Source: an uncultured Thermus sp.
GTDB taxonomy: Bacteria > Deinococcota > Deinococci > Deinococcales > Thermaceae
Direction: 5' to 3'
Assembly: GCA_947085095.1 (NCBI GenBank)
Contig: CAMTVD010000008.1
Span: 1 to 61,712, forward strand
DNA: 61,712 nt
A program made the translations under genes and the position numbers. Of the stretch, positions 1 to 61,712 are shown in pieces (within the stretch, counting starts at the first letter, position 1; each line of letters starts with the position of its first letter). The notes under the pieces were generated by a model. The model ran no database searches. It had not been told where the DNA came from and worked only from the letters and a program-made list of their open reading frames with translations.

Positions 1-139
<139 letters not shown>

Positions 140-178
140 AGTTCACCCCTTGCGTTCTCCCCTTTTCCAGATCCCTTG

Positions 179-206
179 GGGGCGCCTTCGGGCGCCCCTT
201 TTTTTT
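179..206 (+). terminator. Intrinsic terminator after 16S rRNA
   Basis: Stem GGGGCGCC, TTCG loop, GGCGCCCC, then 8 T. Confidence 0.92.
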
Positions 207-225
207 GGCTGGAAGCGAGGCGAGG

Positions 226-684
226 GTGCGCAGGAAGCGGCGGGTGCAGAGGGCCAAGAAACGGGTGGTTTCCGCTGGGGGCGTGGTCCTCAGGGGGGAC
301 CCCCCGGAGGTGTTGGTGGTCTCCCTGAAGGGGGGGCGGGTGGTGACCCTGCCCAAGGGCCAGGTGGAGTCGGGGGAGCGCTACGCAGAGACGGCGGTGC
401 GCGAGGTGCGGGAGGAAACGGGGGTGGAGGCCGCGGTGGTGGCCCCCTTGGGGAAGGTGCGGTACTACTTTACGGTCAAGGATGGGGGCGAATCCGTGAC
501 GGTGAGCAAAGAGGTGCATTATTTTCTCATGGCCTACCGGGGAGGGGAGCCCAAGCCCCAGCTTTCTGAAGTGGAGTCCGCCTATTTTCTCAAGGTGGCC
601 GAGGCCCTGGAGCGCCTTTCCTATCCCAACGAGCGGGAGATGCTAAGAAAGGCCCTCCTGCGTTTCCGGCCTAAGCAGGGCTAG
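226..684 (+). CDS. Nudix hydrolase
   Basis: Nudix box GQVESGERYAETAVREVREETGV. Start placed at GTG 226 (244 possible) because the longer ORF overlaps the rRNA and terminator. Confidence 0.88.
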   Translation: MRRKRRVQRAKKRVVSAGGVVLRGDPPEVLVVSLKGGRVVTLPKGQVESGERYAETAVREVREETGVEAAVVAPLGKVRYYFTVKDGGESVTVSKEVHYFLMAYRGGEPKPQLSEVESAYFLKVAEALERLSYPNEREMLRKALLRFRPKQG

Positions 685-1599
685 GGCGGCCTCCTCGGGG
701 GAGAGTTCTCCCTTGGCTACCCGGGCCACCAGGGCCTCGGCGCTTTGGGTTTTCTGGCGCCCCCACTCCTGGATGACGCTTTCCACCTCAAAGCGGGCCC
801 TTTCTAGGCGGTGGGCTTCCAGAATCCCGTGCTCCGTCAGGTGGCGGTGGTGGGCCTCGAGGCCCTCAAAAAGGGCCTCCACTCCCTCTCCCGTAGCGGC
901 CACCGTGGGGTAGATGGGGGGGCGCCAGCCCCCAGGCCGGGGAGGGGAGAGCTCCAAAGCCCCCTTGAGCTCCTGGATGAGGCGCTCCCCTCCAGGGAGG
1001 TCAAACTTGTTCACGGCGAGCACGTCGGCGATCTCCATGACCCCCGCCTTGAAGGCCTGGACCGCGTCCCCCGCCGCCGGGGTGAGGACCAGGAGGGTGG
1101 TGTCCGCTACCCGGGCGATGTCCACCTCGCTCTGGCCCACTCCCACGGTCTCCACGAAGATGCGGTCAAAGCCGAAGGCTTCCAGCAGGTTCAAGGCGGC
1201 CACCGTGGCCCCGGCAAGCCCCCCCAGGGCCCCCCTCGAGGCCAGGGAGCGGATGTAGACCCCGGGGTCTTGGTGGTGGCGCATCATGCGGATCCGGTCT
1301 CCCAGGATCGCCCCCCCGGTGAAGGGGCTGGAGGGGTCCACAGCCAGGACCCCCACCCGCTCCCCCCGCTTGCGGGCCTCCAGGATCAGGCGGTCGGTGA
1401 GGGTGCTCTTCCCCGCTCCCGGGCTTCCCGTGACCCCCACCACCTTGGCCTTCCCTTGGCCCCGCAGGCGCTTCAGGAGGGCCTGGCCCAGGGGGTGGCC
1501 GGACTCCGCCAGGGTGAGGGCCCGGGCCAGGGCGCGCACATCCCCCTGGCGGAAGCGCTCCTCTAGCTCGTGAAGTTGGGCCTCTTTTGCCTCGGTCAT
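643..1599 (-). CDS. meaB: Methylmalonyl-CoA mutase-associated GTPase MeaB/ArgK
   Basis: GSPGAGKST, AVDPSSPFTGGAILGDRIRM, ETVGVGQSE, NKFD. Confidence 0.93.
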   Translation of the reverse strand: MTEAKEAQLHELEERFRQGDVRALARALTLAESGHPLGQALLKRLRGQGKAKVVGVTGSPGAGKSTLTDRLILEARKRGERVGVLAVDPSSPFTGGAILGDRIRMMRHHQDPGVYIRSLASRGALGGLAGATVAALNLLEAFGFDRIFVETVGVGQSEVDIARVADTTLLVLTPAAGDAVQAFKAGVMEIADVLAVNKFDLPGGERLIQELKGALELSPPRPGGWRPPIYPTVAATGEGVEALFEGLEAHHRHLTEHGILEAHRLERARFEVESVIQEWGRQKTQSAEALVARVAKGELSPEEAALALLRPETQEGLS

Positions 1600-1631
1600 G
1601 CTGGCATTCTACGTTTTTTCGCAGAGGCGCG

Positions 1632-2006
1632 TTATTCCGCCAGGGCGATGCAGGCCACCTCCACCCGCACCCCCCGGGGGAGGGCCTTCACGGCCACCGT
1701 GGCCCGCGCCGGGTAGGGAGGGGCGAAGTAGCGGGCGTAGACCTCGTTGAAACCAGGGAAGTCCTCCATGTCCGCCAAAAAGCAGGTGGTCTGCACCACC
1801 TGAGCGAGCCCCGAGCCCGCGGCCTCTAGGATGGCCTTCAGGTTTTCCATGACCCGCTCTGTCTGGGCGCGGATATCCCCTTCCACCAGGGTGCCTTCGG
1901 GGGTCAGGGGGATCTGGCCGGAGACGAAGACGAAGCCCATGGCCCTGACCGCCTGGGTGTAGGGGCCGATGGCCGCAGGGGCCTTTTCCGTGCGGACGGC
2001 TTCCAT
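1632..2006 (-). CDS. ridA: RidA/YjgF family enamine deaminase
   Basis: APAAIGPYTQA, SGQIP, YPARATV, LPRGVRVEV. Confidence 0.93.
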   Translation of the reverse strand: MEAVRTEKAPAAIGPYTQAVRAMGFVFVSGQIPLTPEGTLVEGDIRAQTERVMENLKAILEAAGSGLAQVVQTTCFLADMEDFPGFNEVYARYFAPPYPARATVAVKALPRGVRVEVACIALAE

Positions 2007-2010
2007 GGCC

Positions 2011-3828
2011 TTATCCTACGCCAAAGCGGAAGAGCTTTCCCGAGAGGCTCACCACCCACACCTCCTGGGGCAGGGGCAGGGGGGGCACCTGCACCGCCCC
2101 CAGGCCCGAGGCCTCAAAGACCACCTGCCCCCTCCGGTCCACGGCCAGGAAGCGCCCCTCCTCGGTGGCCAGGAAGACGTGCCCGCTGGCGTAGCTGAGG
2201 CCCGCCGTCACCTTGCCCACCTCGAGGCTCCACACCTCCTCCCCCGTCCTTTGCTCCAGGGCCCGGAGGACCCCGTCCCAGGCGGCCACGTAGACCCTTT
2301 CCTCGTCCAGGGCCAGGCCGCCCCAGATCTCCCCCTCCAGCTCCACGTTCCAGAGGGTCTCCCGGGTCAAGGGGTCAAAGGCGTAGACCTCCCCCTCCCA
2401 GGTGGGGATGAAGAGCAGGCCCCCATAGGCGGCCACGGGAGCGTGGATGGGCCCGGTCCTGACCTTGTAGCGCAGCGCCCCGTTCCCTGGGTCCAGGGCG
2501 TAGAGCCAGCCGTCTTCCGCCCCCACGAAGAGGAGGCCCCGGTAAAAGGTGGGGCTGGCGGAAAGGTGCCCCCCTGCGGGGAAGCGGAAGAGGGGCTCAT
2601 CCTTTTCGTAGGCGTAGAGGGTCCCGTCCCGGCTGGCCACGTAAACCCTAGGGCCCAGGACCAGGGGGGCGGCGGTGACCTCGGCCCCGGTTTCCCCGCT
2701 CCACTCCAGGACCCGCCCCCGGAAGCGGCGCACCTTGCCGTCCCAAGAGCCCACGTACACCCCGCCGCGGGCCACAGGGGGCGAGGAAACCTCCTCGGGA
2801 AGGGCCTCGAGGCGCACCTCCCCCGTGAAGGGGTTCACCTCCGCCAGGTTCCGCCCCACCCCCAGGTAGACCCGCCCCCCGGCGTAGACCATCTCCCCCG
2901 GCCAGGCCGCCTCCCCTCCCAGGTCCAGCTTGGCCTTGAGGCCCAGGCGGTGGGGGTCAGGGGCCAGGGGGTAGTGGCCCGAGCGGCTGGCCCCCGCCCG
3001 GGGGGTGGCCAGGCGCAGGGCCTGGAGGTCCTGGAGGGGCCCCCGGAAGAGGGTGGGATGGGTGGGGCGCTCCTCGGGATGCTTGGCCAGGAGGCCTAGG
3101 ACCGCCTCGCTCACCCCCCTGGGTATGGCGGGGTTGAGGGCCTCCGGGGGCTTGGGCTCCTCGTAGACGTGCTGGAAGAGGATGGCTTGATCGTTCTCCC
3201 CCTCAAAGGGGGGCTTGCCGGTCAGGGTGCGGTAGAGGACGGCCCCGAAGCTGTAGAGGTCGGCCTTGGGGGAAAGGGGCAGGCCCTTGGCCTGCTCGGG
3301 GGCCATGTACAGGGGGGTGCCCAGGGTGTAGCCGGTGCGGGTGAGGTGGCGGCTTTCCTGCAGGAGGTAGGCCAGGCCGAAGTCCATGACCTTGGGGTAG
3401 CCCTCCTTGGTGAGGAGGATGTTCTTGGGGGTGAGGTCCCGGTGGAGGATGCCCTGGGCGTGGAGGTGGGCCAGGGCCTCCATGACCTGGGTTGCTGCCG
3501 TCAGGATGCGCTCGCCCTCCGGGCCCTCCTCAAAGGGGCCCAGGGCATCAAAGGTCCCCCCCTCCACCAGCTCCATGACGAAGTAGGGCCGCCCCTCCTC
3601 CTCCCCCAGGTCCAGCACCTGGACGATGCCCGGATGGAAGAGGCGGGAGAGGGCCCTGACCTCCAGGAAGAACCGCTCCCTCTCCGGGGGGAGGGCCCGG
3701 GGGTGGAGGAGCTTGACCGCCACCTTGCGCCCCAGGCGTTCGTCCACCGCCCGAAAGACCTCGGCCATCCCCCCTTCGCCCAAGGGGGCCTCGAGGCGGT
3801 ACCGTCCGCCCAGGACCACGCCCGCCAT
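2011..3828 (-). CDS. Hanks-type Ser/Thr kinase with C-terminal PQQ beta-propeller repeats
   Basis: GEGGMAEV, VAVK, HRD, DFG, GTPLYMAPE, then repeated DG.LYA.D..TG...W units. Confidence 0.93.
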   Translation of the reverse strand: MAGVVLGGRYRLEAPLGEGGMAEVFRAVDERLGRKVAVKLLHPRALPPERERFFLEVRALSRLFHPGIVQVLDLGEEEGRPYFVMELVEGGTFDALGPFEEGPEGERILTAATQVMEALAHLHAQGILHRDLTPKNILLTKEGYPKVMDFGLAYLLQESRHLTRTGYTLGTPLYMAPEQAKGLPLSPKADLYSFGAVLYRTLTGKPPFEGENDQAILFQHVYEEPKPPEALNPAIPRGVSEAVLGLLAKHPEERPTHPTLFRGPLQDLQALRLATPRAGASRSGHYPLAPDPHRLGLKAKLDLGGEAAWPGEMVYAGGRVYLGVGRNLAEVNPFTGEVRLEALPEEVSSPPVARGGVYVGSWDGKVRRFRGRVLEWSGETGAEVTAAPLVLGPRVYVASRDGTLYAYEKDEPLFRFPAGGHLSASPTFYRGLLFVGAEDGWLYALDPGNGALRYKVRTGPIHAPVAAYGGLLFIPTWEGEVYAFDPLTRETLWNVELEGEIWGGLALDEERVYVAAWDGVLRALEQRTGEEVWSLEVGKVTAGLSYASGHVFLATEEGRFLAVDRRGQVVFEASGLGAVQVPPLPLPQEVWVVSLSGKLFRFGVG

Positions 3829-3829
3829 T

Positions 3830-4045
3830 TTATTCTTCCTCAGGCTCCAGGCGCTTTAGGAGCTCGGTCAGTTCCTCTTTGTTGCCCTCTAGCTCCTGCA
3901 CGATCTTGGCGATGGCCAGGCGCACCACCTCGGATTTGGACACCAGGCGCTCCGGGCTGGAAAGGGCGTAGGCGGCCCGGGTGAGGAGGGCGTCCTGCTC
4001 CTCGGAGATCACCACCTGTAGCCGCTTTTTTTCCTTTTTCGCCAT
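3830..4045 (-). CDS. Small ribbon-helix-helix-like regulator (71 aa)
   Basis: ATG 4045 with AAGGAG RBS. KRLQVVISEEQ strand/helix and SKSEVVRLAI second helix fit the RHH pattern. Confidence 0.8.
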   Translation of the reverse strand: MAKKEKKRLQVVISEEQDALLTRAAYALSSPERLVSKSEVVRLAIAKIVQELEGNKEELTELLKRLEPEEE

Positions 4046-4084
4046 ACCGCTCCTTGGGGCTAAGTGTACAAAAGACGCATCGGC

Positions 4085-4113
4085 TTGACAATGCGCTTCT
4101 GGGGTTCTATCCT
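4085..4113 (+). promoter_or_regulatory. Sigma70-type promoter of murA
   Basis: TTGACA-17 nt-TATCCT. Confidence 0.75.
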
Positions 4114-4132
4114 CACCTTGAGTAAGGTGTGT

Positions 4133-5434
4133 ATGATGCACACAGATCCGGGGAGGGGCACCAGCAGGATTCTGCGCGTGGAGGGGGGCCTTCCCCTGTC
4201 CGGGGAGCTCCGGGTTTACCCCGCCAAGAACGCCGCCCTGCCCATCCTGGCGGCGAGCCTCCTCACCCCTGAGCCCATCACCCTTCTGGAGGTGCCCAGG
4301 CTCAGGGACGTGGAGGTGATGCTCCAACTCCTCGCCCACCTGGGCACCCGCTACGCCTGGGAGGGGCGCACCCTTCACCTCCATACCCCGGAGATCCGGA
4401 ACACCGAGGCTCCCTTTGAGCTGGTGGGGCAGATGCGGGCCAGCTTCATCGTCTGGGGGGCGCTGCTGGCCCGGGTGGGGGAGGGGACCATCCACATGCC
4501 CGGGGGATGCGCCTTCGGGGCCCGGCCCGTGGACCAGCACATCAAGGCTTTGAGGGCTCTGGGGGCTGAGGTGGAGGAGAGGGGGGATGGGGCCTTCCAC
4601 GCCCGCCGGGTCCGCCCCCTCTCGGGGCGGGTGGTCTTTGACCTGCCCACGGTGGGGGGCACGGAGCAGGCCATGCTGGCCGTGGCCCTGGGGGGTGAGG
4701 CCACCTTGGTCCAGGCGGCCATGGAGCCGGAGATTGAGGACCTGGGCCATTTCCTCGGCATGCTGGGGGTGGAGGTCCGGGGCCTGGGGAGCGCCATCCT
4801 GCACGTGAAGGGGGCGGAGCGCCTCAAGGGGGGAAGCTACCGCATCATCCCCGACCGCATTGAGGCGGGCACCTACCTCCTGGCGGCGGCGGCCACCCGC
4901 GGGGCCATCACCCTTACCCATGTCCGCCCTGACCACGTGGATGCCCTTCTGGACAAGCTTGGCCAGGCGGGGCACCGGGTGGAGACGGGGAGGGACTGGG
5001 TGCGCCTCACTGCCACCCCCCATCCCGAGCCCTTCCACGTGGAGGCCCGGGAGTACCCCGGCTTTCCCACCGATCTCCAGCCCATCGTCACCGCCTATTT
5101 GGCCACGGTGCCCGGGCAGAGCGCCGTTACGGACCGCGTCTACCCCGACCGCTTCACCCACGTGGGGGAGCTGGCCCGCATGGGGGCCGAGCTCTACCTC
5201 CGGGACCGCACCCTCTTGGTGAACGGCAGGCGCCTGCACGGGGCCCAGGTGAAGGCCCTGGACATCCGGGCTGGGGGCGGGTTGGTGGTGGCGGCCCTGG
5301 CGGCGGAGGGGGCTTCGGAGATTGAGGGGGTTTACTTCCTGGAGCGGGGGTATGAGGACCTCGAGGCCCGCCTCCAGGCCCTGGGGGCGAGCGTGAGGCT
5401 GGAGGAGGCCCCCTTGGCCGTGGCGGCGGACTGA
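4133..5434 (+). CDS. murA: UDP-N-acetylglucosamine 1-carboxyvinyltransferase
   Basis: KNAALP, MRAS, PGGCAFGARPVDQH, PDRIEAGT, PGFPTD. Start moved downstream of the promoter. Confidence 0.96.
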   Translation: MMHTDPGRGTSRILRVEGGLPLSGELRVYPAKNAALPILAASLLTPEPITLLEVPRLRDVEVMLQLLAHLGTRYAWEGRTLHLHTPEIRNTEAPFELVGQMRASFIVWGALLARVGEGTIHMPGGCAFGARPVDQHIKALRALGAEVEERGDGAFHARRVRPLSGRVVFDLPTVGGTEQAMLAVALGGEATLVQAAMEPEIEDLGHFLGMLGVEVRGLGSAILHVKGAERLKGGSYRIIPDRIEAGTYLLAAAATRGAITLTHVRPDHVDALLDKLGQAGHRVETGRDWVRLTATPHPEPFHVEAREYPGFPTDLQPIVTAYLATVPGQSAVTDRVYPDRFTHVGELARMGAELYLRDRTLLVNGRRLHGAQVKALDIRAGGGLVVAALAAEGASEIEGVYFLERGYEDLEARLQALGASVRLEEAPLAVAAD

Positions 5435-5571
5435 GTGTCCATGCTGAAGCTGGGCAACATCAAGGCCTGATCTGGGGCATTTCCCCCTTCCCTTCGCCAC
5501 CCCGCCAAAGTGGGTGCATCCTACCCCCCACTTCTCCCCCCGCTAGCGGGACAAGGCCCAGGCCCGGCCAC

Positions 5572-6012
5572 TTAAAGCTGCAGCGCCTCGGGAAAGCGGA
5601 AGAAGAGGCGGTCCCGCACCAGCTCGGGGCTGTACCCCTTTTCCACGTAGCCTGCCCCCCTTAGGGCCTCCAGGACCTCCATGGCCACCTGCCGGTCCCC
5701 CCCCAGCCTGGCGGTGAGGAAGACCAGGGCCTCCTCCTCCTCGTCCCCTTCCCCCACGAACTCGGGGTACTCCTGGTCCAGGGCCCGCATCAGGGCCTTC
5801 AGGTCCACGGGGCGGCTGGTGAAGGCGAAGCGGGGGCTCTCCCCGGGCAGGAAGTGGGCGTACCCCTGGGCCTCGAGGGCCCGGGCCAGCTCCACGGCCT
5901 CCTGGTGGGTGTGGCCCCTCTGTTGCAACAGGGTCACCAGGGCATCGCGTTCCCCTTTCAGGCCGTTGGGGTGCTCCTCCCGTAGGCTGTTGGCCAGCTT
6001 CTCCAGTTCCAT
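5572..6012 (-). CDS. Hypothetical protein with two similar helical halves
   Basis: Thermus-like codon usage. TTGCGC-17-TATGAT promoter ends 9 nt before ATG 6012. Confidence 0.75.
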   Translation of the reverse strand: MELEKLANSLREEHPNGLKGERDALVTLLQQRGHTHQEAVELARALEAQGYAHFLPGESPRFAFTSRPVDLKALMRALDQEYPEFVGEGDEEEEALVFLTARLGGDRQVAMEVLEALRGAGYVEKGYSPELVRDRLFFRFPEALQL

Positions 6013-6094
6013 ATTATCTTTATCATACAACCTGAGCGTAAGGGGCGCAAGGGTGCTTGTGCCGGGGAATGGACCCCCCTATACTGGGAAGGGT

Positions 6095-7193
6095 ATGGAC
6101 CTGGAGCTTCTGAACGAACGCCTGGCCAGCCTCCGGGGGTATCTTTGACATCCCCGGCAAGGAGGCCCGCCTAAAGGAACTGGAAAAGCGGTTGGAAGAC
6201 CCCGCCTTCTGGCAGAACCCGGGGGAGGCCCGCCAAATAAGCCAGGAGGCGGCCCGCCTGAGGCACACCGTGGAGACCTTCCGCTCCCTGGAGAGCGACC
6301 TCCAGGGCCTTCTGGAGCTTTGGGAGGAGCTTCCCGCCGAGGAGCGGGAGGTCTTGAAGCCCGAGCTGGAGGAGGCGGCCAGCAAGCTGGAGGCGCTTTA
6401 CCACGAGACCCTCCTTTCCTTCCCCCACGCGGAGAAGAACGCCATCCTCACCATCCAGCCCGGGGCCGGGGGCACCGAGGCCTGCGACTGGGCGGAGATG
6501 CTCTTAAGAATGTACACCCGCTTCGCCGAGCGGCAGGGCTTCGGGGTGGAGGTGGTGGACCTCAAGCCCGGTCCCGAGGCGGGCATAGACTACGCCCAGA
6601 TCCTGGTCAAAGGGGAGAACGCCTACGGCCTCCTCGTTCCCGAGGCCGGGGTCCACCGCCTGGTGCGGCCTTCCCCCTTTGACGCCTCCGGCCGCCGCCA
6701 CACCTCCTTCGCCGGGGTGGAGGTCATGCCCGAGGTGGACGAGACCGTGGAGGTGGTCATCCGCCCCGAGGACCTGCGCATAGACGTCTTCCGCTCCCAG
6801 GGGCACGGGGGGCAAGGGGTCAACACCACGGACAGCGCCGTGCGCATCGTCCACCTGCCCACGGGGATCACCGTCACCTGCCAGACCACCAGGAGCCAGA
6901 TCAAGAACAAGGAGCTGGCCATGAAGGTCCTCCGCTCCCGGCTTTTTGAGCTGGAGTGGAAGAAGAAGCAGGAGGAGCTTCAGAGGCTCCGGGGCGAGGT
7001 GCGGCCCATTGAGTGGGGAAGCCAGATCCGGAGCTACGTCCTGGACAAGCAGTACGTGAAGGACCACCGCACGGGCCTCATGCGCTTTGACCCCCAGAAC
7101 GTCCTGGACGGGGACCTCCTGGACTTCATCTGGGCGGGCCTGGAGTGGAAGGCGGGCCGCCGGCAAGCGGCGGAGGAGGTGGAGGCCGAGTAG
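6095..7193 (+). CDS. prfB: Peptide chain release factor 2 (programmed +1 frameshift at 6143-6149)
   Basis: 17-codon ORF ending CTT TGA C after GGGGG. The +1 frame carries SPF and GGQ. Confidence 0.97.
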
Positions 7194-7194
7194 C

Positions 7195-7557
7195 CTACTG
7201 GCCCAAGGCCTTGCGCAGAAGCTCCCGCACCCGGGATTCCTCGGCGGGGGTGAGCTGGGTGAGGGCGAAGGCCACGGGCCAGAGGTTCCCCTGGTCCAGG
7301 CGGGCCTGGTCGCTAAAGCCCAGGGTGGCGTAGCGGGTCTTGAACTTTTGGGCGGGCTGGAAGAAGCAGAGGACCTTGCCCTGGTGGGCGTAGGCGGGCA
7401 TCCCGTACCACAGCCTCGGGGTGAGTCCTGGGGCCTCAGCCCGGATCAGGGCGTGTAGCCCCAGGAACAGGGAGCGGTCGGGCTCGGGCCAGCCCTCCGC
7501 CTGGGCCAGAACCGCCTCCTCCTGGCCCTTTTCCGGGGCGACCTTGGCCCGCCTCAT
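7195..7557 (-). CDS. DUF1801 (YdhG-like) protein
   Basis: PRLWYGMPAYA..GKVLCFF, KFKTRYATLGF. ATG overlaps the phoU stop. Confidence 0.75.
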   Translation of the reverse strand: MRRAKVAPEKGQEEAVLAQAEGWPEPDRSLFLGLHALIRAEAPGLTPRLWYGMPAYAHQGKVLCFFQPAQKFKTRYATLGFSDQARLDQGNLWPVAFALTQLTPAEESRVRELLRKALGQ

Positions 7558-8219
7558 CAGTAGACGTCCTCGGGGGCCTTGTACACCTCCCCGGTGAGCC
7601 AGTAGATGACCCGCTCGGCGATGTTCTCCAGGTGGTCGCCCAGGCGCTCGTAGCTGCGGGCCACCCGCAGGAGGATCAGGGCCTTGGTGATGGTCCGGGG
7701 GTCCTCCATCATGTAGGTGAGGAGTTCCCGGCTGACCTCCTCGTAGAGGGCGTCCACCTGGTTGTCCATGACCAGGACCTGGCGGGCAAGTTCCGCATCC
7801 CGCTCCGCCACCGCCTTGCCCAGGACGTCCATCATCTCCAAAAGCCTGCGGCCCATCTCGGGCAGGGTGACGTAGCGCTTCAGGGGGGGGTCCTGGGCGA
7901 GGATGAAGGCGTCCTCGGCCACGTGCATGGCGTAGTCCCCGGCGCGCTCCAGGTCGGTGAGGGCCTTGATGATGGTGAAGATGAGCCTGAGGTCCGAAGC
8001 CACGGGCTGGTGCCGGGCGATGAGGGCGATGGCCTCGTTCTCAATCTTGAGTTCCAGGGCGTCCACCTCTTTGTCCTTGACGATCACCCCTTCGGCCTTG
8101 GCTCGGTTGCCTTCCACCAGGGCCTCCGTGGCCTCCTGGGTCATCTCCCGCACGATGGAGAGCATCCGCAGGCTTTCTTCCACGAGCTGGTTCAGGGCCT
8201 TGTCCAGAGCTTCGCGCAT
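7557..8219 (-). CDS. phoU: Phosphate signalling protein PhoU
   Basis: QPVASDLR, DLERAGD, ERLGDH..NIAE. GGAGG RBS before ATG 8219. Confidence 0.95.
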   Translation of the reverse strand: MREALDKALNQLVEESLRMLSIVREMTQEATEALVEGNRAKAEGVIVKDKEVDALELKIENEAIALIARHQPVASDLRLIFTIIKALTDLERAGDYAMHVAEDAFILAQDPPLKRYVTLPEMGRRLLEMMDVLGKAVAERDAELARQVLVMDNQVDALYEEVSRELLTYMMEDPRTITKALILLRVARSYERLGDHLENIAERVIYWLTGEVYKAPEDVY

Positions 8220-8233
8220 ACGACCTCCCGCTT

Positions 8234-9475
8234 TCAGTCTAGGGGAAGGCTGACCCCAAAGACGTTCTCCTCGCCCTCGCGCTTGGCGTAGGCCTCCCCC
8301 CCCAGGGCTCTGGCCAGGCGGCGCACCAGGTAGAGGCCGAGCCCCTGGCCAAACCCCTCCTGGGTCCCCCGCCTTCCCGGGAGGAAGAGGTTTTCGTAGT
8401 CGGTGAGGGCCTCCCCCCGGTCCCGGACCTCCAGGTGGAGCCTTGAGCCCTCGGCGTGGGAAAGGACACGGATGGGGTCCTGGCCGTACTTGAGGGCGTT
8501 CTCCAGGAGGTTCAGGAGGATCTGGAAGAGGGCCTCGAGGTCGGTGATGAGGGTGTGGGGGAGCTGGACCTCCACCCTTCTCCCCTTCAGCCTCTCCCCC
8601 AGGAGCTTCTCCAGGCGGGTCCAGACCTCCTCCAGTTCCACGGGGCGCCTGGGGCCGGGCTGTATGGGGGAAAGGCCCTGCACCAGGCGGGAAAGCCGGG
8701 CCACCTCCGCCTTGAGGAGGTCCAGGACTTCCTTTTCCTGCTTGGTCCTGGGGGTGAGGGCCTCCAGCAGGGGCCCCATGCCGGAGAGGGGGGTGCGGAG
8801 CTCGTGGCCCACCTCGGCCAGGAAGGCCCGCTCCCGCTCCTTGGCCTCCCTGAGGGCCTTGAGAAGGGCGTTCACCGCTTCCACCATGCGGCCAAACTCG
8901 TCCTGGGAGAGGGAGAGGGGGATGGGGTCCAGGCGCTCCGGGCTCCTTCCGGCGATCTCCCGGGCGGCCCGTTCCAGGGGCCTGGTGGCCAGGCGGGCGG
9001 TGAGGTAGACGAGGAGGGTCCCCAAGGGGAAGAGGAGGAAGAAGGCCTGGAGGAGGGCCTGCCTTAGGGCTGATAGGGCCCTTTGGATGGGCTCGGCCTC
9101 GGCGGTGAGGGCGAGGAGGCCCAAGGGGGTGCGGACCGCGATCCAGGCGAAGCCCTCCGCCCAAAGGACCCTGGGGGTATCCCCCAGCGTTTTGAGGGCC
9201 TCCCTGGGGAGGCGGTGGTCCTCCCGGGTGAGGACCAGGGGCTCCCCCTCCCCTGTGTAGAGGTGGAGGTGGACCCCGCCGGTGGTGAGGAGGGTGCCCG
9301 CCTGGCCCTTCCGGTAGGCCTCCGCCGCCCTCTGGGCGTCCTGGAGGAGGGTGGCCTCGAGGTGGCCCCGGAGGGCGGCTTCCACCCCCCGCCCCGCCAG
9401 GTACAGGACCCCGCCCAGGAAGAGGAGCCAGAGGAGGCTGAAGGCCAGGAAAAGACGGGTGCGGAAGGGGAGCAC
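8234..9475 (-). CDS. Membrane sensor histidine kinase (2 TM, HAMP, HisKA, HATPase)
   Basis: HELRTPL H-box, NLLENALKY N-box, GQGLGL G2 box. Confidence 0.92.
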   Translation of the reverse strand: MLPFRTRLFLAFSLLWLLFLGGVLYLAGRGVEAALRGHLEATLLQDAQRAAEAYRKGQAGTLLTTGGVHLHLYTGEGEPLVLTREDHRLPREALKTLGDTPRVLWAEGFAWIAVRTPLGLLALTAEAEPIQRALSALRQALLQAFFLLFPLGTLLVYLTARLATRPLERAAREIAGRSPERLDPIPLSLSQDEFGRMVEAVNALLKALREAKERERAFLAEVGHELRTPLSGMGPLLEALTPRTKQEKEVLDLLKAEVARLSRLVQGLSPIQPGPRRPVELEEVWTRLEKLLGERLKGRRVEVQLPHTLITDLEALFQILLNLLENALKYGQDPIRVLSHAEGSRLHLEVRDRGEALTDYENLFLPGRRGTQEGFGQGLGLYLVRRLARALGGEAYAKREGEENVFGVSLPLD

Positions 9476-10150
9476 CTACCCTTCCCCCTTGGGGCGGAGG
9501 GCGTAGCCCAGGCCCCGCGCCGTGCGCAGGTAGCCGTAGGCCCCAGCCTCCCTCAGCTTGGCCCGGAGGTTGGCCATGTGCACGTCCAGGACGTTGGAGT
9601 CCTTGCCCAGGGGGTGGCCCCAGACTTTTTCCTCCATCTCCTGCCGGGGGAAGACCCGCCCCGGGCGGCCCATGAGGAGGGCGAGGAGGTCAAACTCCTT
9701 GGGGGAAAGCCGCACCTCCTGCCCGCGGAAGAAGACCTGCCGCCTTTTGGGGTAAAGCTCCAGCTCCCCCACCGCCAGGACCTCGCTTCCCTCCCGGTGC
9801 CGAAGCTGCACCTGGATGCGGGCCAGAAGCTCGGCGGGGTGGAAGGGCTTGACCAGGTAGTCGTCCGCCCCATCGGAGAGGAGGGAGACCTTGCGGTCCA
9901 CCGCGTCCTGGGCGGTGAGGACCAGGATGGGGGTGTCGTCGGTGGCGCGGATTCTCCTCGCCACCTCCCCCCCATCCAGGTCGGGGAGGCCCAGGTCCAG
10001 GACCACCAGGTCGGGCCGCTTTTCCCGGTGGCGCACCAGGCCCTCCATGCCGCTTTTGGCCCAGTCCACGGCGAAGCCCGCCTCCTTGAGCTCCAGCTCC
10101 AGGAGCCTGGCCACCTCGGGGTCGTCCTCAATGAGGAGGATGCGCTTCAT
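9476..10150 (-). CDS. OmpR-family response regulator
   Basis: EDD, LDLGLP, GADDYLVKPF, winged-helix C-terminus. Confidence 0.95.
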   Translation of the reverse strand: MKRILLIEDDPEVARLLELELKEAGFAVDWAKSGMEGLVRHREKRPDLVVLDLGLPDLDGGEVARRIRATDDTPILVLTAQDAVDRKVSLLSDGADDYLVKPFHPAELLARIQVQLRHREGSEVLAVGELELYPKRRQVFFRGQEVRLSPKEFDLLALLMGRPGRVFPRQEMEEKVWGHPLGKDSNVLDVHMANLRAKLREAGAYGYLRTARGLGYALRPKGEG

Positions 10151-10506
10151 GGCCAGAGCCTTTCCGGAGGGGCGAGGCCGTAGACCTCCTTGAGGAGCTT
10201 AAGGAAGCTCACCCGCTCCCTTTCCCCCAGGAGGACATCCCCCCGCTCCGCCAGGGCGGGGAAGGCCTTGGGCTTCTCCCCAGGCAGGAAGAGGAGGAGC
10301 TGGACCTCCTGCCCGGGCCTGGGGGGGAGGGGAGGGGAGAGGGGTTTCAGGGCCTTCCCCTCCAGCCGCCAGGCCCCGTGGAGGGTGCGGAGATCGGGGG
10401 AGAAGAGCCTGAACTCCGTCCCCGGGGGCAGGGCCGGGCCGAAGAGGGAGGGGAGAGCGGCCAAGGCCGCGGAGAGGAGGAGGACCAAGGGCAAGAGCCA
10501 CCGCAT
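10147..10506 (-). CDS. Hypothetical exported protein
   Basis: N-terminal signal peptide. ATGA overlap with the response regulator. Confidence 0.7.
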   Translation of the reverse strand: MRWLLPLVLLLSAALAALPSLFGPALPPGTEFRLFSPDLRTLHGAWRLEGKALKPLSPPLPPRPGQEVQLLLFLPGEKPKAFPALAERGDVLLGERERVSFLKLLKEVYGLAPPERLWP

Positions 10507-10518
10507 CTAACCCCCATT

Positions 10519-11166
10519 CTAGGAGGGCGTGCCGGTCTTTTGTGGGAGGGAGGTTAAGGGGCCTGAAGGTTTTTCCGGGAGGAGGAAGCCGGCGGAGACC
10601 ACGTACTTCAGGGCGTCCTCCACGCTGATGTCCAGGGGGATGACCTCCTCGGAAGGGACCAGGATCACCATGCCGCTGGCGGGGACGGGGCTGGTGGGGA
10701 CCAGGACGGCGGTGTACCCCTCGGGCAGGGGGGGAAGGCGGCTTTCCACGGGCTGGACCACGAAGCAGAGGGTGTAGAGGCCCCGCCTGGGGTACTCTAT
10801 GACCGCCGCCCGGCTGAACTTCACCTCTTTTTGGCCGAAGAGGGTGTGGGCGATCTGCTGCACCGCCTTGTAGATATCCCGCACGATGGGCAGGAGAAGG
10901 AGGGAGCGCTCCAGGGAGACGATGAGCCGCCTTCCCAGGTAGTTCTCCGTAAGGGTCCCCACCAGGTAGATGAGAACCCCGGCCAGGAAAAGGCCCACGA
11001 AGGGGAGGGCGGGCTGGTAGGCCGGGGGCACCTCAAGGTTTACCAGGCGCAAGATGGTCTGGATGTAGTTTCCGGAGTAGGTGTAGACCCAGCCCAGGAA
11101 GTAGAGGGTGACGAGGAGGGGAAGGAGGGTGACCAGCCCGGTGATGAGGCGTTGCCGGAGCCGCAT
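10519..11166 (-). CDS. DUF502 membrane protein
   Basis: Two TM segments, IEYPRRG, VLVPTSP.P.SG, EDALKYVVSAG. Confidence 0.85.
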   Translation of the reverse strand: MRLRQRLITGLVTLLPLLVTLYFLGWVYTYSGNYIQTILRLVNLEVPPAYQPALPFVGLFLAGVLIYLVGTLTENYLGRRLIVSLERSLLLLPIVRDIYKAVQQIAHTLFGQKEVKFSRAAVIEYPRRGLYTLCFVVQPVESRLPPLPEGYTAVLVPTSPVPASGMVILVPSEEVIPLDISVEDALKYVVSAGFLLPEKPSGPLTSLPQKTGTPS

Positions 11167-11232
11167 GGTCTCTAGTTTACCAGAGGGGAAAAACCCGGGT
11201 CCGCCCCAACCAAAGACCAGGGGATACCGGGG

Positions 11233-11841
11233 TTAGCGCCCGTCCCCCCGGCTTTGCGCCAGGGCCTTCAGGCCCTTTAGGTCCTTGAGGAGGATCTTAC
11301 CGTATCCCGAGCGGATGTAGCCCTCCCGGGCGAGCTCCCCGATCACCTTGGTCACGGTTTCCCGCACGCTCCCCACGGCGGCGGCCAGCTCGTCGTGGGT
11401 GGCGTGGAGGACCAGGATGCCCTCCTCCTCCTGGGCCAAGGGAGTTTCCGCCAGTTCCAGAAGGGCCGCCGCCATGCGGTTCTTGAGGCGCTGGGTGGCC
11501 ATGCGCTCAATGCGGCGGTAGGACTCGGAGAGGGCCTGGGCCAGGTGCTGGGCCAGCGCCTTGAGCTCCTCGGGGGAGGGTTCCTTGGGCAGGGTTTCCA
11601 GGACCACCTCCGTCACCGCCTCGGCGAAGTAGCCCCGCTCGGCCCCGAAGAGGGCCTCCTCCCCGAAGTAGCCCCCGGGGCGGACCAGGCGCAGGGTGAG
11701 GGCGTTCCCCTCCTCGTCCACGGCCTCGAGGCGGACGAGGCCGGAAAGCACCCTAAAGGCCCGGTCCCGGGGCCCAAGGGGCCCCGGGTAGAGGATGACC
11801 TCGCCGGGCTTGAAGCTCTGGGTTTCGCGGGCCTGGGTCAT
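11233..11841 (-). CDS. sdrP: CRP/FNR-family regulator SdrP
   Basis: FGEEAL and HDELAAAVGSVRETVTK HTH. 202 aa, very similar to Thermus SdrP as I recall it. Confidence 0.85.
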   Translation of the reverse strand: MTQARETQSFKPGEVILYPGPLGPRDRAFRVLSGLVRLEAVDEEGNALTLRLVRPGGYFGEEALFGAERGYFAEAVTEVVLETLPKEPSPEELKALAQHLAQALSESYRRIERMATQRLKNRMAAALLELAETPLAQEEEGILVLHATHDELAAAVGSVRETVTKVIGELAREGYIRSGYGKILLKDLKGLKALAQSRGDGR

Positions 11842-11859
11842 GGCTGCCTCCTTGTCCCC

Positions 11860-11889
11860 AGGCTAGCACGCCCCCGGGGATTTTGTAAA
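11860..11889 (-). promoter_or_regulatory. Putative sdrP promoter
   Basis: TTTACA-18-TAGCCT with TGn extension, followed by AAGGAGG RBS. Confidence 0.55.
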
Positions 11890-11917
11890 CGGGGAAGTTG
11901 AAAAAATGGAGCCCGGG

Positions 11918-12142
11918 CTACCGAAGGGGGCGCTTCCGGGCCACGGGGAGGAGGCGGTCCAAGGCGATCTCCGGGGTCTCGCCCCGTTTCCTGGCCTCCT
12001 CCCGCTCCCACCTGGCCCAAAAGACCGCCATCTCCCAGACCGCCCTCAGCCTTTCCTCCACAGGAAGAACCTGCCACTCGGCCCGGTCGTCAGGGGTCTC
12101 TTCCAGGGAGAATCTGCGGGCAACGGGCTGGATCCGCCTCAC
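11918..12142 (-). CDS. Small hypothetical protein (type often paired with nucleotidyltransferases)
   Basis: W..LPVEERLRAVWEM pattern. GTGA overlap with the upstream remnant. Confidence 0.65.
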   Translation of the reverse strand: MRRIQPVARRFSLEETPDDRAEWQVLPVEERLRAVWEMAVFWARWEREEARKRGETPEIALDRLLPVARKRPLR

Positions 12143-12225
12143 AGCTCCTCCAGATCCCTCAGGTCCACGGGCCTGCCGAAGGCCCGCTTCAGGGCCCGGA
12201 GGAAGTCCAGCATGTCCTCGGTCAT
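12139..12225 (-). pseudogene. Internally deleted nucleotidyltransferase remnant (28 aa)
   Basis: MTEDMLDFLRAL joined to KRAFGRPVDLRDLEEL*. These are the typical N- and C-terminal motifs, with no catalytic core. Confidence 0.7.
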
Positions 12226-12533
12226 CCCACGTTCTCCCTAAGCCAGTCCAGGTAGGCCCCGTGCCCCTCGGCGATGGGGAGGGCGATGATCTCGGGCACG
12301 GTGTAGGGGTGGAGGGCGAGGACCCGCTCTTTGAGCCTCGGGAAGGCGAAGGTGGTGGTCTTGATGATGAGAAGGACCTCCTGATCCTCCGCCACCTCCC
12401 CCTGCCAGCGGTAGATGGAGGTGAGGCCGGGGAGGATGTTCACGCAGGCGGCCAGGCGCTCCTCCACCAGGGCCCGGGCGATGGAGCGGGCCACCTCCTC
12501 GCTGGGCGCGGTGATGAGGACCACTTCCTCCAT
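12222..12533 (-). CDS. cutA: Divalent cation tolerance protein CutA
   Basis: ERLAACVN, SIYRWQG, KTT, HPY.VPEI. Confidence 0.95.
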   Translation of the reverse strand: MEEVVLITAPSEEVARSIARALVEERLAACVNILPGLTSIYRWQGEVAEDQEVLLIIKTTTFAFPRLKERVLALHPYTVPEIIALPIAEGHGAYLDWLRENVG

Positions 12534-14950
12534 CACTTTTCCTCCTCCACCACGAAGGCGCTGGCGATCTCGTCGTCCTCGGGCAGGTTCATGACCTTGA
12601 CCCCCGCCGTGGCCCGGGAGTACTGGCGGATCTGGGAAACGGGGGTGCGGAGGGCAAGGCCCCGCCTGGAGAGGACCAGGAGGTCCTCCTCCCCCCGCAC
12701 CTTGAGGAGGGCGGCCAGGCGGCCCACCCTGGCGGAGACGGCGTAGGTGATGACCCCCATCCCTCCCCGGCCCTTTAGGGGGTACTCGGCGAGGGGGGTG
12801 CGCTTGCCGTAGCCCCGGGTGCTCACCGAGAGGAGGTCCACCATCTCCCCGGGGCTCACCGTCACCAGGGAGACGACCCGGTCCTCGGGCCTCTTGAAGC
12901 GGATGCCCACCACCCCCTGGGTGTCCCGGCCCGTGGCCCGCACCTCCTCCAGGGGGAAGCGGATGGCCTGGCCCTCCTCTGTGGCCAGGATGGCCTCGTC
13001 CTCGGGGTGGGAGAGGGCCACGCCCACCAGGCGGTCCCCCTCCTGGAGCCGGATGGCGATCAGGCCCCCGGCCCCCAGGTTGGCGTACTCCCGGAGGGCG
13101 GTGCGCTTGATGAGGCCCTTTTCCGTGGCGAAGACCAGGTACCCCTCCCCCTCGAGGCCCCGCACAGAGAGGAGGGCGGCCACCTCCTCCTCCTCCGAGA
13201 GGGGGAGGAGGGTCTTCACGTGCACCCCCCGGGCCTGGCGGCCCATCTCCGGGAGCTCGTAGACCTTGAGGCGGTAGACCCGGCCCCGGTTGGTAAAGAC
13301 GAGGAGGTCGTCGTGGGCGTCGGCCACGAAGACCCCTATGGCCTCGTCCTCCTCCTTGGTCTTGCCCGCCAGAAGGCCCTTCCCGCCCCGCCCTTGGGCC
13401 CGGTAGGTCTCCAGGGGAAGGCGCTTGAGGAAGCCCTGGGCGGTGAGGGTGATGACCATGGGCTCGTCCTCAATGAGGTCCTCGGGGTTGAAGCTCTCCT
13501 CAAACTCGGTGAGGAGGGTGCGCCTCCCGTCCCCGTACTTCTCCTTGACCCGGAGGAGGTCCCGCTTGACCTCTCCCCAAAGGCGGGCCTCATCCTCCAG
13601 GATGGCCTTCAGGCGGGCGATCTCCTCCATGAGCTCACGGTACTCCGCCAAAAGCTTCTCCCTTTCCAGGGCCACCAGGCGCTGCAGGCGCATGTCCAGG
13701 ATGGCCTGGGCCTGGGCCTCGGTGAGGCCGAAGCGCTCCATGAGGCCCCGCCTGGCGGCGGGGGCGTCCTCGGAGGCCCGGATCAGGGCGATGACCTCGT
13801 CAATGTGGTCCAGGGCGATGAGGAGGCCCTCGAGGATGTGGGCCCTCTCCTCCGCCTTCTTCAGGTCAAAGAGGCTCCGGCGCCGCACCACCTCCTTGCG
13901 GTGGTCCAGGTAGTGGCGCATGAGGGCGAGGAGGGGGAGGACCTTGGGCTCCCCGTGGACGATGGCCAGGAGGTTCACGGTGAAGGAGGTCTGCAGGGCG
14001 GTGTGCTTGTAGAGCTGGTTCAGGACCACCTGGGGGTTGGCCCCCCGCTTGAGCTCAATGGCGATCCTGAGGCCCTGGCGGTCGGACTCGTCGCGGAGGG
14101 CCACGATGTCCTCGATCTTCTTGGCCTTGACCAGGGCGGCGATCTGGGCGATGAGGCCCGCCTTGTTCACCTGGTAGGGGATCTCGGTGACCACCAGCAT
14201 GGGCCTCTGCCCCTTTTCCTCTACGCGCACCTTGGCCCTGAGCTTCAGGCTTCCCCGCCCCGTGGCGTAGGCCTCCTTGATGCCCTTTTTGGAAAGCTTC
14301 CCCCCCGTGGGGAAGTCGGGACCCGGGAGGTGGCGCATGACCTCCTCGAGGGTGATCCCCGGGTTGTCAATCATGGCCACCAGGGCGTCCACCACCTCGG
14401 AGAGGTTGTGGGGGGGGAGGCTGGTGGCCATGCCCACGGCGATGCCGCTGGCGCCGTTCACCAGGAGGTTGGGGATGGCGGAGGGGAGGACCTCGGGCTC
14501 CTGGAGAGAGCCGTCGTAGTTGGGGCGGAAGGCCACCGTCTCCTTGTCAATGTCCAGGAGCATCTCCGCCCCCATGGCCGAGAGCCTGGCCTCGGTGTAG
14601 CGCTGGGCGGCGGGAGGGTCCCCGTCAATGGAGCCGAAGTTCCCCTGGCCGTCCACCAGGGGGTAGCGCAGGTTCCAGGGCTGGGCCAGGCGGGCCAGGG
14701 CGTCGTAGATGGCCGCGTCCCCATGGGGGTGGTACTTGCCCATGACCTCGCCCACGACCTTGGCGCTCTTCACGTGCTTGCGGCCCGGGAGGACCCCCTC
14801 CTGGTGGGCGGCGAAGAGGATGCGCCTCTGGACCGGCTTCAGCCCGTCCCGAACGTCCGGGAGGGCCCGGTCCACGATCACGGACATGGCGTAGTTGATG
14901 AAGCTTTGCTTGAGCTCCTCGGTGATTTCTACAGGTAAGACCTGGGCCAT
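12533..14950 (-). CDS. gyrA: DNA gyrase subunit A
   Basis: [26 protein letters not shown], GyrA-box QGRGGKG. Confidence 0.98.
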
Positions 14951-14984
14951 AGCGCTCCCGAATGGCGTTTAGACGCCGCCTTTC

Positions 14985-14993
14985 AGTATAGCA
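14985..14993 (-). promoter_or_regulatory. Extended -10 element of gyrA
   Basis: TG-C-TATACT 34 nt before ATG. Confidence 0.55.
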
Positions 14994-15028
14994 CACCCCT
15001 GGGAGACGGGGCTATAGTGGGTTAGATT

Positions 15029-15454
15029 CTAAAGAAGTGGGGTGGCCTCGAGGGCCTCCCAGGCCGCCTCCAGGTAGGCCTCCTCCGCCACCTCTTCCCC
15101 CCAGTAGGCGGTCTTGCCCTCCCCGTCGGCCTTCTGCAGGGCCAGGTGGGCCATGAAGCGGTCCGGAAGGGCCCCATGCCAGTGCTCCTCCCCAGGGGCG
15201 AAGACCACCACGTCCCCGGGGAGGAGGAGCCTGGCCCCCTCCCCCCGGCTTTGCGCCAGACCTACCCCTTCCGCCACGTAGAGCACCTGGCCGTGGGGGT
15301 GGGTGTGCCAGGCTGTGCGGCCTTGGGGAGCGAAGCGCACCAGGAAGAGGCTTTCACCCTGGGGTTGGGCCGGAACTAAGACCTCCAGGTACACCTTTCC
15401 CGAGAACCACTCGGGATTGCCTTCTGCGGTCTTGTGAAAACGGTGGATCTCCAT
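15029..15454 (-). CDS. Cupin domain protein
   Basis: TAWHTHPHGQ and PGEEHWHGA cupin motifs. Confidence 0.88.
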   Translation of the reverse strand: MEIHRFHKTAEGNPEWFSGKVYLEVLVPAQPQGESLFLVRFAPQGRTAWHTHPHGQVLYVAEGVGLAQSRGEGARLLLPGDVVVFAPGEEHWHGALPDRFMAHLALQKADGEGKTAYWGEEVAEEAYLEAAWEALEATPLL

Positions 15455-15456
15455 TC

Positions 15457-15897
15457 CTAACCTCCCACCTCCAGGACCTCGGCCAGGTAGACCAGGGCCA
15501 GCTTGTAGGAGAGGATCCCGAAGCCGGAGACGATGCCCCGGCAGGCGGGGGCGGTCACCGAGTGGCGGCGGAACTCCTCCCGGGCGTGGAGGTTGGTGAG
15601 GTGGACCTCCACCACGGGAAGGGGCTGGGCCTTGATGGCGTCCAGGAGGGCGTAGGAGTAGTGGGTGAGGGCGCCCGGGTTCAGGACGATGGCCAAAAAC
15701 CCCTCCCCGTGGGCCTGCTGGATCCAGTCTATGAGCTGGCCCTCGTAGTTGCTCTGGCGGAAGACCACGCCAAGCCCGAGCTCCGCCCCCCAGGCCTCGC
15801 AGAGGGCCTCCAGCTCCTCCAGGGTCGTCCTTCCGTAAAGCTCCGGCTCCCGCTTGCCCAGAAGGTTCAGGTTAGGGCCGTTTAGGACCAGGACCAT
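15457..15897 (-). CDS. aroQ: Type II 3-dehydroquinate dehydratase
   Basis: NGPNLNLLGKREP, QSN.EG, NPGA.THYS, EVHLTN. Confidence 0.97.
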   Translation of the reverse strand: MVLVLNGPNLNLLGKREPELYGRTTLEELEALCEAWGAELGLGVVFRQSNYEGQLIDWIQQAHGEGFLAIVLNPGALTHYSYALLDAIKAQPLPVVEVHLTNLHAREEFRRHSVTAPACRGIVSGFGILSYKLALVYLAEVLEVGG

Positions 15898-15925
15898 AGG
15901 GGCTCCTTTCCCCTAGGATAAACCC

Positions 15926-16891
15926 ATGCGCCTCCTGGCCCTCGCCCTTATGGTCTCCCTGGCCCTGGCCCAGACCCACGTGGTGGCCCCCGGGGAGACC
16001 CTGTTTTCCATCGCCAAGCGCTACGGCACCCCCGTGGAGGAGCTTGCGCGCCTGAACGGCCTGAAGGATCCGAACCGCATCCGGGCCGGGCAGGTCCTCC
16101 TGGTGCGCCCCCTGGGGGAGGCCCCCCTTCCCCGGGGCCGGGTCCTCTACCTCCCAGCGGTCCAGGGGCGGGCCTTCGGGGTCCGGGTGGAGGGGTATGG
16201 GGCGGGGGAGGCTACCTTCCTGGGGGGGCGTTACCCCCTGTGGCGGGAGGGGGAGGGGCTTTTGGGGCTCGTTCCCGTGGGGGCCCTGGTGGAGCCTGGA
16301 GTCTACCCCTTACGCCTTTTCCTGGACGGGGAGGAGGTGCGCCTGAGCCTGAGGGTGGCCCCGGGAGGCTACGCCAGGGAGGTCCTCCAGCTGTCCGAGG
16401 ACCAAGAGGCCCTCCTCCGGGATCCCGGCCTGAAGGCGGAAAGGGAGAAGGTGGTGGCCGCCTGCCCCAAGGAGGGCCCCCTACGCCTGAAGGGGCCTTT
16501 CCTGAAGCCCCTGGAGGGGCGCCTCACCAGCGCCTTCGGCACCCGGAGGCGGTACGGGAGGCTCTTCACCTCCTACCACGAGGGGCTGGACTTCGCCGCG
16601 CCCCCTGGCACCCCGGTGCGGGCGGTGGCGGCGGGAAAGGTGGTCCTCTCGGAGAGGCTCAAGGTGCGGGGGGAGGCGGTGATCCTGGCCCACGGGGCGG
16701 GGCTTTGCACGGGGTACTGGCACCTGGCCGAGAGGCGGGTGCGGGTGGGGGAGGAGGTGGAGGCCGGAGGGGTCATTGGCCTCCTGGGGAGCACGGGGCT
16801 TTCCACCGGGCCCCACCTGCACCTGGAGGTGCGCCTCTTCGGGGTGCCCGTGGACCCCCTGCCCTTCTTCGCCCGCCTCCCCCTACCCTAG
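15926..16891 (+). CDS. LysM / M23 metallopeptidase
   Basis: Signal peptide, Lys[14 protein letters not shown] and GPHLHLE. Confidence 0.92.
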
Positions 16892-18103
16892 GCGGAGGAG
16901 GGAGAGGACCTCCACGTGGTGGGTGAAGGGGAAGAAATCGTAAGGCCGGGCGAAGGCGAGCTGGTAGCCTCCCTTGGCCAGCTCCCCCACGTCCCGGGCC
17001 CAGGTGGCGGGGTCGCAGGCCACGTAGAGGATCTCCTGGGGGCGGCTTTCCAGGAGGTAGGCCCGCACCTCCCCTGAGAGCCCGGCCCGGGGCGGGTCCA
17101 GGACCACCAGGTCAAAGGCCCCGAAGCGCCGGGCCTCCCGGGCATCCCCCCGGTGGAAGCGCACGTTTTCCACCCCCAGGCGGGCCTTGTCCCCCTCCCC
17201 CCGCCTTACCGCCTCCTTGCTGATCTCTATGGCCACCACCTCTTGGTAGCGGGGGGCGAGGAGGAGGGAGAGGAGGCCCGAGCCGGCGTAGAGCTCCAAG
17301 GCCCTCCCGCCTCCCGGGACCAGGCCCCGGGCCTCTTCCAGGAGAAGCCCCGCCGCCAGGGGGTTCACCTGGGCGAAGCTTTCCAGGCTCACCGTGGCCG
17401 TGAGGGGGCCAAAGGCCTCGAGGAGGGTGGTGGCCCCGTAAAGGGGGCGGACCCTGCCCCGGAAGCGCCCTTTGGGGGAGGGCTCGGCCCAGACCACCCC
17501 GGCGAACCCCTCCTTCACCAGGGCCTTGGCGGGCCGCTTCAGGGCCTCCGGGGAGCCCCCGATCAGGCCCAGGAGAACCTTCCCCTCCAAAAGGCTTCCC
17601 CTCAGGGCCACCTCCTCCACGGGCAGGGGCCAGCTCTTAAGGAGGGCGAAGGCCAAGGCCAAGGGCTCGGCCAGAAGGGGGTCCTCCTCTATCCGCACCA
17701 GCTCCCGGCTCTCCGGCAGGCGGTAGGCCAGACCCCCTAAGGGGTGGCGGGCGTACTGGGCGGCGGTGCGGTAGCCGAGGGCCCTGGGCGAGGGGCGGAT
17801 GGGGCTTAGGGGGAAGGAGAGCTTGGCGATGCGCCTTAGGGCCTCCGCCACCAGGCCCTCTTTGAGAGGAAGCTGGGCCTCGTAAAGGAGGGGGAGGTCG
17901 GCGGAGGGGGGAAGGGGGTGGGGGTAGCGGTCGGGGCGAGGGCTTAAGACCTCCACCCCTTCCAGGAACAAGGCCCCTTTTCGCCGCACCGGCCTTCCCC
18001 GCACCACCTCCCCGGGAAGCCCCCCTTTTACCAGGACCGTACCCTCCTCCGCTCGGGCCAGGCCGTACCCGCCCGGCACCAGTTTTTCCACCAGAATCTC
18101 CAC
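16883..18103 (-). CDS. TrmA/RlmD-family m5U RNA methyltransferase
   Basis: [33 protein letters not shown]. Confidence 0.9.
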
Positions 18104-18145
18104 CCTATCACCCTACCCCAAAGGGCTTGACGCTAAGATAAGGGG

Positions 18146-18799
18146 GTGATTCGCATACTGCTAGCGGACGACCACGCCCTCTTCCGGCAGGGGCTGAAAA
18201 GCCTTTTGGAGGCCGAAGGGGATTTCCGGGTGGTGGGGGAGGCCAAGGACGGCTGGGAGGCTTTGCGGCACGCCCTCGAGGCCAAGCCCGATGTGGTCCT
18301 CATGGACATCCAGATGCCGGGCCTGGACGGGGTCCAGGCCACCCAGGCCATCCTCAAGGAGTGGCCCGGGGCCAGGGTCATCATCCTCACCATGTACCGC
18401 CAGGACGCCTACGTCTTTGAGGCGGTCAAGGCGGGGGCCAGGGGGTATCTGCTGAAGGACACGGACGCCCGGGAACTGATAGAGGCCATCCGCCGGGTCC
18501 ACGGGGGGGAGGTCCTTTTGGACGCCGAGCTGGCCGGGCGCATCATCCAGGACTTCCGGGCCAGGAAGGAGCAAAGCGCCCCCCTGCACGCCGAGCTCTC
18601 CGAGCGGGAGATCCAGATCCTCAAGCTGGTGGCCCAGGGGTACACCAACCTGGAGATCGCCGCCGAGCTCCAGCTTTCCGAGAAGACGGTGCGCAACCGC
18701 CTTTCCGAGATCTTCCAGAAGCTCCACTTAAATAACCGCACCCAGGCGGCCCTCTATGCCATCCGGGAGGGGCTGGCGGAGCCCGACCTGGAAGAGTAG
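18146..18799 (+). CDS. NarL/LuxR-family response regulator (no adjacent kinase)
   Basis: [33 protein letters not shown]. Confidence 0.94.
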
Positions 18800-19785
18800 T
18801 GGACCCGGTCCGCCTTCTTTTGGAGCTGGCCCCCCTCAAGGGGGAGGAGGCCCGCGGGGCCTTCGTGGCCCGGCACCTTCCGGGAGCCCGGAGGGACGGG
18901 GTGGGGAACGTTTTTGCGGGCGAGGGGAGGGTGCTCCTCCTGGCCCACCTGGACACCGTCCTTCCCCCGGCTCCCCCCAAGGCGGTGGGGGAGCGGCTTT
19001 ACGCCCCCGGGGTGGGGGACAACACCAGTGGGGTGGCCGTCCTCCTCTCCCTGCCGGAAATCCCCGGGGTGGTGCGGGGCTTCACCGTGGGGGAGGAGGG
19101 CCTGGGGAACCTGAGGGGGGCGAGGGCCCTGGTGGCGGCCCTGGAACCCGAGGTGGTGGTGGCCGTGGACGGGTACCTGCCCGGGGTGGCGGACCGGGCC
19201 CTGGGCTCGGTGCGCTTCCGGGCCCGCTTCCTGGGTCCTGGGGGGCACGCCTGGGGGGACCGGGGGGCCCCGAACCCCGTCTTTGCCCTGGCGGAGGCCC
19301 TTGCCGCCCTTTATGCCCGTTTCCGGGAGGAGGAGGCGAGCCTGAACGCGGGCGGCCTCATGGGGGGCGAGGCGGTGAACGCCATCGCCAAGGAGGCCTC
19401 GGCCCTCCTGGAGGTGCGGGCCGTGGAGGCCTCGGGGTTAAGCCGCCTCTTCGCCGAGGCGGAAGGCCTCCTAAAGGAGGCGGCCAGGCGGCACCGGGTG
19501 GAGTTCTCCTTGGAGGTTCTGGGCCAAAGGCCCGCGGGGAGCACGGCCACGGAAGAGCTTAGGCGGGCGGCGGAGGAGGCCCTTAGGGCCATCGGAGAGA
19601 GGCCAGCGTTTCAGGCGGGCTCCACGGATGCAAGCGCGGCGGTGGAGCGGGGGATCCCCGCTTTGGCCCTAGGGGTCTACCGGGGGGGCGGGGCCCACAC
19701 CGAGGCAGAGTGGGTCCTGCCCCAAAGCCTCCTGGAGGGGCGGAAGGTCCTTCTGGCCTTTCTCAAGGCCCTTGGCGTAGGATAG
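18799..19785 (+). CDS. M20/M25/M40 metallo-hydrolase
   Basis: AHLDTV, GVGDN, GEEG, GGHAW, AHT. Confidence 0.88.
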   Translation: MDPVRLLLELAPLKGEEARGAFVARHLPGARRDGVGNVFAGEGRVLLLAHLDTVLPPAPPKAVGERLYAPGVGDNTSGVAVLLSLPEIPGVVRGFTVGEEGLGNLRGARALVAALEPEVVVAVDGYLPGVADRALGSVRFRARFLGPGGHAWGDRGAPNPVFALAEALAALYARFREEEASLNAGGLMGGEAVNAIAKEASALLEVRAVEASGLSRLFAEAEGLLKEAARRHRVEFSLEVLGQRPAGSTATEELRRAAEEALRAIGERPAFQAGSTDASAAVERGIPALALGVYRGGGAHTEAEWVLPQSLLEGRKVLLAFLKALGVG

Positions 19786-19790
19786 GGCGT

Positions 19791-20621
19791 ATGCGCGTGG
19801 GGGTCATAGAAGGCTTCCTTTCCCGGCGGTACCTGGGCTTCTGGGAGGCCTACCTCAAGGCCCTGGGGGTGGAGGTGGTCCGGGCGGGCGCCCCTCCGGA
19901 TCTCCGCCAGCCCTACTGCCTCCCGGTCCAGGCCCTCTTGGCCCAGGTGGAGGCCCTGAAGGCCAAGGGGGTGGACTACCTCCTCCTCCCCGACCTCCAG
20001 GGCGGGGTGGATTCCGAGCGGGGCGGGGGGCAGTGCCCCTGGCTTTTGGACCTGGAGGCCGCCCTCCTCCGCTACTACCCGGGGCTTCCCCCAGTCTTGA
20101 AGGTGCCCGCCGAGCTCTCCGAGAGGGTCCTGGGCCGGGCGGGGGAGGTGGGGCAGATCCTCACGCAAAACCCCATGCGGGTGGGGCGGGCCCTGGACCA
20201 GGCCAAAGGCCTCCTCAAGCCCCCGCCCCCCTTCAAGACCCCAGGGGGAAGCGTGGGGGTGGTGGCCCAGCCCTATCTGCTGGAGACGGAGGATTTTCGC
20301 GAGGGGGTGCGGGAGGCCCTGGCCCAGGTGGATCTCCTCCCCTACTTTCCCGACCTGCCCCCGGAGCGGCTGCGGGAGGAGGGGGAGAGGCTTCTTTCCA
20401 TGGACCTTCCCACGGACCGGGAGCTTCTGGGCATGGTCCACTACCTCCACCGCCTGGGCCGGGTGAAGGGGCTTATCCTGGTGGTCTCCTACGCCTGCCC
20501 CCCCATCCCCGGTGTCCTGCGGCGGGCGGCGAAAAGGCTCTCTAAACCCCACCGCCTCCTCACCCTGGGGGAGGACTGGAGGGAGGAGCTCCTCGCCTTG
20601 AAGGGGGAGATGGGGGTCTAG
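19791..20621 (+). CDS. Acyl-CoA dehydratase activase-related (DUF2229-like) protein
   Basis: FW..YL..LG.EVV, CLPV, DYLLLP, CP motifs. ATG 19791. Confidence 0.6.
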   Translation: MRVGVIEGFLSRRYLGFWEAYLKALGVEVVRAGAPPDLRQPYCLPVQALLAQVEALKAKGVDYLLLPDLQGGVDSERGGGQCPWLLDLEAALLRYYPGLPPVLKVPAELSERVLGRAGEVGQILTQNPMRVGRALDQAKGLLKPPPPFKTPGGSVGVVAQPYLLETEDFREGVREALAQVDLLPYFPDLPPERLREEGERLLSMDLPTDRELLGMVHYLHRLGRVKGLILVVSYACPPIPGVLRRAAKRLSKPHRLLTLGEDWREELLALKGEMGV

Positions 20622-20660
20622 CCCCTAGAAAGCGGGTGGGGCGGGGGTAAACTGGAAGCC

Positions 20661-22400
20661 ATGACCGAGCGGTCAGTCCTCTTGGCCCGCCTCCTTCCCT
20701 ACCTGACCCCCTACCGGTGGCGGTACCTTCTTGGGGTAGGAGCGGGCCTCCTTTCCATCTTCTTCTTCCTCTTGGGTCCCTACTTCCTGCGGCTGGTGGT
20801 GGATGCCGTGGGGGAGGGAAGGCCCTACGGACGCTACGTGCTCTTCCTCCTCCTCTCCGCCGCCGCCTCGGCCCTCCTCTCCTACGCCATGCGGCGGCTC
20901 GCCGTGGTGGCCAGCCGCCAGGTGGAGTACGACCTGCGGAAGGACCTCTTCCACCACCTCCTCCGCCTGGACCGGGGCTTTTACGGGAGGACCCGGGTGG
21001 GGGACCTGATGAACCGCCTGAACACCGACCTCTCGGCGGTGCGGGAGATGGTGGGCCCGGGGATCATGATGGGAAGCCGCCTTTCCTTTATGGTCCTTCT
21101 GGCCTTCTTCTCCATGTATGCGGTGAACGCCCGCCTGGCCTTCTACCTCACCCTGATCCTGCCCGCCATCGCCCTTTTCGTCTTCTACCTGCTCAGGCTC
21201 ATAGACCGCCGCTACCGGGAGGCCCAGGAGGCCTTTGACCGCATCAGCACCCTGGCCCAGGAGGCCTTCAGCGGCCTCCGGGTGGTCAAGGGGTACGCCC
21301 TCGAGGGCCGGATGCTCGCCCGCTTCCAGGACCTGAACCGGGTTTACGTGGAGAGGAGCCTGGCCCTGGCCCGGGTGGAGGGGCCCATGCAGGCCCTTTT
21401 GGGCTTCCTCATGGGCTTCGCCTTCCTCACCGTCCTTTGGGTGGGGGGCGGGATGGTGGTGCGGGGGGAGCTCACCGTGGGCCAGCTGGTCCAGTTCAAC
21501 GCCTACCTGGCCCAGCTCACCTGGCCCATTCTGGGCCTGGGCTGGGTCATGGCCATGTACCAGCGGGGCCTCACCAGCCTGAGGCGCCTGCTTGAGCTTC
21601 TGGACGAGGAGCCCAGGATCAAGGACGAGGCCCCCCTGCCCCTTTCGCTCAAGGACCTCTCCGGGGAGGTGCGCTTTTCGGGGGTGGGGCTGAAGCTGGG
21701 GGAGCGCTGGCTCCTCAAGGACATCACCCTGACCGTCCCCGAGGGGATGACCCTGGGGATCACCGGGCGCACTGGAGCGGGGAAGAGCCTTCTAGCGGCC
21801 TTGGTTCCCAGGCTTCTGGACCCCACGGAGGGGGAGGTCTTCGTGGGGGGATACCCCGTGAAGCGGATCCCCCTCAAGGTCCTCCGCCAGGCCGTGGGTG
21901 TGGCCCCCCAGGAGCCTTTCCTGTTCAGCGAAACTCTTTTGGAAAACATCGCCTTTGGCCTGGAGAAGCCGGATAGGGAGAAGGTGGAGTGGGCGGCGAG
22001 GCTTGCCGGGATCCACGAGGAGATCCTGGCCTTCCCCAAGGGCTACGAGACGGTTCTTGGCGAAAGGGGGATCACGCTTTCCGGGGGGCAGCGGCAGCGG
22101 GTGGCCCTGGCCCGGGCCCTGGCCAAGGAGCCCAGGATCCTGATCCTGGACGATGCCCTAAGCGCCGTGGACACCGAGACCGAGGCCAGGATCCTCCAGG
22201 GCCTGAAGACCGTTTTGGGCCGCCAGACCACCTTCCTCATCTCCCACCGCACGGCCACCCTGCGCCACGCCGACTGGATCATCGTCCTGGACGGGGGAAG
22301 GATCGTGGAGGAGGGGACCCACGAGAGCCTCCTCGAGGCCGGGGGCCTCTATGCGGAGCTGGACCGCATCCAGCGCATGGAAAAGGAGGTGGAGGAGTGA
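20661..22400 (+). CDS. tmrB: Heterodimeric ABC exporter subunit TmrB
   Basis: TMD plus NBD, GRTGAGKS, LSGGQ, Walker B ILDD lacking the catalytic Glu. Confidence 0.88.
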   Translation: MTERSVLLARLLPYLTPYRWRYLLGVGAGLLSIFFFLLGPYFLRLVVDAVGEGRPYGRYVLFLLLSAAASALLSYAMRRLAVVASRQVEYDLRKDLFHHLLRLDRGFYGRTRVGDLMNRLNTDLSAVREMVGPGIMMGSRLSFMVLLAFFSMYAVNARLAFYLTLILPAIALFVFYLLRLIDRRYREAQEAFDRISTLAQEAFSGLRVVKGYALEGRMLARFQDLNRVYVERSLALARVEGPMQALLGFLMGFAFLTVLWVGGGMVVRGELTVGQLVQFNAYLAQLTWPILGLGWVMAMYQRGLTSLRRLLELLDEEPRIKDEAPLPLSLKDLSGEVRFSGVGLKLGERWLLKDITLTVPEGMTLGITGRTGAGKSLLAALVPRLLDPTEGEVFVGGYPVKRIPLKVLRQAVGVAPQEPFLFSETLLENIAFGLEKPDREKVEWAARLAGIHEEILAFPKGYETVLGERGITLSGGQRQRVALARALAKEPRILILDDALSAVDTETEARILQGLKTVLGRQTTFLISHRTATLRHADWIIVLDGGRIVEEGTHESLLEAGGLYAELDRIQRMEKEVEE

Positions 22401-24199
22401 ACGGGGAGGACGCCTACAGCAAGGCCTTTGACCGGGTCCTCTTCGCCCGGATTCTGGCCTACGTGAAGCCCTACCGCCGCCAGGTGGCCCTGGCCCTCTT
22501 CTTCCTTCTCCTCACCACCCTCACGGCCGCCATGACCCCCCTCTTCTTCAAGTGGGCCATTGACGGGGCCCTGGTGCCCACGGAGGAGAAGCCCCTCGCT
22601 GAGCGCTTCGCCCTCCTCCTCTGGGTGAGCCTGGGCTTCCTCCTGGTGCGGGGGGTGAACTTCGCCGCCACCTACGGGGAGACCTACCTCATCCAGTGGG
22701 TGGGGCAGAGGGTCCTCTTTGACCTGCGAAGCGCCCTCTTCGCCAAGTTCATGCGCCTCCACCCGGGCTTCTACGATAAAAACCCCGTGGGCCGCCTCAT
22801 GACCCGGATCACCTCCGACGTGGACGCCATCAACCAGTTCATCACCGGGGGGCTGGTGGGGGTCATCGCCGACCTCTTCACCATCCTGGGCCTCCTCGCC
22901 TTCATGTTCGTCCTAAGCCCCAAGCTCACCCTGGTGGTCCTCCTGGTGGTCCCCGTTCTCCTCTGGGTCACCGCCTGGGTGCGAAACGGCATGCGCACCG
23001 CCTACCGGGAGATGCGCCTGAGGCTGGCCCGGGTGAACGCTGCCCTGCAGGAGAACCTCTCCGGGGTGGAGACCATCCAGCTCTTCGTCAAGGAGGGGGA
23101 GCGGGAGGAGAAGTTTGACCGCCTGAGCCGGGACCTCCTCAAGGCCTGGGTGGAGATCGTGCGCTGGTTCGCCCTTTTCTTCCCGGTGGTGGGCTTTTTG
23201 GGGGATTTTGCCGTGGCCAGCCTCCTCTTCTACGGCGGGGGGGAGGTGGTGCGGGGGGCGGTGACCCTGGGGCTTCTCGTGGCCTTTGTGGACTATACCC
23301 GCCAGCTCTTCCAGCCCCTGCAGGACCTCTCGGACAAGTTCAACCTCTTCCAGGGGGCCATGGCCAGCGCTGAGCGTATCTTCGGGGTTTTGGACACGGA
23401 GGAGGAGCTAAAAGACCCGGAGAAGCCCAAGCCCATCGCCCGCTTCCGGGGGGAGGTGGAGTTTAGGGATGTATGGCTGGCCTACACCCCCAAGGGGGTG
23501 GAGCCCAAGGAAGGGGAGTGGGTGCTCAAGGGAGTCTCCTTCCGCATCCGCCCCGGGGAGAAGGTGGCCTTGGTGGGGGCCACGGGGGCGGGGAAGACCA
23601 GCGTGGTGAGCCTGGTCGCCCGCTTCTACGATCCGCAAAGGGGCCAGGTCCTCATAGACGGGGAGGACGTGAGGAACTACCGCCAGGAGGAGTTGAGGCG
23701 GCATGTCGGCATCGTCCTCCAGGATCCCTTCCTCTTCTCCGGCACGGTCTTGGACAACCTCCGCTTTTTTGATGCCTCCATCCCCGAGGAGAAGGTGGTG
23801 GAGGTGGCCCAGTTCCTGGGGGTGCACGAGGCCATCCTCCGTCTGCCCCAGGGCTACCACACCCCCCTGGGGGAGCGGGGGGCGGGGCTTTCCACGGGGG
23901 AGAAACAGCTTCTGGCCCTGGTGCGGGCCCTGCTCTCTAGTCCCGATATCCTCCTCATCCTGGACGAGGCCACGGCCAACGTGGACTCGGAGACGGAGAA
24001 GCGGCTTCAGGAGGCCCTCTACAAGGCCATGGAGGGGAGGACCTCCATCCTCATCGCCCACCGCCTTTCCACCATCCGCCGGGTGGACCGCATCCTGGTC
24101 TTCCGCAAGGGGAGGCTTTTGGAGGAGGGGACCCACGAGGCCCTCCTGGAGAAGGGGGGGTATTACGCCACCCTGTACCGGCTGCAGTACGCGGACTAG
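22397..24199 (+). CDS. tmrA: Heterodimeric ABC exporter subunit TmrA
   Basis: GTG overlapping the tmrB stop, GATGAGKT, degenerate LSTGE, canonical ILDE. Confidence 0.88.
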   Translation: MNGEDAYSKAFDRVLFARILAYVKPYRRQVALALFFLLLTTLTAAMTPLFFKWAIDGALVPTEEKPLAERFALLLWVSLGFLLVRGVNFAATYGETYLIQWVGQRVLFDLRSALFAKFMRLHPGFYDKNPVGRLMTRITSDVDAINQFITGGLVGVIADLFTILGLLAFMFVLSPKLTLVVLLVVPVLLWVTAWVRNGMRTAYREMRLRLARVNAALQENLSGVETIQLFVKEGEREEKFDRLSRDLLKAWVEIVRWFALFFPVVGFLGDFAVASLLFYGGGEVVRGAVTLGLLVAFVDYTRQLFQPLQDLSDKFNLFQGAMASAERIFGVLDTEEELKDPEKPKPIARFRGEVEFRDVWLAYTPKGVEPKEGEWVLKGVSFRIRPGEKVALVGATGAGKTSVVSLVARFYDPQRGQVLIDGEDVRNYRQEELRRHVGIVLQDPFLFSGTVLDNLRFFDASIPEEKVVEVAQFLGVHEAILRLPQGYHTPLGERGAGLSTGEKQLLALVRALLSSPDILLILDEATANVDSETEKRLQEALYKAMEGRTSILIAHRLSTIRRVDRILVFRKGRLLEEGTHEALLEKGGYYATLYRLQYAD

Positions 24200-24202
24200 G
24201 CC

Positions 24203-25387
24203 ATGACCTACAAAGAGGCTCTGGACTGGCTTTACGGGAGGAGGCGGCAAGGCCCGAGGGGCACGGAGCGGGCGCGGGCCCTCCTCGCCCGTCTGGGGAA
24301 CCCCGAGGAGGCTTTCCCCGCCGTCCACGTCCTGGGCACCAAGGGCAAGGGGAGCGTGGTGGCCTACCTCGAGGCCGCCTTCGCCGCCCGGGGCCTCGCC
24401 TATGGGGCCTATACCAGCCCCCACCTCCTGGACTTCCGGGAGAGGATCCGCACCCATCTGGGCCTCATCCCCCAGGAAAGGGTGGTGGACTTCGTCCTTT
24501 GGGCCCAGGGAGAGGCCTTTCCCGAGCCCCCGGGCTTTTTTGACCTGGCCACCGCCTTGGCCTTCCAGCACTTTAAGGAGGTGGGGGTGGCCCTGGCGGC
24601 GGTGGAGGCGGGGGTGGGGGGGGAGAAGGACGCCACCAACGCCCTCCCCCGGGTGGTCCTCACCGTGATCACCAACGTGGGGGAGGACCACCTCGAGGCC
24701 CTGGGGGGCACCCTGGAGGCCGTGGCCCGGGACAAGGCGGGGGCCATCCGCGAGGGGGTGCCCGTGGTCACCGGGGCGGAGGGGGTGGGGCTAAGGGTCA
24801 TCCGGGAGGTGGCCCGGGCCCGGGGGGCCCCCCTCTACCTCCTGGACCCCGAGGATCCCCTCTTCGCCCTCCCCACCCCCCCTGGCCTAAAAGGGGCCTT
24901 CCAGGAGAGGAACGCCCGGCTGGCGGCGGCCGCCCTCCGCCTCCTGGCCTTTCCCGAGGAGGCCATCGCCGAGGGCCTGAGGACCGCCCGCCACCCAGGG
25001 CGGATGGAGCGGTTCTCCCTCTTTGGGGTGGAGGTCTTTTTGGATGGGGCCCATAACCCCATGGCAGCGGAAGCCCTGGCCCGGGAGTTTTCCGGCTACC
25101 ACCTGCTCTTTGGCGCATTTCCCCGAAAGGACGTGGGTGGGATGCTAACCCACCTTCTCCCCAAGGCGAAAAGCGTGCGCTACACCCTGGCGGGGGAGGG
25201 GGCCATGGGGAGGGAGCTGGGGGAGCCCTTCTTCCCCGACCCTTGGGAAGCCCTCCTCCACGCGGTGGAAAGGGCCAGGGAGGACGGGCTTCCCGTGCTG
25301 GTCACGGGCTCCCTCTACCTGGTGGGGGCCCTTCTGGGGAGGCTCATTCCCGGGCCTCGGCCAGGGTCCTCCCACCAGGGTCGGTGA
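24203..25387 (+). CDS. folC: Folylpolyglutamate/dihydrofolate synthase
   Basis: GTKGKGS, YTSPHL..FRERI, EAGVGG..DATN, DGAHN, GSLYLVG. Confidence 0.93.
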   Translation: MTYKEALDWLYGRRRQGPRGTERARALLARLGNPEEAFPAVHVLGTKGKGSVVAYLEAAFAARGLAYGAYTSPHLLDFRERIRTHLGLIPQERVVDFVLWAQGEAFPEPPGFFDLATALAFQHFKEVGVALAAVEAGVGGEKDATNALPRVVLTVITNVGEDHLEALGGTLEAVARDKAGAIREGVPVVTGAEGVGLRVIREVARARGAPLYLLDPEDPLFALPTPPGLKGAFQERNARLAAAALRLLAFPEEAIAEGLRTARHPGRMERFSLFGVEVFLDGAHNPMAAEALAREFSGYHLLFGAFPRKDVGGMLTHLLPKAKSVRYTLAGEGAMGRELGEPFFPDPWEALLHAVERAREDGLPVLVTGSLYLVGALLGRLIPGPRPGSSHQGR

Positions 25388-26387
25388 AGACCACCCGGCG
25401 CACCCTTTCCAGCTCCAGGAGGACGTAGGGGCTGGTGAGGGCCTGGGTGACGATGGCCCCGGGCCTGGGGGAGATGAGGTTTAGGACCACCCGGGCCGTG
25501 TCCCCCACGTAGGTCACCCCCAGCACCTCAATCCCGTACCCCCCTGTGGGCTTCAGGCCCCAGAAGAAGGCGGCCACGCTCCGGGTGCGGAAGTCCACGG
25601 CAGGGGCGGGGGGACGGGGGAGACGGTTCGCCACCACCAGGTTCCAGACCTCGGTGAAGCGGGTGGGGGTGTTGGCGAGAAAAGCCCGGGCCTCGGTCTC
25701 CTGATAAGCGGCGTTTACCCCTTGGTCCAGGATGCGGAAGGGGGGGGTAGGGGGGGTCACGATCTCCAGTCTAAGCCCGTACTGGACCAGAAGGGCCCCC
25801 ACCCGGTAGGAGTCCGGGGCCGGGTCCAGGGAGAGGGGCCTGAGGGCGGGTTCGGAAAGCTCAAAGACCACCACCTGCCGCCCGCCCCTCCGGGCTAGGA
25901 CCTCCCGCAGGAGGACCTGGATCTCGGCCCCGGTGAAGGCGTAGAAGTCGGGGCTTTGGTAGCCAGCGGGCTGGACCAGGGTGCGCTTCTCCCCCTCCTT
26001 TAGGCTTCCCGTGAGGCGGACCCAGCCCGCCCCGTCGTAGAGCCAGCTGGAGCGCAGGGGGGCCTGGGTTCGGACCTCCACCAGGCTCCCGGCGATCCCC
26101 CGCACCGCCTCAGCCTGGGGCCTTAGGGCGGGGCCCACCTCCCGGAGAAGGGGGTTCCCGTCCACCCACAAAGCTCCGGGCACGGCCCAGAGGCTTTCTC
26201 CCCGGGCCTTTTCCAGCCTCAGGGTCTTCCCGCCCAGCCTCACTTCTCTTGGCTCCCCGTAGAAGTAGGTCCAGCGCTCCGTGGCCTCGGGGAAGAGGAG
26301 CTGGGCCTCAGCTACCCGGTAGCCCGTGCCCTCGAGGATCTCGCAGGCGGCGAGGAGGGGCAGAAGGAGAAGGAAGGCTTTCCTCAT
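25344..26387 (-). CDS. Lipoprotein with PrcB-like C-terminal domain
   Basis: Lipobox LAAC, G.KPTGGY.I and TQALTSPY. Confidence 0.8.
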   Translation of the reverse strand: MRKAFLLLLPLLAACEILEGTGYRVAEAQLLFPEATERWTYFYGEPREVRLGGKTLRLEKARGESLWAVPGALWVDGNPLLREVGPALRPQAEAVRGIAGSLVEVRTQAPLRSSWLYDGAGWVRLTGSLKEGEKRTLVQPAGYQSPDFYAFTGAEIQVLLREVLARRGGRQVVVFELSEPALRPLSLDPAPDSYRVGALLVQYGLRLEIVTPPTPPFRILDQGVNAAYQETEARAFLANTPTRFTEVWNLVVANRLPRPPAPAVDFRTRSVAAFFWGLKPTGGYGIEVLGVTYVGDTARVVLNLISPRPGAIVTQALTSPYVLLELERVRRVVFTDPGGRTLAEARE

Positions 26388-26427
26388 GGTTCCATGATAC
26401 CCCCTGCCCCGGGACCCGCCCTTTAGC

Positions 26428-27447
26428 CTATCTTGAGCGGGGGTCTAGGGCGTCCCTTAGGGCATCGCCCAGGAGGTTGAAGGCCAGGACCAGACCCACG
26501 ATGGCTAGGCCAGGGAAGGTGGCCACGTGGGGGGCCACCGCCAGGTACTCCCGCCCCCGGGCCAGCATCAGCCCCCATTCCGGCTCCGGGGGCCTGGCCC
26601 CGAGGCCGAGAAAGCCCAGCCCCGCGGCGAAGAGGATGGCGATGGCCATCTGCAGGCTGGTCTGGATGAGGAGGGGAGTGAGGGCGTTGGGGAGGATGTG
26701 CCTGAGGAGGATGCGGGCGTGGGAGGCTCCCAGGGCGCGGGCCGCCTCCACGTAGTCCAGGCTCTTGAGGCTCAGGACCACCCCCCGCACCAGGCGGGCG
26801 TAGATGGGGACGGCGGCGATGCCCACGGCGATCATCCCGTTCAAAAGCCCCGGACCCAGGATGGCCACCAGGACGATGGCCAGGAGGATGCCCGGGAAGG
26901 CCAGGAGGATGTCCACCAGCCTCTGAGCGAGGAGGTCCCACCTCCCCCCCAGGTAGGCGGGGAGGGCTCCCAGGGGGGTGCCCAGGAGGAGGCCAATGCC
27001 CACGGCCACCAGGCCGATGCTAAGGGAGATGGGGATCCCGTAAAGGATGCGGGAGAAGAGGTCCCGTCCCTGCTCGTCCGTGCCCAGGAGGTAGAGGCGG
27101 GCGGGGCCTTCCACCCCGAAGAGGTGAAGCTCCCCCCTGACCCCGAGCCAGGACCAGGCCTCCCCCCGGACGAAAAAGCGCACGGGGTACTTCTCCTCCC
27201 AGCGCACCTGGACCCCCTCGAGGGGGTGGCGGAAGGCGGGGCTCACCCAAAGCCCCCACTCCCCCCCTGGCCCCCTGAGGGAGAGGCCCGCCAAGGGGGG
27301 GATGTAGGTGGAGCGCAGGTCCTGGCTGTAGGGGCTGTAGGGGGCCAGGAAGGGGGCAAAGAGGGCCCCGAGGAGGTAGAGGAAGAGGAGGAGAAGGCCC
27401 GCTTGGGCCAGGCGGTGGCGGATAAGGCGGCGCCAGGGTCTAGTCAT
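26428..27447 (-). CDS. Peptide ABC transporter permease (DppC/OppC type)
   Basis: LGTDEQGRD, EAARALGA, HILPN. Confidence 0.92.
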   Translation of the reverse strand: MTRPWRRLIRHRLAQAGLLLLFLYLLGALFAPFLAPYSPYSQDLRSTYIPPLAGLSLRGPGGEWGLWVSPAFRHPLEGVQVRWEEKYPVRFFVRGEAWSWLGVRGELHLFGVEGPARLYLLGTDEQGRDLFSRILYGIPISLSIGLVAVGIGLLLGTPLGALPAYLGGRWDLLAQRLVDILLAFPGILLAIVLVAILGPGLLNGMIAVGIAAVPIYARLVRGVVLSLKSLDYVEAARALGASHARILLRHILPNALTPLLIQTSLQMAIAILFAAGLGFLGLGARPPEPEWGLMLARGREYLAVAPHVATFPGLAIVGLVLAFNLLGDALRDALDPRSR

Positions 27448-28360
27448 AGCGCACCCGCGGATCAATGGTGGCGTAAAGGAGGTCCACCAGGAGGTTGATG
27501 AGGACAAAAGTGATGGCCACCAGCAGGACAGCCCCCTGGACCACCGGGTAGTCCCGGGCCAGGATGGAGCCCACCAGGAGCTGCCCGAGCCCTGGCCAGG
27601 CGAAGATGGTCTCGGTGATCACCGCCCCCGAGAGGAGGGTGCCGAACTCCAGGCCCGCCACGGTGACCACGGGGATCAGGGCGTTCCTGAGGGCGTGCTT
27701 GAAGATGACCACCCGCTCCGCCAAGCCCTTGGCCCGGGCGGTGCGGATGTAGTCCTGGGAGAGGATCTCCAGGAGGGTGCCCCGGGTCATGCGGGCGAGA
27801 AGGGCGGTGGCGTTGATCCCCAGGGTGATGGCGGGGAGGACCAGGTGGGCCAGGGTGCCCTTGCCCGCCACGGGGAACCAGCCCAGCCCCACGGAGAAGA
27901 TGAGGATGGCCAGAAGGCCAAACCAGAAGACGGGCATGGAGACCCCGAGGAGGGCGAGCACCATCACCGAGAGGTCCAGGCTGCTCCCCGGGCGCAGGGC
28001 GGCCAGGATGCCCAGGGGAATCCCGGTGAGCACGGCCACCAAAATGGCGGCCGAGGCTAGCTCCAGGGTGTTGGGGAAGTAAGTCTTGAGTTCCTCCAGG
28101 ACGGGGCGGCGGCTTCGGGCCGACTCCCCCAGGTCGCCCCGGAGGAGGGCTTCCAGGTAGATGAGGAACTGCTCGGGCAGGCCCCGGTCCAGGCCGTAGC
28201 GGGCCCGGATGGCCTCGAGGGTCTCCGGGGTGGCGAACTCCCCGGCCAGGAGGACGGCGGGGTCCCCCGGGGCCAGGCGCACCATGAGGAAGACCAGGAC
28301 CACCACCCCGAGGAGGGTGGGCAGGGCGATGAGGATTCGCCGGAGGATGTAGGCGGTCAT
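27440..28360 (-). CDS. Peptide ABC transporter permease (DppB/OppB type)
   Basis: APGDPA, GDLG.S, DYIRTARAKG, RDYPVVQG. Confidence 0.94.
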   Translation of the reverse strand: MTAYILRRILIALPTLLGVVVLVFLMVRLAPGDPAVLLAGEFATPETLEAIRARYGLDRGLPEQFLIYLEALLRGDLGESARSRRPVLEELKTYFPNTLELASAAILVAVLTGIPLGILAALRPGSSLDLSVMVLALLGVSMPVFWFGLLAILIFSVGLGWFPVAGKGTLAHLVLPAITLGINATALLARMTRGTLLEILSQDYIRTARAKGLAERVVIFKHALRNALIPVVTVAGLEFGTLLSGAVITETIFAWPGLGQLLVGSILARDYPVVQGAVLLVAITFVLINLLVDLLYATIDPRVRYD

Positions 28361-28367
28361 GGGCAGG

Positions 28368-28405
28368 AAAAGGCCCCGCGGGGCGGTTTCCCGCTGCCCG
28401 CGGGG
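28368..28405 (-). terminator. Terminator-like hairpin between binding-protein and permease genes
   Basis: CCCCGCGGG/CCCGCGGGG stem with a short U tract on the minus strand. Confidence 0.55.
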
Positions 28406-28412
28406 GGTGGGC

Positions 28413-29918
28413 TTAGCGGAGGCTGGCCCGGTAGGCCAGGTAGCGCTCCGTGGGGTGGACGATGAAGCCCTGGACCTCCTGCCTTATGGCCGTGACCTGG
28501 ACTTCGGAGTGGAGGAAGATCCAGGGGGCATCCTGCCAGATCCGGGCCATGGCCTCTTTGTAGAGGGCCTGGCGGCCCTGGGGGAGGGTGGAGATGCGGG
28601 CCTGGGCCAGGAGCTTGTCCACCTCCGGGTTCTTGTAGAAGGCCCGGTTGAAGCCCGGAGCCCACTGGCTGGAGTGGAAGAGGGGGTAGAGGCCGTAGTC
28701 CGCGTCCCCGGTCACCGTGCCCCAGCCCAGCATGGCCATCTGGATGCGGTTCTCCTTCAGGGGGCGCTGGGTTTCCTGGAGGTAGGCCCCCCACTCCATG
28801 GTCTGGATGCTGGCCTCCACGCCCACGCGACGGAGCTGGCCCTGGATGGCCTCGCACACCTGGATGTCCTGGAAGTAGCGGCCCGTGGGGCAGTGGAGCG
28901 TAACCCGCAAGGGGGTGCTCACTCCCGCCTGGCGCAGGAGCTCTTGCGCCCGCTGGGGGTTGTACTCGTAGCGGCCCACGGGGGTGTAGCCGAAGATCCC
29001 GGGGGCGATGGGGGCGTCGGAGATCCTGCCGATGCCGCCCAGGACGAACTGCAGGATGTCCTCCCGGTTCAGCGCGTGGTTCAGGGCCTGGCGCACCCGC
29101 ACGTCGTTGAAGGGGGGGCGCTGGGTGTTGAAGTAGATGTAGATGGTCCTGAGGCTAGGGGTGCGCACCACCTGAACCGCCCGGTTGGCCTGGAGGCGGG
29201 CGATGTCCTGGGGCGGGATGCGCACGGCCACGTGGGCCTGCCCCGTCTCCACCAGGGCCACCCGGGTGGTGCCCTCGGGCACGGGAATGAAGCGCACCTG
29301 GGGGGTGGGGGGCTTCGGGCCCCAGTAGTTCTCGTTGCGCGCCAGGTCCACGAACTGCCCCTTCTGCCAGGCCTGGAAGCGGTAGGGGCCGGTGCCCACG
29401 GGGTTGTCCCGGTACTGGGCCCCGAGGCGCTGGATGGCGGTGGGACTTTGCATGGCGGTGGAGCTGTGGGTCAGGTGGGCCAGTACGGGGGCGAAGGGGT
29501 TCTTGAGGCGCAGGCGCACGGTGTGGCTGTCCACCACCTCCACCCGCTCCAGCTCGGAGAGGAGGAAGGCGAAGGGGCTGGCCAGCTCCCGGCTGACCAG
29601 GCGCTCCAGGTTGAACTTGACCGCCTCGGCGTTGAAGGGGGTGCCGTCGTGGAAGGAGATCCCCCGGCGGAGCCTTATGGTCAGGGTCCGGCCCCCATCG
29701 GCGAAGCTGTGCCCCTCGGCCAGATGGGGGACGATCTTGCCCTCCGGGGTCAGCTCAAAGAGGGTCTCGCTGATGTGGGTGACCACGGTGGCCGAGGGGG
29801 AGTCCGTGGCCAGGGGGGCATCCAGGGTGGTGGGATCGGTGCCCTGGGCCACCACCAGCCGTTGGGCCAGGGCCCAGGGCAGGAGCAGAAGGCCTAAGAT
29901 TGCCAAAAGCCTTGACAT
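28413..29918 (-). CDS. Family 5 ABC substrate-binding protein (DppA/GsiB-like)
   Basis: FHDGTPFNAEAV, PVGTGPY, VRQALNHA. AGGAGG RBS and TTGCCC-17-TATAGT promoter at 29944-29972. Confidence 0.92.
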   Translation of the reverse strand: MSRLLAILGLLLLPWALAQRLVVAQGTDPTTLDAPLATDSPSATVVTHISETLFELTPEGKIVPHLAEGHSFADGGRTLTIRLRRGISFHDGTPFNAEAVKFNLERLVSRELASPFAFLLSELERVEVVDSHTVRLRLKNPFAPVLAHLTHSSTAMQSPTAIQRLGAQYRDNPVGTGPYRFQAWQKGQFVDLARNENYWGPKPPTPQVRFIPVPEGTTRVALVETGQAHVAVRIPPQDIARLQANRAVQVVRTPSLRTIYIYFNTQRPPFNDVRVRQALNHALNREDILQFVLGGIGRISDAPIAPGIFGYTPVGRYEYNPQRAQELLRQAGVSTPLRVTLHCPTGRYFQDIQVCEAIQGQLRRVGVEASIQTMEWGAYLQETQRPLKENRIQMAMLGWGTVTGDADYGLYPLFHSSQWAPGFNRAFYKNPEVDKLLAQARISTLPQGRQALYKEAMARIWQDAPWIFLHSEVQVTAIRQEVQGFIVHPTERYLAYRASLR

Positions 29919-29976
29919 GTTTTCCTCCTTCCTTTCGCCTGCCACTATACCGGTCTTCCCCCGATTGGGCAAGACC

Positions 29977-30690
29977 CTAGTCCTCCCCCAGATAGGCCTT
30001 CTGCACCTCGGGGTTTTCCGCAAGCTCCCGGGCGGGCCCCGTTAGGGTGATCTCCCCGGTGGCCAGCACGTAGCCCCGGTGGGCGATCTGCAGGGCTAAG
30101 CGGGCGTTCTGCTCCACCAGGAGGATGGTCTTCCCCTCCCGGTTCAGCTTCTTTATGGTCTCAAAGATGAAGTCCACCAGGACCGGGGCCAGGCCCATGG
30201 AGGGCTCGTCCATGAGGAGGATGCGGGGGTTTTGCATCAGGGCACGGCCGATGGCCAGCATCTGCTGCTCGCCTCCGGAAAGCGTGCCCCCCTTCTGGTT
30301 CCGCCGCTCGTAGAGGCGGGGGAAGAGGGAGAAGACCTGTTCCTTCCTTTCCTGAACCACCCTGCGGTCCTTTTCCAGATAGGCCCCGATCTCCAGGTTC
30401 TCCTCCACGGTGAGCCTGGGGAAGATCTTCCGCCCCTCGGGCACGTGCCCCACCCCCAGGGCCACGATCTGGTGGGCGGGGAGGCGGTGGATGGGCTTGC
30501 CCTGGTAGAGGACCTCTCCCCGTTTTGGCTTTACCAGGCCGGAGATGGTCCTTAGGGTGGTGCTTTTCCCCGCTCCGTTGGAGCCGATCAGGGTCACGAT
30601 CTCCCCCTCCTCCACCCGGAGGGAGATGCCCTTCAGGGCGTGGATGTGGCCGTAGTAGGTGTGGATCTCCTTGAGCTCCAGCAGGCTCAT
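29977..30690 (-). CDS. livF: Branched-chain amino acid ABC ATPase
   Basis: GSNGAGKS, VPEGR, LSGGEQQMLA, VEQNA. Confidence 0.93.
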   Translation of the reverse strand: MSLLELKEIHTYYGHIHALKGISLRVEEGEIVTLIGSNGAGKSTTLRTISGLVKPKRGEVLYQGKPIHRLPAHQIVALGVGHVPEGRKIFPRLTVEENLEIGAYLEKDRRVVQERKEQVFSLFPRLYERRNQKGGTLSGGEQQMLAIGRALMQNPRILLMDEPSMGLAPVLVDFIFETIKKLNREGKTILLVEQNARLALQIAHRGYVLATGEITLTGPARELAENPEVQKAYLGED

Positions 30691-31466
30691 GCGGCACCTC
30701 CGGCGGCTCCCTTGCCCAGGTAGGCCTCAATGACCCGGGGGTTTTTGCGCACCTCCTCCGGGGTCCCCTCGGCGATCTTGGCCCCGTACTCCAAGACGGC
30801 GATGCGGTCGGAGATGCGCATCACGAGGCGCATGTCGTGCTCAATGAGGACGATGGTGATGCCGAGCTCGTCCCTTAGCCGCCCGATGAAGGCCTGGAGC
30901 TCCTCGGTTTCCCTGGGGTTCATGCCCGCCGCGGGCTCGTCCAGGAGGAGGAGCCGGGGTTTGAGGGCCAGGGCCCGGGCGATTTCCAGCCTCCTTTGCT
31001 CCCCGTAGGGGAGGTTTCTGGCCAGCTCGTCCTTGCGGTGGAGGAGGCCCACGTAGTCCAGAAGCTTTTCCGCCTCTTCCTTGGCCCGCCTCTCCTCCCG
31101 CCGGGCCAAAGGGGTGCGGAAGAGGGCGTGGAAGTAGGGCACGCGGATGTGGATGTGCATGCCCACCAGGAGGTTTTCCAGGGCGGTCATGGCCCCGAAG
31201 AGGCGGATGTTTTGGAAGGTGCGCCCCACCCCCTCCTTGGCCACCCGGTCGGGGGTGAAGCCGGTTATGTCCTTACCGAAGAGGAGAATGCGGCCCTGGT
31301 CGGGGGCGTAGATGCCGGTGAGGAGGTTGAAGAGGGTGGTCTTGCCCGCGCCGTTGGGGCCGATGACGGAGAAGATCTCCCCCTGGTTTACCTCTAAGCT
31401 CACATCGCTCACGGCCACAAGGCCGCCGAAGCGCTTGGTGGCGTTCTGGACCTCGAGGGCCTTCAT
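30687..31466 (-). CDS. livG: Branched-chain amino acid ABC ATPase
   Basis: GPNGAGKTT, RTFQN, LPYGEQRRLEIA, DEPAAG, EHDM. Confidence 0.93.
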   Translation of the reverse strand: MKALEVQNATKRFGGLVAVSDVSLEVNQGEIFSVIGPNGAGKTTLFNLLTGIYAPDQGRILLFGKDITGFTPDRVAKEGVGRTFQNIRLFGAMTALENLLVGMHIHIRVPYFHALFRTPLARREERRAKEEAEKLLDYVGLLHRKDELARNLPYGEQRRLEIARALALKPRLLLLDEPAAGMNPRETEELQAFIGRLRDELGITIVLIEHDMRLVMRISDRIAVLEYGAKIAEGTPEEVRKNPRVIEAYLGKGAAGGAA

Positions 31467-32794
31467 GCTTCCTCCTCCATCTCCGCCCGGTGGCGCTTTT
31501 CCGGGATGAGGCCCGTGGGCCGGTAGATCATCATGAGCACCAGGACGAACCCCAGGACCAGCCTCTCGTACTTGGCGGGGTCCACCTGGCTCGGAATCTG
31601 GGGCAGGCTGGTGCGCACGAACTCGCTGAAGGTCTTGAGGACGTCCAGGTTGAGGATGGAGAGGGCCGCCGCCCCCAGGATGGCCCCGGGGATGGAGCCC
31701 ATCCCTCCCAGGATGACCATGGCCAGGATGGTGATGGAGGCCAGAAGGGTGAAGGACTCGGGGGAGACAAAGGTGCGCTGGGCGGCGAAGATGACCCCCA
31801 TGGCCCCGGAGAAGGCGGCCCCGGTCATGAAGGCGATGAGCTTGGTGGGCAGGAGGGGGATGCCCATGGAGCGGGCGGCCACCTCGTCCTCCCGAATGGC
31901 CGTCCAGGCCCGGCCGAAGCGGGAGTTGGCCAGGTTGAGGTTGACGAGGACCACGAGCCCGATCATGAGAAGGACCAGGAAGTAGAAGAAGAGCTGGTAG
32001 TCCGTGGTCCGGTCCAGGGGGATGCCCAGGGCGCTGGTGAGGTCGCGGAACCAGTCTATGGGGGGGCGCCCGACCGGGGTGATGCCCTGGGGGCCGTTGG
32101 TGAAGTTGATGGGGTGGTCCAGGTTGTTGGCCAGGATCCGCACCACCTCCCCCAGGCCCAGGGTGACGATGGCCAGGTAGTCCCCCCGAAGGCGCACGGC
32201 GGGCAGGCCGATGAGGAGGCCGGTGATGGCGGTGGTGACGATGGCGATCCCCATGAAGAGGTACATGTACTCCCCGGGGAGGGGGAAGTTCCCCTGCATG
32301 AAGTTCTGGGCCTGGGGGCTACCGAAGATAGCCCAGGTGTAGGCGCCCACGGCGAAGAAGGCGGCGTAGCCCAGGTCCAGAAGCCCCGCCATGCCCACCA
32401 CCACGTTGAGGCCCAGGGCCATGGCGGCGTAGATGCCGATCTGGATCCCCAGTTCAAAGATGAAAGTGTTGGCGAAGCCCGCCAGGGGCACGGAGACCAG
32501 GAGGATGGCGAGGCCCAGAAGCGCCCGGATCCAGTTGGGGATGCGGGGCAGGGTGGTGAGGGCCACCAGGATGCCCACCAGGCCGATGAGGCCCAGGGTG
32601 TTGCCGGAGCGCCAAAGCCCCAGGGTGAAGGCCAGGGTGAGGAGGGCGAGGCTCAGGGTGCGCGCCTGGGGGGAGAGGCGCAGGAAGGCGGCCGCTCCCA
32701 AAGCCACGAGGCCGAAGAGGTTGCTGAGGGCCCCTGGGGCCCAGAAGGCCAGCCCCAGGTAGGCCAGGCTGAGGAGGAGGGCAAGGCCGGTCAT
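31463..32794 (-). CDS. livM: Branched-chain amino acid ABC permease
   Basis: GLLDLG, RLRGDYLAIVTLG, AIREDE. Confidence 0.92.
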   Translation of the reverse strand: MTGLALLLSLAYLGLAFWAPGALSNLFGLVALGAAAFLRLSPQARTLSLALLTLAFTLGLWRSGNTLGLIGLVGILVALTTLPRIPNWIRALLGLAILLVSVPLAGFANTFIFELGIQIGIYAAMALGLNVVVGMAGLLDLGYAAFFAVGAYTWAIFGSPQAQNFMQGNFPLPGEYMYLFMGIAIVTTAITGLLIGLPAVRLRGDYLAIVTLGLGEVVRILANNLDHPINFTNGPQGITPVGRPPIDWFRDLTSALGIPLDRTTDYQLFFYFLVLLMIGLVVLVNLNLANSRFGRAWTAIREDEVAARSMGIPLLPTKLIAFMTGAAFSGAMGVIFAAQRTFVSPESFTLLASITILAMVILGGMGSIPGAILGAAALSILNLDVLKTFSEFVRTSLPQIPSQVDPAKYERLVLGFVLVLMMIYRPTGLIPEKRHRAEMEEEA

Positions 32795-33759
32795 ACTTTC
32801 TCCCTCACCACCTGCCCCAGGAGGCCCTGGGGCCGCACCAGCAGAATGAAGACGAGGAGGAGGAAAGCCACCACATCCTTGTACTCTGTGCCGAAGTTGC
32901 CGTCGGTCAGGATGGGCAGGTAGGTGCCGAAGAAGTTCTCCAGCTGCCCCAGGACCAGGCCGCCCAGCATGGCCCCGGGGATGTTGCCGATGCCCCCAAG
33001 GACGGCGGCGGTGAAGGCTTTGACCCCGGGTAGGAAGCCCACGTAGGGGGTGATGACGGTGTACTGCAAAGCGAAGAGGACCCCGGCCACCCCGCCCAGG
33101 GAGCCCCCGATGAGGAAGGTGCGGGAGATGATCCGGTCGGGGTCAATGCCCATGAGGCTGGCGGTGTGGAGGTCCTGGGCCACGGCCCGGATGGCCACCC
33201 CCAGCTTGGTGCGGTTCACCAGGTAGGTGAGGCCCAGGAGCATGAGGATGGACACCCCGATGAGGATGAGGGACTTGGCCTGGACGAAAATCGCCCCGCC
33301 GAAGAGGTCAAAAGAGCCCTCCAGGTCCTCCACGGTGCGCATGCGCAGGAAGAACTCGTTGTGCCAGAGGCCCTCAATGAGGCGCACCAGGTCCTGGAGG
33401 ATGAAGGAAACCCCAATGGCGGTGACCAGGGGGACGAGGCGGTTGGTGGTGCCCCGCTTCCTCAAGGGGCGGTAGGCGAAGCGCTCCACAAGGATGGCGG
33501 TCATCCCCGAGATGGCTCCTGCCAGGAGCAGGGCCACGAGGAGGAGGAGGAAGCCGTTTCCAATATGGGGACCCAGGTAGCGGAAGACCTCCACCCCCAC
33601 CACTGCCCCGATCATGAAGACCTCGGCGTGGGCGAAGTTGATGAGCTCCAAAACCCCGTAGACCATGGTGTACCCCAGGGCCACCATGGCGTAGACAAAG
33701 CCCAGGACGAAGCCGTCAAAGATCACCTGGGGCAAGAGAACCAGGATTTGCTCTAGCAA
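32791..33759 (-). CDS. livH: Branched-chain amino acid ABC permease
   Basis: ALGYTMVYG..INFAH, KAFTAAVLGGIG. TTG start after AAAGGAGG. Confidence 0.92.
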   Translation of the reverse strand: MLEQILVLLPQVIFDGFVLGFVYAMVALGYTMVYGVLELINFAHAEVFMIGAVVGVEVFRYLGPHIGNGFLLLLVALLLAGAISGMTAILVERFAYRPLRKRGTTNRLVPLVTAIGVSFILQDLVRLIEGLWHNEFFLRMRTVEDLEGSFDLFGGAIFVQAKSLILIGVSILMLLGLTYLVNRTKLGVAIRAVAQDLHTASLMGIDPDRIISRTFLIGGSLGGVAGVLFALQYTVITPYVGFLPGVKAFTAAVLGGIGNIPGAMLGGLVLGQLENFFGTYLPILTDGNFGTEYKDVVAFLLLVFILLVRPQGLLGQVVREKV

Positions 33760-33782
33760 GGTTCCTCCTTTCTCCGGGCCAA

Positions 33783-33806
33783 GGGGGTGGCCCGAGGGCC
33801 ACCCCC
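33783..33806. terminator. Hairpin between livK and livH
   Basis: GGGGGTGGCCC-GA-GGGCCACCCCC perfect 11-bp inverted repeat. Confidence 0.6.
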
Positions 33807-33826
33807 TAAAGGTTAGCACCCGCGGT

Positions 33827-34999
33827 TTACCGGGAACCGGGGGGCGCCAGCTCAATGATGCGGATCAGCTTGTTGTCCGCCCAGTTGCCGGTGGCGGCCA
33901 CCTGCATGACGAAGTAGCGAGCCTTCTTGTTGTCGCCCTTGTCGTCAAACTCTATGCTCCCGGTGAGCCCCTCCATCCTGACCTTGCGCACCTCCTGGCT
34001 CACCAGCTCCCGGGGGGGCTTCCTGCCGCCAGAGGCCTTGATGGCGTTCTCCAGGGCCATGAGGATGACGTTGGCCGAGTCGTAGGCGTAGATGCCGAAG
34101 CCCTCAATCTCCTTGCCGAAGCGTTGCTTGAACTTCTGGGCCACCTCGCGGGCCTTGGGGAAGGCGGAGACGGGGCCGGCCACCGTGGTGTAGAAGGTGC
34201 CGGCGGCGTTCTCCTTGCCCGCCAGGCGCACGAACTCGCTGGAGTCCAGGCCATCGCCCCCCATGACCCGGGTCCTCACGCCCCGCTCCCTAAGCTGCTT
34301 GACGAAGGGACCGATCTGGCTGTAAATCCCGCCGAAGTAGATGAGTTCCGGCGTGGGCCGGGCCCCGCGGATCTGGTTGATGATGGGCACGAAGTTGGCC
34401 TGCTCCTCGGTGCCCACGAAGGCCACCGCCCTGCCGCCCAGGGCCTCGAGGCGCTTCCTGAACTCCTCCGCCAGGCCCTGGCCGTAGGTGGTCTTGTCGT
34501 GGATGACGAAGACGTTCTTCACCTTCAGGTTGTTGACGGCGTACTCGGCGCCCACAGGCCCCTGCACGTCGTCGCGGCCGCAGATGCGGTTCACGTTGGG
34601 GAGCCTGCGGTCCGTGACCCGGGGGGCGGTGTTGGCGGGGGAGACCATGACCAGGCCCACCCGGGCGTAGACCTCGCTGGAGGGGATGGCCACGCCGGAG
34701 TTCAGGTGGCCCACCACGCCCAGGATGTCGGGGTCGTTGATGATGCGGTTGGCGTTGGCCACGCCCACATCGGGGTTGGCCTGGTCGTCGTAGGGCACCA
34801 GGACCAGGTCAAAGCCCAGGGCCCGGAAGCGGGCCTTGGCGTCTTCGATGGCCAGCTCCGCCCCCAGCTTGATCTGCTCCCCCAGGGCCGCCTGGGGGCC
34901 GGAGAGGGGGGACTGGGTGGCGATCTTGATGACGTTGGCCTGGCCCAGGGCCATGCCTAAGGCCGCCGCACCTGCTACCAAAAGGCCGATCTTCCTCAT
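33827..34999 (-). CDS. livK: Branched-chain amino acid binding protein
   Basis: PLSGP.A..G, VVGHLNSG, HDKTTYGQGLA. AGGAGG RBS. Confidence 0.92.
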   Translation of the reverse strand: MRKIGLLVAGAAALGMALGQANVIKIATQSPLSGPQAALGEQIKLGAELAIEDAKARFRALGFDLVLVPYDDQANPDVGVANANRIINDPDILGVVGHLNSGVAIPSSEVYARVGLVMVSPANTAPRVTDRRLPNVNRICGRDDVQGPVGAEYAVNNLKVKNVFVIHDKTTYGQGLAEEFRKRLEALGGRAVAFVGTEEQANFVPIINQIRGARPTPELIYFGGIYSQIGPFVKQLRERGVRTRVMGGDGLDSSEFVRLAGKENAAGTFYTTVAGPVSAFPKAREVAQKFKQRFGKEIEGFGIYAYDSANVILMALENAIKASGGRKPPRELVSQEVRKVRMEGLTGSIEFDDKGDNKKARYFVMQVAATGNWADNKLIRIIELAPPGSR

Positions 35000-35104
35000 A
35001 GGCACCTCCTAAGGCTCGCGTTCGCGTAGCGGCACCATTCTATAGGGGGGGTAAGGGTGCTTGTCAATGCCTACCCGCAAGTTTATGCCTGACCCATGGG
35101 TCAT

Positions 35105-35134
35105 TTCCCCTTCCCCTGGGAAGGGGAAGGGGAA
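35105..35134. terminator. Hairpin downstream of glnA
   Basis: TTCCCCTTCCCC/GGGGAAGGGGAA 12-bp stem, no clear U tract. Confidence 0.5.
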
Positions 35135-35139
35135 TACCC

Positions 35140-36480
35140 CTAGTAGGTGGCCAGGTACTGGTCCAGCTCCCACTGGTGGACCGTGACCCGGTAATCGTCC
35201 CACTCCATCTGCTTGGCCTGGAGGAAGTGGGTGTAGACGTGCTCCCCTAAAGCCTCCCGGATCACGGGGTCCTTCTTCAGGGCCTCGAGGGCCTCCCTCA
35301 GGGTGCCCGGGAGCTCCCGGATCTTGTGCCTGCGCTTCTCCCGCACGCTCATCTGGTAGATGTTGCGCTGGATGGGGGGCGGGGGGAGGAGCTTGCGCTC
35401 AATCCCGTCTATGGCCGCGGCGGCCATGACCGCCAGGGCCAGGTAGGGGTTGCTGGAGGGGTCGGGCATCCGGAGTTCGGCCCGGGTCCCCACGCCCCTC
35501 CGGGCGGGGATGCGGATCATGGCGGAACGGTTGGCGGCGGACCAAGCGATGTTGGTGGGGGCCTCGTACTCGGGGGTGAGGCGCTTGTAGGAGTTCACCA
35601 GGGGGTTGGTGATGGCCACCATCCCCTCGGCGTGCTCCAAAAGCCCGGCGATGAAGTGGAGAGCGGTCTGGGAGAGCTGGTACTCGGCCTCGGGGTCGTA
35701 GAAGGCGTTCTGCCCGTCCTTGAAGAGGGAGAGGTGGGTGTGCATGCCGCTGCCGTTGATGCCCCGGATGGGCTTGGGGAGGAAGGTGGCGTGGAGGCCG
35801 TGGTTGAGGGCGATGCGCTTCACCACCCACTTGAAGGTGGCGATGTTGTCCGCCGTGGTGAGGGCGTCGGCGTACTTGAAGTCAATCTCGTGCTGGCCCG
35901 GGGCCACCTCGTGGTGGCTGGCCTCAATCTCAAAACCCATGGCCACCAGGACGTTCACCATGTCCCGCCGGGCCTCCTCCCCTTTGTCCACGGGGGCCAG
36001 GTCAAAGTAGCCCGCCTTGTCGTGGGTCTCCACCGTGGGCAGGCCCTCGGGGGTGCGCAGGAAGAGGAAGAACTCGGGCTCGGGGCCGGCGTACATGTTG
36101 TCAAAGCCCAGCTTGTGTAGCCTCTCAATCTGGCGCTTCAGGACGTAGCGGGGGTCCCCCTCAAAGGGGCGGCCGTCGGGGTAGGTGACGTCGCAGATGA
36201 GCCGGGCCACCCGACCCCGGCCGGGTTCCTCCAACGCCTCGGGAAGGATAACGAAGGTGTTGTAGTCGGGTTTGAGGAGCATGTCCGACTCCTCAATGCG
36301 GGTGAAGCCCTCTATGGAGGAGCCGTCAAACATGATCTCCCCGTCCAGGGCCTTCTCAAACTGGGACTCGGGGACCTCCACGTTCTTGACCACGCCCAGG
36401 ATGTCCGTGATCTGTAGCCGCAAAAACTTGACCTTCTCCCCCTTAAGGGCTTTTAAAATCTCGCTCTTGCTGTACCCCAT
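35140..36480 (-). CDS. glnA: Type I glutamine synthetase
   Basis: [40 protein letters not shown]. Confidence 0.97.
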
Positions 36481-36541
36481 TTTCGCCTCCTGTGTGAGAG
36501 TTTGGGGTCATCTTCCGTCAGCATCCCCAAACTTCCCGCCT

Positions 36542-36571
36542 AAACTACCACAAAAATCGGCCGAGTGTCAA
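36542..36571 (-). promoter_or_regulatory. Putative glnA promoter
   Basis: TTGACA-18-TAGTTT with TGn extension. Confidence 0.6.
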
Positions 36572-36676
36572 GCCTAAGGTGTCCACTGGTCAATAAAGGG
36601 CGGTACATCTTGCCTTGCATTTTCCTCTGACCTTGTTCTGACCCAAGGGGCTTTAGACTGGAGCCTGGAGGTGACC

Positions 36677-38329
36677 ATGTTGAAACGGCGGGATGTTTTA
36701 AAAGCGAGCCTAGCCCTGAGCGGCCTGGGTATGGTCAAGGCGCAGGGGGCCTTTACCCTCACCCTGGCCCACACCAACGACACCCACGCGCGCCTCGAGG
36801 CCATGGAGCTCACCCTCTCGGGGAAGAGGGTGAGGGTGGGGGGCGTGGCCCAGCGGGTGGCCTTTTTTGACCGCCTCCGGGCCCAGCGCAGGAACGTGCT
36901 CATCCTGGACGCCGGGGATGTCTTCCAGGGCACCCTTTACTTCAACCAGTACCGCGGCCTGGCGGACCGCTACTTCATGCACCGCATGCTCTACCGGGTC
37001 ATGACCCTGGGCAATCACGAGTTCAACCTGGGCCCGGGGCACCTGGCCGAGTTCCTCAAGGGGGCTAAGTTCAAGGTGGTCTCCGCCAACGTGGACATCA
37101 GCCGGGAGCCCCGCCTCCAGGGGCTTCTGGCCCCCTATGCGGTCCTCCAGGTGGGGGGGGAGAAGGTGGGCCTGGTGGGCCTCACCACCCCGGACACCCG
37201 GGAAATCTCCAACCCCGGCCCCACCGTGGCCTTCCTGGACCCCTATGAGAGCGCCCAGAAGGCCATCTACGAGCTTTTGGCCAAGGGGGTGAACAAGATC
37301 GTGGTCCTCTCCCACCTGGGCTACGGGGAGGACCTGAAGCTGGCGAGGAGGCTCGTGGGGGCCCAGGTGATCGTGGGGGGGCACTCCCACACCCTTCTGG
37401 GAAGCTTCCCTCATCCAGAGCTGAGGCCAGCGGGCCCCTACCCCACGGTGGTGAAGAACCCCGAGGGCAAGGACGTGCTGGTGGTCCAGGCCTGGGAGTG
37501 GGGGAAGGTGGTGGGGCTTCTGGAGGTCACCTTTGATGCCAGGGGGCAGCTCGTGGCCTACAAGGGCGAGGCTCTGCTCATGACCCCGGAGGTCGCTCCC
37601 GAGGACTTCTTCGCCAAGGAGGCCCTTATGGCCTACGCCCAGCCGGTCATGGCCCTCGTGCGGCAGGTGATCGCCGAGGCCAGGGTGGACCTGGTGGGGG
37701 AGAGGGAGGTCGTCCGCCGGCGGGAGAGCAACCTGGGGAACCTGATCGCCGATGGGATGCTGTGGAAGACCAAAGGCGCCGGGACCCAGATCGCCCTGCA
37801 AAACGGCGGGGGCATCCGGGCCTCCATCCCCAGGGGGCCCATCACCGTGGGCAGGGTCTACGAGGTCCTGCCCTTTGGCAACACCCTGGTGGTCATGGAC
37901 CTGAAGGGGAGGGAGATCCTGGCCGCCTTGGAGAACGGGGTTTCCCAGTGGGAGCAGACCGCGGGCCGCTTCCTCCAGGTGGCGGGCCTCCGCTACGCCT
38001 TTGACCTCGCCCGTCCCGCGGGCAGCCGGGTGGTGCGGGTGGAGGTGAGGACGGAGCGGGGGTTTGTGCCTTTGGACCTCGAGGCCACCTACCGGGTGGT
38101 GGTGAACAGCTTCATCGCCGCCGGCGGGGACGGCTTCACCGTGCTCAGGGACGCCAAAGGCTACCGGGTGGACACCGGCTTCGCCGATGCCGAAGTCTTT
38201 ATGGAGTACCTCCAGGAACGGAAGACGGTGGAGGCCCAGCTGGAGGGACGGATTGAGGTCCTGAACGAACCCAGGGGGGAGAGGCCCGCCTACTGGGCCT
38301 ACCGGGTGCCGGGCCTGGTGGGGGCGTAG
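36677..38329 (+). CDS. Tat-exported 5'-nucleotidase / metallophosphoesterase
   Basis: KRRDVLK Tat motif, NDTH, DAGD, GNHEF, GGHSH, NGGGIR. Confidence 0.92.
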   Translation: MLKRRDVLKASLALSGLGMVKAQGAFTLTLAHTNDTHARLEAMELTLSGKRVRVGGVAQRVAFFDRLRAQRRNVLILDAGDVFQGTLYFNQYRGLADRYFMHRMLYRVMTLGNHEFNLGPGHLAEFLKGAKFKVVSANVDISREPRLQGLLAPYAVLQVGGEKVGLVGLTTPDTREISNPGPTVAFLDPYESAQKAIYELLAKGVNKIVVLSHLGYGEDLKLARRLVGAQVIVGGHSHTLLGSFPHPELRPAGPYPTVVKNPEGKDVLVVQAWEWGKVVGLLEVTFDARGQLVAYKGEALLMTPEVAPEDFFAKEALMAYAQPVMALVRQVIAEARVDLVGEREVVRRRESNLGNLIADGMLWKTKGAGTQIALQNGGGIRASIPRGPITVGRVYEVLPFGNTLVVMDLKGREILAALENGVSQWEQTAGRFLQVAGLRYAFDLARPAGSRVVRVEVRTERGFVPLDLEATYRVVVNSFIAAGGDGFTVLRDAKGYRVDTGFADAEVFMEYLQERKTVEAQLEGRIEVLNEPRGERPAYWAYRVPGLVGA

Positions 38330-38370
38330 GGGAAGAAAAGAAGGCCCTGGGGAGACCCCAGGGCCCTTTC
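38330..38370. terminator. Bidirectional terminator between convergent genes
   Basis: GGCCCTGGGG-AGA-CCCCAGGGCC with A-rich left flank and T-rich right flank. Confidence 0.75.
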
Positions 38371-38379
38371 CCTTGCCCC

Positions 38380-38823
38380 TTATTCCGCCGCCACTAGGAC
38401 CTGGACCGGGTCTCCCACCCGCACCCGGCCCCCCTGGAGGACCCGGGCGTAAAGGCCCCGCTTCCCGTAGAGGAGCTTGGGGAGCCTGAGGTCAAACTGG
38501 GAGAGGGAGCTGCACACGGTGCAGGCATAGGATAACTCCAAAAGAGCTTCCCCCACCTGAAGCCTGGCCCAAGGGGGAAGCCCGTGGGGGTCCAGGTCCA
38601 GGAGGAGGTTTTCCCCCAGGGCCCCGTGGGGGAGGAGGATGCCCGCCTCCTTGGCCTCCTCGTAGGCGGCGATCCCCGCCACCAAGACGGCGCGGTCCGG
38701 GTCCTGGCCGGCGTGCCGGTCCCCCAGGGCCCCAAAGCCCGCCACCAGGTCCAGGGCTTCTACCCGGGGCTTGGGGAGCCCCGAGTCCTTGCCCAGATGG
38801 AGGGAGAGGACCTTGCCCGTCAT
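38380..38823 (-). CDS. MOSC domain protein
   Basis: GDRH, GENL, CTVC, GLYARVL.GG.VRVGD. Confidence 0.88.
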   Translation of the reverse strand: MTGKVLSLHLGKDSGLPKPRVEALDLVAGFGALGDRHAGQDPDRAVLVAGIAAYEEAKEAGILLPHGALGENLLLDLDPHGLPPWARLQVGEALLELSYACTVCSSLSQFDLRLPKLLYGKRGLYARVLQGGRVRVGDPVQVLVAAE

Positions 38824-39515
38824 GGGAGCTTCAGGGCCTGGCGGGCCTGAAAGACCTCTTCCGGGGATAAGGCCTTGGCCCTTAGGGCCTTGATCTCTTC
38901 CGGGGTGTAGGGTTTGAAGCCCTGGGGAGCCCCCCAGGAGGCCAGGTGGTTCAGCACCAGGGCGATCTCCTCGTCGCTAAGCCAACCAAAGCCCGGCATC
39001 ATGCCCTCGTAGGTCCGGCCCAGGACGGTGATCTTCCCCCCTAGCCCGAAGAGGACGGAGAGGACCAGGTACTCCCTCCCCCCTTTGGCCTTCAGCAGGG
39101 TTTCCACATGCCCCTTAAGCGGGGGAAAGTTGGGCGGGTTCCCCTCCCCCTGGGGGCCGTGGCACCCCGAGCAGGTGGCGTAGACCTGGGCGCCGGTTTT
39201 GGGCGCTTGGGCCGCCGGGGCCGGGGGCGCCTCCGGGGGCGGGGTGAGGCCCAGGTAGGTGGCCAGGTAGTCCAGGATGGCTGCCCGCTCCTCCTGGGTG
39301 AGCTTGAGGCCCCTAAGCTCCATCTCCTCTATGACCCCATCCCAGCGGTCCCGGGAGAGCCTCTCCCGGGCCACAAAGCCGATCTCGTGGCAGCTTTGGC
39401 ACTTGGCCAGGACCAGGTCCTTCCCCGGCCCCTCGGGCAGGGTGTACTGCCCCAAAGCCAGGTAGCCCAGAATCCCTAAGAGGGCGGTTGCGGAGAGGTA
39501 AAAGGTTTTTCTCAT
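38820..39515 (-). CDS. Diheme cytochrome c, likely sulfite oxidase electron acceptor
   Basis: Two CxxCH motifs (CQSCH, CSGCH), signal peptide, next to the sulfite oxidase gene. Confidence 0.88.
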   Translation of the reverse strand: MRKTFYLSATALLGILGYLALGQYTLPEGPGKDLVLAKCQSCHEIGFVARERLSRDRWDGVIEEMELRGLKLTQEERAAILDYLATYLGLTPPPEAPPAPAAQAPKTGAQVYATCSGCHGPQGEGNPPNFPPLKGHVETLLKAKGGREYLVLSVLFGLGGKITVLGRTYEGMMPGFGWLSDEEIALVLNHLASWGAPQGFKPYTPEEIKALRAKALSPEEVFQARQALKLP

Positions 39516-39561
39516 GCTTTCAATTTATCCCGATGGGGTATTTGGCGTGTGGCTTGAAATA

Positions 39562-39589
39562 CCCTCCCCAGGACGGGGCCTGGGGAGGG
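39562..39589 (-). terminator. Hairpin after the sulfite oxidase gene
   Basis: CCCTCCCCAGG/CCTGGGGAGGG 11-bp stem, followed by TATTTC on the minus strand. Confidence 0.65.
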
Positions 39590-39599
39590 GGGAGGGGCT

Positions 39600-40823
39600 T
39601 TAGGCCACGGTGAACTTCACCCGCATCACCCCGTTCCACTCGTAGCCCCGCTCGTTCCAGGCCAGGTTGCCGTCCAAGGGCTGGCTCCGCCCGGCGGCGT
39701 CCCAGGCCCGGGCCATGACCTCGTGGGTCCCGGGGCGGAGGTAGAGGGTGGTCTGCCAGCGGACCCAGCCGAAGGTCTTCTCCTTGGTGGCCAGTTCCGC
39801 CCTCTGCCAGGTGTGCCCCCCGTTGGCGGAGACCTCCACGCTCACGATGGGGACCATCCCGTCGTTGAAGGCCACGCCCTCCACCCGCACGTAGGGGCCT
39901 TCCACCGTCTGGCCCTCGAGGGGGGCAAAGACAAAGCTGTTCACGTTGACCAGCCAGTTGGGCCGGGAGTTGGTGAAGCTGTAGGGGTAGCGGCTTCCCG
40001 GTGGCTGGGGCAGGAAGGGGAGGTGGGTGTTGGGGATGACGGGGACCCGGTAGCGGGGCATCTGCTCCGCGGTGGTGTTCTCCGCCTCGGCGAACTCAAT
40101 CTTCTCCACCCATTTCACGTTGTTCACCCCGAAGTAGCCGGGGAAGAGCAGGCGCACGGGCCCCCCGTGGACGGCGGGCAGGGGCTCCCCGTTCATGGAG
40201 AGGGCCAGGAGGGCGTTCTCCAGGGCGTGGATGGGGACGCTCTTGACGAACTCGGCCACGCCCCCTCGGCGGCTGGCGTGGGCGGTGATGTAAAGGGCCT
40301 TCTCCCCGAGCTTCACCCCCTTGCTTTCCAGGAGGGTCTTGAGCTTAACCCCCCGGAAGGTGGCGTTGCCCATCCCGCCCCGCACCCAGGGGTTGCCGGA
40401 GGGGCGGGGGGTGTAGAGGGTGCGCCCGTTCCCTGAGCACTGGAGGACCATGGTGACCTCGGTCTGGGGCAGGGCCAGGAGCTCCTTGGCCTCAAAGGCG
40501 AAGGGCTTGTCCAAAAGGCCCGACACCTCCACCCTCCACCCGTCCAGGCTGGCTCCCTCCACGGTGTTGTAGCCGGGAAGGTCCACGTTGTTGCGGATGA
40601 AGAAGATCTCCTTGGGGGTCCTCTCCGGCTGGCTTACGAGGAGGTTATAGGGAGTCTCCAAGACCACCGGGCGCTGGGAGAGGACAAGGACCCTGGGGTC
40701 CTTCCCCCGCACCAGCTGGTCCGCGGTGGGGGCTTGCTGCGCCAAAGCCCTGGGCCCGGCCGCCAGGAGGGCCGCCCCCATACCCATGAGCTTTAAGGTG
40801 GTGCGCCGATCCAACTTTTGCAT
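39600..40823 (-). CDS. Tat-exported sulfite oxidase-family molybdoenzyme (SorA-like)
   Basis: RRTTLK Tat motif, LQCSGNGR Mo-ligand Cys, MNGEPLP..HGGP.R, VKW. TTTACA-17-TATAGT promoter at 40873-40901. Confidence 0.92.
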   Translation of the reverse strand: MQKLDRRTTLKLMGMGAALLAAGPRALAQQAPTADQLVRGKDPRVLVLSQRPVVLETPYNLLVSQPERTPKEIFFIRNNVDLPGYNTVEGASLDGWRVEVSGLLDKPFAFEAKELLALPQTEVTMVLQCSGNGRTLYTPRPSGNPWVRGGMGNATFRGVKLKTLLESKGVKLGEKALYITAHASRRGGVAEFVKSVPIHALENALLALSMNGEPLPAVHGGPVRLLFPGYFGVNNVKWVEKIEFAEAENTTAEQMPRYRVPVIPNTHLPFLPQPPGSRYPYSFTNSRPNWLVNVNSFVFAPLEGQTVEGPYVRVEGVAFNDGMVPIVSVEVSANGGHTWQRAELATKEKTFGWVRWQTTLYLRPGTHEVMARAWDAAGRSQPLDGNLAWNERGYEWNGVMRVKFTVA

Positions 40824-40999
40824 AGGCTCCTCCCTCCCCGGGGGACATTCGTCCCCTTTTTCCGGTACCCTAACTATAAGGCCACACCCCTTGCCTGTAA
40901 AGGGTAGGGTATATGTTTTTTCTCCCCGATAAGGACGGGTCTTTAAAGCTTATGGACCAAGGGTATCGCTGATACCTTTTTCTGCATTGGCGGGTTAGG

Positions 41000-43435
41000 A
41001 TGGAAAGCATGCTCAAGGGCGAAGGCCCGGGCCCCCTCCCTCCCCTTCTCCAGCAGTACGTGGAGCTCAGGGACCGCTACCCTGACTACCTCCTCCTCTT
41101 CCAGGTGGGGGACTTTTACGAGTGCTTCGGGGAGGACGCGGAAAGGCTGGCCCGCGCCCTCGGCCTCGTCCTCACCCACAAGACCAGCAAGGACTTCACC
41201 ACCCCCATGGCGGGGATCCCCATAAGGGCCTTTGACGCCTATGCGGAAAGGCTCCTCAAGATGGGCTTCCGCCTGGCGGTGGCCGACCAGGTGGAGCCCG
41301 CCGAGGAGGCGGAGGGTCTGGTGCGGCGGGAGGTGACCCAGCTTTTAACTCCCGGAACCCTAGTCCAGGAGACCCTCCTTCCCCGGGAGGCCAACTACCT
41401 GGCGGCCATCGCCACCGGGGACGGGTGGGGCCTGGCCTTCTTGGATGTGTCCACGGGGGAGTTCAAGGGGACGATGCTCCAAAGCAAAAGCTCCCTTTAC
41501 GACGAGCTCTTCCGCCACCGGCCCGCCGAGGTGCTCCTGGCCCCGGAGCTCTTGGAGAACGAGGCCTTTTTGGAGGAGTTCAGGAAGCGCTTTCCCGTCA
41601 TGCTCTCCGAGGCCCCTTTTGCGCCCGAGGGGGAGGGGCCTTTGGCCCTGAGGAGGGCCCGGGGGGCCCTCCTGGCCTACGCCCAGAGGACCCAGGGGGG
41701 CGCCTTAAGCCTCCAGCCCTTCCGCTTCTACGATCCCGGGGCCTTCATGCGCCTGCCGGAGGCCACCCTAAGGGCCTTGGAGGTCTTTGAGCCCCTGCGG
41801 GGGCAGGACACCCTCTTCTCTGTTCTGGACGAGACCCGTACCGCTCCGGGAAGGAGGCTCCTCCAGAGCTGGCTCCGCCACCCCCTTCTGGACCGGGGCC
41901 CTTTGGAGGCACGGCTTGACCGGGTGGAGGGCTTCGTGCGGGAGGGGGCCTTGCGGGAGGGGGTGAGGCGGCTTCTTTACCGCCTCGCCGATCTGGAGCG
42001 CCTGGCCACCAGGCTGGAGCTTTCGCGGGCAAGCCCCAAGGACCTGGGTGCCCTCAGGCGGAGCCTCCAGATCCTTCCCGAGCTCCGGGCCCTCCTTGGG
42101 GAGGAGGTGGGGCTTCCCGACCTCACCCCCCTTCGGGAGGATCTGGAGGCGGCCCTGGTGGAGGACCCTCCCCTGAAGCTCTCCGAGGGCCACCTCATCC
42201 GCGAGGGGTACGACCCGGAGCTGGACGCCCTGAGGCGGGCCCACGGGGAGGGGGTGGCCTATTTTCTGGAGCTGGAGGAGAAGGAAAAGGTCAGGACGGG
42301 TATTCCCACCCTCAAGGTGGGCTACAACGCCGTCTTCGGCTACTACCTGGAGGTGACCCGGCCCTACTACGAGAGGGTGCCTTCCGAGTACCGCCCCATC
42401 CAGACCCTCAAGGACCGGCAGCGCTACACCCTGCCGGAGATGAAGGAGAAGGAGCGGGAGCTTTACCGCCTCGAGGCCCTGATCCGCCGCCGGGAGGAGG
42501 AGGTCTTCCTGGCGGTGCGGGAAAGGGCCAAGAGGGAGGCGGAGGTCCTGAGGGAGGCGGCGAGGATCCTGGCGGAGCTGGACGTGTACGCCGCCTTGGC
42601 CGAGGTGGCCGTGCGCTTTGGCTACACCAGGCCCCGCTTTGGCGAGGCCCTCAGGATCCGCGCTGGGCGCCACCCCGTGGTGGAAAGGCGCACGGCCTTT
42701 GTGCCCAACGACCTGGAGATGGCCCATGAGCTGGTCCTGGTCACGGGACCCAACATGGCGGGGAAGTCCACCTTCCTCAGGCAGACGGCCCTCATCGCCC
42801 TCCTGGCCCAGGTGGGAAGCTTCGTGCCCGCCGAGGAGGCAAAGCTCCCCCTCTTTGACGGCATCTACACCCGTATCGGAGCCTCCGACGACCTGGCCGG
42901 GGGGAAGAGCACCTTCATGGTGGAGATGGAGGAGGTGGCCCTCATCCTCAAGGAGGCCACGGAGAAAAGCCTCGTCCTCCTGGACGAGGTGGGCCGGGGC
43001 ACCAGCAGCCTGGACGGGGTGGCCATCGCCACCGCGGTGGCCGAGGCCCTGCACGAGAGGCGGGGCTACACCCTCTTCGCCACCCACTACTTTGAGCTCA
43101 CTGCCCTCGCCCTGCCCCGGCTCAAAAACCTCCACGTGGCCGCCAGGGAGGAGGCGGAGGGGCTCATCTTCTACCACCAGGTCCTCCCCGGCCCCGCCTC
43201 CAAAAGCTACGGGGTGGAGGTGGCGGCTTTGGCGGGCCTGCCCCAGGAGGTGGTGGGGAGGGCCAGGGACCTCCTCCAGGCCCTTTCCGCCCGGCGGGAA
43301 GGGGGCCTCGAGGCGGTCTTGGAGAGGCTTCTGGCCCTGGACCCGGACCGGCTGACCCCCCTCGAGGCCCTCCGCCTCCTCCACGAGCTCAGGGCCTTGG
43401 CCCTGGGGGCCCCCTTGGATACCATGAAGGGGTGA
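41000..43435 (+). CDS. mutS: DNA mismatch repair protein MutS
   Basis: GDFYECF, GPNMAGKST, STFMVEM, DEVGRGT. True start may be ATG 41009. Confidence 0.98.
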   Translation: MESMLKGEGPGPLPPLLQQYVELRDRYPDYLLLFQVGDFYECFGEDAERLARALGLVLTHKTSKDFTTPMAGIPIRAFDAYAERLLKMGFRLAVADQVEPAEEAEGLVRREVTQLLTPGTLVQETLLPREANYLAAIATGDGWGLAFLDVSTGEFKGTMLQSKSSLYDELFRHRPAEVLLAPELLENEAFLEEFRKRFPVMLSEAPFAPEGEGPLALRRARGALLAYAQRTQGGALSLQPFRFYDPGAFMRLPEATLRALEVFEPLRGQDTLFSVLDETRTAPGRRLLQSWLRHPLLDRGPLEARLDRVEGFVREGALREGVRRLLYRLADLERLATRLELSRASPKDLGALRRSLQILPELRALLGEEVGLPDLTPLREDLEAALVEDPPLKLSEGHLIREGYDPELDALRRAHGEGVAYFLELEEKEKVRTGIPTLKVGYNAVFGYYLEVTRPYYERVPSEYRPIQTLKDRQRYTLPEMKEKERELYRLEALIRRREEEVFLAVRERAKREAEVLREAARILAELDVYAALAEVAVRFGYTRPRFGEALRIRAGRHPVVERRTAFVPNDLEMAHELVLVTGPNMAGKSTFLRQTALIALLAQVGSFVPAEEAKLPLFDGIYTRIGASDDLAGGKSTFMVEMEEVALILKEATEKSLVLLDEVGRGTSSLDGVAIATAVAEALHERRGYTLFATHYFELTALALPRLKNLHVAAREEAEGLIFYHQVLPGPASKSYGVEVAALAGLPQEVVGRARDLLQALSARREGGLEAVLERLLALDPDRLTPLEALRLLHELRALALGAPLDTMKG

Positions 43436-45051
43436 TCCGCCCCCTCCCCCCCGAGCTCAAGGGGCTCCTGGCCCGGGGAGAAGTCCTCCTCTCCGTCAAA
43501 GACGCCGTGCGGGAGCTTCTGGAAAACGCCCTGGACGCCGGGGCCAAAAGGGTGCGGGTGGAGCTTTGGGGCGGGGGCCTGGAGCGGATCGTGGTGGAGG
43601 ACGACGGGGAGGGGATTTCCTTAGAGGATCTTCCCCTGGCCGTGGAGCCCTTCGCCACCAGCAAGCTTGTAGACCCAGAGAGGATCGCCACCCTGGGCTT
43701 CCGCGGCCAGGCCCTCTACGCTCTAAGGCAGGCGGCCACCCTGAAGGTCCGCTCCCGGCCCCGGGGGCAGGTGGGTGGGGGGCTCCTTCTGGCCCATAGG
43801 GACGGGGTGGAGGTGAGGCCGGTTCCCGCCCCCCCGGGAACCCGGGTGGAGGTCCTGGGCCTCTTCTTTGGGGAGGGGAGGGACCCCAGGGCGGAGGCCC
43901 GCGGGGTCTTGGAACTCCTCAAGCGCTACCTCCTCCACCACCCCCACCTCTCTCTGGCCTTCTTCCTCGAGGGGGAGGCGAGGCTGCTCTTCCCGGGAGC
44001 GGGGCTTAAGGAGGCGGCCCGGCTGGCCTTTGGTGGCCTCCTGGCCCAGAGGCTTTTCCCCCTGGAGAAGAGGGCCGAGGGTATGGGCCTTTTGGGCCTC
44101 CTCTCCGCCCCCCAGGCCTCCCGCACCCGGCCCGACCTCCTTTTCCTCTCGGTGAACGGCAGGCCCGTGGCCTTCCCCGAGGGCGTCCTCAAGGCCTTGC
44201 GCCGGGCTTACCGGGAACTCCTCCCCGAGGGGCACCACCCCCTGGGGGTCCTGAACCTTACCTTGCCCCCGGGGGCCTACCGCCTGCGCCTGGACGCCAG
44301 AAAGGAGGAGGTGGCCCTAAGCCCGGAGGTGGAGGCCTTTGTGGAAGAGGCCCTCAAGGAAACCCTGCCAACGCAGAACCTGGTCCGTGCCCTGCCAGAG
44401 CCCAAACCCCTCCTGTCCCTTCAGACCCCCACCCCTTCCGGCCTGCCCCGCCTGCGTTACCTGGGTCAGTTCCGGGATAGCTTCCTCCTGGCCGAGGCCG
44501 GGGACACCCTTTACGTGGTGGATCAGCACGCGGCCCACGAGCGCATCCTCTTTGAGGAGCTCCTGGCCCGCTTACGGGAAGAGGGGCTCGCTCCCTTGCC
44601 CTACCCCGTGCTGGTGGAGATCACCCCGGAGGAGGCGGCCCTTCTCCCCGAGGAAGGACCTTCCGCCCTCTTCGCCTACGAGCCCTTTGGCCCGGGGCGG
44701 GTCCGCCTCCTCGCCGCCCCCCCCTTTCTTCACCCCTACCCCCTCCTCCTGCCCGAGGTCTTTCGCGACGCCCTTAAGGGAGAGGGACGGAACCTGAAGG
44801 GCCTTCTGGCCCGTTTGGCCTGCCTCCCCGCCATCAAGGCGGGCCACCCCCTTCAGGGGGCTCAAGGACAGGCTCTCCTGGACGCCCTCCTGGCTTGCGA
44901 GACCCCCTGGGTCTGCCCCCATGGCCGACCCGTCCTCCTCCTCCTCAAGGAGGAGGACCTTATCCGCCGGTTTGGCCGCCGCTCGGGGGCTCGGGAAGGA
45001 GAAGAACCCCATCCCCATCCGCCACGAGAAACCACGAGGGGAGGATCCTAG
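43432..45051 (+). CDS. mutL: DNA mismatch repair endonuclease MutL
   Basis: ELLENALDAGA, DDGEG, LGFRG, DQHAAHERILFE, CPHGRP. Confidence 0.96.
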   Translation: MIRPLPPELKGLLARGEVLLSVKDAVRELLENALDAGAKRVRVELWGGGLERIVVEDDGEGISLEDLPLAVEPFATSKLVDPERIATLGFRGQALYALRQAATLKVRSRPRGQVGGGLLLAHRDGVEVRPVPAPPGTRVEVLGLFFGEGRDPRAEARGVLELLKRYLLHHPHLSLAFFLEGEARLLFPGAGLKEAARLAFGGLLAQRLFPLEKRAEGMGLLGLLSAPQASRTRPDLLFLSVNGRPVAFPEGVLKALRRAYRELLPEGHHPLGVLNLTLPPGAYRLRLDARKEEVALSPEVEAFVEEALKETLPTQNLVRALPEPKPLLSLQTPTPSGLPRLRYLGQFRDSFLLAEAGDTLYVVDQHAAHERILFEELLARLREEGLAPLPYPVLVEITPEEAALLPEEGPSALFAYEPFGPGRVRLLAAPPFLHPYPLLLPEVFRDALKGEGRNLKGLLARLACLPAIKAGHPLQGAQGQALLDALLACETPWVCPHGRPVLLLLKEEDLIRRFGRRSGAREGEEPHPHPPRETTRGGS

Positions 45052-45454
45052 CCCCGGCGAAGGCCACGGGCACGTCCACAAGGCCCCGGCCCCCCTTGGC
45101 GCTCTTCCGGGGCACGGCCGCCAGGGCCTTGACCCCTAAGGGGAGGCTTTTCAGCTCCTCCTGGTCCCGCACCGCCCCATGGACCACCACCCCGCTCCAG
45201 CCCCGTTCCAGGGCCAGCCGGGCCAGGTTCCCCCCAAGAAGGGCGGAGCGCAGGGAGCCGCCCCCGTCCACCACCAGGACCTGGCCCCGCCCATTCTCCT
45301 CCAGGACCTTCCGCACCAGGGCGTTGTCCTCAAAGACCCTCAGGGTGCGCACGCGCCCGGAAAACCGCACCTTGCCGCCAAAGTCCCGGAAAATGGGGCG
45401 AAGCCACAGGGCCTCGGGGTGGAGATCGGAAAGGTCGGTGGTGGAGAGTTCCAC
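44960..45454 (-). CDS. rraA: RraA/MenG family protein (HMG aldolase-like)
   Basis: FEDNALV, VDGGGS..ALLGG, GAVRD, ADGDG. Confidence 0.9.
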   Translation of the reverse strand: MELSTTDLSDLHPEALWLRPIFRDFGGKVRFSGRVRTLRVFEDNALVRKVLEENGRGQVLVVDGGGSLRSALLGGNLARLALERGWSGVVVHGAVRDQEELKSLPLGVKALAAVPRKSAKGGRGLVDVPVAFAGARILPSWFLVADGDGVLLLPEPPSGGQTGG

Positions 45455-45471
45455 GGAGGTAGTGTACCAAG

Positions 45472-45657
45472 GGGCGCCTCCTCATCCCCTGCCCGGACCG
45501 GCCTGGCATCGTGGCTGCCGTTACCGGATTCCTCTACGCCCACGGGGCCCACATCACCGACCTGGAGCGGCACTCCACCGATCCCGAGCACCTTCGCCTC
45601 CCACCTGGACCTAGCCGCCCCGCCCTGGAAAGGGCCTTCCAGGTGGTTTTCGTCTAA
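45472..45657 (+). pseudogene. purU: purU (formyltetrahydrofolate deformylase) remnant
   Basis: [33 protein letters not shown]-domain start joined to the terminal VVFV*. No start codon. Confidence 0.8.
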
Positions 45658-45703
45658 TCCCCCCCTAACTGTCGGGGCGTAGGGTGATCTTGGGAGGTGC
45701 GCT

Positions 45704-46906
45704 GTGAGCCTTGGCCGTTCGCTTTTGGGTTTTCTGGCCCTTTCCGCCCTGGCGGGAGCGGTGCTTTGGTGGGGTCTTTCCAACGGGCAGGGAAGGCCCC
45801 CCACAGGGGACCAGGGTCTTTTGGAGTACGAGCGGAACACCGTGGAGATCGTGGAGCGGTACGGGGACGGGGTGGTCTTCGTTTCCGTGGTGGGTCAGCC
45901 CCAAGGCCTTCCCCTGCCCCCGGGGTTTGAGTTCTTCGCCCCCTTCCTCCAGGTGCCTCCCCAGCGGGGTACGGGCTCCGGGTTCGTCATTGACAAAGAC
46001 GGGCACATCCTCACCAACTACCACGTCGTAGAGGGGGCGAGCCGCATCACGGTAAAGTTCCACGGTGACCCAATGGAGTACCAGGCCCGCCTGGTGGGGG
46101 CGGCCCCGCCCCTGGATCTGGCCCTCCTCAGGGTGAGCGCCCCCAGGGAGAGGCTCGTTCCCTTAGTCCTCGGGGACTCGGACCGGATCCGGGTGGGGCA
46201 GAAGGCCATCGCCATGGGCAACCCCTTCGGCCTCGAGTTCACCGTGACCCAGGGGATTGTCTCCGCCATCCGGGAGAACCCCGGGGCCATCGGGGACGAG
46301 TCTGGCCTGGTGCCCCAGGTGATCCAGACCGACGCCGCCATCAACCCCGGAAACTCCGGAGGCCCCCTCCTCAACTCCCGGGGGGAGGTGATCGGCATCA
46401 ACACCGCCATCTTCACCCCCACGGGCCAGTTTGGGGCAGCCCAGTTCGCCGGGGTGGGCTTCGCCCTGCCCATCAACCTGGTGAAGCAGTACCTGCCTGA
46501 GCTCAAGGCGGGAAAGACCCTGACCGCCGAGGCCATCATCCGGAGCCGCCCCCGCCTGGGGGTTTCCCTCATTCCCCTTGCCATTTATCCGGAGAGGCTC
46601 CGCCAGCAGTACAACCTGCCAGATAGTGGCCTCATGGTCCAGGAGGTGGAGCGGAATAGCCCCGCCCAGCGGGCGGGGCTACGGCCTCCCAGCCGTTTCG
46701 CCTACATCCAGCTCCCCACCGGGGAGACCCTGCAGGTGGGGGTGGACGGGGACGTCCTCCTGAAGGCGGACGGCGTGCCCCTCACCTCCATCGCCGGGCT
46801 CCGGCGGGTCCTCTACGCCAAGAAGCCGGGGGAGGCGGTGAGCCTCGAGGTCTTCCGCCAGGGCCGCACCTTCACGGTTAAGGTGGTCCCCCAGGTGATC
46901 CGCTAG
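45704..46906 (+). CDS. HtrA/DegP-family serine protease with one PDZ domain
   Basis: GSGF, TNYHVV, DLALL, QTDAAINPGNSGGPL. Confidence 0.95.
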   Translation: MSLGRSLLGFLALSALAGAVLWWGLSNGQGRPPTGDQGLLEYERNTVEIVERYGDGVVFVSVVGQPQGLPLPPGFEFFAPFLQVPPQRGTGSGFVIDKDGHILTNYHVVEGASRITVKFHGDPMEYQARLVGAAPPLDLALLRVSAPRERLVPLVLGDSDRIRVGQKAIAMGNPFGLEFTVTQGIVSAIRENPGAIGDESGLVPQVIQTDAAINPGNSGGPLLNSRGEVIGINTAIFTPTGQFGAAQFAGVGFALPINLVKQYLPELKAGKTLTAEAIIRSRPRLGVSLIPLAIYPERLRQQYNLPDSGLMVQEVERNSPAQRAGLRPPSRFAYIQLPTGETLQVGVDGDVLLKADGVPLTSIAGLRRVLYAKKPGEAVSLEVFRQGRTFTVKVVPQVIR

Positions 46907-47322
46907 GGGTAGAGGAGGCGGAGGCCCACGCAGGCCCCCTCGGCCCGGAACCACCTTGCTCCCACCTTGAGGGCCAGGCCCGACTCGGAGCAGTAGCGGA
47001 GGGTCTTCCGCCTCTCCTGGGCCAGGGCCTGGTTCCAGGGGTAGGTTCCCCCCGTGTAGTAGGCCTCGGTCTCGGGGTCGGTGTAGGCCCTGAAAGCCTG
47101 GAAGCGGAAGAGGGGGCGGAACTCCAGGAGGACGGGCCTCCCCGTTACGGAGTTTAAAAACTCCACCCGGATTTCCTGGAAGGGGAGGAGGACCCGGTAG
47201 GCCCTTTCCTGCCCGGTGTCCACCTCCACCACCCGGAGGAAGGAGGCGGCCAGGAGGAAAAGCCAAAAGGCCCAGCTCCCGAGGAGCCGGGCCAGCGGGT
47301 TTTCCCGCCTTAGGGCTTCCAC
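46903..47322 (-). CDS. TAXI-associated small membrane-anchored protein (DUF1850-like)
   Basis: N-terminal TM segment, F.NSV motif, last gene of the TAXI operon. Confidence 0.6.
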   Translation of the reverse strand: MEALRRENPLARLLGSWAFWLFLLAASFLRVVEVDTGQERAYRVLLPFQEIRVEFLNSVTGRPVLLEFRPLFRFQAFRAYTDPETEAYYTGGTYPWNQALAQERRKTLRYCSESGLALKVGARWFRAEGACVGLRLLYP

Positions 47323-47324
47323 CG

Positions 47325-48302
47325 CTACTTGATGGCCCCCACTTCGCGGAAGTAGCGCAGGGCCCCCTCGTGGTAGGGGATGGTGCCCCCCACGAAGCGC
47401 ACGGCGTTCTCCAGGGTGGTGTCCTTGGCGGCGGCCACCGCTTGGCGCAGGCCCGGGAGGTTCTCAAAGGTGGCCTTGGTGAGGGCGTAGGCGGCCTCTT
47501 CGGGGAGGCTTGCGTGGCAGACGAAAAGGTTCCAGAAGGTGAGGGTGGGGGTGTCGGAGCGGGTGTTGTAGACGCCCTTGGGGATCACCCCCGTTCCCGC
47601 CAGGCCGGGGAAGCGCCTCTGGAAGGTCTGGGCCACGGTGCTTCTGGGGTCAATGGGCACCAGGTAAAGCCTCTGCCCCTTCCGGGCCAAGGCGGCGGAA
47701 AGCTCGGTGATGGCCCCCGTGGGCAGGCCCCCGGACCAGAAGAAGGCGTCTATGGTGCCCTCGGAGAGGGCGTTGGCGCTCTCCTGGGCTCCCAGGCGCT
47801 CCTGTTTGGCGAAGTCCTTGGGGGAAAGCCCTGCTGCCTGGAGGACGAGAAGGGCCTCCACCTCCGTGCCCGAGCCTGGGGCCCCGGTGGAGACCCGCTT
47901 GCCCTTCAGGTCCTGGAGGACCCGGATCCCTGCCCCTTCCCGGGTGACCACGTGCAGGAAGTTGGGGTACATGGCGAAGAGGATGCGCACGCTCTTGGCC
48001 GGCTTTTCCTTGAAGCGCTCGTGCCCTGCCGTGTAGGCCAGGTAGGCGGAGTCGGGGAGGACGGTGCCGCAGTAGTAGGTGCCGCCCCCGGTGCGGTTTT
48101 CCAGGAGGAGGAGGTTATCTATGGAGGCGGCGGTTTGGATGGCCTGGGCCTCGGCCACCCCCGCCTTGTTCCAGATCTCCGCCAGGGTGGTGCCGTAGTA
48201 GAAGTAGACTCCGCCCACCCCCCCTGTGGCGATGACCACCCGGGGTTTTTGGGCTAGGCCGAAACCAAAGAGGACCAAGAAGACCACCAAGGCTCGCAGC
48301 AT
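47325..48302 (-). CDS. TAXI-family TRAP solute-binding protein (copy 2)
   Basis: IATGG.GGVY, DLKGKRVSTG.PGSG, GTIDAFF, YHEGA.RY. Confidence 0.92.
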   Translation of the reverse strand: MLRALVVFLVLFGFGLAQKPRVVIATGGVGGVYFYYGTTLAEIWNKAGVAEAQAIQTAASIDNLLLLENRTGGGTYYCGTVLPDSAYLAYTAGHERFKEKPAKSVRILFAMYPNFLHVVTREGAGIRVLQDLKGKRVSTGAPGSGTEVEALLVLQAAGLSPKDFAKQERLGAQESANALSEGTIDAFFWSGGLPTGAITELSAALARKGQRLYLVPIDPRSTVAQTFQRRFPGLAGTGVIPKGVYNTRSDTPTLTFWNLFVCHASLPEEAAYALTKATFENLPGLRQAVAAAKDTTLENAVRFVGGTIPYHEGALRYFREVGAIK

Positions 48303-48327
48303 CCTTTACCCTCCTTTCCCGCTCAAC

Positions 48328-50472
48328 TTATGCCCTCCGCCCAAGCCCCGTCAAGCCCCTCTTGAGGAAGAAGGGCAGGCCCAGGAGGAAGCCCAGGAGG
48401 TTTAGGGAGGCCTGGGGAATGAAGAGGAGGAGGGCGATGAGGCCCAGGGCCCAGCTTTCGGGGCGGCTTAGGGGCCTCCGGGTGTAGCCAGCGGTGGAGG
48501 CGGAGAGGTAGATGATGCCCACGGCCACGGAGAGGAAGCGCTCCAGGATGATGGGCCAGGCCTTATCGGGGGGCAGGGTCTCCAGAACCGGCAGGATGAG
48601 GAGGCCCGTGCCCGTGTAGGTGAGGAGGAAGAAGAAGCCGATCAGGTACTTGGAAAGGGCTACCCGGGCGGCGTAAACCCCGGTGGGTATGGGGTGGGTG
48701 CCGAAGACGCTGGCGGCGGCGTAACCGGAGAGGGCCACAGGGGGGGTCACGTCCGCCAGGACGGCGTAGTAGAAGAGGAACATGTGGGTGGCGTAGACCG
48801 CGGCGATCTGGGCCATCTTGGGGTCCAGGCCGTAGGCGGTGAAGTTCTCCGCGGCCAGGGCGATGATGGCGGGGGCGGTGAGGGCTGAGGTGAGGACGTA
48901 GGTGGCCGTGGGGGGGACCCCCATGCCCAGAACCAGGCTGAAGAGGGCGGTGATCAGGGTGGCGAGGAGGAGGCTCTCCCCCGAGATCTGTTGCAGAAGC
49001 TGGCTGAACTTGGAGGGCAGGCCGGAGATGACCATCATGGAGAAGATGAGGTTGGCGGAGGTCACCGCGGTGCCGATGGGCAGGAGGGAGCGGAAGCCCT
49101 CCTCGAGGCCCCGGAAGATGGGCCCGATCCCCTGGGGCCTCAGGGTGGGGTCCAGGTAGGCCAGGAGGATGAAGCCCAACAGGGCCAGGCTGGCGGCGGT
49201 GCGCACCTCGTAGCCCAGGTAGAGGAGGACCACGATGAGGAGGATGGGCAGGAAGATGGGGCTGTAGCGGAGGACGTACCGCCTGCGCCCCAGGCCGATC
49301 TCCGCCGCCACCGCGGGCAGGCCTGCCTTGCGGGCGTAGAACTCGTTGAAGGCCATGATGGAGAGGAGGTAGAGGAGGGCCGGCCCGATGGCCATGGCCA
49401 TCACCTTGAGGTAGGGGATTTCCAAGATCTCCACCATGATGAAGGCGATGCTTCCCATGATGGGGGGCATGATGAGGGCGATGGTGCCGGCGGTGGCGGC
49501 GATGCCGGCGGCGGTGAGGCGGTCATACCCGGCCCGCTCGTAAAGGGGCTTGGTGAGGGTGGAGACGAACTGGGTGTCCGCGGCCCCCGAGCCCGAGAAC
49601 ATCCCCATGAAGGTGCCCGCCAGCCCCGTGACCCGGCCGGGGGTGGCGGGGCTTTTCCCCACCAGGGCCAGGGCCATGTTGGCCACCACCCGCCCCAGGC
49701 CCAAGGCGGTGATCATCCCGGAAAGGAGGGTGAAGTAGACCAGGTACTTGGCGGAAACCCCGGTGATGAGGCCGTAGATGCCCGCCTCGGTCTCGTTGAA
49801 GCTCTTGCCCAGGAGGAGGTCCACGGGCTGGGGGGCTCCGCGGAAGGGTCCGGGGAAGAGCTGGGCGTGGAGGTTGTAGCTGAAGAAGAAGAGGACGAGG
49901 ACCGGCATCACTGGCCCCAGGAGTCGGTAGACCACCCCCAGGAGGAGGAGGATGAGGGTGAGGCTCATCCCCGCGTCCCAGGCCTCGGGGATCACCGCCC
50001 GGTAGACCAGCTCCTCAAAGTAGCGGGCCTGGTACCAGGTGGGCAGGAGGGAGAGGAGGGCCCCCAGGAGGGCGGTGGGGCGCTGGAGCCTGGGGACCAC
50101 CGCCGGGAGGACGGCCACGGCCCAGACCAGGAGGCCGAAGAGGCGGACCTCGAGGGGCAGGTCCATGGCGGGGGGTTTGGGAAAAAGGAAGCTGTAAAGG
50201 GGCACCAGGCTGAAGGCCAGGAAGACCCAGGAGCCCAAAGTGGCCTTCCTGGGGGGGGCGAAGAAGCTCACCAGGTAGGCTCCCAGGAGGAGGAAGAGGA
50301 CGTGGGTGCTCCGCTGGAGCTGGACGATGTCCAGGAGGATGATCTCCGCCTTGGCCAGGGGGGTGAAGGGGTGGAGGACGAGGTATAGGCTAAAGAGAGC
50401 TCCCAGGATCAGGACCAGGCGGGTAAGCCGTCCCAAGGGGCTTGGGGGAAGGGTCGCGTGGATCTCCGCCAT
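48328..50472 (-). CDS. TRAP transporter fused 4TM/12TM permease
   Basis: MPPIMG, LGMGVP.TA.Y, HMFLFYY, TPPVAL. Confidence 0.92.
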   Translation of the reverse strand: MAEIHATLPPSPLGRLTRLVLILGALFSLYLVLHPFTPLAKAEIILLDIVQLQRSTHVLFLLLGAYLVSFFAPPRKATLGSWVFLAFSLVPLYSFLFPKPPAMDLPLEVRLFGLLVWAVAVLPAVVPRLQRPTALLGALLSLLPTWYQARYFEELVYRAVIPEAWDAGMSLTLILLLLGVVYRLLGPVMPVLVLFFFSYNLHAQLFPGPFRGAPQPVDLLLGKSFNETEAGIYGLITGVSAKYLVYFTLLSGMITALGLGRVVANMALALVGKSPATPGRVTGLAGTFMGMFSGSGAADTQFVSTLTKPLYERAGYDRLTAAGIAATAGTIALIMPPIMGSIAFIMVEILEIPYLKVMAMAIGPALLYLLSIMAFNEFYARKAGLPAVAAEIGLGRRRYVLRYSPIFLPILLIVVLLYLGYEVRTAASLALLGFILLAYLDPTLRPQGIGPIFRGLEEGFRSLLPIGTAVTSANLIFSMMVISGLPSKFSQLLQQISGESLLLATLITALFSLVLGMGVPPTATYVLTSALTAPAIIALAAENFTAYGLDPKMAQIAAVYATHMFLFYYAVLADVTPPVALSGYAAASVFGTHPIPTGVYAARVALSKYLIGFFFLLTYTGTGLLILPVLETLPPDKAWPIILERFLSVAVGIIYLSASTAGYTRRPLSRPESWALGLIALLLFIPQASLNLLGFLLGLPFFLKRGLTGLGRRA

Positions 50473-50483
50473 CGTTTTCCTCC

Positions 50484-50512
50484 AAAAATGGCCCGGGGCG
50501 GTCGCCCGGGCC
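50484..50512 (-). terminator. Terminator-like hairpin between TAXI copy 1 and the permease
   Basis: GGCCCGGG/CCCGGGCC stem followed by ATTTTT on the minus strand. Confidence 0.6.
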
Positions 50513-50530
50513 TCGCGTAGGCTTTGGTGT

Positions 50531-51520
50531 CTACTTTACGGCACCTGCTTCCTTCAGGTACTGCTCAGCCCCGGGGTGGAAGGGGACGGTGAACTGGCCA
50601 AAGAGCTTGGCGGTGTTGGCTATGGAGGTGTCCCTGGCGGCGGCCACCGCGCTCCTCAGGGTCTGCAGGTTGTCAAAAGTGGCCTTCATCATCCCGTAGG
50701 CCACCTCCTTAGGCAGGCTTTCCGGGCAGACCAGGACGTTGCCCGTGTTCAGCCCGGGCACATCGGTGCGGGTGTTGTAGACGTTTTTGGGGACCACCGT
50801 GGTGTCCAGGAGTCCGGGGAAGCGCTTAAGGGCCACCTGGGCGGTGGTGCTCTTGGGGTCAACGGGCACCAGGTAGATGCGGTCCCCCTTGCGGGCCAGG
50901 CTCTGGGAGAGCTCCACGATGGAGCCCGTGGGCAGGCCGCCCACCCAGAAGAAGGCGTCTATGGTGCCCTCGTAAAGGGCCTTGGCCCCCTCGGCCACGG
51001 GGAGGCGCTCCCGCTTGGCGAAGCTCTCCGGCTTCACCCCCGCCGCCTGGAGCAAGAGGAGGGCCAGGTTCTCGGTGCTGGAACCGGGCTGGCCCGTGGA
51101 TACCCGCTTGCCCTTCAGGTCCTGGATGACCTTGATGCCGCTTTTCTCGCTGGTCACCAGGTGGATGAAGGAGGGGTACATGTAGAAGAGGACCCGCTGG
51201 TCCTTGGCGGGCTTGGCCTTGAAGCGGGGCTCGTCCCCTGTGAAGGCCGAGTAGGCGGAGTCCGTGGTGGTGAGGGCGCAGTAGTAGGTGTTGTTCCTGG
51301 GGTCCGTGCGGTCCCGGAGGAGGAGGAGGTTGTCGTAGGAGCCCCCGGTCTGGACGGCCTGGGCCTCCGCCACCCCCGCCTTGTTGAAGATGTCCGCCAG
51401 GGCGGTGCCGTAGAAGAAGAAGACCCCCCCGGTGCTGCCGGTGCCGATTACCACCTTGGGCTTCTGGGCCAGGGCCAGGCCCATGGCCAGGAGACCGATC
51501 ACGAGAAGCGCTCTTTTCAT
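50531..51520 (-). CDS. TAXI-family TRAP solute-binding protein (copy 1)
   Basis: IGTGSTGGV, TGGS.DN, DLKGKRVSTG, FHPGA..Y. TTGACA-17-TAGCTT promoter at 51549-51577. Confidence 0.92.
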   Translation of the reverse strand: MKRALLVIGLLAMGLALAQKPKVVIGTGSTGGVFFFYGTALADIFNKAGVAEAQAVQTGGSYDNLLLLRDRTDPRNNTYYCALTTTDSAYSAFTGDEPRFKAKPAKDQRVLFYMYPSFIHLVTSEKSGIKVIQDLKGKRVSTGQPGSSTENLALLLLQAAGVKPESFAKRERLPVAEGAKALYEGTIDAFFWVGGLPTGSIVELSQSLARKGDRIYLVPVDPKSTTAQVALKRFPGLLDTTVVPKNVYNTRTDVPGLNTGNVLVCPESLPKEVAYGMMKATFDNLQTLRSAVAAARDTSIANTAKLFGQFTVPFHPGAEQYLKEAGAVK

Positions 51521-51560
51521 GCTCACCCCCGTATAGTTTTGCGCTCCTAAGCTACGCTAG

Positions 51561-52664
51561 CTATGAGGTTTTGTCAAGGGAGGATAGCCCTAGAAGCCGC
51601 ACCTGGAAGGCCCTTAGAAGGTCGGTCTTGCTGAGGATGCCCAGGAGGACCCCCCCCTCCACCACCAAGGCCCGGGCATAGCCCCGCTCCCCCATGCGCT
51701 CTAGGGCGCTTAGGGCGGAGTCCTCCGGGGAGAGGACCAGGGGCTCTTGCAAATAGCGGCCCACGGGGGCCAGAGGGTCGGCCCCCTCCAGGCCCTCGAG
51801 GCCCACCACCCCCAAAACCCGCCCCTCCTCCACCACGGGGAAGCCGGAGACCCGGTGGGCTAGGGAAAGCTCCAGGAGTTCCGCCACGGGAAGGTCCTTG
51901 GGAACCACTATGGGATCTCGGGTCATGAGGTCCTTCACCTTCAGGCCCTCCAGGGCCTGGGCCAGGAGGGTGGCCTCGGCATCGGCCCTCGAGGCCATGT
52001 AGACGAAGAAGGCCATGAGGATAAGGAAGGGGTTCAGGGCCCAGAGGCCGAAGAGCCCCAAGGCGAAGGCCACCGCCTGGCTCAAGGCCAGGGCCTGCCG
52101 GGTGGCCTGGAGGTAGGGCTTCCTGGTGGCCAAGAGGGCCCGGTAGACCCGCCCCCCGTCCAGGGGCAGGGCGGGGAGGAGGTTGAAGAGGCCCAGCATG
52201 AGGTTCACCAGGGCCAGGTAGTGGGTGAGGAAGCCCAAAGCCCCCGTCTCCTGGCGCAGGAGCCGGAAGAGGAGGGCCAGGGCGAAGCTCACCAAGGGCC
52301 CGGCGAGGGCGATGAAGAGCTCCTTTTTGGGCTCCCTGGGGATCCTTTCCAGCTGCGCCACCCCGCCCAAAAGCCAGAGGGTGATCCGCTGGGTGCGGAT
52401 TCCTAGGCGCTGGGCGGCCAGGGCGTGGCCCAGTTCGTGGAGGAGCACGGAGAGGAAGAGGCCTAGGGCGGCCACAAGGCCCAGGAGGAAGGGCCAGGGG
52501 CCCTGGAGGAGGCCAGGGTCCTGGGGCAGGCCAAAGAGTTCCAGGTAAAGGGGCAGGTTGCCGCCGATGAGGAGGGCGAGAAGGGGAAGGACCAGGAGAA
52601 AGGTCAGGTCCAGGTGCAGGGGGATGCCCAGGAGGCGAAAGAGGGGAAGGCCGCGCTGGAGCAT
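51561..52664 (-). CDS. Site-2 (M50) protease with CBS domains
   Basis: HELGH, AGP, FNLLPALPLDGG, C-terminal CBS pair. Confidence 0.93.
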   Translation of the reverse strand: MLQRGLPLFRLLGIPLHLDLTFLLVLPLLALLIGGNLPLYLELFGLPQDPGLLQGPWPFLLGLVAALGLFLSVLLHELGHALAAQRLGIRTQRITLWLLGGVAQLERIPREPKKELFIALAGPLVSFALALLFRLLRQETGALGFLTHYLALVNLMLGLFNLLPALPLDGGRVYRALLATRKPYLQATRQALALSQAVAFALGLFGLWALNPFLILMAFFVYMASRADAEATLLAQALEGLKVKDLMTRDPIVVPKDLPVAELLELSLAHRVSGFPVVEEGRVLGVVGLEGLEGADPLAPVGRYLQEPLVLSPEDSALSALERMGERGYARALVVEGGVLLGILSKTDLLRAFQVRLLGLSSLDKTS

Positions 52665-52700
52665 GCCTCAGTATAGGTCCACCCGGGGTCGGTCTGGTAA

Positions 52701-52714
52701 TGACTGGTCGGTCA
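52701..52714. promoter_or_regulatory. Candidate TetR-family operator
   Basis: Near-palindrome TGACTG-GT-CGGTCA just upstream of the MFS -10 (TAAGCT 52719-52724). Confidence 0.55.
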
Positions 52715-52730
52715 GTCTTAAGCTAGGGGG

Positions 52731-53927
52731 GTGCTGGCCCTGGCCGTCCTAAAGGACCCCCGGTACCGAGCCTACTGGCTCGCCCTCTTCACCTCCCAGA
52801 TGGGTACCTGGATGCAGGCCGCCGCCCAGGGCTGGCTGGTCCTCCTCCTCACGGGGAGCGCCGAGCGGCTGGGCCTGGTGGTGGCCTTGCAGTTCCTGCC
52901 CGCCCTCCTCTTCTCTTTGCCCGCCGGGGTTCTGGCGGACCGCTACCCCAAGCGCAACCTCCTCCTCCTCACCCAAGGGGGGATGATGCTCCTGGCCCTC
53001 CTCATGGCCCTTTTCATCCTTACCGGCTTTGTGCGCTATGGGCATGTCCTGGTCTTCGCCTTCCTCTACGGGGCTTTGAACGCCATGGACCTTCCCGTGC
53101 GCCAGAGCTTCACCGTGGAGCTGGCGGGCCGGGAGCGCTACCCCGGGGCCATCGCCCTGAACTCCTTTGGCTTCAACCTAAGCCGCCTTGTGGGCCCCGC
53201 CCTGGCGGGGTTTTTCATCGCCCTCTATGGGGTGGGGGTGGCCTATCTGGCCAACGCCCTTTCCTTCCTGCCCTTGATCCTCGTCCTCCTCCGCCTGCCC
53301 CCGGGGCCTGGGGGGGAGGAGGGGGACGGGCGGTGGTGGCGGGAGGCCCAGGAAGGGGTGAGGTTCGTCCTGGCCCATCCCCTGGTGCGCCGGGTGGCGG
53401 GCCTGGTCCTCTTCGCCAGCCTCCTGGGGATGAACTTCCAGACCCTGGTGCCCGCCTATGCCCGTTTGGTCTTGGGCCTTTCCGCCACGGGGTACGGGTT
53501 TTTGCTGTCCAGCGTGGGGCTTGGGGCCCTGCTGGCCGCCTTGGTCATGGCCTTCACGGGAAAGCCGAAGCCTGGGAGACTCCTCCTGGGGGTCTTCGCC
53601 CTGGCCCTGGCCCATTTAGGCCTCTTCCTTCCCCTTTCTCCCCTGGTGCCCCTCTTCCTGGTCCTGGGGGGGTTTGGCATGATCTCGGTCCTCATCAACG
53701 CCAACACCATGGTGCAACTTTCCGTGCCCGACCGCCTGAGGGGCCGGGTCATGGCCGTCTACAGCCTGGTCATGCTGGGCACGGGGCCTCTGGGAGCCTA
53801 CCTCACCGGGCTGCTCTTTGAGCTTTTCGGGGGAAGGCTCGCTACCCTCGCCCTCGGGGGGCTGGTTCTCCTGGTGGGCCTTTCCCAGCTAAGGCCCTGG
53901 CCTAGGGGGTCCAGTCCCCCGGCCTAG
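52731..53927 (+). CDS. MFS transporter (efflux type)
   Basis: About 12 [12 protein letters not shown] motif A, P..LRGRV. Confidence 0.92.
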
Positions 53928-55020
53928 GGCCAAGGCCCAGCCGCCAGGCCACCCCCTGGGCCACCCGCTGGCCTGCCCTTCCGTCCCCGTAGGGGTTCTT
54001 GGCCTGGCGCATGCGGGCAAGCTCCTCGGGGGTTTGCAAAAGATCCCTCACGGTGCGGTAGACCCTTTCCGGGTCGGTGCCCGCCAGCTTGAGGATGCCC
54101 GCCTCCAGGCCCTCAGGGCGCTCGGTGACGTTCCTCAAGACCACCACCGGCACCCTCAAGGCCGCCCCCTCCTCCTGGAGGCCCCCGGAGTCCGTGACCA
54201 GGAGGAGGCTTTCCTTCATGAGGGCGGCCATGGGGCCGTACTCCAGGGGGGGGAGGAGGACGAAGTTCTTCACCCCCTTGAGGACGGGGAAGACCGCCTC
54301 CCGCACCACGGGGTTCAGGTGCACGGGGTAGACGAAGGGGATCTCCGGGAAGGCCTCGGCCACCTTCCTCAGGGCCCGGGCAAGCTCGGGAAGGAGGGGC
54401 CAGTTCTCCCGGCGGTGCATGGTCACGGTCACGTAGGGGCCCGGGGGAAGACCCTCAGGGAGCTTCCCCAGCTGGGCCGCCAGGAGGACGGCGTCCACCC
54501 CCGTCTGCCCCGTGACCAGGATGCCCTCCTCCGGCTTGCCCTCCTTGAGGAGGTTGGCCTTGGCTAAGGGGGTGGGGGCGAAGTCCAGGTCGGTGAGAGC
54601 GTCGGTGAGGCGGCGGTTGGCTTCCTCGGGGAAGGGTTCTTTGAGGTTGTGGCTCCTCAGGCCCGCCTCCACGTGGCCCACGGGCAGGCCCTCCAGGAAG
54701 GCCGCCCAGGCCACGGCGAAGGTGGTGAGGGTGTCCCCGTGGACCAGGACGTAGTCCGCTCCCATTTCCTTCAGGGCCCGGGCCGCCTGGGGCAGGATGC
54801 GGGCCGCCAGGTCGGGGAGGGCCTGGCGCTCCTGCATCACGTCCAGGTTGCGGTCCTCCTGGATGCCGAAGAGGGAGAGGGCCTGCCGGAGCTGCTCCCG
54901 GTGCTGGCCGGTGAGGAGGACCAGGGGCCTGATGTAGGGGATCTCCCTTAGGGCCAGGTAGACCGGGGCCATCTTGGTGGCCTCGGGCCGGGTGCCGAAG
55001 GCCAGGACCACCCGCTTCAT
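53902..55020 (-). CDS. wecB: Non-hydrolysing UDP-GlcNAc 2-epimerase
   Basis: [33 protein letters not shown]. Confidence 0.96.
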
Positions 55021-55175
55021 GCGACCCCCAGGAGCAGGGCCACGGGGATGGGGCTCATTTCCAGAATCTCCCCCTCAATGAGTTCCACCCGGTCCTTCTC
55101 CCGCAGAATCCCGGCTTCCAAGAGGCGGTGGTACTCCTCGGCGCTGAAGGGCCTCCGCTTGACCACGGCCCTCAT
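55017..55175 (-). pseudogene. Uma2 (DUF820) endonuclease remnant (52 aa)
   Basis: FSAEEYHRL.EAGIL...[15 protein letters not shown] joined to a PVALLLG tail. Nuclease core absent. Confidence 0.8.
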
Positions 55176-56260
55176 TCTACTTCCCGCAAAAGGGCCCTCA
55201 GCCTCCGGTAGGTGACCCAGCCCAGGCCCAAGGCCGTGGCCAGGAAGCTGGCCAGAATGGCCTCCCAGGGCATCCCCAGGTAGGCCATGGCCAGGAGGTT
55301 GAAAACCAGGGCCAGCCCCCAGAGGAGGAAGGCCGCCCGCCTCTGGGAAAGCCCCCGGGCCAGGAGGCGGTGGTGGATGTGGTCCTTGCCGGGGGTGGCC
55401 AAGGGGTTCTGGCCCCTGAGGAGTCTGCGGACCACCACCTGGGTGGTGTCCAGGATGGGGAGGAGGAGGAAGAGGGCGGGGGGGAGGAGGCCCAGGAAGG
55501 TGGTGAGCTTCAGGTTGCCCAGGAGGGCGGTGGCGGCCAGGGTGTAACCCAGGAAGTAGGCCCCGGCGTCCCCCAGGATGATGCGGCTTGGGTGGAGGTT
55601 GTGCCTGAGAAACCCTAAAGCGGCCCCCGCCAGGGCGGCCAGGACCAGGGTGCCCGCCGCCCAGAAGGGGAACTGGGCGGAGACGAAGAGGAGACTCATG
55701 GCGCTGATGTAGGCCACCCCGCCCGCCAGGCCGTCCAGCCCGTCCATGAGGTTCAGAGCGTTGGTGATGCCCACTACCCAAAGCCAGGTGAGGAAGAGGC
55801 CCAAGGCGGGATCCAGGGGCGTGCCGAAGGCGGCCTCAAAGCGCACCCCCACCGCCATGAGGAGAAGGGCGGCCAGGGTCTGCGCCAGGAGGCGGAAGAG
55901 GGGAGGGAGGCCGAACTGGTCGTCAATAAAGCCCACCAGCACCAGCCAGGCTCCCCCCAGGAGGATGGCCAGGACCTGGATGAGGACCTGTTCCACCAGG
56001 ATGGGCCTCATGAAGGCGGCCACCACCAGGGCCAAGACCACCCCCGCGTAAAGGGCGAGCCCCCCGGCGTTGGGGAGGGGTTCCCGGTTCAGGCGCCTCT
56101 CGTTGGGCAGGTCCGCCCAGCCCACCTTGAGGGCGAAGCGGCGCACATGGGGGATGAAGCGCCAGGTGAAGAAGAGGGCCAGGAGGAAGACGAAGACCAC
56201 GGTGAGCCACCCCGATCCCGTGGGCTCGGCCACCCCAATCCTTTCCAGGAAACCGCTCAT
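55172..56260 (-). CDS. Undecaprenyl-phosphate GlcNAc-1-phosphate transferase (WecA/TagO, MraY family)
   Basis: [30 protein letters not shown]. Confidence 0.92.
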
Positions 56261-56883
56261 TTCGTCCCGTAGATCCGGTCCCCAGCGTCGCCCAGGCCAG
56301 GAACAATATAGCCGTGGTCGTTGAGGCGTTCATCCATGGCCGCCACCACCACCTCGGTATCGGGGTGGTCCCCGGCGATGCGTTCTAGACCCTCGGGGGC
56401 GGCGATGAGGCACATGAGCTTGATGCCCGTGGCTCCTCTCTCCTTCAGCAGGGAGAGGGCGTGGCTGGCGCTTCCCCCCGTGGCCAGCATGGGGTCCAGG
56501 AGGAAGACCCGCCTTTCGGCGATGTCCGGGGGAAGTTTGGCGTAGTACTGCACGGGCTTGAGGGACTCGGGGTCCCGGTAGAGACCGATGTGCCCCACCC
56601 GGGCGTGGGGGACCAGCTTGAGGATGCCTTCCACCATGACGAGCCCCGCCCGCAGAATGGCCACCAGGGCCAGCTTTTTGCCGGAAAGGACCTTGACCCG
56701 CGCTGGGGCCACGGGGGTTTCCACGGTGGTTTCCACAAGCTCCAGGTCCCGCATGGCCTCGTAGGCCACGAGGAGGGAAAGCTCTTCCGCCAGCTCGCGG
56801 AAGTCCTTGGCGCCCGTGCGTTGGTCCCTAAGGTGGGCCAGCTTGTGCTGGACCAGGGGGTGGTCCACCAGGGTGATCCTCAT
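56257..56883 (-). CDS. upp: Uracil phosphoribosyltransferase
   Basis: [26 protein letters not shown]. Confidence 0.97.
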
Positions 56884-56893
56884 CCCGAAAAGC

Positions 56894-57736
56894 CTAACAC
56901 GCCTTCCCCCTCCTGGGAAAGCAGTCTTGGAAGAAGGCGAGGGCCTTGGGGAGCTTCTCCTTTAGGGCCTCCGGGAACTCCTCGGGCCTTTTGGTGCGGA
57001 ACCAGTGGAGGTCGTGGAGGTAGGTGAGGGGCACGTAAAAGGCCAAGCGCTCCCGCACCTCTTTGGGATAGAGGCGGGCTAGGCGGAATAGGGCTTCCCG
57101 AGCCCTTTCCTCCCCCAAGAGGTCCAGGCTTCCCGTCTTGAGCAGGGCCAGGTCCCGGGCCGGGTCGTCCCCCCCGGCGCGCACCCAGTCCACCAAGATG
57201 ACCTCCAGGCCCTCCGCCCCGGGCTCCTTGAGGAGAAGGTTCCCCGCCCAGGCGTCCCGGTGGCAGAAGCGCCTTGCTACCCCGGCGGCCAGGTCCACTT
57301 CCCGTTTGAGGGCCTCGAGGAGGGCCCGGGCCTCGAGGACCGCCCCCAAGCTCTCGCAGAAGGACTCCAATCTTTCCAGAAGCTCCTCCCGGCCCACCTC
57401 CCCGGGCTCGGGCAGGCGGTGGAGGGAGAGGAAGAGGTGGGAGAGGGCGGGGAGGGTCTTGGCGGTGAAGCCCTCGGGGGAGAAGGGCCTCCCGGGGAAG
57501 CGCCGGGTCACCAGAACCCCCTGGCCCTCCGCCTCCACCACCCCCAGGACCAGGTCCCCTAGGCCAGCCCGGGCCATGCGCTTGGCCTCCAGGGCCGCCA
57601 GGTGGGCCTCCTCCCGCTTGTAGACCTTGTAAACCCTTTCCCCGTCGGTGTAGACCCGGGCCTCAAACCCCCCTAAGGGGGTGAGGCGGGCGAAGCCTTC
57701 CTGAGGAAGGAGGCCCTTGAGGGCGGCCACGGCCAC
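56894..57736 (-). CDS. APH/choline kinase-family phosphotransferase
   Basis: CHRDAWAGN Brenner motif, VDW, DPARDLA. Leaderless GTG 57736. Confidence 0.85.
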
Positions 57737-57754
57737 GGGGTTTATTCTAGCCCT

Positions 57755-58828
57755 GTGGAGCTTCTCCGCCTCGAGGCCACGGTCCTTTCCCTGGGGGAAA
57801 GGGTCCTCTCCTTTGACCGGGAGGGGCGGCCCTACCACTACTTCCGCCAGGGGCTCACCTACAAGCGGGCTTTGGACGGAAGCCTCCACCTTCGCTTTCG
57901 GGAGGGGGAGAGAAAGAGGCGGAGGCTCGCCAAGGAGGAGGCCCTGGCCCTTTACCAAGAGGTCCTGGACCTGGCCCGGCTCCACCTGAGGGACGAGGCG
58001 AGGCGCAGGGAGGTCCTGCGGTGGACCCCGGAGGCCCTCCTGGACCCCAGCCCTTACCGGCGGGCCTATGCCTGGCCCATCAGCATCCTGCCTCCCGACG
58101 CCTACCTCTCCGTGGTCCTCCAGGCCACCACGGGCTGTACCTGGAACCGCTGCGCCTTCTGCTCCTTCTACCAGGACCGCCCCTTCCAAAGGCGGAGCGA
58201 GGGGGAGTTCCGGGAGCACGTGGAGGCCGTTTTGGACCTCCTGGGACGGGGGCGGCTCCTCAGGCGCGGGGTCTTCCTGGGAGACGGGAACGCCCTGGCC
58301 CTTTCCGAGCCCCTCCTGCCCCTTCTTGAGGAGGTGCAAAGGCGTTTCCCGGGGGAGCCCGTCTTGGGCTTTCTGGACCTTTTCACCGGCCTTAAGAAGG
58401 AGGCCTCTTGGTGGGCCAGGCTCCGCACCTTGGGCCTTAGGCGGGTCTACATCGGCTTGGAAACGGGGCATCCTCCCCTTCTGGCCCTCCTCAACAAGCC
58501 GGGTCATCCCAGGGAGGCCATTTCCCTGGTGGAGGTTTTGAAACGGGCGGGGCTTTCCCTGGGGGTCATCCTCCTGGTGGGGGCGGGGGGGAGGGTTTAC
58601 CGGGAAGCCCACCTGAGGGAGAGCCTGGCCCTCCTCTCCCAGCTCCCCCTGGACAAGGGGGATATCGTCTACCTCTCCCCCTTCCAGGAGACCCCGGGCA
58701 CCCCCTACGCCGCCTTGGGCTTGGAGCCCATCCCCGAGCTGGAGGTGGAGGTATCCACCTGGGCGGAAAAAGTGCGGGGCATGGGCCTGAGGGCGGCCCG
58801 GTACGATATCCGGGAGTTTCTCTACTGA
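57755..58828 (+). CDS. Radical SAM protein of unknown function
   Basis: CTWNRCAFC (CxxxCxxC), FLGDGNAL, YIGLETG. Confidence 0.9.
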   Translation: MELLRLEATVLSLGERVLSFDREGRPYHYFRQGLTYKRALDGSLHLRFREGERKRRRLAKEEALALYQEVLDLARLHLRDEARRREVLRWTPEALLDPSPYRRAYAWPISILPPDAYLSVVLQATTGCTWNRCAFCSFYQDRPFQRRSEGEFREHVEAVLDLLGRGRLLRRGVFLGDGNALALSEPLLPLLEEVQRRFPGEPVLGFLDLFTGLKKEASWWARLRTLGLRRVYIGLETGHPPLLALLNKPGHPREAISLVEVLKRAGLSLGVILLVGAGGRVYREAHLRESLALLSQLPLDKGDIVYLSPFQETPGTPYAALGLEPIPELEVEVSTWAEKVRGMGLRAARYDIREFLY

Positions 58829-59034
58829 CCCTCTATCTCCAGCGTCCCGGCTTCCGCTTGGAAGCCCGTTTGCTTGTGGGTCCCGTCGCAAAAGGGCTTG
58901 TTCCTTGAGCCCCCGCAGCGGCAGAGGGCCAGTTTGGCTTTTTCTAGACGCATCTCCTGGCCGTTCAGCCGGAAGGGGGTGCCTTCTGGCAGGTCCAGGA
59001 CGTAGGGCCCGTTTTCCCGAAAGCGCAGGCGCAT
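58822..59034 (-). CDS. CDGSH iron-sulfur domain protein
   Basis: LCRCGGS.NKPFCDGTH. Confidence 0.92.
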   Translation of the reverse strand: MRLRFRENGPYVLDLPEGTPFRLNGQEMRLEKAKLALCRCGGSRNKPFCDGTHKQTGFQAEAGTLEIEGQ

Positions 59035-59042
59035 GGGTCTAT

Positions 59043-59101
59043 GGTCAAGGGCGAAGGGCCAGGGGTCAAGGGCCTTTGCGGAATCCCCGACCCTTGACCC
59101 C
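59043..59101. repeat. GGTCAAGGG direct and inverted repeats
   Basis: Copies at 59043 and 59064. 11-bp inverted repeat at 59062-59072 and 59091-59101. Confidence 0.7.
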
Positions 59102-59106
59102 AGACC

Positions 59107-60669
59107 TTAATCAAGGTACTCGTACGCCACCAGGGTCAGGAACTCGGTGAACTCCTCGGAAAGGACCAGCCGGTCCAGGATCTCCTCCGCCTCCCGGTAG
59201 CGCTCCTTTTCCCGGCCCCCTAGCTTGGCAAGCTCCTCCTCCTTGATCTGCTGGTAAAGCTCCGGGGTGACGGTGCGGCCGTCCTCCAGCCTGGCCCCCC
59301 GGTGCACCCACTGCCAGAGCTGGGCCCGGCTGATCTCGGCCGTGGCGGCGTCCTCCATGAGGTTGAAGATGGCGGCGGCCCCGTTGCCCAGAAGCCACTG
59401 GTTCAGGTACTGGAGGGCCACGGAGATGTTGTTCCTGAGGCCCGCTTCCGTGACCTTGCCTCCGGGCACCGCGAAGTTCAAGAGGTCCTCCGCCTTCACC
59501 TCCACGTCCTCCCGCTTCACGTGCTTCTGGTGGGGCTTATCCCCCAGGTAGCGGTCAAAGACCTCCATGGCCACGGGCACCAGGTCGGGGTGGGCCACCC
59601 AGGTGCCGTCAAAGCCCTGGGAGGCCTCCCGCTCCTTGTCGGCCCTGACCTGCTGGAAGGCGCGTTCGTTCACCTCGGGGTCCTTGCGGCTCGGGATGAA
59701 GGCGGCCATGCCCCCGATGGCGTGGGCCCCGTGGATGTGGCAGCTCTTCACCAGGAGCTCGGTGTAGGCCTTCATGAAGGGGACGGTCATGGTGACCTGG
59801 GCCCGGTCGGGGAAGATGGGGGCGGTGGTGGCGAACTTCTTGATGCAGCTGAAGATGTAGTCCCACCGCCCGGCGTTGAGCCCGGCGGCGTGCTCCTTGA
59901 GCTCGTAGAGGATCTCCTCCATCTCCAAGGCCGCCAAAATGGTCTCAATGAGCACCGTGGCCCGGATGGTGCCCCGGGGGAGGCCCAGGTAGTCCTGGGC
60001 GAACACGAAGACCTGGTTCCAAAGCCGGGCCTCCAGGTGGCTTTCCAGCTTGGGCAGGTAGAAGTAGGGGCCGCTTCCCCGCCTCAGGAGCTCCTTGGCG
60101 TTGTGGAAGAAGTAGAGGCCGAAGTCAAAAAGGCTCGCCGAGATGGGCTCCCCGTCCACCAGAACGTGCTTTTCCGGAAGGTGCCAGCCCCTTGGGCGCA
60201 CCACCAGGGTGGCCACCTTTTCCTTGAGCCGGTACTCCTTGCCTTCCGGGGAGACGAAGTCTATCTGGCGGCGCACCGCATCATAAAGGTTCTTCTGGCC
60301 CCTTAGGACGTTATCCCAGGTGGGGGAGAGGGCGTCCTCAAAGTCGGCCATGAAGACCTTGGCCCCGGAGTTTAAGGCGTTCACGATCATCTTCCGGTCC
60401 ACGGGGCCGGTGATCTCCACCCGGCGGTCCTGGAGGTCTTCCGGGGCCTCGGCCACCTGCCAGCCTCCTCCCCGCACGAAGGCGGTCTCCTCCAGGAAAC
60501 CCGGCCTCTCCCCGGCCTTGTACCGCTCCCAGAGGGTTTTCCGCCGCTCCAGGAGGGCCTTGCGCACGGGGTTGAACTCCCTTTGCAGGGCCACCACGAA
60601 CCTCAGCGCCTCTTCCGTGAGCACCTCCCCGAGGAGGGGATGGTCCTTGAGGATCTCCACGCCCTTCAT
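59107..60669 (-). CDS. aceB: Malate synthase A
   Basis: [43 protein letters not shown]. Confidence 0.97.
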
Positions 60670-60678
60670 GGTGGCCTG

Positions 60679-60728
60679 AGCCTAAAGGAAAGGGGCGGGG
60701 TTTGTCAATAAGCAGAACGATTTTTCGT
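60679..60728 (-). promoter_or_regulatory. aceB promoter and candidate IclR operator
   Basis: TTGACA-18-TAGGCT. Palindrome ACGA-N4-TCGT at 60717-60728 in an AT-rich spacer. Confidence 0.55.
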
Positions 60729-60766
60729 ATGTTGAAAAATAAACCAGGCCGTGCTACCTTGGGGCC

Positions 60767-61525
60767 ATGCCCAGGCCCAGGGAAAAGGGTGCCGAAGGGG
60801 TGAGGACCCTGGAGCGGGGGCTTCAGGTCCTCGAGGCCCTAGCCAGCCTGGGGGAGGCGGGGCTGGGGGGGCTCGCCCGGGCCACGGGGTTTTCCAAGAG
60901 CACCCTCTACCGCCTCCTCCAGACCCTGGCCCACAGGGGGTTCGTGGAGGAGGGGGAAGGGGTCTACCGGGTGGGCCCCCGGGCCTTCGCCGTGGGCCAG
61001 GCCTACCCCAAGCGGAACCTCCTGCAGGCGGCGCGGCCGGAGATGGAGGCCCTGGCCGAGGAGCTGGGGGAGAGCGTGAACCTGGCGGTGATGGCGGGCC
61101 TCGAGGCCCTCTACCTGGACCAGGTGGAGGGGAAGAAGCTGGTCCGCCTCTTCACCGCCCCCGGGAGCCGCGCCCCCCTCCACGCCACGGGGGTGGGGAA
61201 GGTCCTCCTGGCCTACCGGGGGGTGCCCGAGGGGCTTCTCCTGGAGGCCTACACCCCCCATACCCTCACCTGCCGGGAGGCCCTTCTAGAGGAGCTGAAG
61301 CGGGTTCGGGCCCAGGGCTACGCCCTGGACAACGAGGAGAAGGAGCTGGGGGTGCGGTGCGTGGCCGCCCCCGTCTTCGGCCCCGGGGGGGAGGTGGTGG
61401 CGGCCCTCTCCCTCTCCGCCCCCGCAAGCCGCCTCTCCCCCGAGGAGGCCCACCGCCTGGCGCCTAAGGTGGTGGCGGCTGCCCAAAAAGCTTCCTTGCG
61501 CCTTGGCTTCACAGGGTCTGTATAA
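60767..61525 (+). CDS. iclR: IclR-family transcriptional regulator
   Basis: KSTLYRLL HTH, PLHATGVGK, GYALD.EE...GVRCVAAP. Divergent from aceB. Confidence 0.92.
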   Translation: MPRPREKGAEGVRTLERGLQVLEALASLGEAGLGGLARATGFSKSTLYRLLQTLAHRGFVEEGEGVYRVGPRAFAVGQAYPKRNLLQAARPEMEALAEELGESVNLAVMAGLEALYLDQVEGKKLVRLFTAPGSRAPLHATGVGKVLLAYRGVPEGLLLEAYTPHTLTCREALLEELKRVRAQGYALDNEEKELGVRCVAAPVFGPGGEVVAALSLSAPASRLSPEEAHRLAPKVVAAAQKASLRLGFTGSV

Positions 61526-61566
61526 TGAAAAGGGTTAGGAGGCTTTAGCGGGAGGGGCTAAGGGCC

Positions 61567-61712
61567 ATGGACAAGGACCGACCCGTCTACGTGATCTCGG
61601 TAGCGGCGGAGCTTTTGGAGATGCACCCCCAGACCCTGCGGCTTTACGAGCGGAAGGGGCTCATCAAGCCCAGGCGGTCCGGGGGGAAGACCAGGCTTTA
61701 CTCCGAGCGGGA
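61567..61712 (+). CDS. MerR-family (HspR-like) regulator, 5' part only
   Basis: [33 protein letters not shown] at 61521-61526. Runs off the window. Confidence 0.85.

Follow-up and report, generated by a model that had tools for sequence, protein, structure and literature searches.

TCGA is the recognition site of the TaqI restriction-modification system, and laboratory practice employs both of its enzymes, the methyltransferase M.TaqI and the restriction enzyme R.TaqI, as plain TCGA enzymes. Our literature search found no biochemical datum on flank dependence of these enzymes and no publication describing a purge of TCGA that spares CCTCGAGG. Flank preferences of about 100-fold are reported for bacterial C5-methyltransferases (PMC11879396). 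For the iterated palindrome HIP1, Elhai reports that one-base deviants lie mostly at outer positions (PMC4390886).

A genus-wide purge of TCGA

The window, the whole stretch of 61,712 nucleotides analysed here, holds 43 copies of CCTCGAGG (Table 1); 100 dinucleotide shuffles gave a mean of 4.85 and a maximum of 10, and none reached 43. For TCGA the count is 46, whereas the shuffles average 133.6 and 100/100 of them contain 46 or more. The original prediction had put the copies at about 40 and TCGA elsewhere at about three, and the counts bear it out: 43 of the 46 TCGA fall within CCTCGAGG, and the others are at precisely the three places it had listed, 14112 (CCTCGATC), 34845 (CTTCGATG) and 46233 (CCTCGAGT); the positions it had given for CCTCGAGG are correct too. 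Its expectation of 2-3 copies, however, is a base-composition figure, and a codon-preserving null gives a 1.7-fold excess rather than one of about 15-fold. The genome of this hot-spring bacterium (2,076,267 bases, 41 contigs, 67.5% GC) contains 1932 TCGA, 1726 CTCGAG and 1576 CCTCGAGG; 1576 of the 1932 TCGA are thus CCTCGAGG, and the runner-up contexts are GCTCGAGG (56) and CCTCGAGC (52).

Table 1. Copies of CCTCGAGG and surviving TCGA in other contexts within the window (gene strand in brackets).
Feature	Positions	Frame or context	Gene
CCTCGAGG	855..862	Leu-Glu; context GGCCTCGAGGCC	MeaB-like, 646-1599 (-)
CCTCGAGG	1234..1241	xCC TCG AGG	646-1599 (-)
CCTCGAGG	2220..2227	Leu-Glu	protein kinase, 2014-3828 (-)
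CCTCGAGG	2805..2812	Leu-Glu	protein kinase, 2014-3828 (-)
CCTCGAGG	3789..3796	Leu-Glu	protein kinase, 2014-3828 (-)
CCTCGAGG	5359..5366	Leu-Glu	EPSP synthase, 4064-5431 (+)
CCTCGAGG	5871..5878	Leu-Glu	5575-6030 (-)
CCTCGAGG	8533..8540	Leu-Glu	histidine kinase, 8237-9475 (-)
CCTCGAGG	9355..9362	Leu-Glu	histidine kinase, 8237-9475 (-)
CCTCGAGG	11724..11731	Leu-Glu	Crp-like, 11236-11841 (-)
CCTCGAGG	13150..13157	Leu-Glu	gyrA, 12536-14950 (-)
CCTCGAGG	13828..13835	Leu-Glu	gyrA, 12536-14950 (-)
Surviving TCGA	14110..14117	non-spared context CCTCGATC	gyrA
CCTCGAGG	14344..14351	Leu-Glu	gyrA, 12536-14950 (-)
CCTCGAGG	15046..15053	Leu-Glu	cupin, 15032-15454 (-)
CCTCGAGG	17416..17423	Leu-Glu	16886-18103 (-)
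CCTCGAGG	18274..18281	Leu-Glu	18146-18796 (+)
CCTCGAGG	21299..21306	Leu-Glu	ABC transporter, 20661-22397 (+)
CCTCGAGG	22331..22338	Leu-Glu	ABC transporter, 20661-22397 (+)
CCTCGAGG	24367..24374	Leu-Glu	24203-25384 (+)
CCTCGAGG	24691..24698	Leu-Glu	24203-25384 (+)
CCTCGAGG	26330..26337	Leu-Glu	25347-26387 (-)
CCTCGAGG	27216..27223		outside called genes
CCTCGAGG	28213..28220	Leu-Glu	27443-28360 (-)
CCTCGAGG	31451..31458	Leu-Glu	30690-31466 (-)
CCTCGAGG	34444..34451	Leu-Glu	33830-35005 (-)
Surviving TCGA	34843..34850	non-spared context CTTCGATG	
CCTCGAGG	35283..35290	Leu-Glu	glnA, 35143-36480 (-)
CCTCGAGG	36793..36800	Leu-Glu	36671-38326 (+)
CCTCGAGG	38077..38084	Leu-Glu	36671-38326 (+)
CCTCGAGG	39914..39921	Leu-Glu	39603-40823 (-)
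CCTCGAGG	42469..42476	Leu-Glu	mutS, 41000-43432 (+)
CCTCGAGG	43306..43313	Leu-Glu	mutS, 41000-43432 (+)
CCTCGAGG	43360..43367	Leu-Glu	mutS, 41000-43432 (+)
CCTCGAGG	43965..43972	Leu-Glu	mutL, 43432-45048 (+)
Surviving TCGA	46231..46238	outer-base variant CCTCGAGT	
CCTCGAGG	46843..46850	Leu-Glu	45704-46903 (+)
CCTCGAGG	49101..49108	Leu-Glu	48331-50472 (-)
CCTCGAGG	50148..50155	Leu-Glu	48331-50472 (-)
CCTCGAGG	51794..51801	Leu-Glu	51564-52664 (-)
CCTCGAGG	51987..51994	xCC TCG AGG	51564-52664 (-)
CCTCGAGG	57313..57320	next copy 18 bases away	outside called genes
CCTCGAGG	57331..57338		outside called genes
CCTCGAGG	57769..57776	Leu-Glu	57755-58825 (+)
CCTCGAGG	60829..60836	Leu-Glu	IclR, 60767-61522 (+)
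CCTCGAGG	61099..61106	Leu-Glu; context GGCCTCGAGGCC	IclR, 60767-61522 (+)

The genes, 1796 in all, were called with our own crude GC3-based caller. They contain 1675 TCGA, against 8507 ± 54 in 30 shuffles that kept proteins and codon usage; outside CCTCGAGG the same shuffle predicts about 7690 and 261 are present (0.034x), so the avoidance that had been suspected is real and extreme. The purge is about 30-fold overall, reaches 250-fold for single codon pairs and affects all contexts but CCTCGAGG. Observed/expected ratios (O/E) of NTC-GAN codon pairs are 0.004-0.12, with the exception of CTC-GAG (0.58). Codon choice dodges TCGA as the original prediction had described: before a GAN codon, ATC encodes 4.5% of Ile (90% in other positions), TTC 1.5% of Phe (81%) and GTC 0.2% of Val (34%). 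The codons CTC and GAG are both preferred, and Leu-Glu pairs abound (7767), which is why the survivor CCTCGAGG is so numerous and is what speaks for codon usage and amino-acid composition alone making the pattern. We nevertheless regard that reading as refuted and reject it on three comparisons: the codon-preserving shuffle of the same proteins, the flank-dependent use of CTC-GAG set against relatives of like composition that use the pair regardless of flanks, and the un-purged relative G031 described below.

The purge is present in 32/32 genomes of the genus and, in weaker form, in two small sister genera (3 genomes), with the reservation that counts across related genomes are not independent samples. 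Dividing the whole-genome counts of CCTCGAGG by those of CTCGAG, we obtained ratios of 0.73-0.92 across the genus (32/32 genomes), 0.54-0.61 for both genomes of genus g15, 0.50 for g13, which is represented by one genome (69% complete), and 0.10-0.32 for the 33 genomes of g11, g12 and g14. TCGA outside CCTCGAGG stands at 0.17/kb over the entire present genome. In samples of 11-27 kb each (25.6-27.1 kb except for G014 and G002), it ranges over 0-0.22/kb in 7 genomes with R.TaqI, 0.15-1.37/kb in 17 relatives without it and 1.95-9.05/kb in other genera; the purge is deepest in R.TaqI-bearing genomes. The genuine anomaly is this purge of TCGA everywhere but in CCTCGAGG, rather than an excess of CCTCGAGG.

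The spared palindrome: flank dependence and neutrality

Leu-Glu coding leaves the C and G flanks unexplained, as originally proposed: CTC-GAG encodes 1357 of the 3315 Leu-Glu pairs that have these flanks (41%) and 0-5% of those with any other flank pair. O/E stands at 1.70 for CCTCGAGG. It drops to 0.15 in ACTCGAGG, 0.125 in CCTCGAGC and 0.03 in TCTCGAGG; the half site CCTCGACC has 0.005, and the remaining listed contexts lie at 0.0-0.08. The exemption requires the CTCGAG core and both palindrome halves, outer-base variants being tolerated in part. It extends to two frames that do not encode Leu-Glu (15 copies versus 0.5 expected, and 42 versus 6.5), and it is graded across 12 bases: CTC-GAG use ranges from 0.67 ahead of a GCC codon down to 0.05 ahead of GAA, and pairs with GGC before and GCC after them use it in 59/65 cases. 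The extended form of the spared setting is (GG)CCTCGAGG(CC), best as GGCCTCGAGGCC. When a flank is altered and Leu-Glu is kept, CTC-GAG persists in 1/25 cases, versus 6/9 for the control CCTGGAGG (p 0.0004).

The original prediction took CCTCGAGG for a HIP1-like iterated palindrome kept by methylation-coupled repair, or for an uptake, recombination or strand-discrimination signal. Several properties favour this idea: CCTCGAGG is the commonest palindromic octamer of the genome (1576 copies; the second has 812), the methylation site at its core is that of a methyltransferase carried by all genomes of the genus, its one-base deviants lie mainly at outer positions, and its coding copies exceed the codon-preserving null 1.7-fold (1414 versus 818 ± 23). 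The excess over the null that was foreseen is therefore present, but other GC-rich palindromes are raised 1.6-1.9-fold over it and CCTCGAGG does not stand out. Its density (0.76/kb) is not above that of the un-purged thermophile G031 (0.88-0.89/kb), in 400 kb of which TCGA occurs at 6.9/kb and CTC-GAG makes up 69% of Leu-Glu pairs with C and G flanks. In five sister-family genomes without TCGA avoidance, CTC-GAG accounts for 59/97 Leu-Glu pairs flanked by C and G and for 182/327 where the flanks differ from these. Reading-frame independence fails, as 1357 of the 1414 coding copies (96%) share one frame, CTC-GAG after a C-ending and before a G-starting codon. The sites are not commoner outside genes: the outside/inside density ratio is 0.74, within the 0.61-1.03 of comparable words. 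Nor does site turnover set them apart: comparisons of the window's CCTCGAGG sites with seven relatives found identity in 89/172 cases, versus 49/99 for the synonymous control CCTGGAGG (Fisher p 0.80). Neither a C5-methyltransferase nor Vsr was found when looked for in the present genome, and a palindrome cannot mark a strand. The HIP-like and signal readings are thus largely refuted and very improbable. CCTCGAGG is a remnant of the genus-wide purge, no inserted or amplified element, and its sites behave neutrally, with a turnover matching CCTGGAGG.

TaqI genes and the source of the exemption

The proposed link to the TaqI methyltransferase was upheld. An M.TaqI orthologue was found in every genome of the genus (32/32) and of genus g15 (2/2), but in 0/34 from the other four family genera; of these 34, 33 are un-purged and the remaining one is the incomplete G048. 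The system occupies a fixed chromosomal locus, gyrB-(taqIR)-taqIM-kbl, and the orthologue immediately adjoins kbl in 25/25 genomes examined. R.TaqI was found in 9/31 genus relatives and 0/36 genomes of other family genera. It was not found in the present genome, whose methyltransferase is an orphan with an intact NPPY motif and a match to solved M.TaqI structures at E 1.8e-170.

We consider it very probable that the pattern reflects a purge with an exemption. Selection against cutting of own or incoming DNA would have removed TCGA via silent codon changes; TCGA inside the palindromic CCTCGAGG, best GGCCTCGAGGCC, would cost nothing, and CTC-GAG there would stay roughly at its frequency in relatives without TCGA avoidance. 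As for the agent, our favoured candidate, at slightly less than even chances, is that the TaqI enzymes themselves work at rates that depend on the flanks: R.TaqI may cut the CCTCGAGG context very poorly or, alternatively, M.TaqI may methylate it fastest, so that the site is never exposed. The entire statement, agent included, we hold to be marginally more probable than its negation. We favour an agent within the TaqI pair because none of the other DNA methyltransferase families searched (PF01555, PF02086 and PF00145) is universal in the genus. The same is favoured by the 12-base grading and by a flank landscape that does not differ between genomes carrying class A and those carrying class B alleles of the methyltransferase. 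High-GC phages share the pattern, with 4/4 TCGA in CCTCGAGG in IN93 and 2/3 in P23-77. Against the favoured reading count the plain TCGA use of both enzymes in the laboratory, the lytic phage P23-45 (0/29 TCGA in CCTCGAGG, 50 kb) and the persistence of the purge in all 16 genomes that have only the orphan class B allele, among 25 of the 32 genus genomes assigned to an allele class, even though these 16 have diverged widely from relatives at synonymous sites (codon identity 0.60-0.77). Also against it, among the metagenome matches listed, at least eight Thermus-like loci with R.TaqI are all class A, with backgrounds best matching class A genomes, and therefore give no sign of R.TaqI visiting class B species. 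The unprotected half site counts against a simple per-strand methylation-rate model.

In the main rival, which we judge unlikely, CCTCGAGG is shielded from R.TaqI by a distinct protector that recognises the palindrome over its whole 8-12 bp; the remaining TCGA would rely on M.TaqI alone and hence be purged. Candidates are an abundant DNA-binding protein and a second DNA methyltransferase, whose target may for example be the adenine that M.TaqI modifies or the cytosine of the CpG. A requirement for the core and both halves, with outer variants partly tolerated, is what one protein recognising the whole site would give, and the genome encodes several other methyltransferases (beta-class at C18:77390-78298, D12-class at C35:62630-63478, and further ones). 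However, none of the searched families is universal: no PF01555 type of about 300 aa was seen in G003, a complete genome with R.TaqI, PF02086 reached E <= 0.001 in 17/31 genus relatives and matched weakly or not at all in several genomes that carry R.TaqI, and PF00145 is found in 2/24 genomes searched. The 12-bp grading also resembles a kinetic preference more than a discrete site.

Another explanation, more doubtful still, gives the ancient orphan class B methyltransferase an extended specificity centred on CCTCGAGG. DNA moving between orphan and R.TaqI backgrounds would survive only without other TCGA, and the gene pool would therefore retain TCGA only where both alleles methylate. The methyltransferase tree indeed splits by a long branch (0.37, support 100/100) into clade A, with 7/7 R-linked genes, and clade B, with 16 orphans, the present allele among the latter. 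The classes are 59-68% identical, against 85-94% for the adjoining kbl, and their fixed differences cluster right behind NPPY (a 4-residue deletion included) and in two further stretches, residues 308-324 and 337-338 of the reference. Alleles move across species: the closest relative, G020, carries class A with R.TaqI, and G023 has an allele common to G011 and G010. Yet sequence alone does not reveal specificity, the exemption and the extended flank landscape are the same in class A genomes that bear R.TaqI, allele class mostly tracks the species tree, so that any cycling is putative, and the selection invoked is second-order.

Flank-dependent TaqI kinetics, the favoured agent, would have a parallel in the roughly 100-fold flank preferences reported for bacterial C5-methyltransferases (PMC11879396). 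To HIP1, as described by Elhai (PMC4390886), CCTCGAGG bears a resemblance in that the one-base deviants of both lie mostly at outer positions.

Octamer counts and codon-aware expectations

Within the window, the octamer CCTCGAGG occurs 43 times, where shuffles average 4.85 and never exceed 10, and TCGA occurs 46 times against a mean of 133.6. The original prediction had noted many octamer copies amid scarce TCGA; 43 of the 46 TCGA sites indeed lie inside CCTCGAGG, and the remaining three are exactly the exceptions it had located (see table). The genes of the window, which spans C8:1-61712, are ordinary chromosomal ones, gyrA, mutS, mutL and glnA among others. The assembly that contains it (2.08 Mb, 41 contigs, 67.5% GC) holds 1576 CCTCGAGG, 1932 TCGA and 1726 CTCGAG, where Markov models of order 1 to 3 lead to an expectation of 153-170 octamers. 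The observation is therefore correct and valid genome-wide. Among other short palindromes of this genome, CGCG stands at 0.41 of its second-order expectation, CTAG at 0.44, AATT at 0.56 and TATA at 1.88.

The octamer had been read as a HIP-like element kept by methylation-coupled repair, or as an uptake, recombination or strand signal. We used 1796 genes from our own simple GC3-based caller and 30 within-gene shuffles of synonymous codons, which preserve proteins and codon usage. Coding copies of CCTCGAGG number 1414 against a shuffle mean of 818 +/- 23, so the count does exceed a codon-preserving null, but the palindromes GGAGCTCC, CCCCGGGG and CCAGCTGG likewise reach 1.6-1.9 times theirs. 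The depletion of TCGA is far larger: 1675 copies against 8507 and, outside CCTCGAGG, 261 against about 7690, with CTCGAG at 1542 against 2477. Sites of the general form NNNNTCGANNNN are not affected uniformly. The observed count divided by the expected one (O/E) is 1.70 for CCTCGAGG, 0.15 for ACTCGAGG, 0.125 for CCTCGAGC, 0.03 for TCTCGAGG, 0.005 for the half site CCTCGACC and 0.0-0.08 for the remaining contexts listed. The loss is visible in codon pairing, with NTC-GAN pairs at an O/E of 0.004-0.12 (CTC-GAC 4 against 1114 expected, GTC-GAG 6 against 1031) and, among 7767 Leu-Glu pairs, a CTC-GAG share of 41% between C and G flanks and of 0-5% for each other flank pair.

Reading-frame independence, which had been proposed as a check, does not hold: 1357 of the 1414 coding copies read xxC CTC GAG Gxx (Leu-Glu), and the ratio of octamer density outside to inside called genes (0.74) resembles that of other codon-derived words (0.61-1.03). 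An apparent excess outside genes was discarded, as the 163 copies there match other words and 78 of them fall in uncalled open reading frames in the Leu-Glu frame. Nor are the copies clustered along the genome (spacing CV 0.81; close pairs are scarcer than under a Poisson model). The remaining two frames hold 15 copies against 0.5 and 42 against 6.5, above a depressed null; because the octamer is retained in these frames too, the exemption targets the DNA word rather than the codon pair.

As an un-purged baseline we took five sister-family genomes without TCGA avoidance (5.8-9.05 non-octamer TCGA/kb), in which CTC-GAG encodes 59 of 97 Leu-Glu pairs with C,G flanks and 182 of 327 with other flanks. 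Two genomes that scarcely use CTC-GAG were excluded, G034 and G029 (0/5 and 1/15; 0/2 and 1/22). In 400 kb of G031, an un-purged relative of 68.4% GC and one of the five, TCGA occurs at 6.9/kb and CTC-GAG makes up 69% of C,G-flanked Leu-Glu pairs. Its CCTCGAGG density is 0.88-0.89/kb against 0.76/kb in this genome, a ratio of 0.86. The octamer thus stands at, or slightly below, its frequency without the purge, and it is not a HIP-like element. A DNA uptake signal of the DUS/USS type fares no better, with no excess over G031 and none outside genes; DNA uptake in Thermus reportedly lacks sequence specificity.

Site turnover was followed in a codon alignment of 32-41 window genes with seven relatives. 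Identical sites make up 89 of 172 comparisons for CCTCGAGG and 49 of 99 for the synonymous control word CCTGGAGG (p 0.80), so the octamer is conserved no better than the control. Inside C..G flanks, CTC-GAG and CTG-GAG swap freely. Where a flank base has changed and Leu-Glu is retained, CTC-GAG survives in 1 of 25 cases, against 6 of 9 for the control (p 0.0004). Individual octamer sites are not conserved, yet several lineages actively uphold the dependence on flanks.

TaqI genes and the depth of the depletion

The endonuclease R.TaqI (PF09573) was found in 9 of 31 genus relatives, in none of 36 genomes of other family genera and not in this genome, by a search that the control genome, Thermus thermophilus, answered. 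We take the genus to be Thermus, given the identity of that control and the likeness of the methyltransferase to M.TaqI. The orthologue of the methyltransferase M.TaqI occurs in 32 of 32 genomes of the genus, in 2 of 2 of the sister genus g15 and in none of the 34 from the remaining family genera. The lineage thus holds the cognate system, of which this genome has the methyltransferase only. The ratio of CCTCGAGG to CTCGAG, obtained by our own division of whole-genome counts, is 0.73-0.92 in the 32 genomes of the genus, 0.54 and 0.61 in the two of g15, 0.50 in the single genome (69% complete) of the sister genus g13 and 0.10-0.32 in the 33 of g11, g12 and g14. Prominence of the word goes along with a cognate methyltransferase gene, as the suggested correlation with taqIM would have it.

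Non-octamer TCGA was counted in 11-27 kb per relative (25.6-27.1 kb except in G014 and G002), taken from one or two places per genome. It runs at 0-0.22/kb in 7 sampled genomes with R.TaqI, at 0.15-1.37/kb in 17 relatives without it and at 1.95-9.05/kb in other genera; this genome has 0.14/kb in its own 7-kb locus and 0.17/kb over its full length. Depletion is thus deeper with the endonuclease present (0-0.22/kb against 0.14-1.37/kb), in related genomes that are not independent.

A different word is scarce in the other genera of the family (G041-G074), where CTCGAG outnumbers GAGCTC 2- to 43-fold, and by a factor of at least about 3.5 in every genome but three (12078 against 278 in G057); GGAGCTCC has only 9-139 copies per genome there. 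This may be a separate restriction-site avoidance, because Glu-Leu should equal Leu-Glu in frequency.

In all 25 genomes examined, taqIM lies directly downstream of kbl; R, where present, adjoins it, followed by gyrB. No R follows the taqIM of this genome, where a convergent gene abuts. The motif, the TaqI_C domain and the full-length likeness of its product (see table) place it, by sequence criteria, in the M.TaqI family of gamma-class N6-adenine methyltransferases. A three-gene block beside it looks like an inserted defence island, because relatives have gyrB at that spot.

Coordinates of features in the window and on other contigs (C) of this genome
Feature	Location	Description
TCGA outside CCTCGAGG	window, 14112, 34845 and 46233	
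Pair of CCTCGAGG	window, 57290-57360	copies at 57313 and 57331, 18 bases apart, in an uncalled stretch; GGCC left of both
Orphan taqIM	C14:250703-251926	408 aa, NPPY kept; match to PDB 2ibs (solved M.TaqI structure), E 1.8e-170 over residues 6-405; PF12950 (TaqI_C), E 1.1e-14
Three-gene block beside taqIM	C14:242958-250718	Schlafen/AlbA_2 + HATPase_c_4 protein; 933-aa DUF1156 methylase-like protein; HEPN_Swt1 + DUF499 ATPase
Restriction-modification (R-M)-type gene	C35:4840-5784	beta-class methyltransferase, 53% GC; probably recently acquired
R-M-type gene	C36:106-1863	N6_N4 methyltransferase-Mrr-type nuclease fusion
R-M-type gene	C13:86767-91095	1443-aa Eco57I/MmeI-like fused enzyme
R-M-type gene	C41:6774-8390	Type I HsdM

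The methyltransferases form two clades separated by a long branch (0.37, support 100/100): class A, with all 7 R-linked genes and 2 orphans, and class B, with 16 orphans including that of this genome. The latter protein shares 59-65% identity with the nine class A proteins and 65-68% with the long-branch class B pair of G002 and G005, against a kbl identity of 85-94%. The fixed differences that part the classes cluster after NPPY, one of them a deletion of 4 residues, and in two further stretches of the reference, residues 308-324 and 337-338; those of class B lie near NPPY and in the recognition domain. GC3 is 0.82-0.90, host-like, in class B genes and 0.70-0.80 in class A M genes; at the taqIM region of 25 genomes (loci L099-L125), the only R gene called, that of G020, has 0.62. 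Allele class mostly tracks the mutS-mutL tree, with the exception of this genome and G018 (class B), whose closest neighbour is G020, an R-bearing class A genome. The orphan allele of G023 is nearly identical to those of G011 and G010, from which the mutS-mutL tree separates it, and this likeness suggests transfer between species. Among the matches listed, eight Thermus-like metagenome loci with R.TaqI, none lies in a class B background; each carries a class A allele, and its surroundings resemble class A genomes most closely. On one metagenome contig (L173; 10.7 kb, 56% GC overall, 26 TCGA), a TaqI pair close to that of G020 adjoins some 3.8 kb of DNA that is lower in GC and lacks kbl; it may show the system in another, perhaps mobile, setting.

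The host pattern recurs in two high-GC Thermus phages, with TCGA inside the octamer in 4 of 4 cases in IN93 and 2 of 3 in P23-77. Over 50 kb each, TCGA is moderately depleted in P23-45 (57% GC; 29 against 105) and phiYS40 (33% GC; 29 against 70), and neither stretch contains CCTCGAGG. In P23-45 (L126, bases 1-50000), 5 of the 29 TCGA sites are GCTCGAGG, the commonest near-miss context in the host as well.

What spares the octamer

For the exemption, the whole palindrome is needed, and bases beyond it have a graded effect. Between C and G flanks, the use of CTC-GAG ranges with the next codon from 0.67 (GCC) through 0.14 (GAG) to 0.05 (GAA), and in mirror fashion with the previous codon from 0.68 (GGC) to 0.09 (TCC); between GGC and GCC it reaches 59 of 65. 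The same table in G031 spans only 0.47-0.83. At the DNA level, half-flank density relative to G031 falls from 1.46 (CC) to 0.14 (CA). We saw the same landscape in genomes of both allele classes.

Several agents were considered and rejected. A strand methylase specific for half sites (GAGG or CCTC) is ruled out because CCTCGACC-type half sites are depleted like any other context, and a trade-off with CCWGG avoidance in the alternative word CCTGGAGG because these flanks freely admit CTG-GAG (41%). A universal second methyltransferase finds no candidate among the families surveyed, as PF01555, PF02086 and PF00145 each occur only sporadically across the genus. C5-methylation with Vsr repair was dropped as well, since this genome (93% complete) has no match to PF00145 or to Vsr PF03852. 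No XhoI-family endonuclease was found, in a search without positive control.

Since the M.TaqI orthologue is the only DNA methyltransferase of this genome found to be universal in the genus, the other families surveyed being sporadic and Vsr and XhoI-type enzymes not found, we favour an agent within the TaqI pair, acting through flank dependence. R.TaqI cutting would depend on the flanks and spare the octamer context; alternatively, methylation by M.TaqI would depend on them and protect it. Flank effects of about 100-fold are described for other bacterial methyltransferases (PMC11879396). For TaqI itself, we found no flank-dependence data in the literature. An agent within the TaqI pair does not account for two points: half sites show no effect, and class B species without R are still purged.

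A bolder reading, which we consider improbable, is that the roughly 1,500 surviving CCTCGAGG would be the true in-vivo targets of a class B orphan that has evolved an 8-12 bp specificity. They would carry an epigenetic mark that the genus shares and that plays a part in the cell, and the purge would keep both the mark and immunity to visiting TaqI systems unambiguous. If true, this would be a thermophile counterpart of HIP1 with its orphan methyltransferases, reached via subtraction rather than amplification.

Restriction-site avoidance is usually seen as mild and uniform; here a 30- to 250-fold purge extends across the genus, with a palindromic exception of 8-12 bp. The exemption amounts to a natural selection experiment that shows which TCGA contexts are harmless in cells with TaqI. 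If enzyme kinetics are the cause, the genomic pattern foretells that TaqI depends strongly on flanks, which has not been reported before; genotyping and induced genome restructuring rely on R.TaqI, optical mapping and DNA labelling on M.TaqI. If a second modification or an altered orphan specificity is the cause, the pattern would point to an unknown epigenetic component in a model thermophile. More generally, a striking "iterated palindrome" can arise by subtraction alone, which calls for caution in motif hunting. Our literature search returned no paper that treats CCTCGAGG or a TCGA avoidance in Thermus that depends on context, its sole joint match being a PCR primer. The passages of the T. 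aquaticus methylome that give motifs name those of TaqII and TaqIII and contain nothing on TCGA contexts (PMC5587805).

Comparison with known systems

HIP1 (GCGATCGC) and its alternate forms in cyanobacteria resemble CCTCGAGG in being GC-rich octameric palindromes, present about once per kb around a methyltransferase site; in both cases, genomes rich in the word have the methyltransferase, and deviants differ chiefly at the first and last base (PMC4390886). In abundance they differ: HIP1 has an O/E of 55-228 in most cyanobacteria outside Group C1, according to the same sections (Elhai 2015, PMC4390886), whereas CCTCGAGG reaches only 1.7 against the codon null and 0.86 against the un-purged relative. 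Unlike HIP1 as described there, CCTCGAGG is frame-locked to Leu-Glu and conserved no better than its control, and outside the octamer its inner 4-mer is not simply methylated but purged.

Orphan methyltransferases that outlast their endonuclease offer a second parallel, in that an intact, syntenic and long-lived orphan relative of an R-M methyltransferase is found here too (PMC4752239). The Nocardia orphan that recognizes CTCGAG has sites clustered at the origin, in the portion of the survey devoted to it (Blow et al. 2016, PMC4752239). Compared with that portion, the octamer sites are not clustered in non-coding control regions, and a regulatory role is not indicated.

Preference for flanking sequence is known from other DNA methyltransferases, Dam being an example, and from restriction enzymes. 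The likeness lies in a graded and roughly palindromic influence of the neighbouring bases, which reaches about 100-fold (PMC11879396). Unlike in those systems, the presumed preference here is read from what the genome kept.

In E. coli, very-short-patch repair by Dcm and Vsr shapes the counts of CCWGG and CTAG. Word frequencies are likewise shaped here by a methylation-linked process, but the Dcm/Vsr route requires a C5-methyltransferase and Vsr, and neither was found in this genome.

Genomes reportedly avoid the palindromic site of their own Type II system, usually with a few-fold depletion. As in such cases, a 4-base palindromic R-M target is depleted here through silent codon changes, and the depletion tracks the cognate genes and is deepest with the endonuclease. 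Unlike in them, the O/E falls to 0.004-0.05 for most contexts, far beyond few-fold, one context of 8-12 bp is fully exempt, and the depletion persists in species with only an orphan methyltransferase. We class the pattern as a Type II R-M case of own-site avoidance, unusually deep, genus-wide and with a sharp context exemption.
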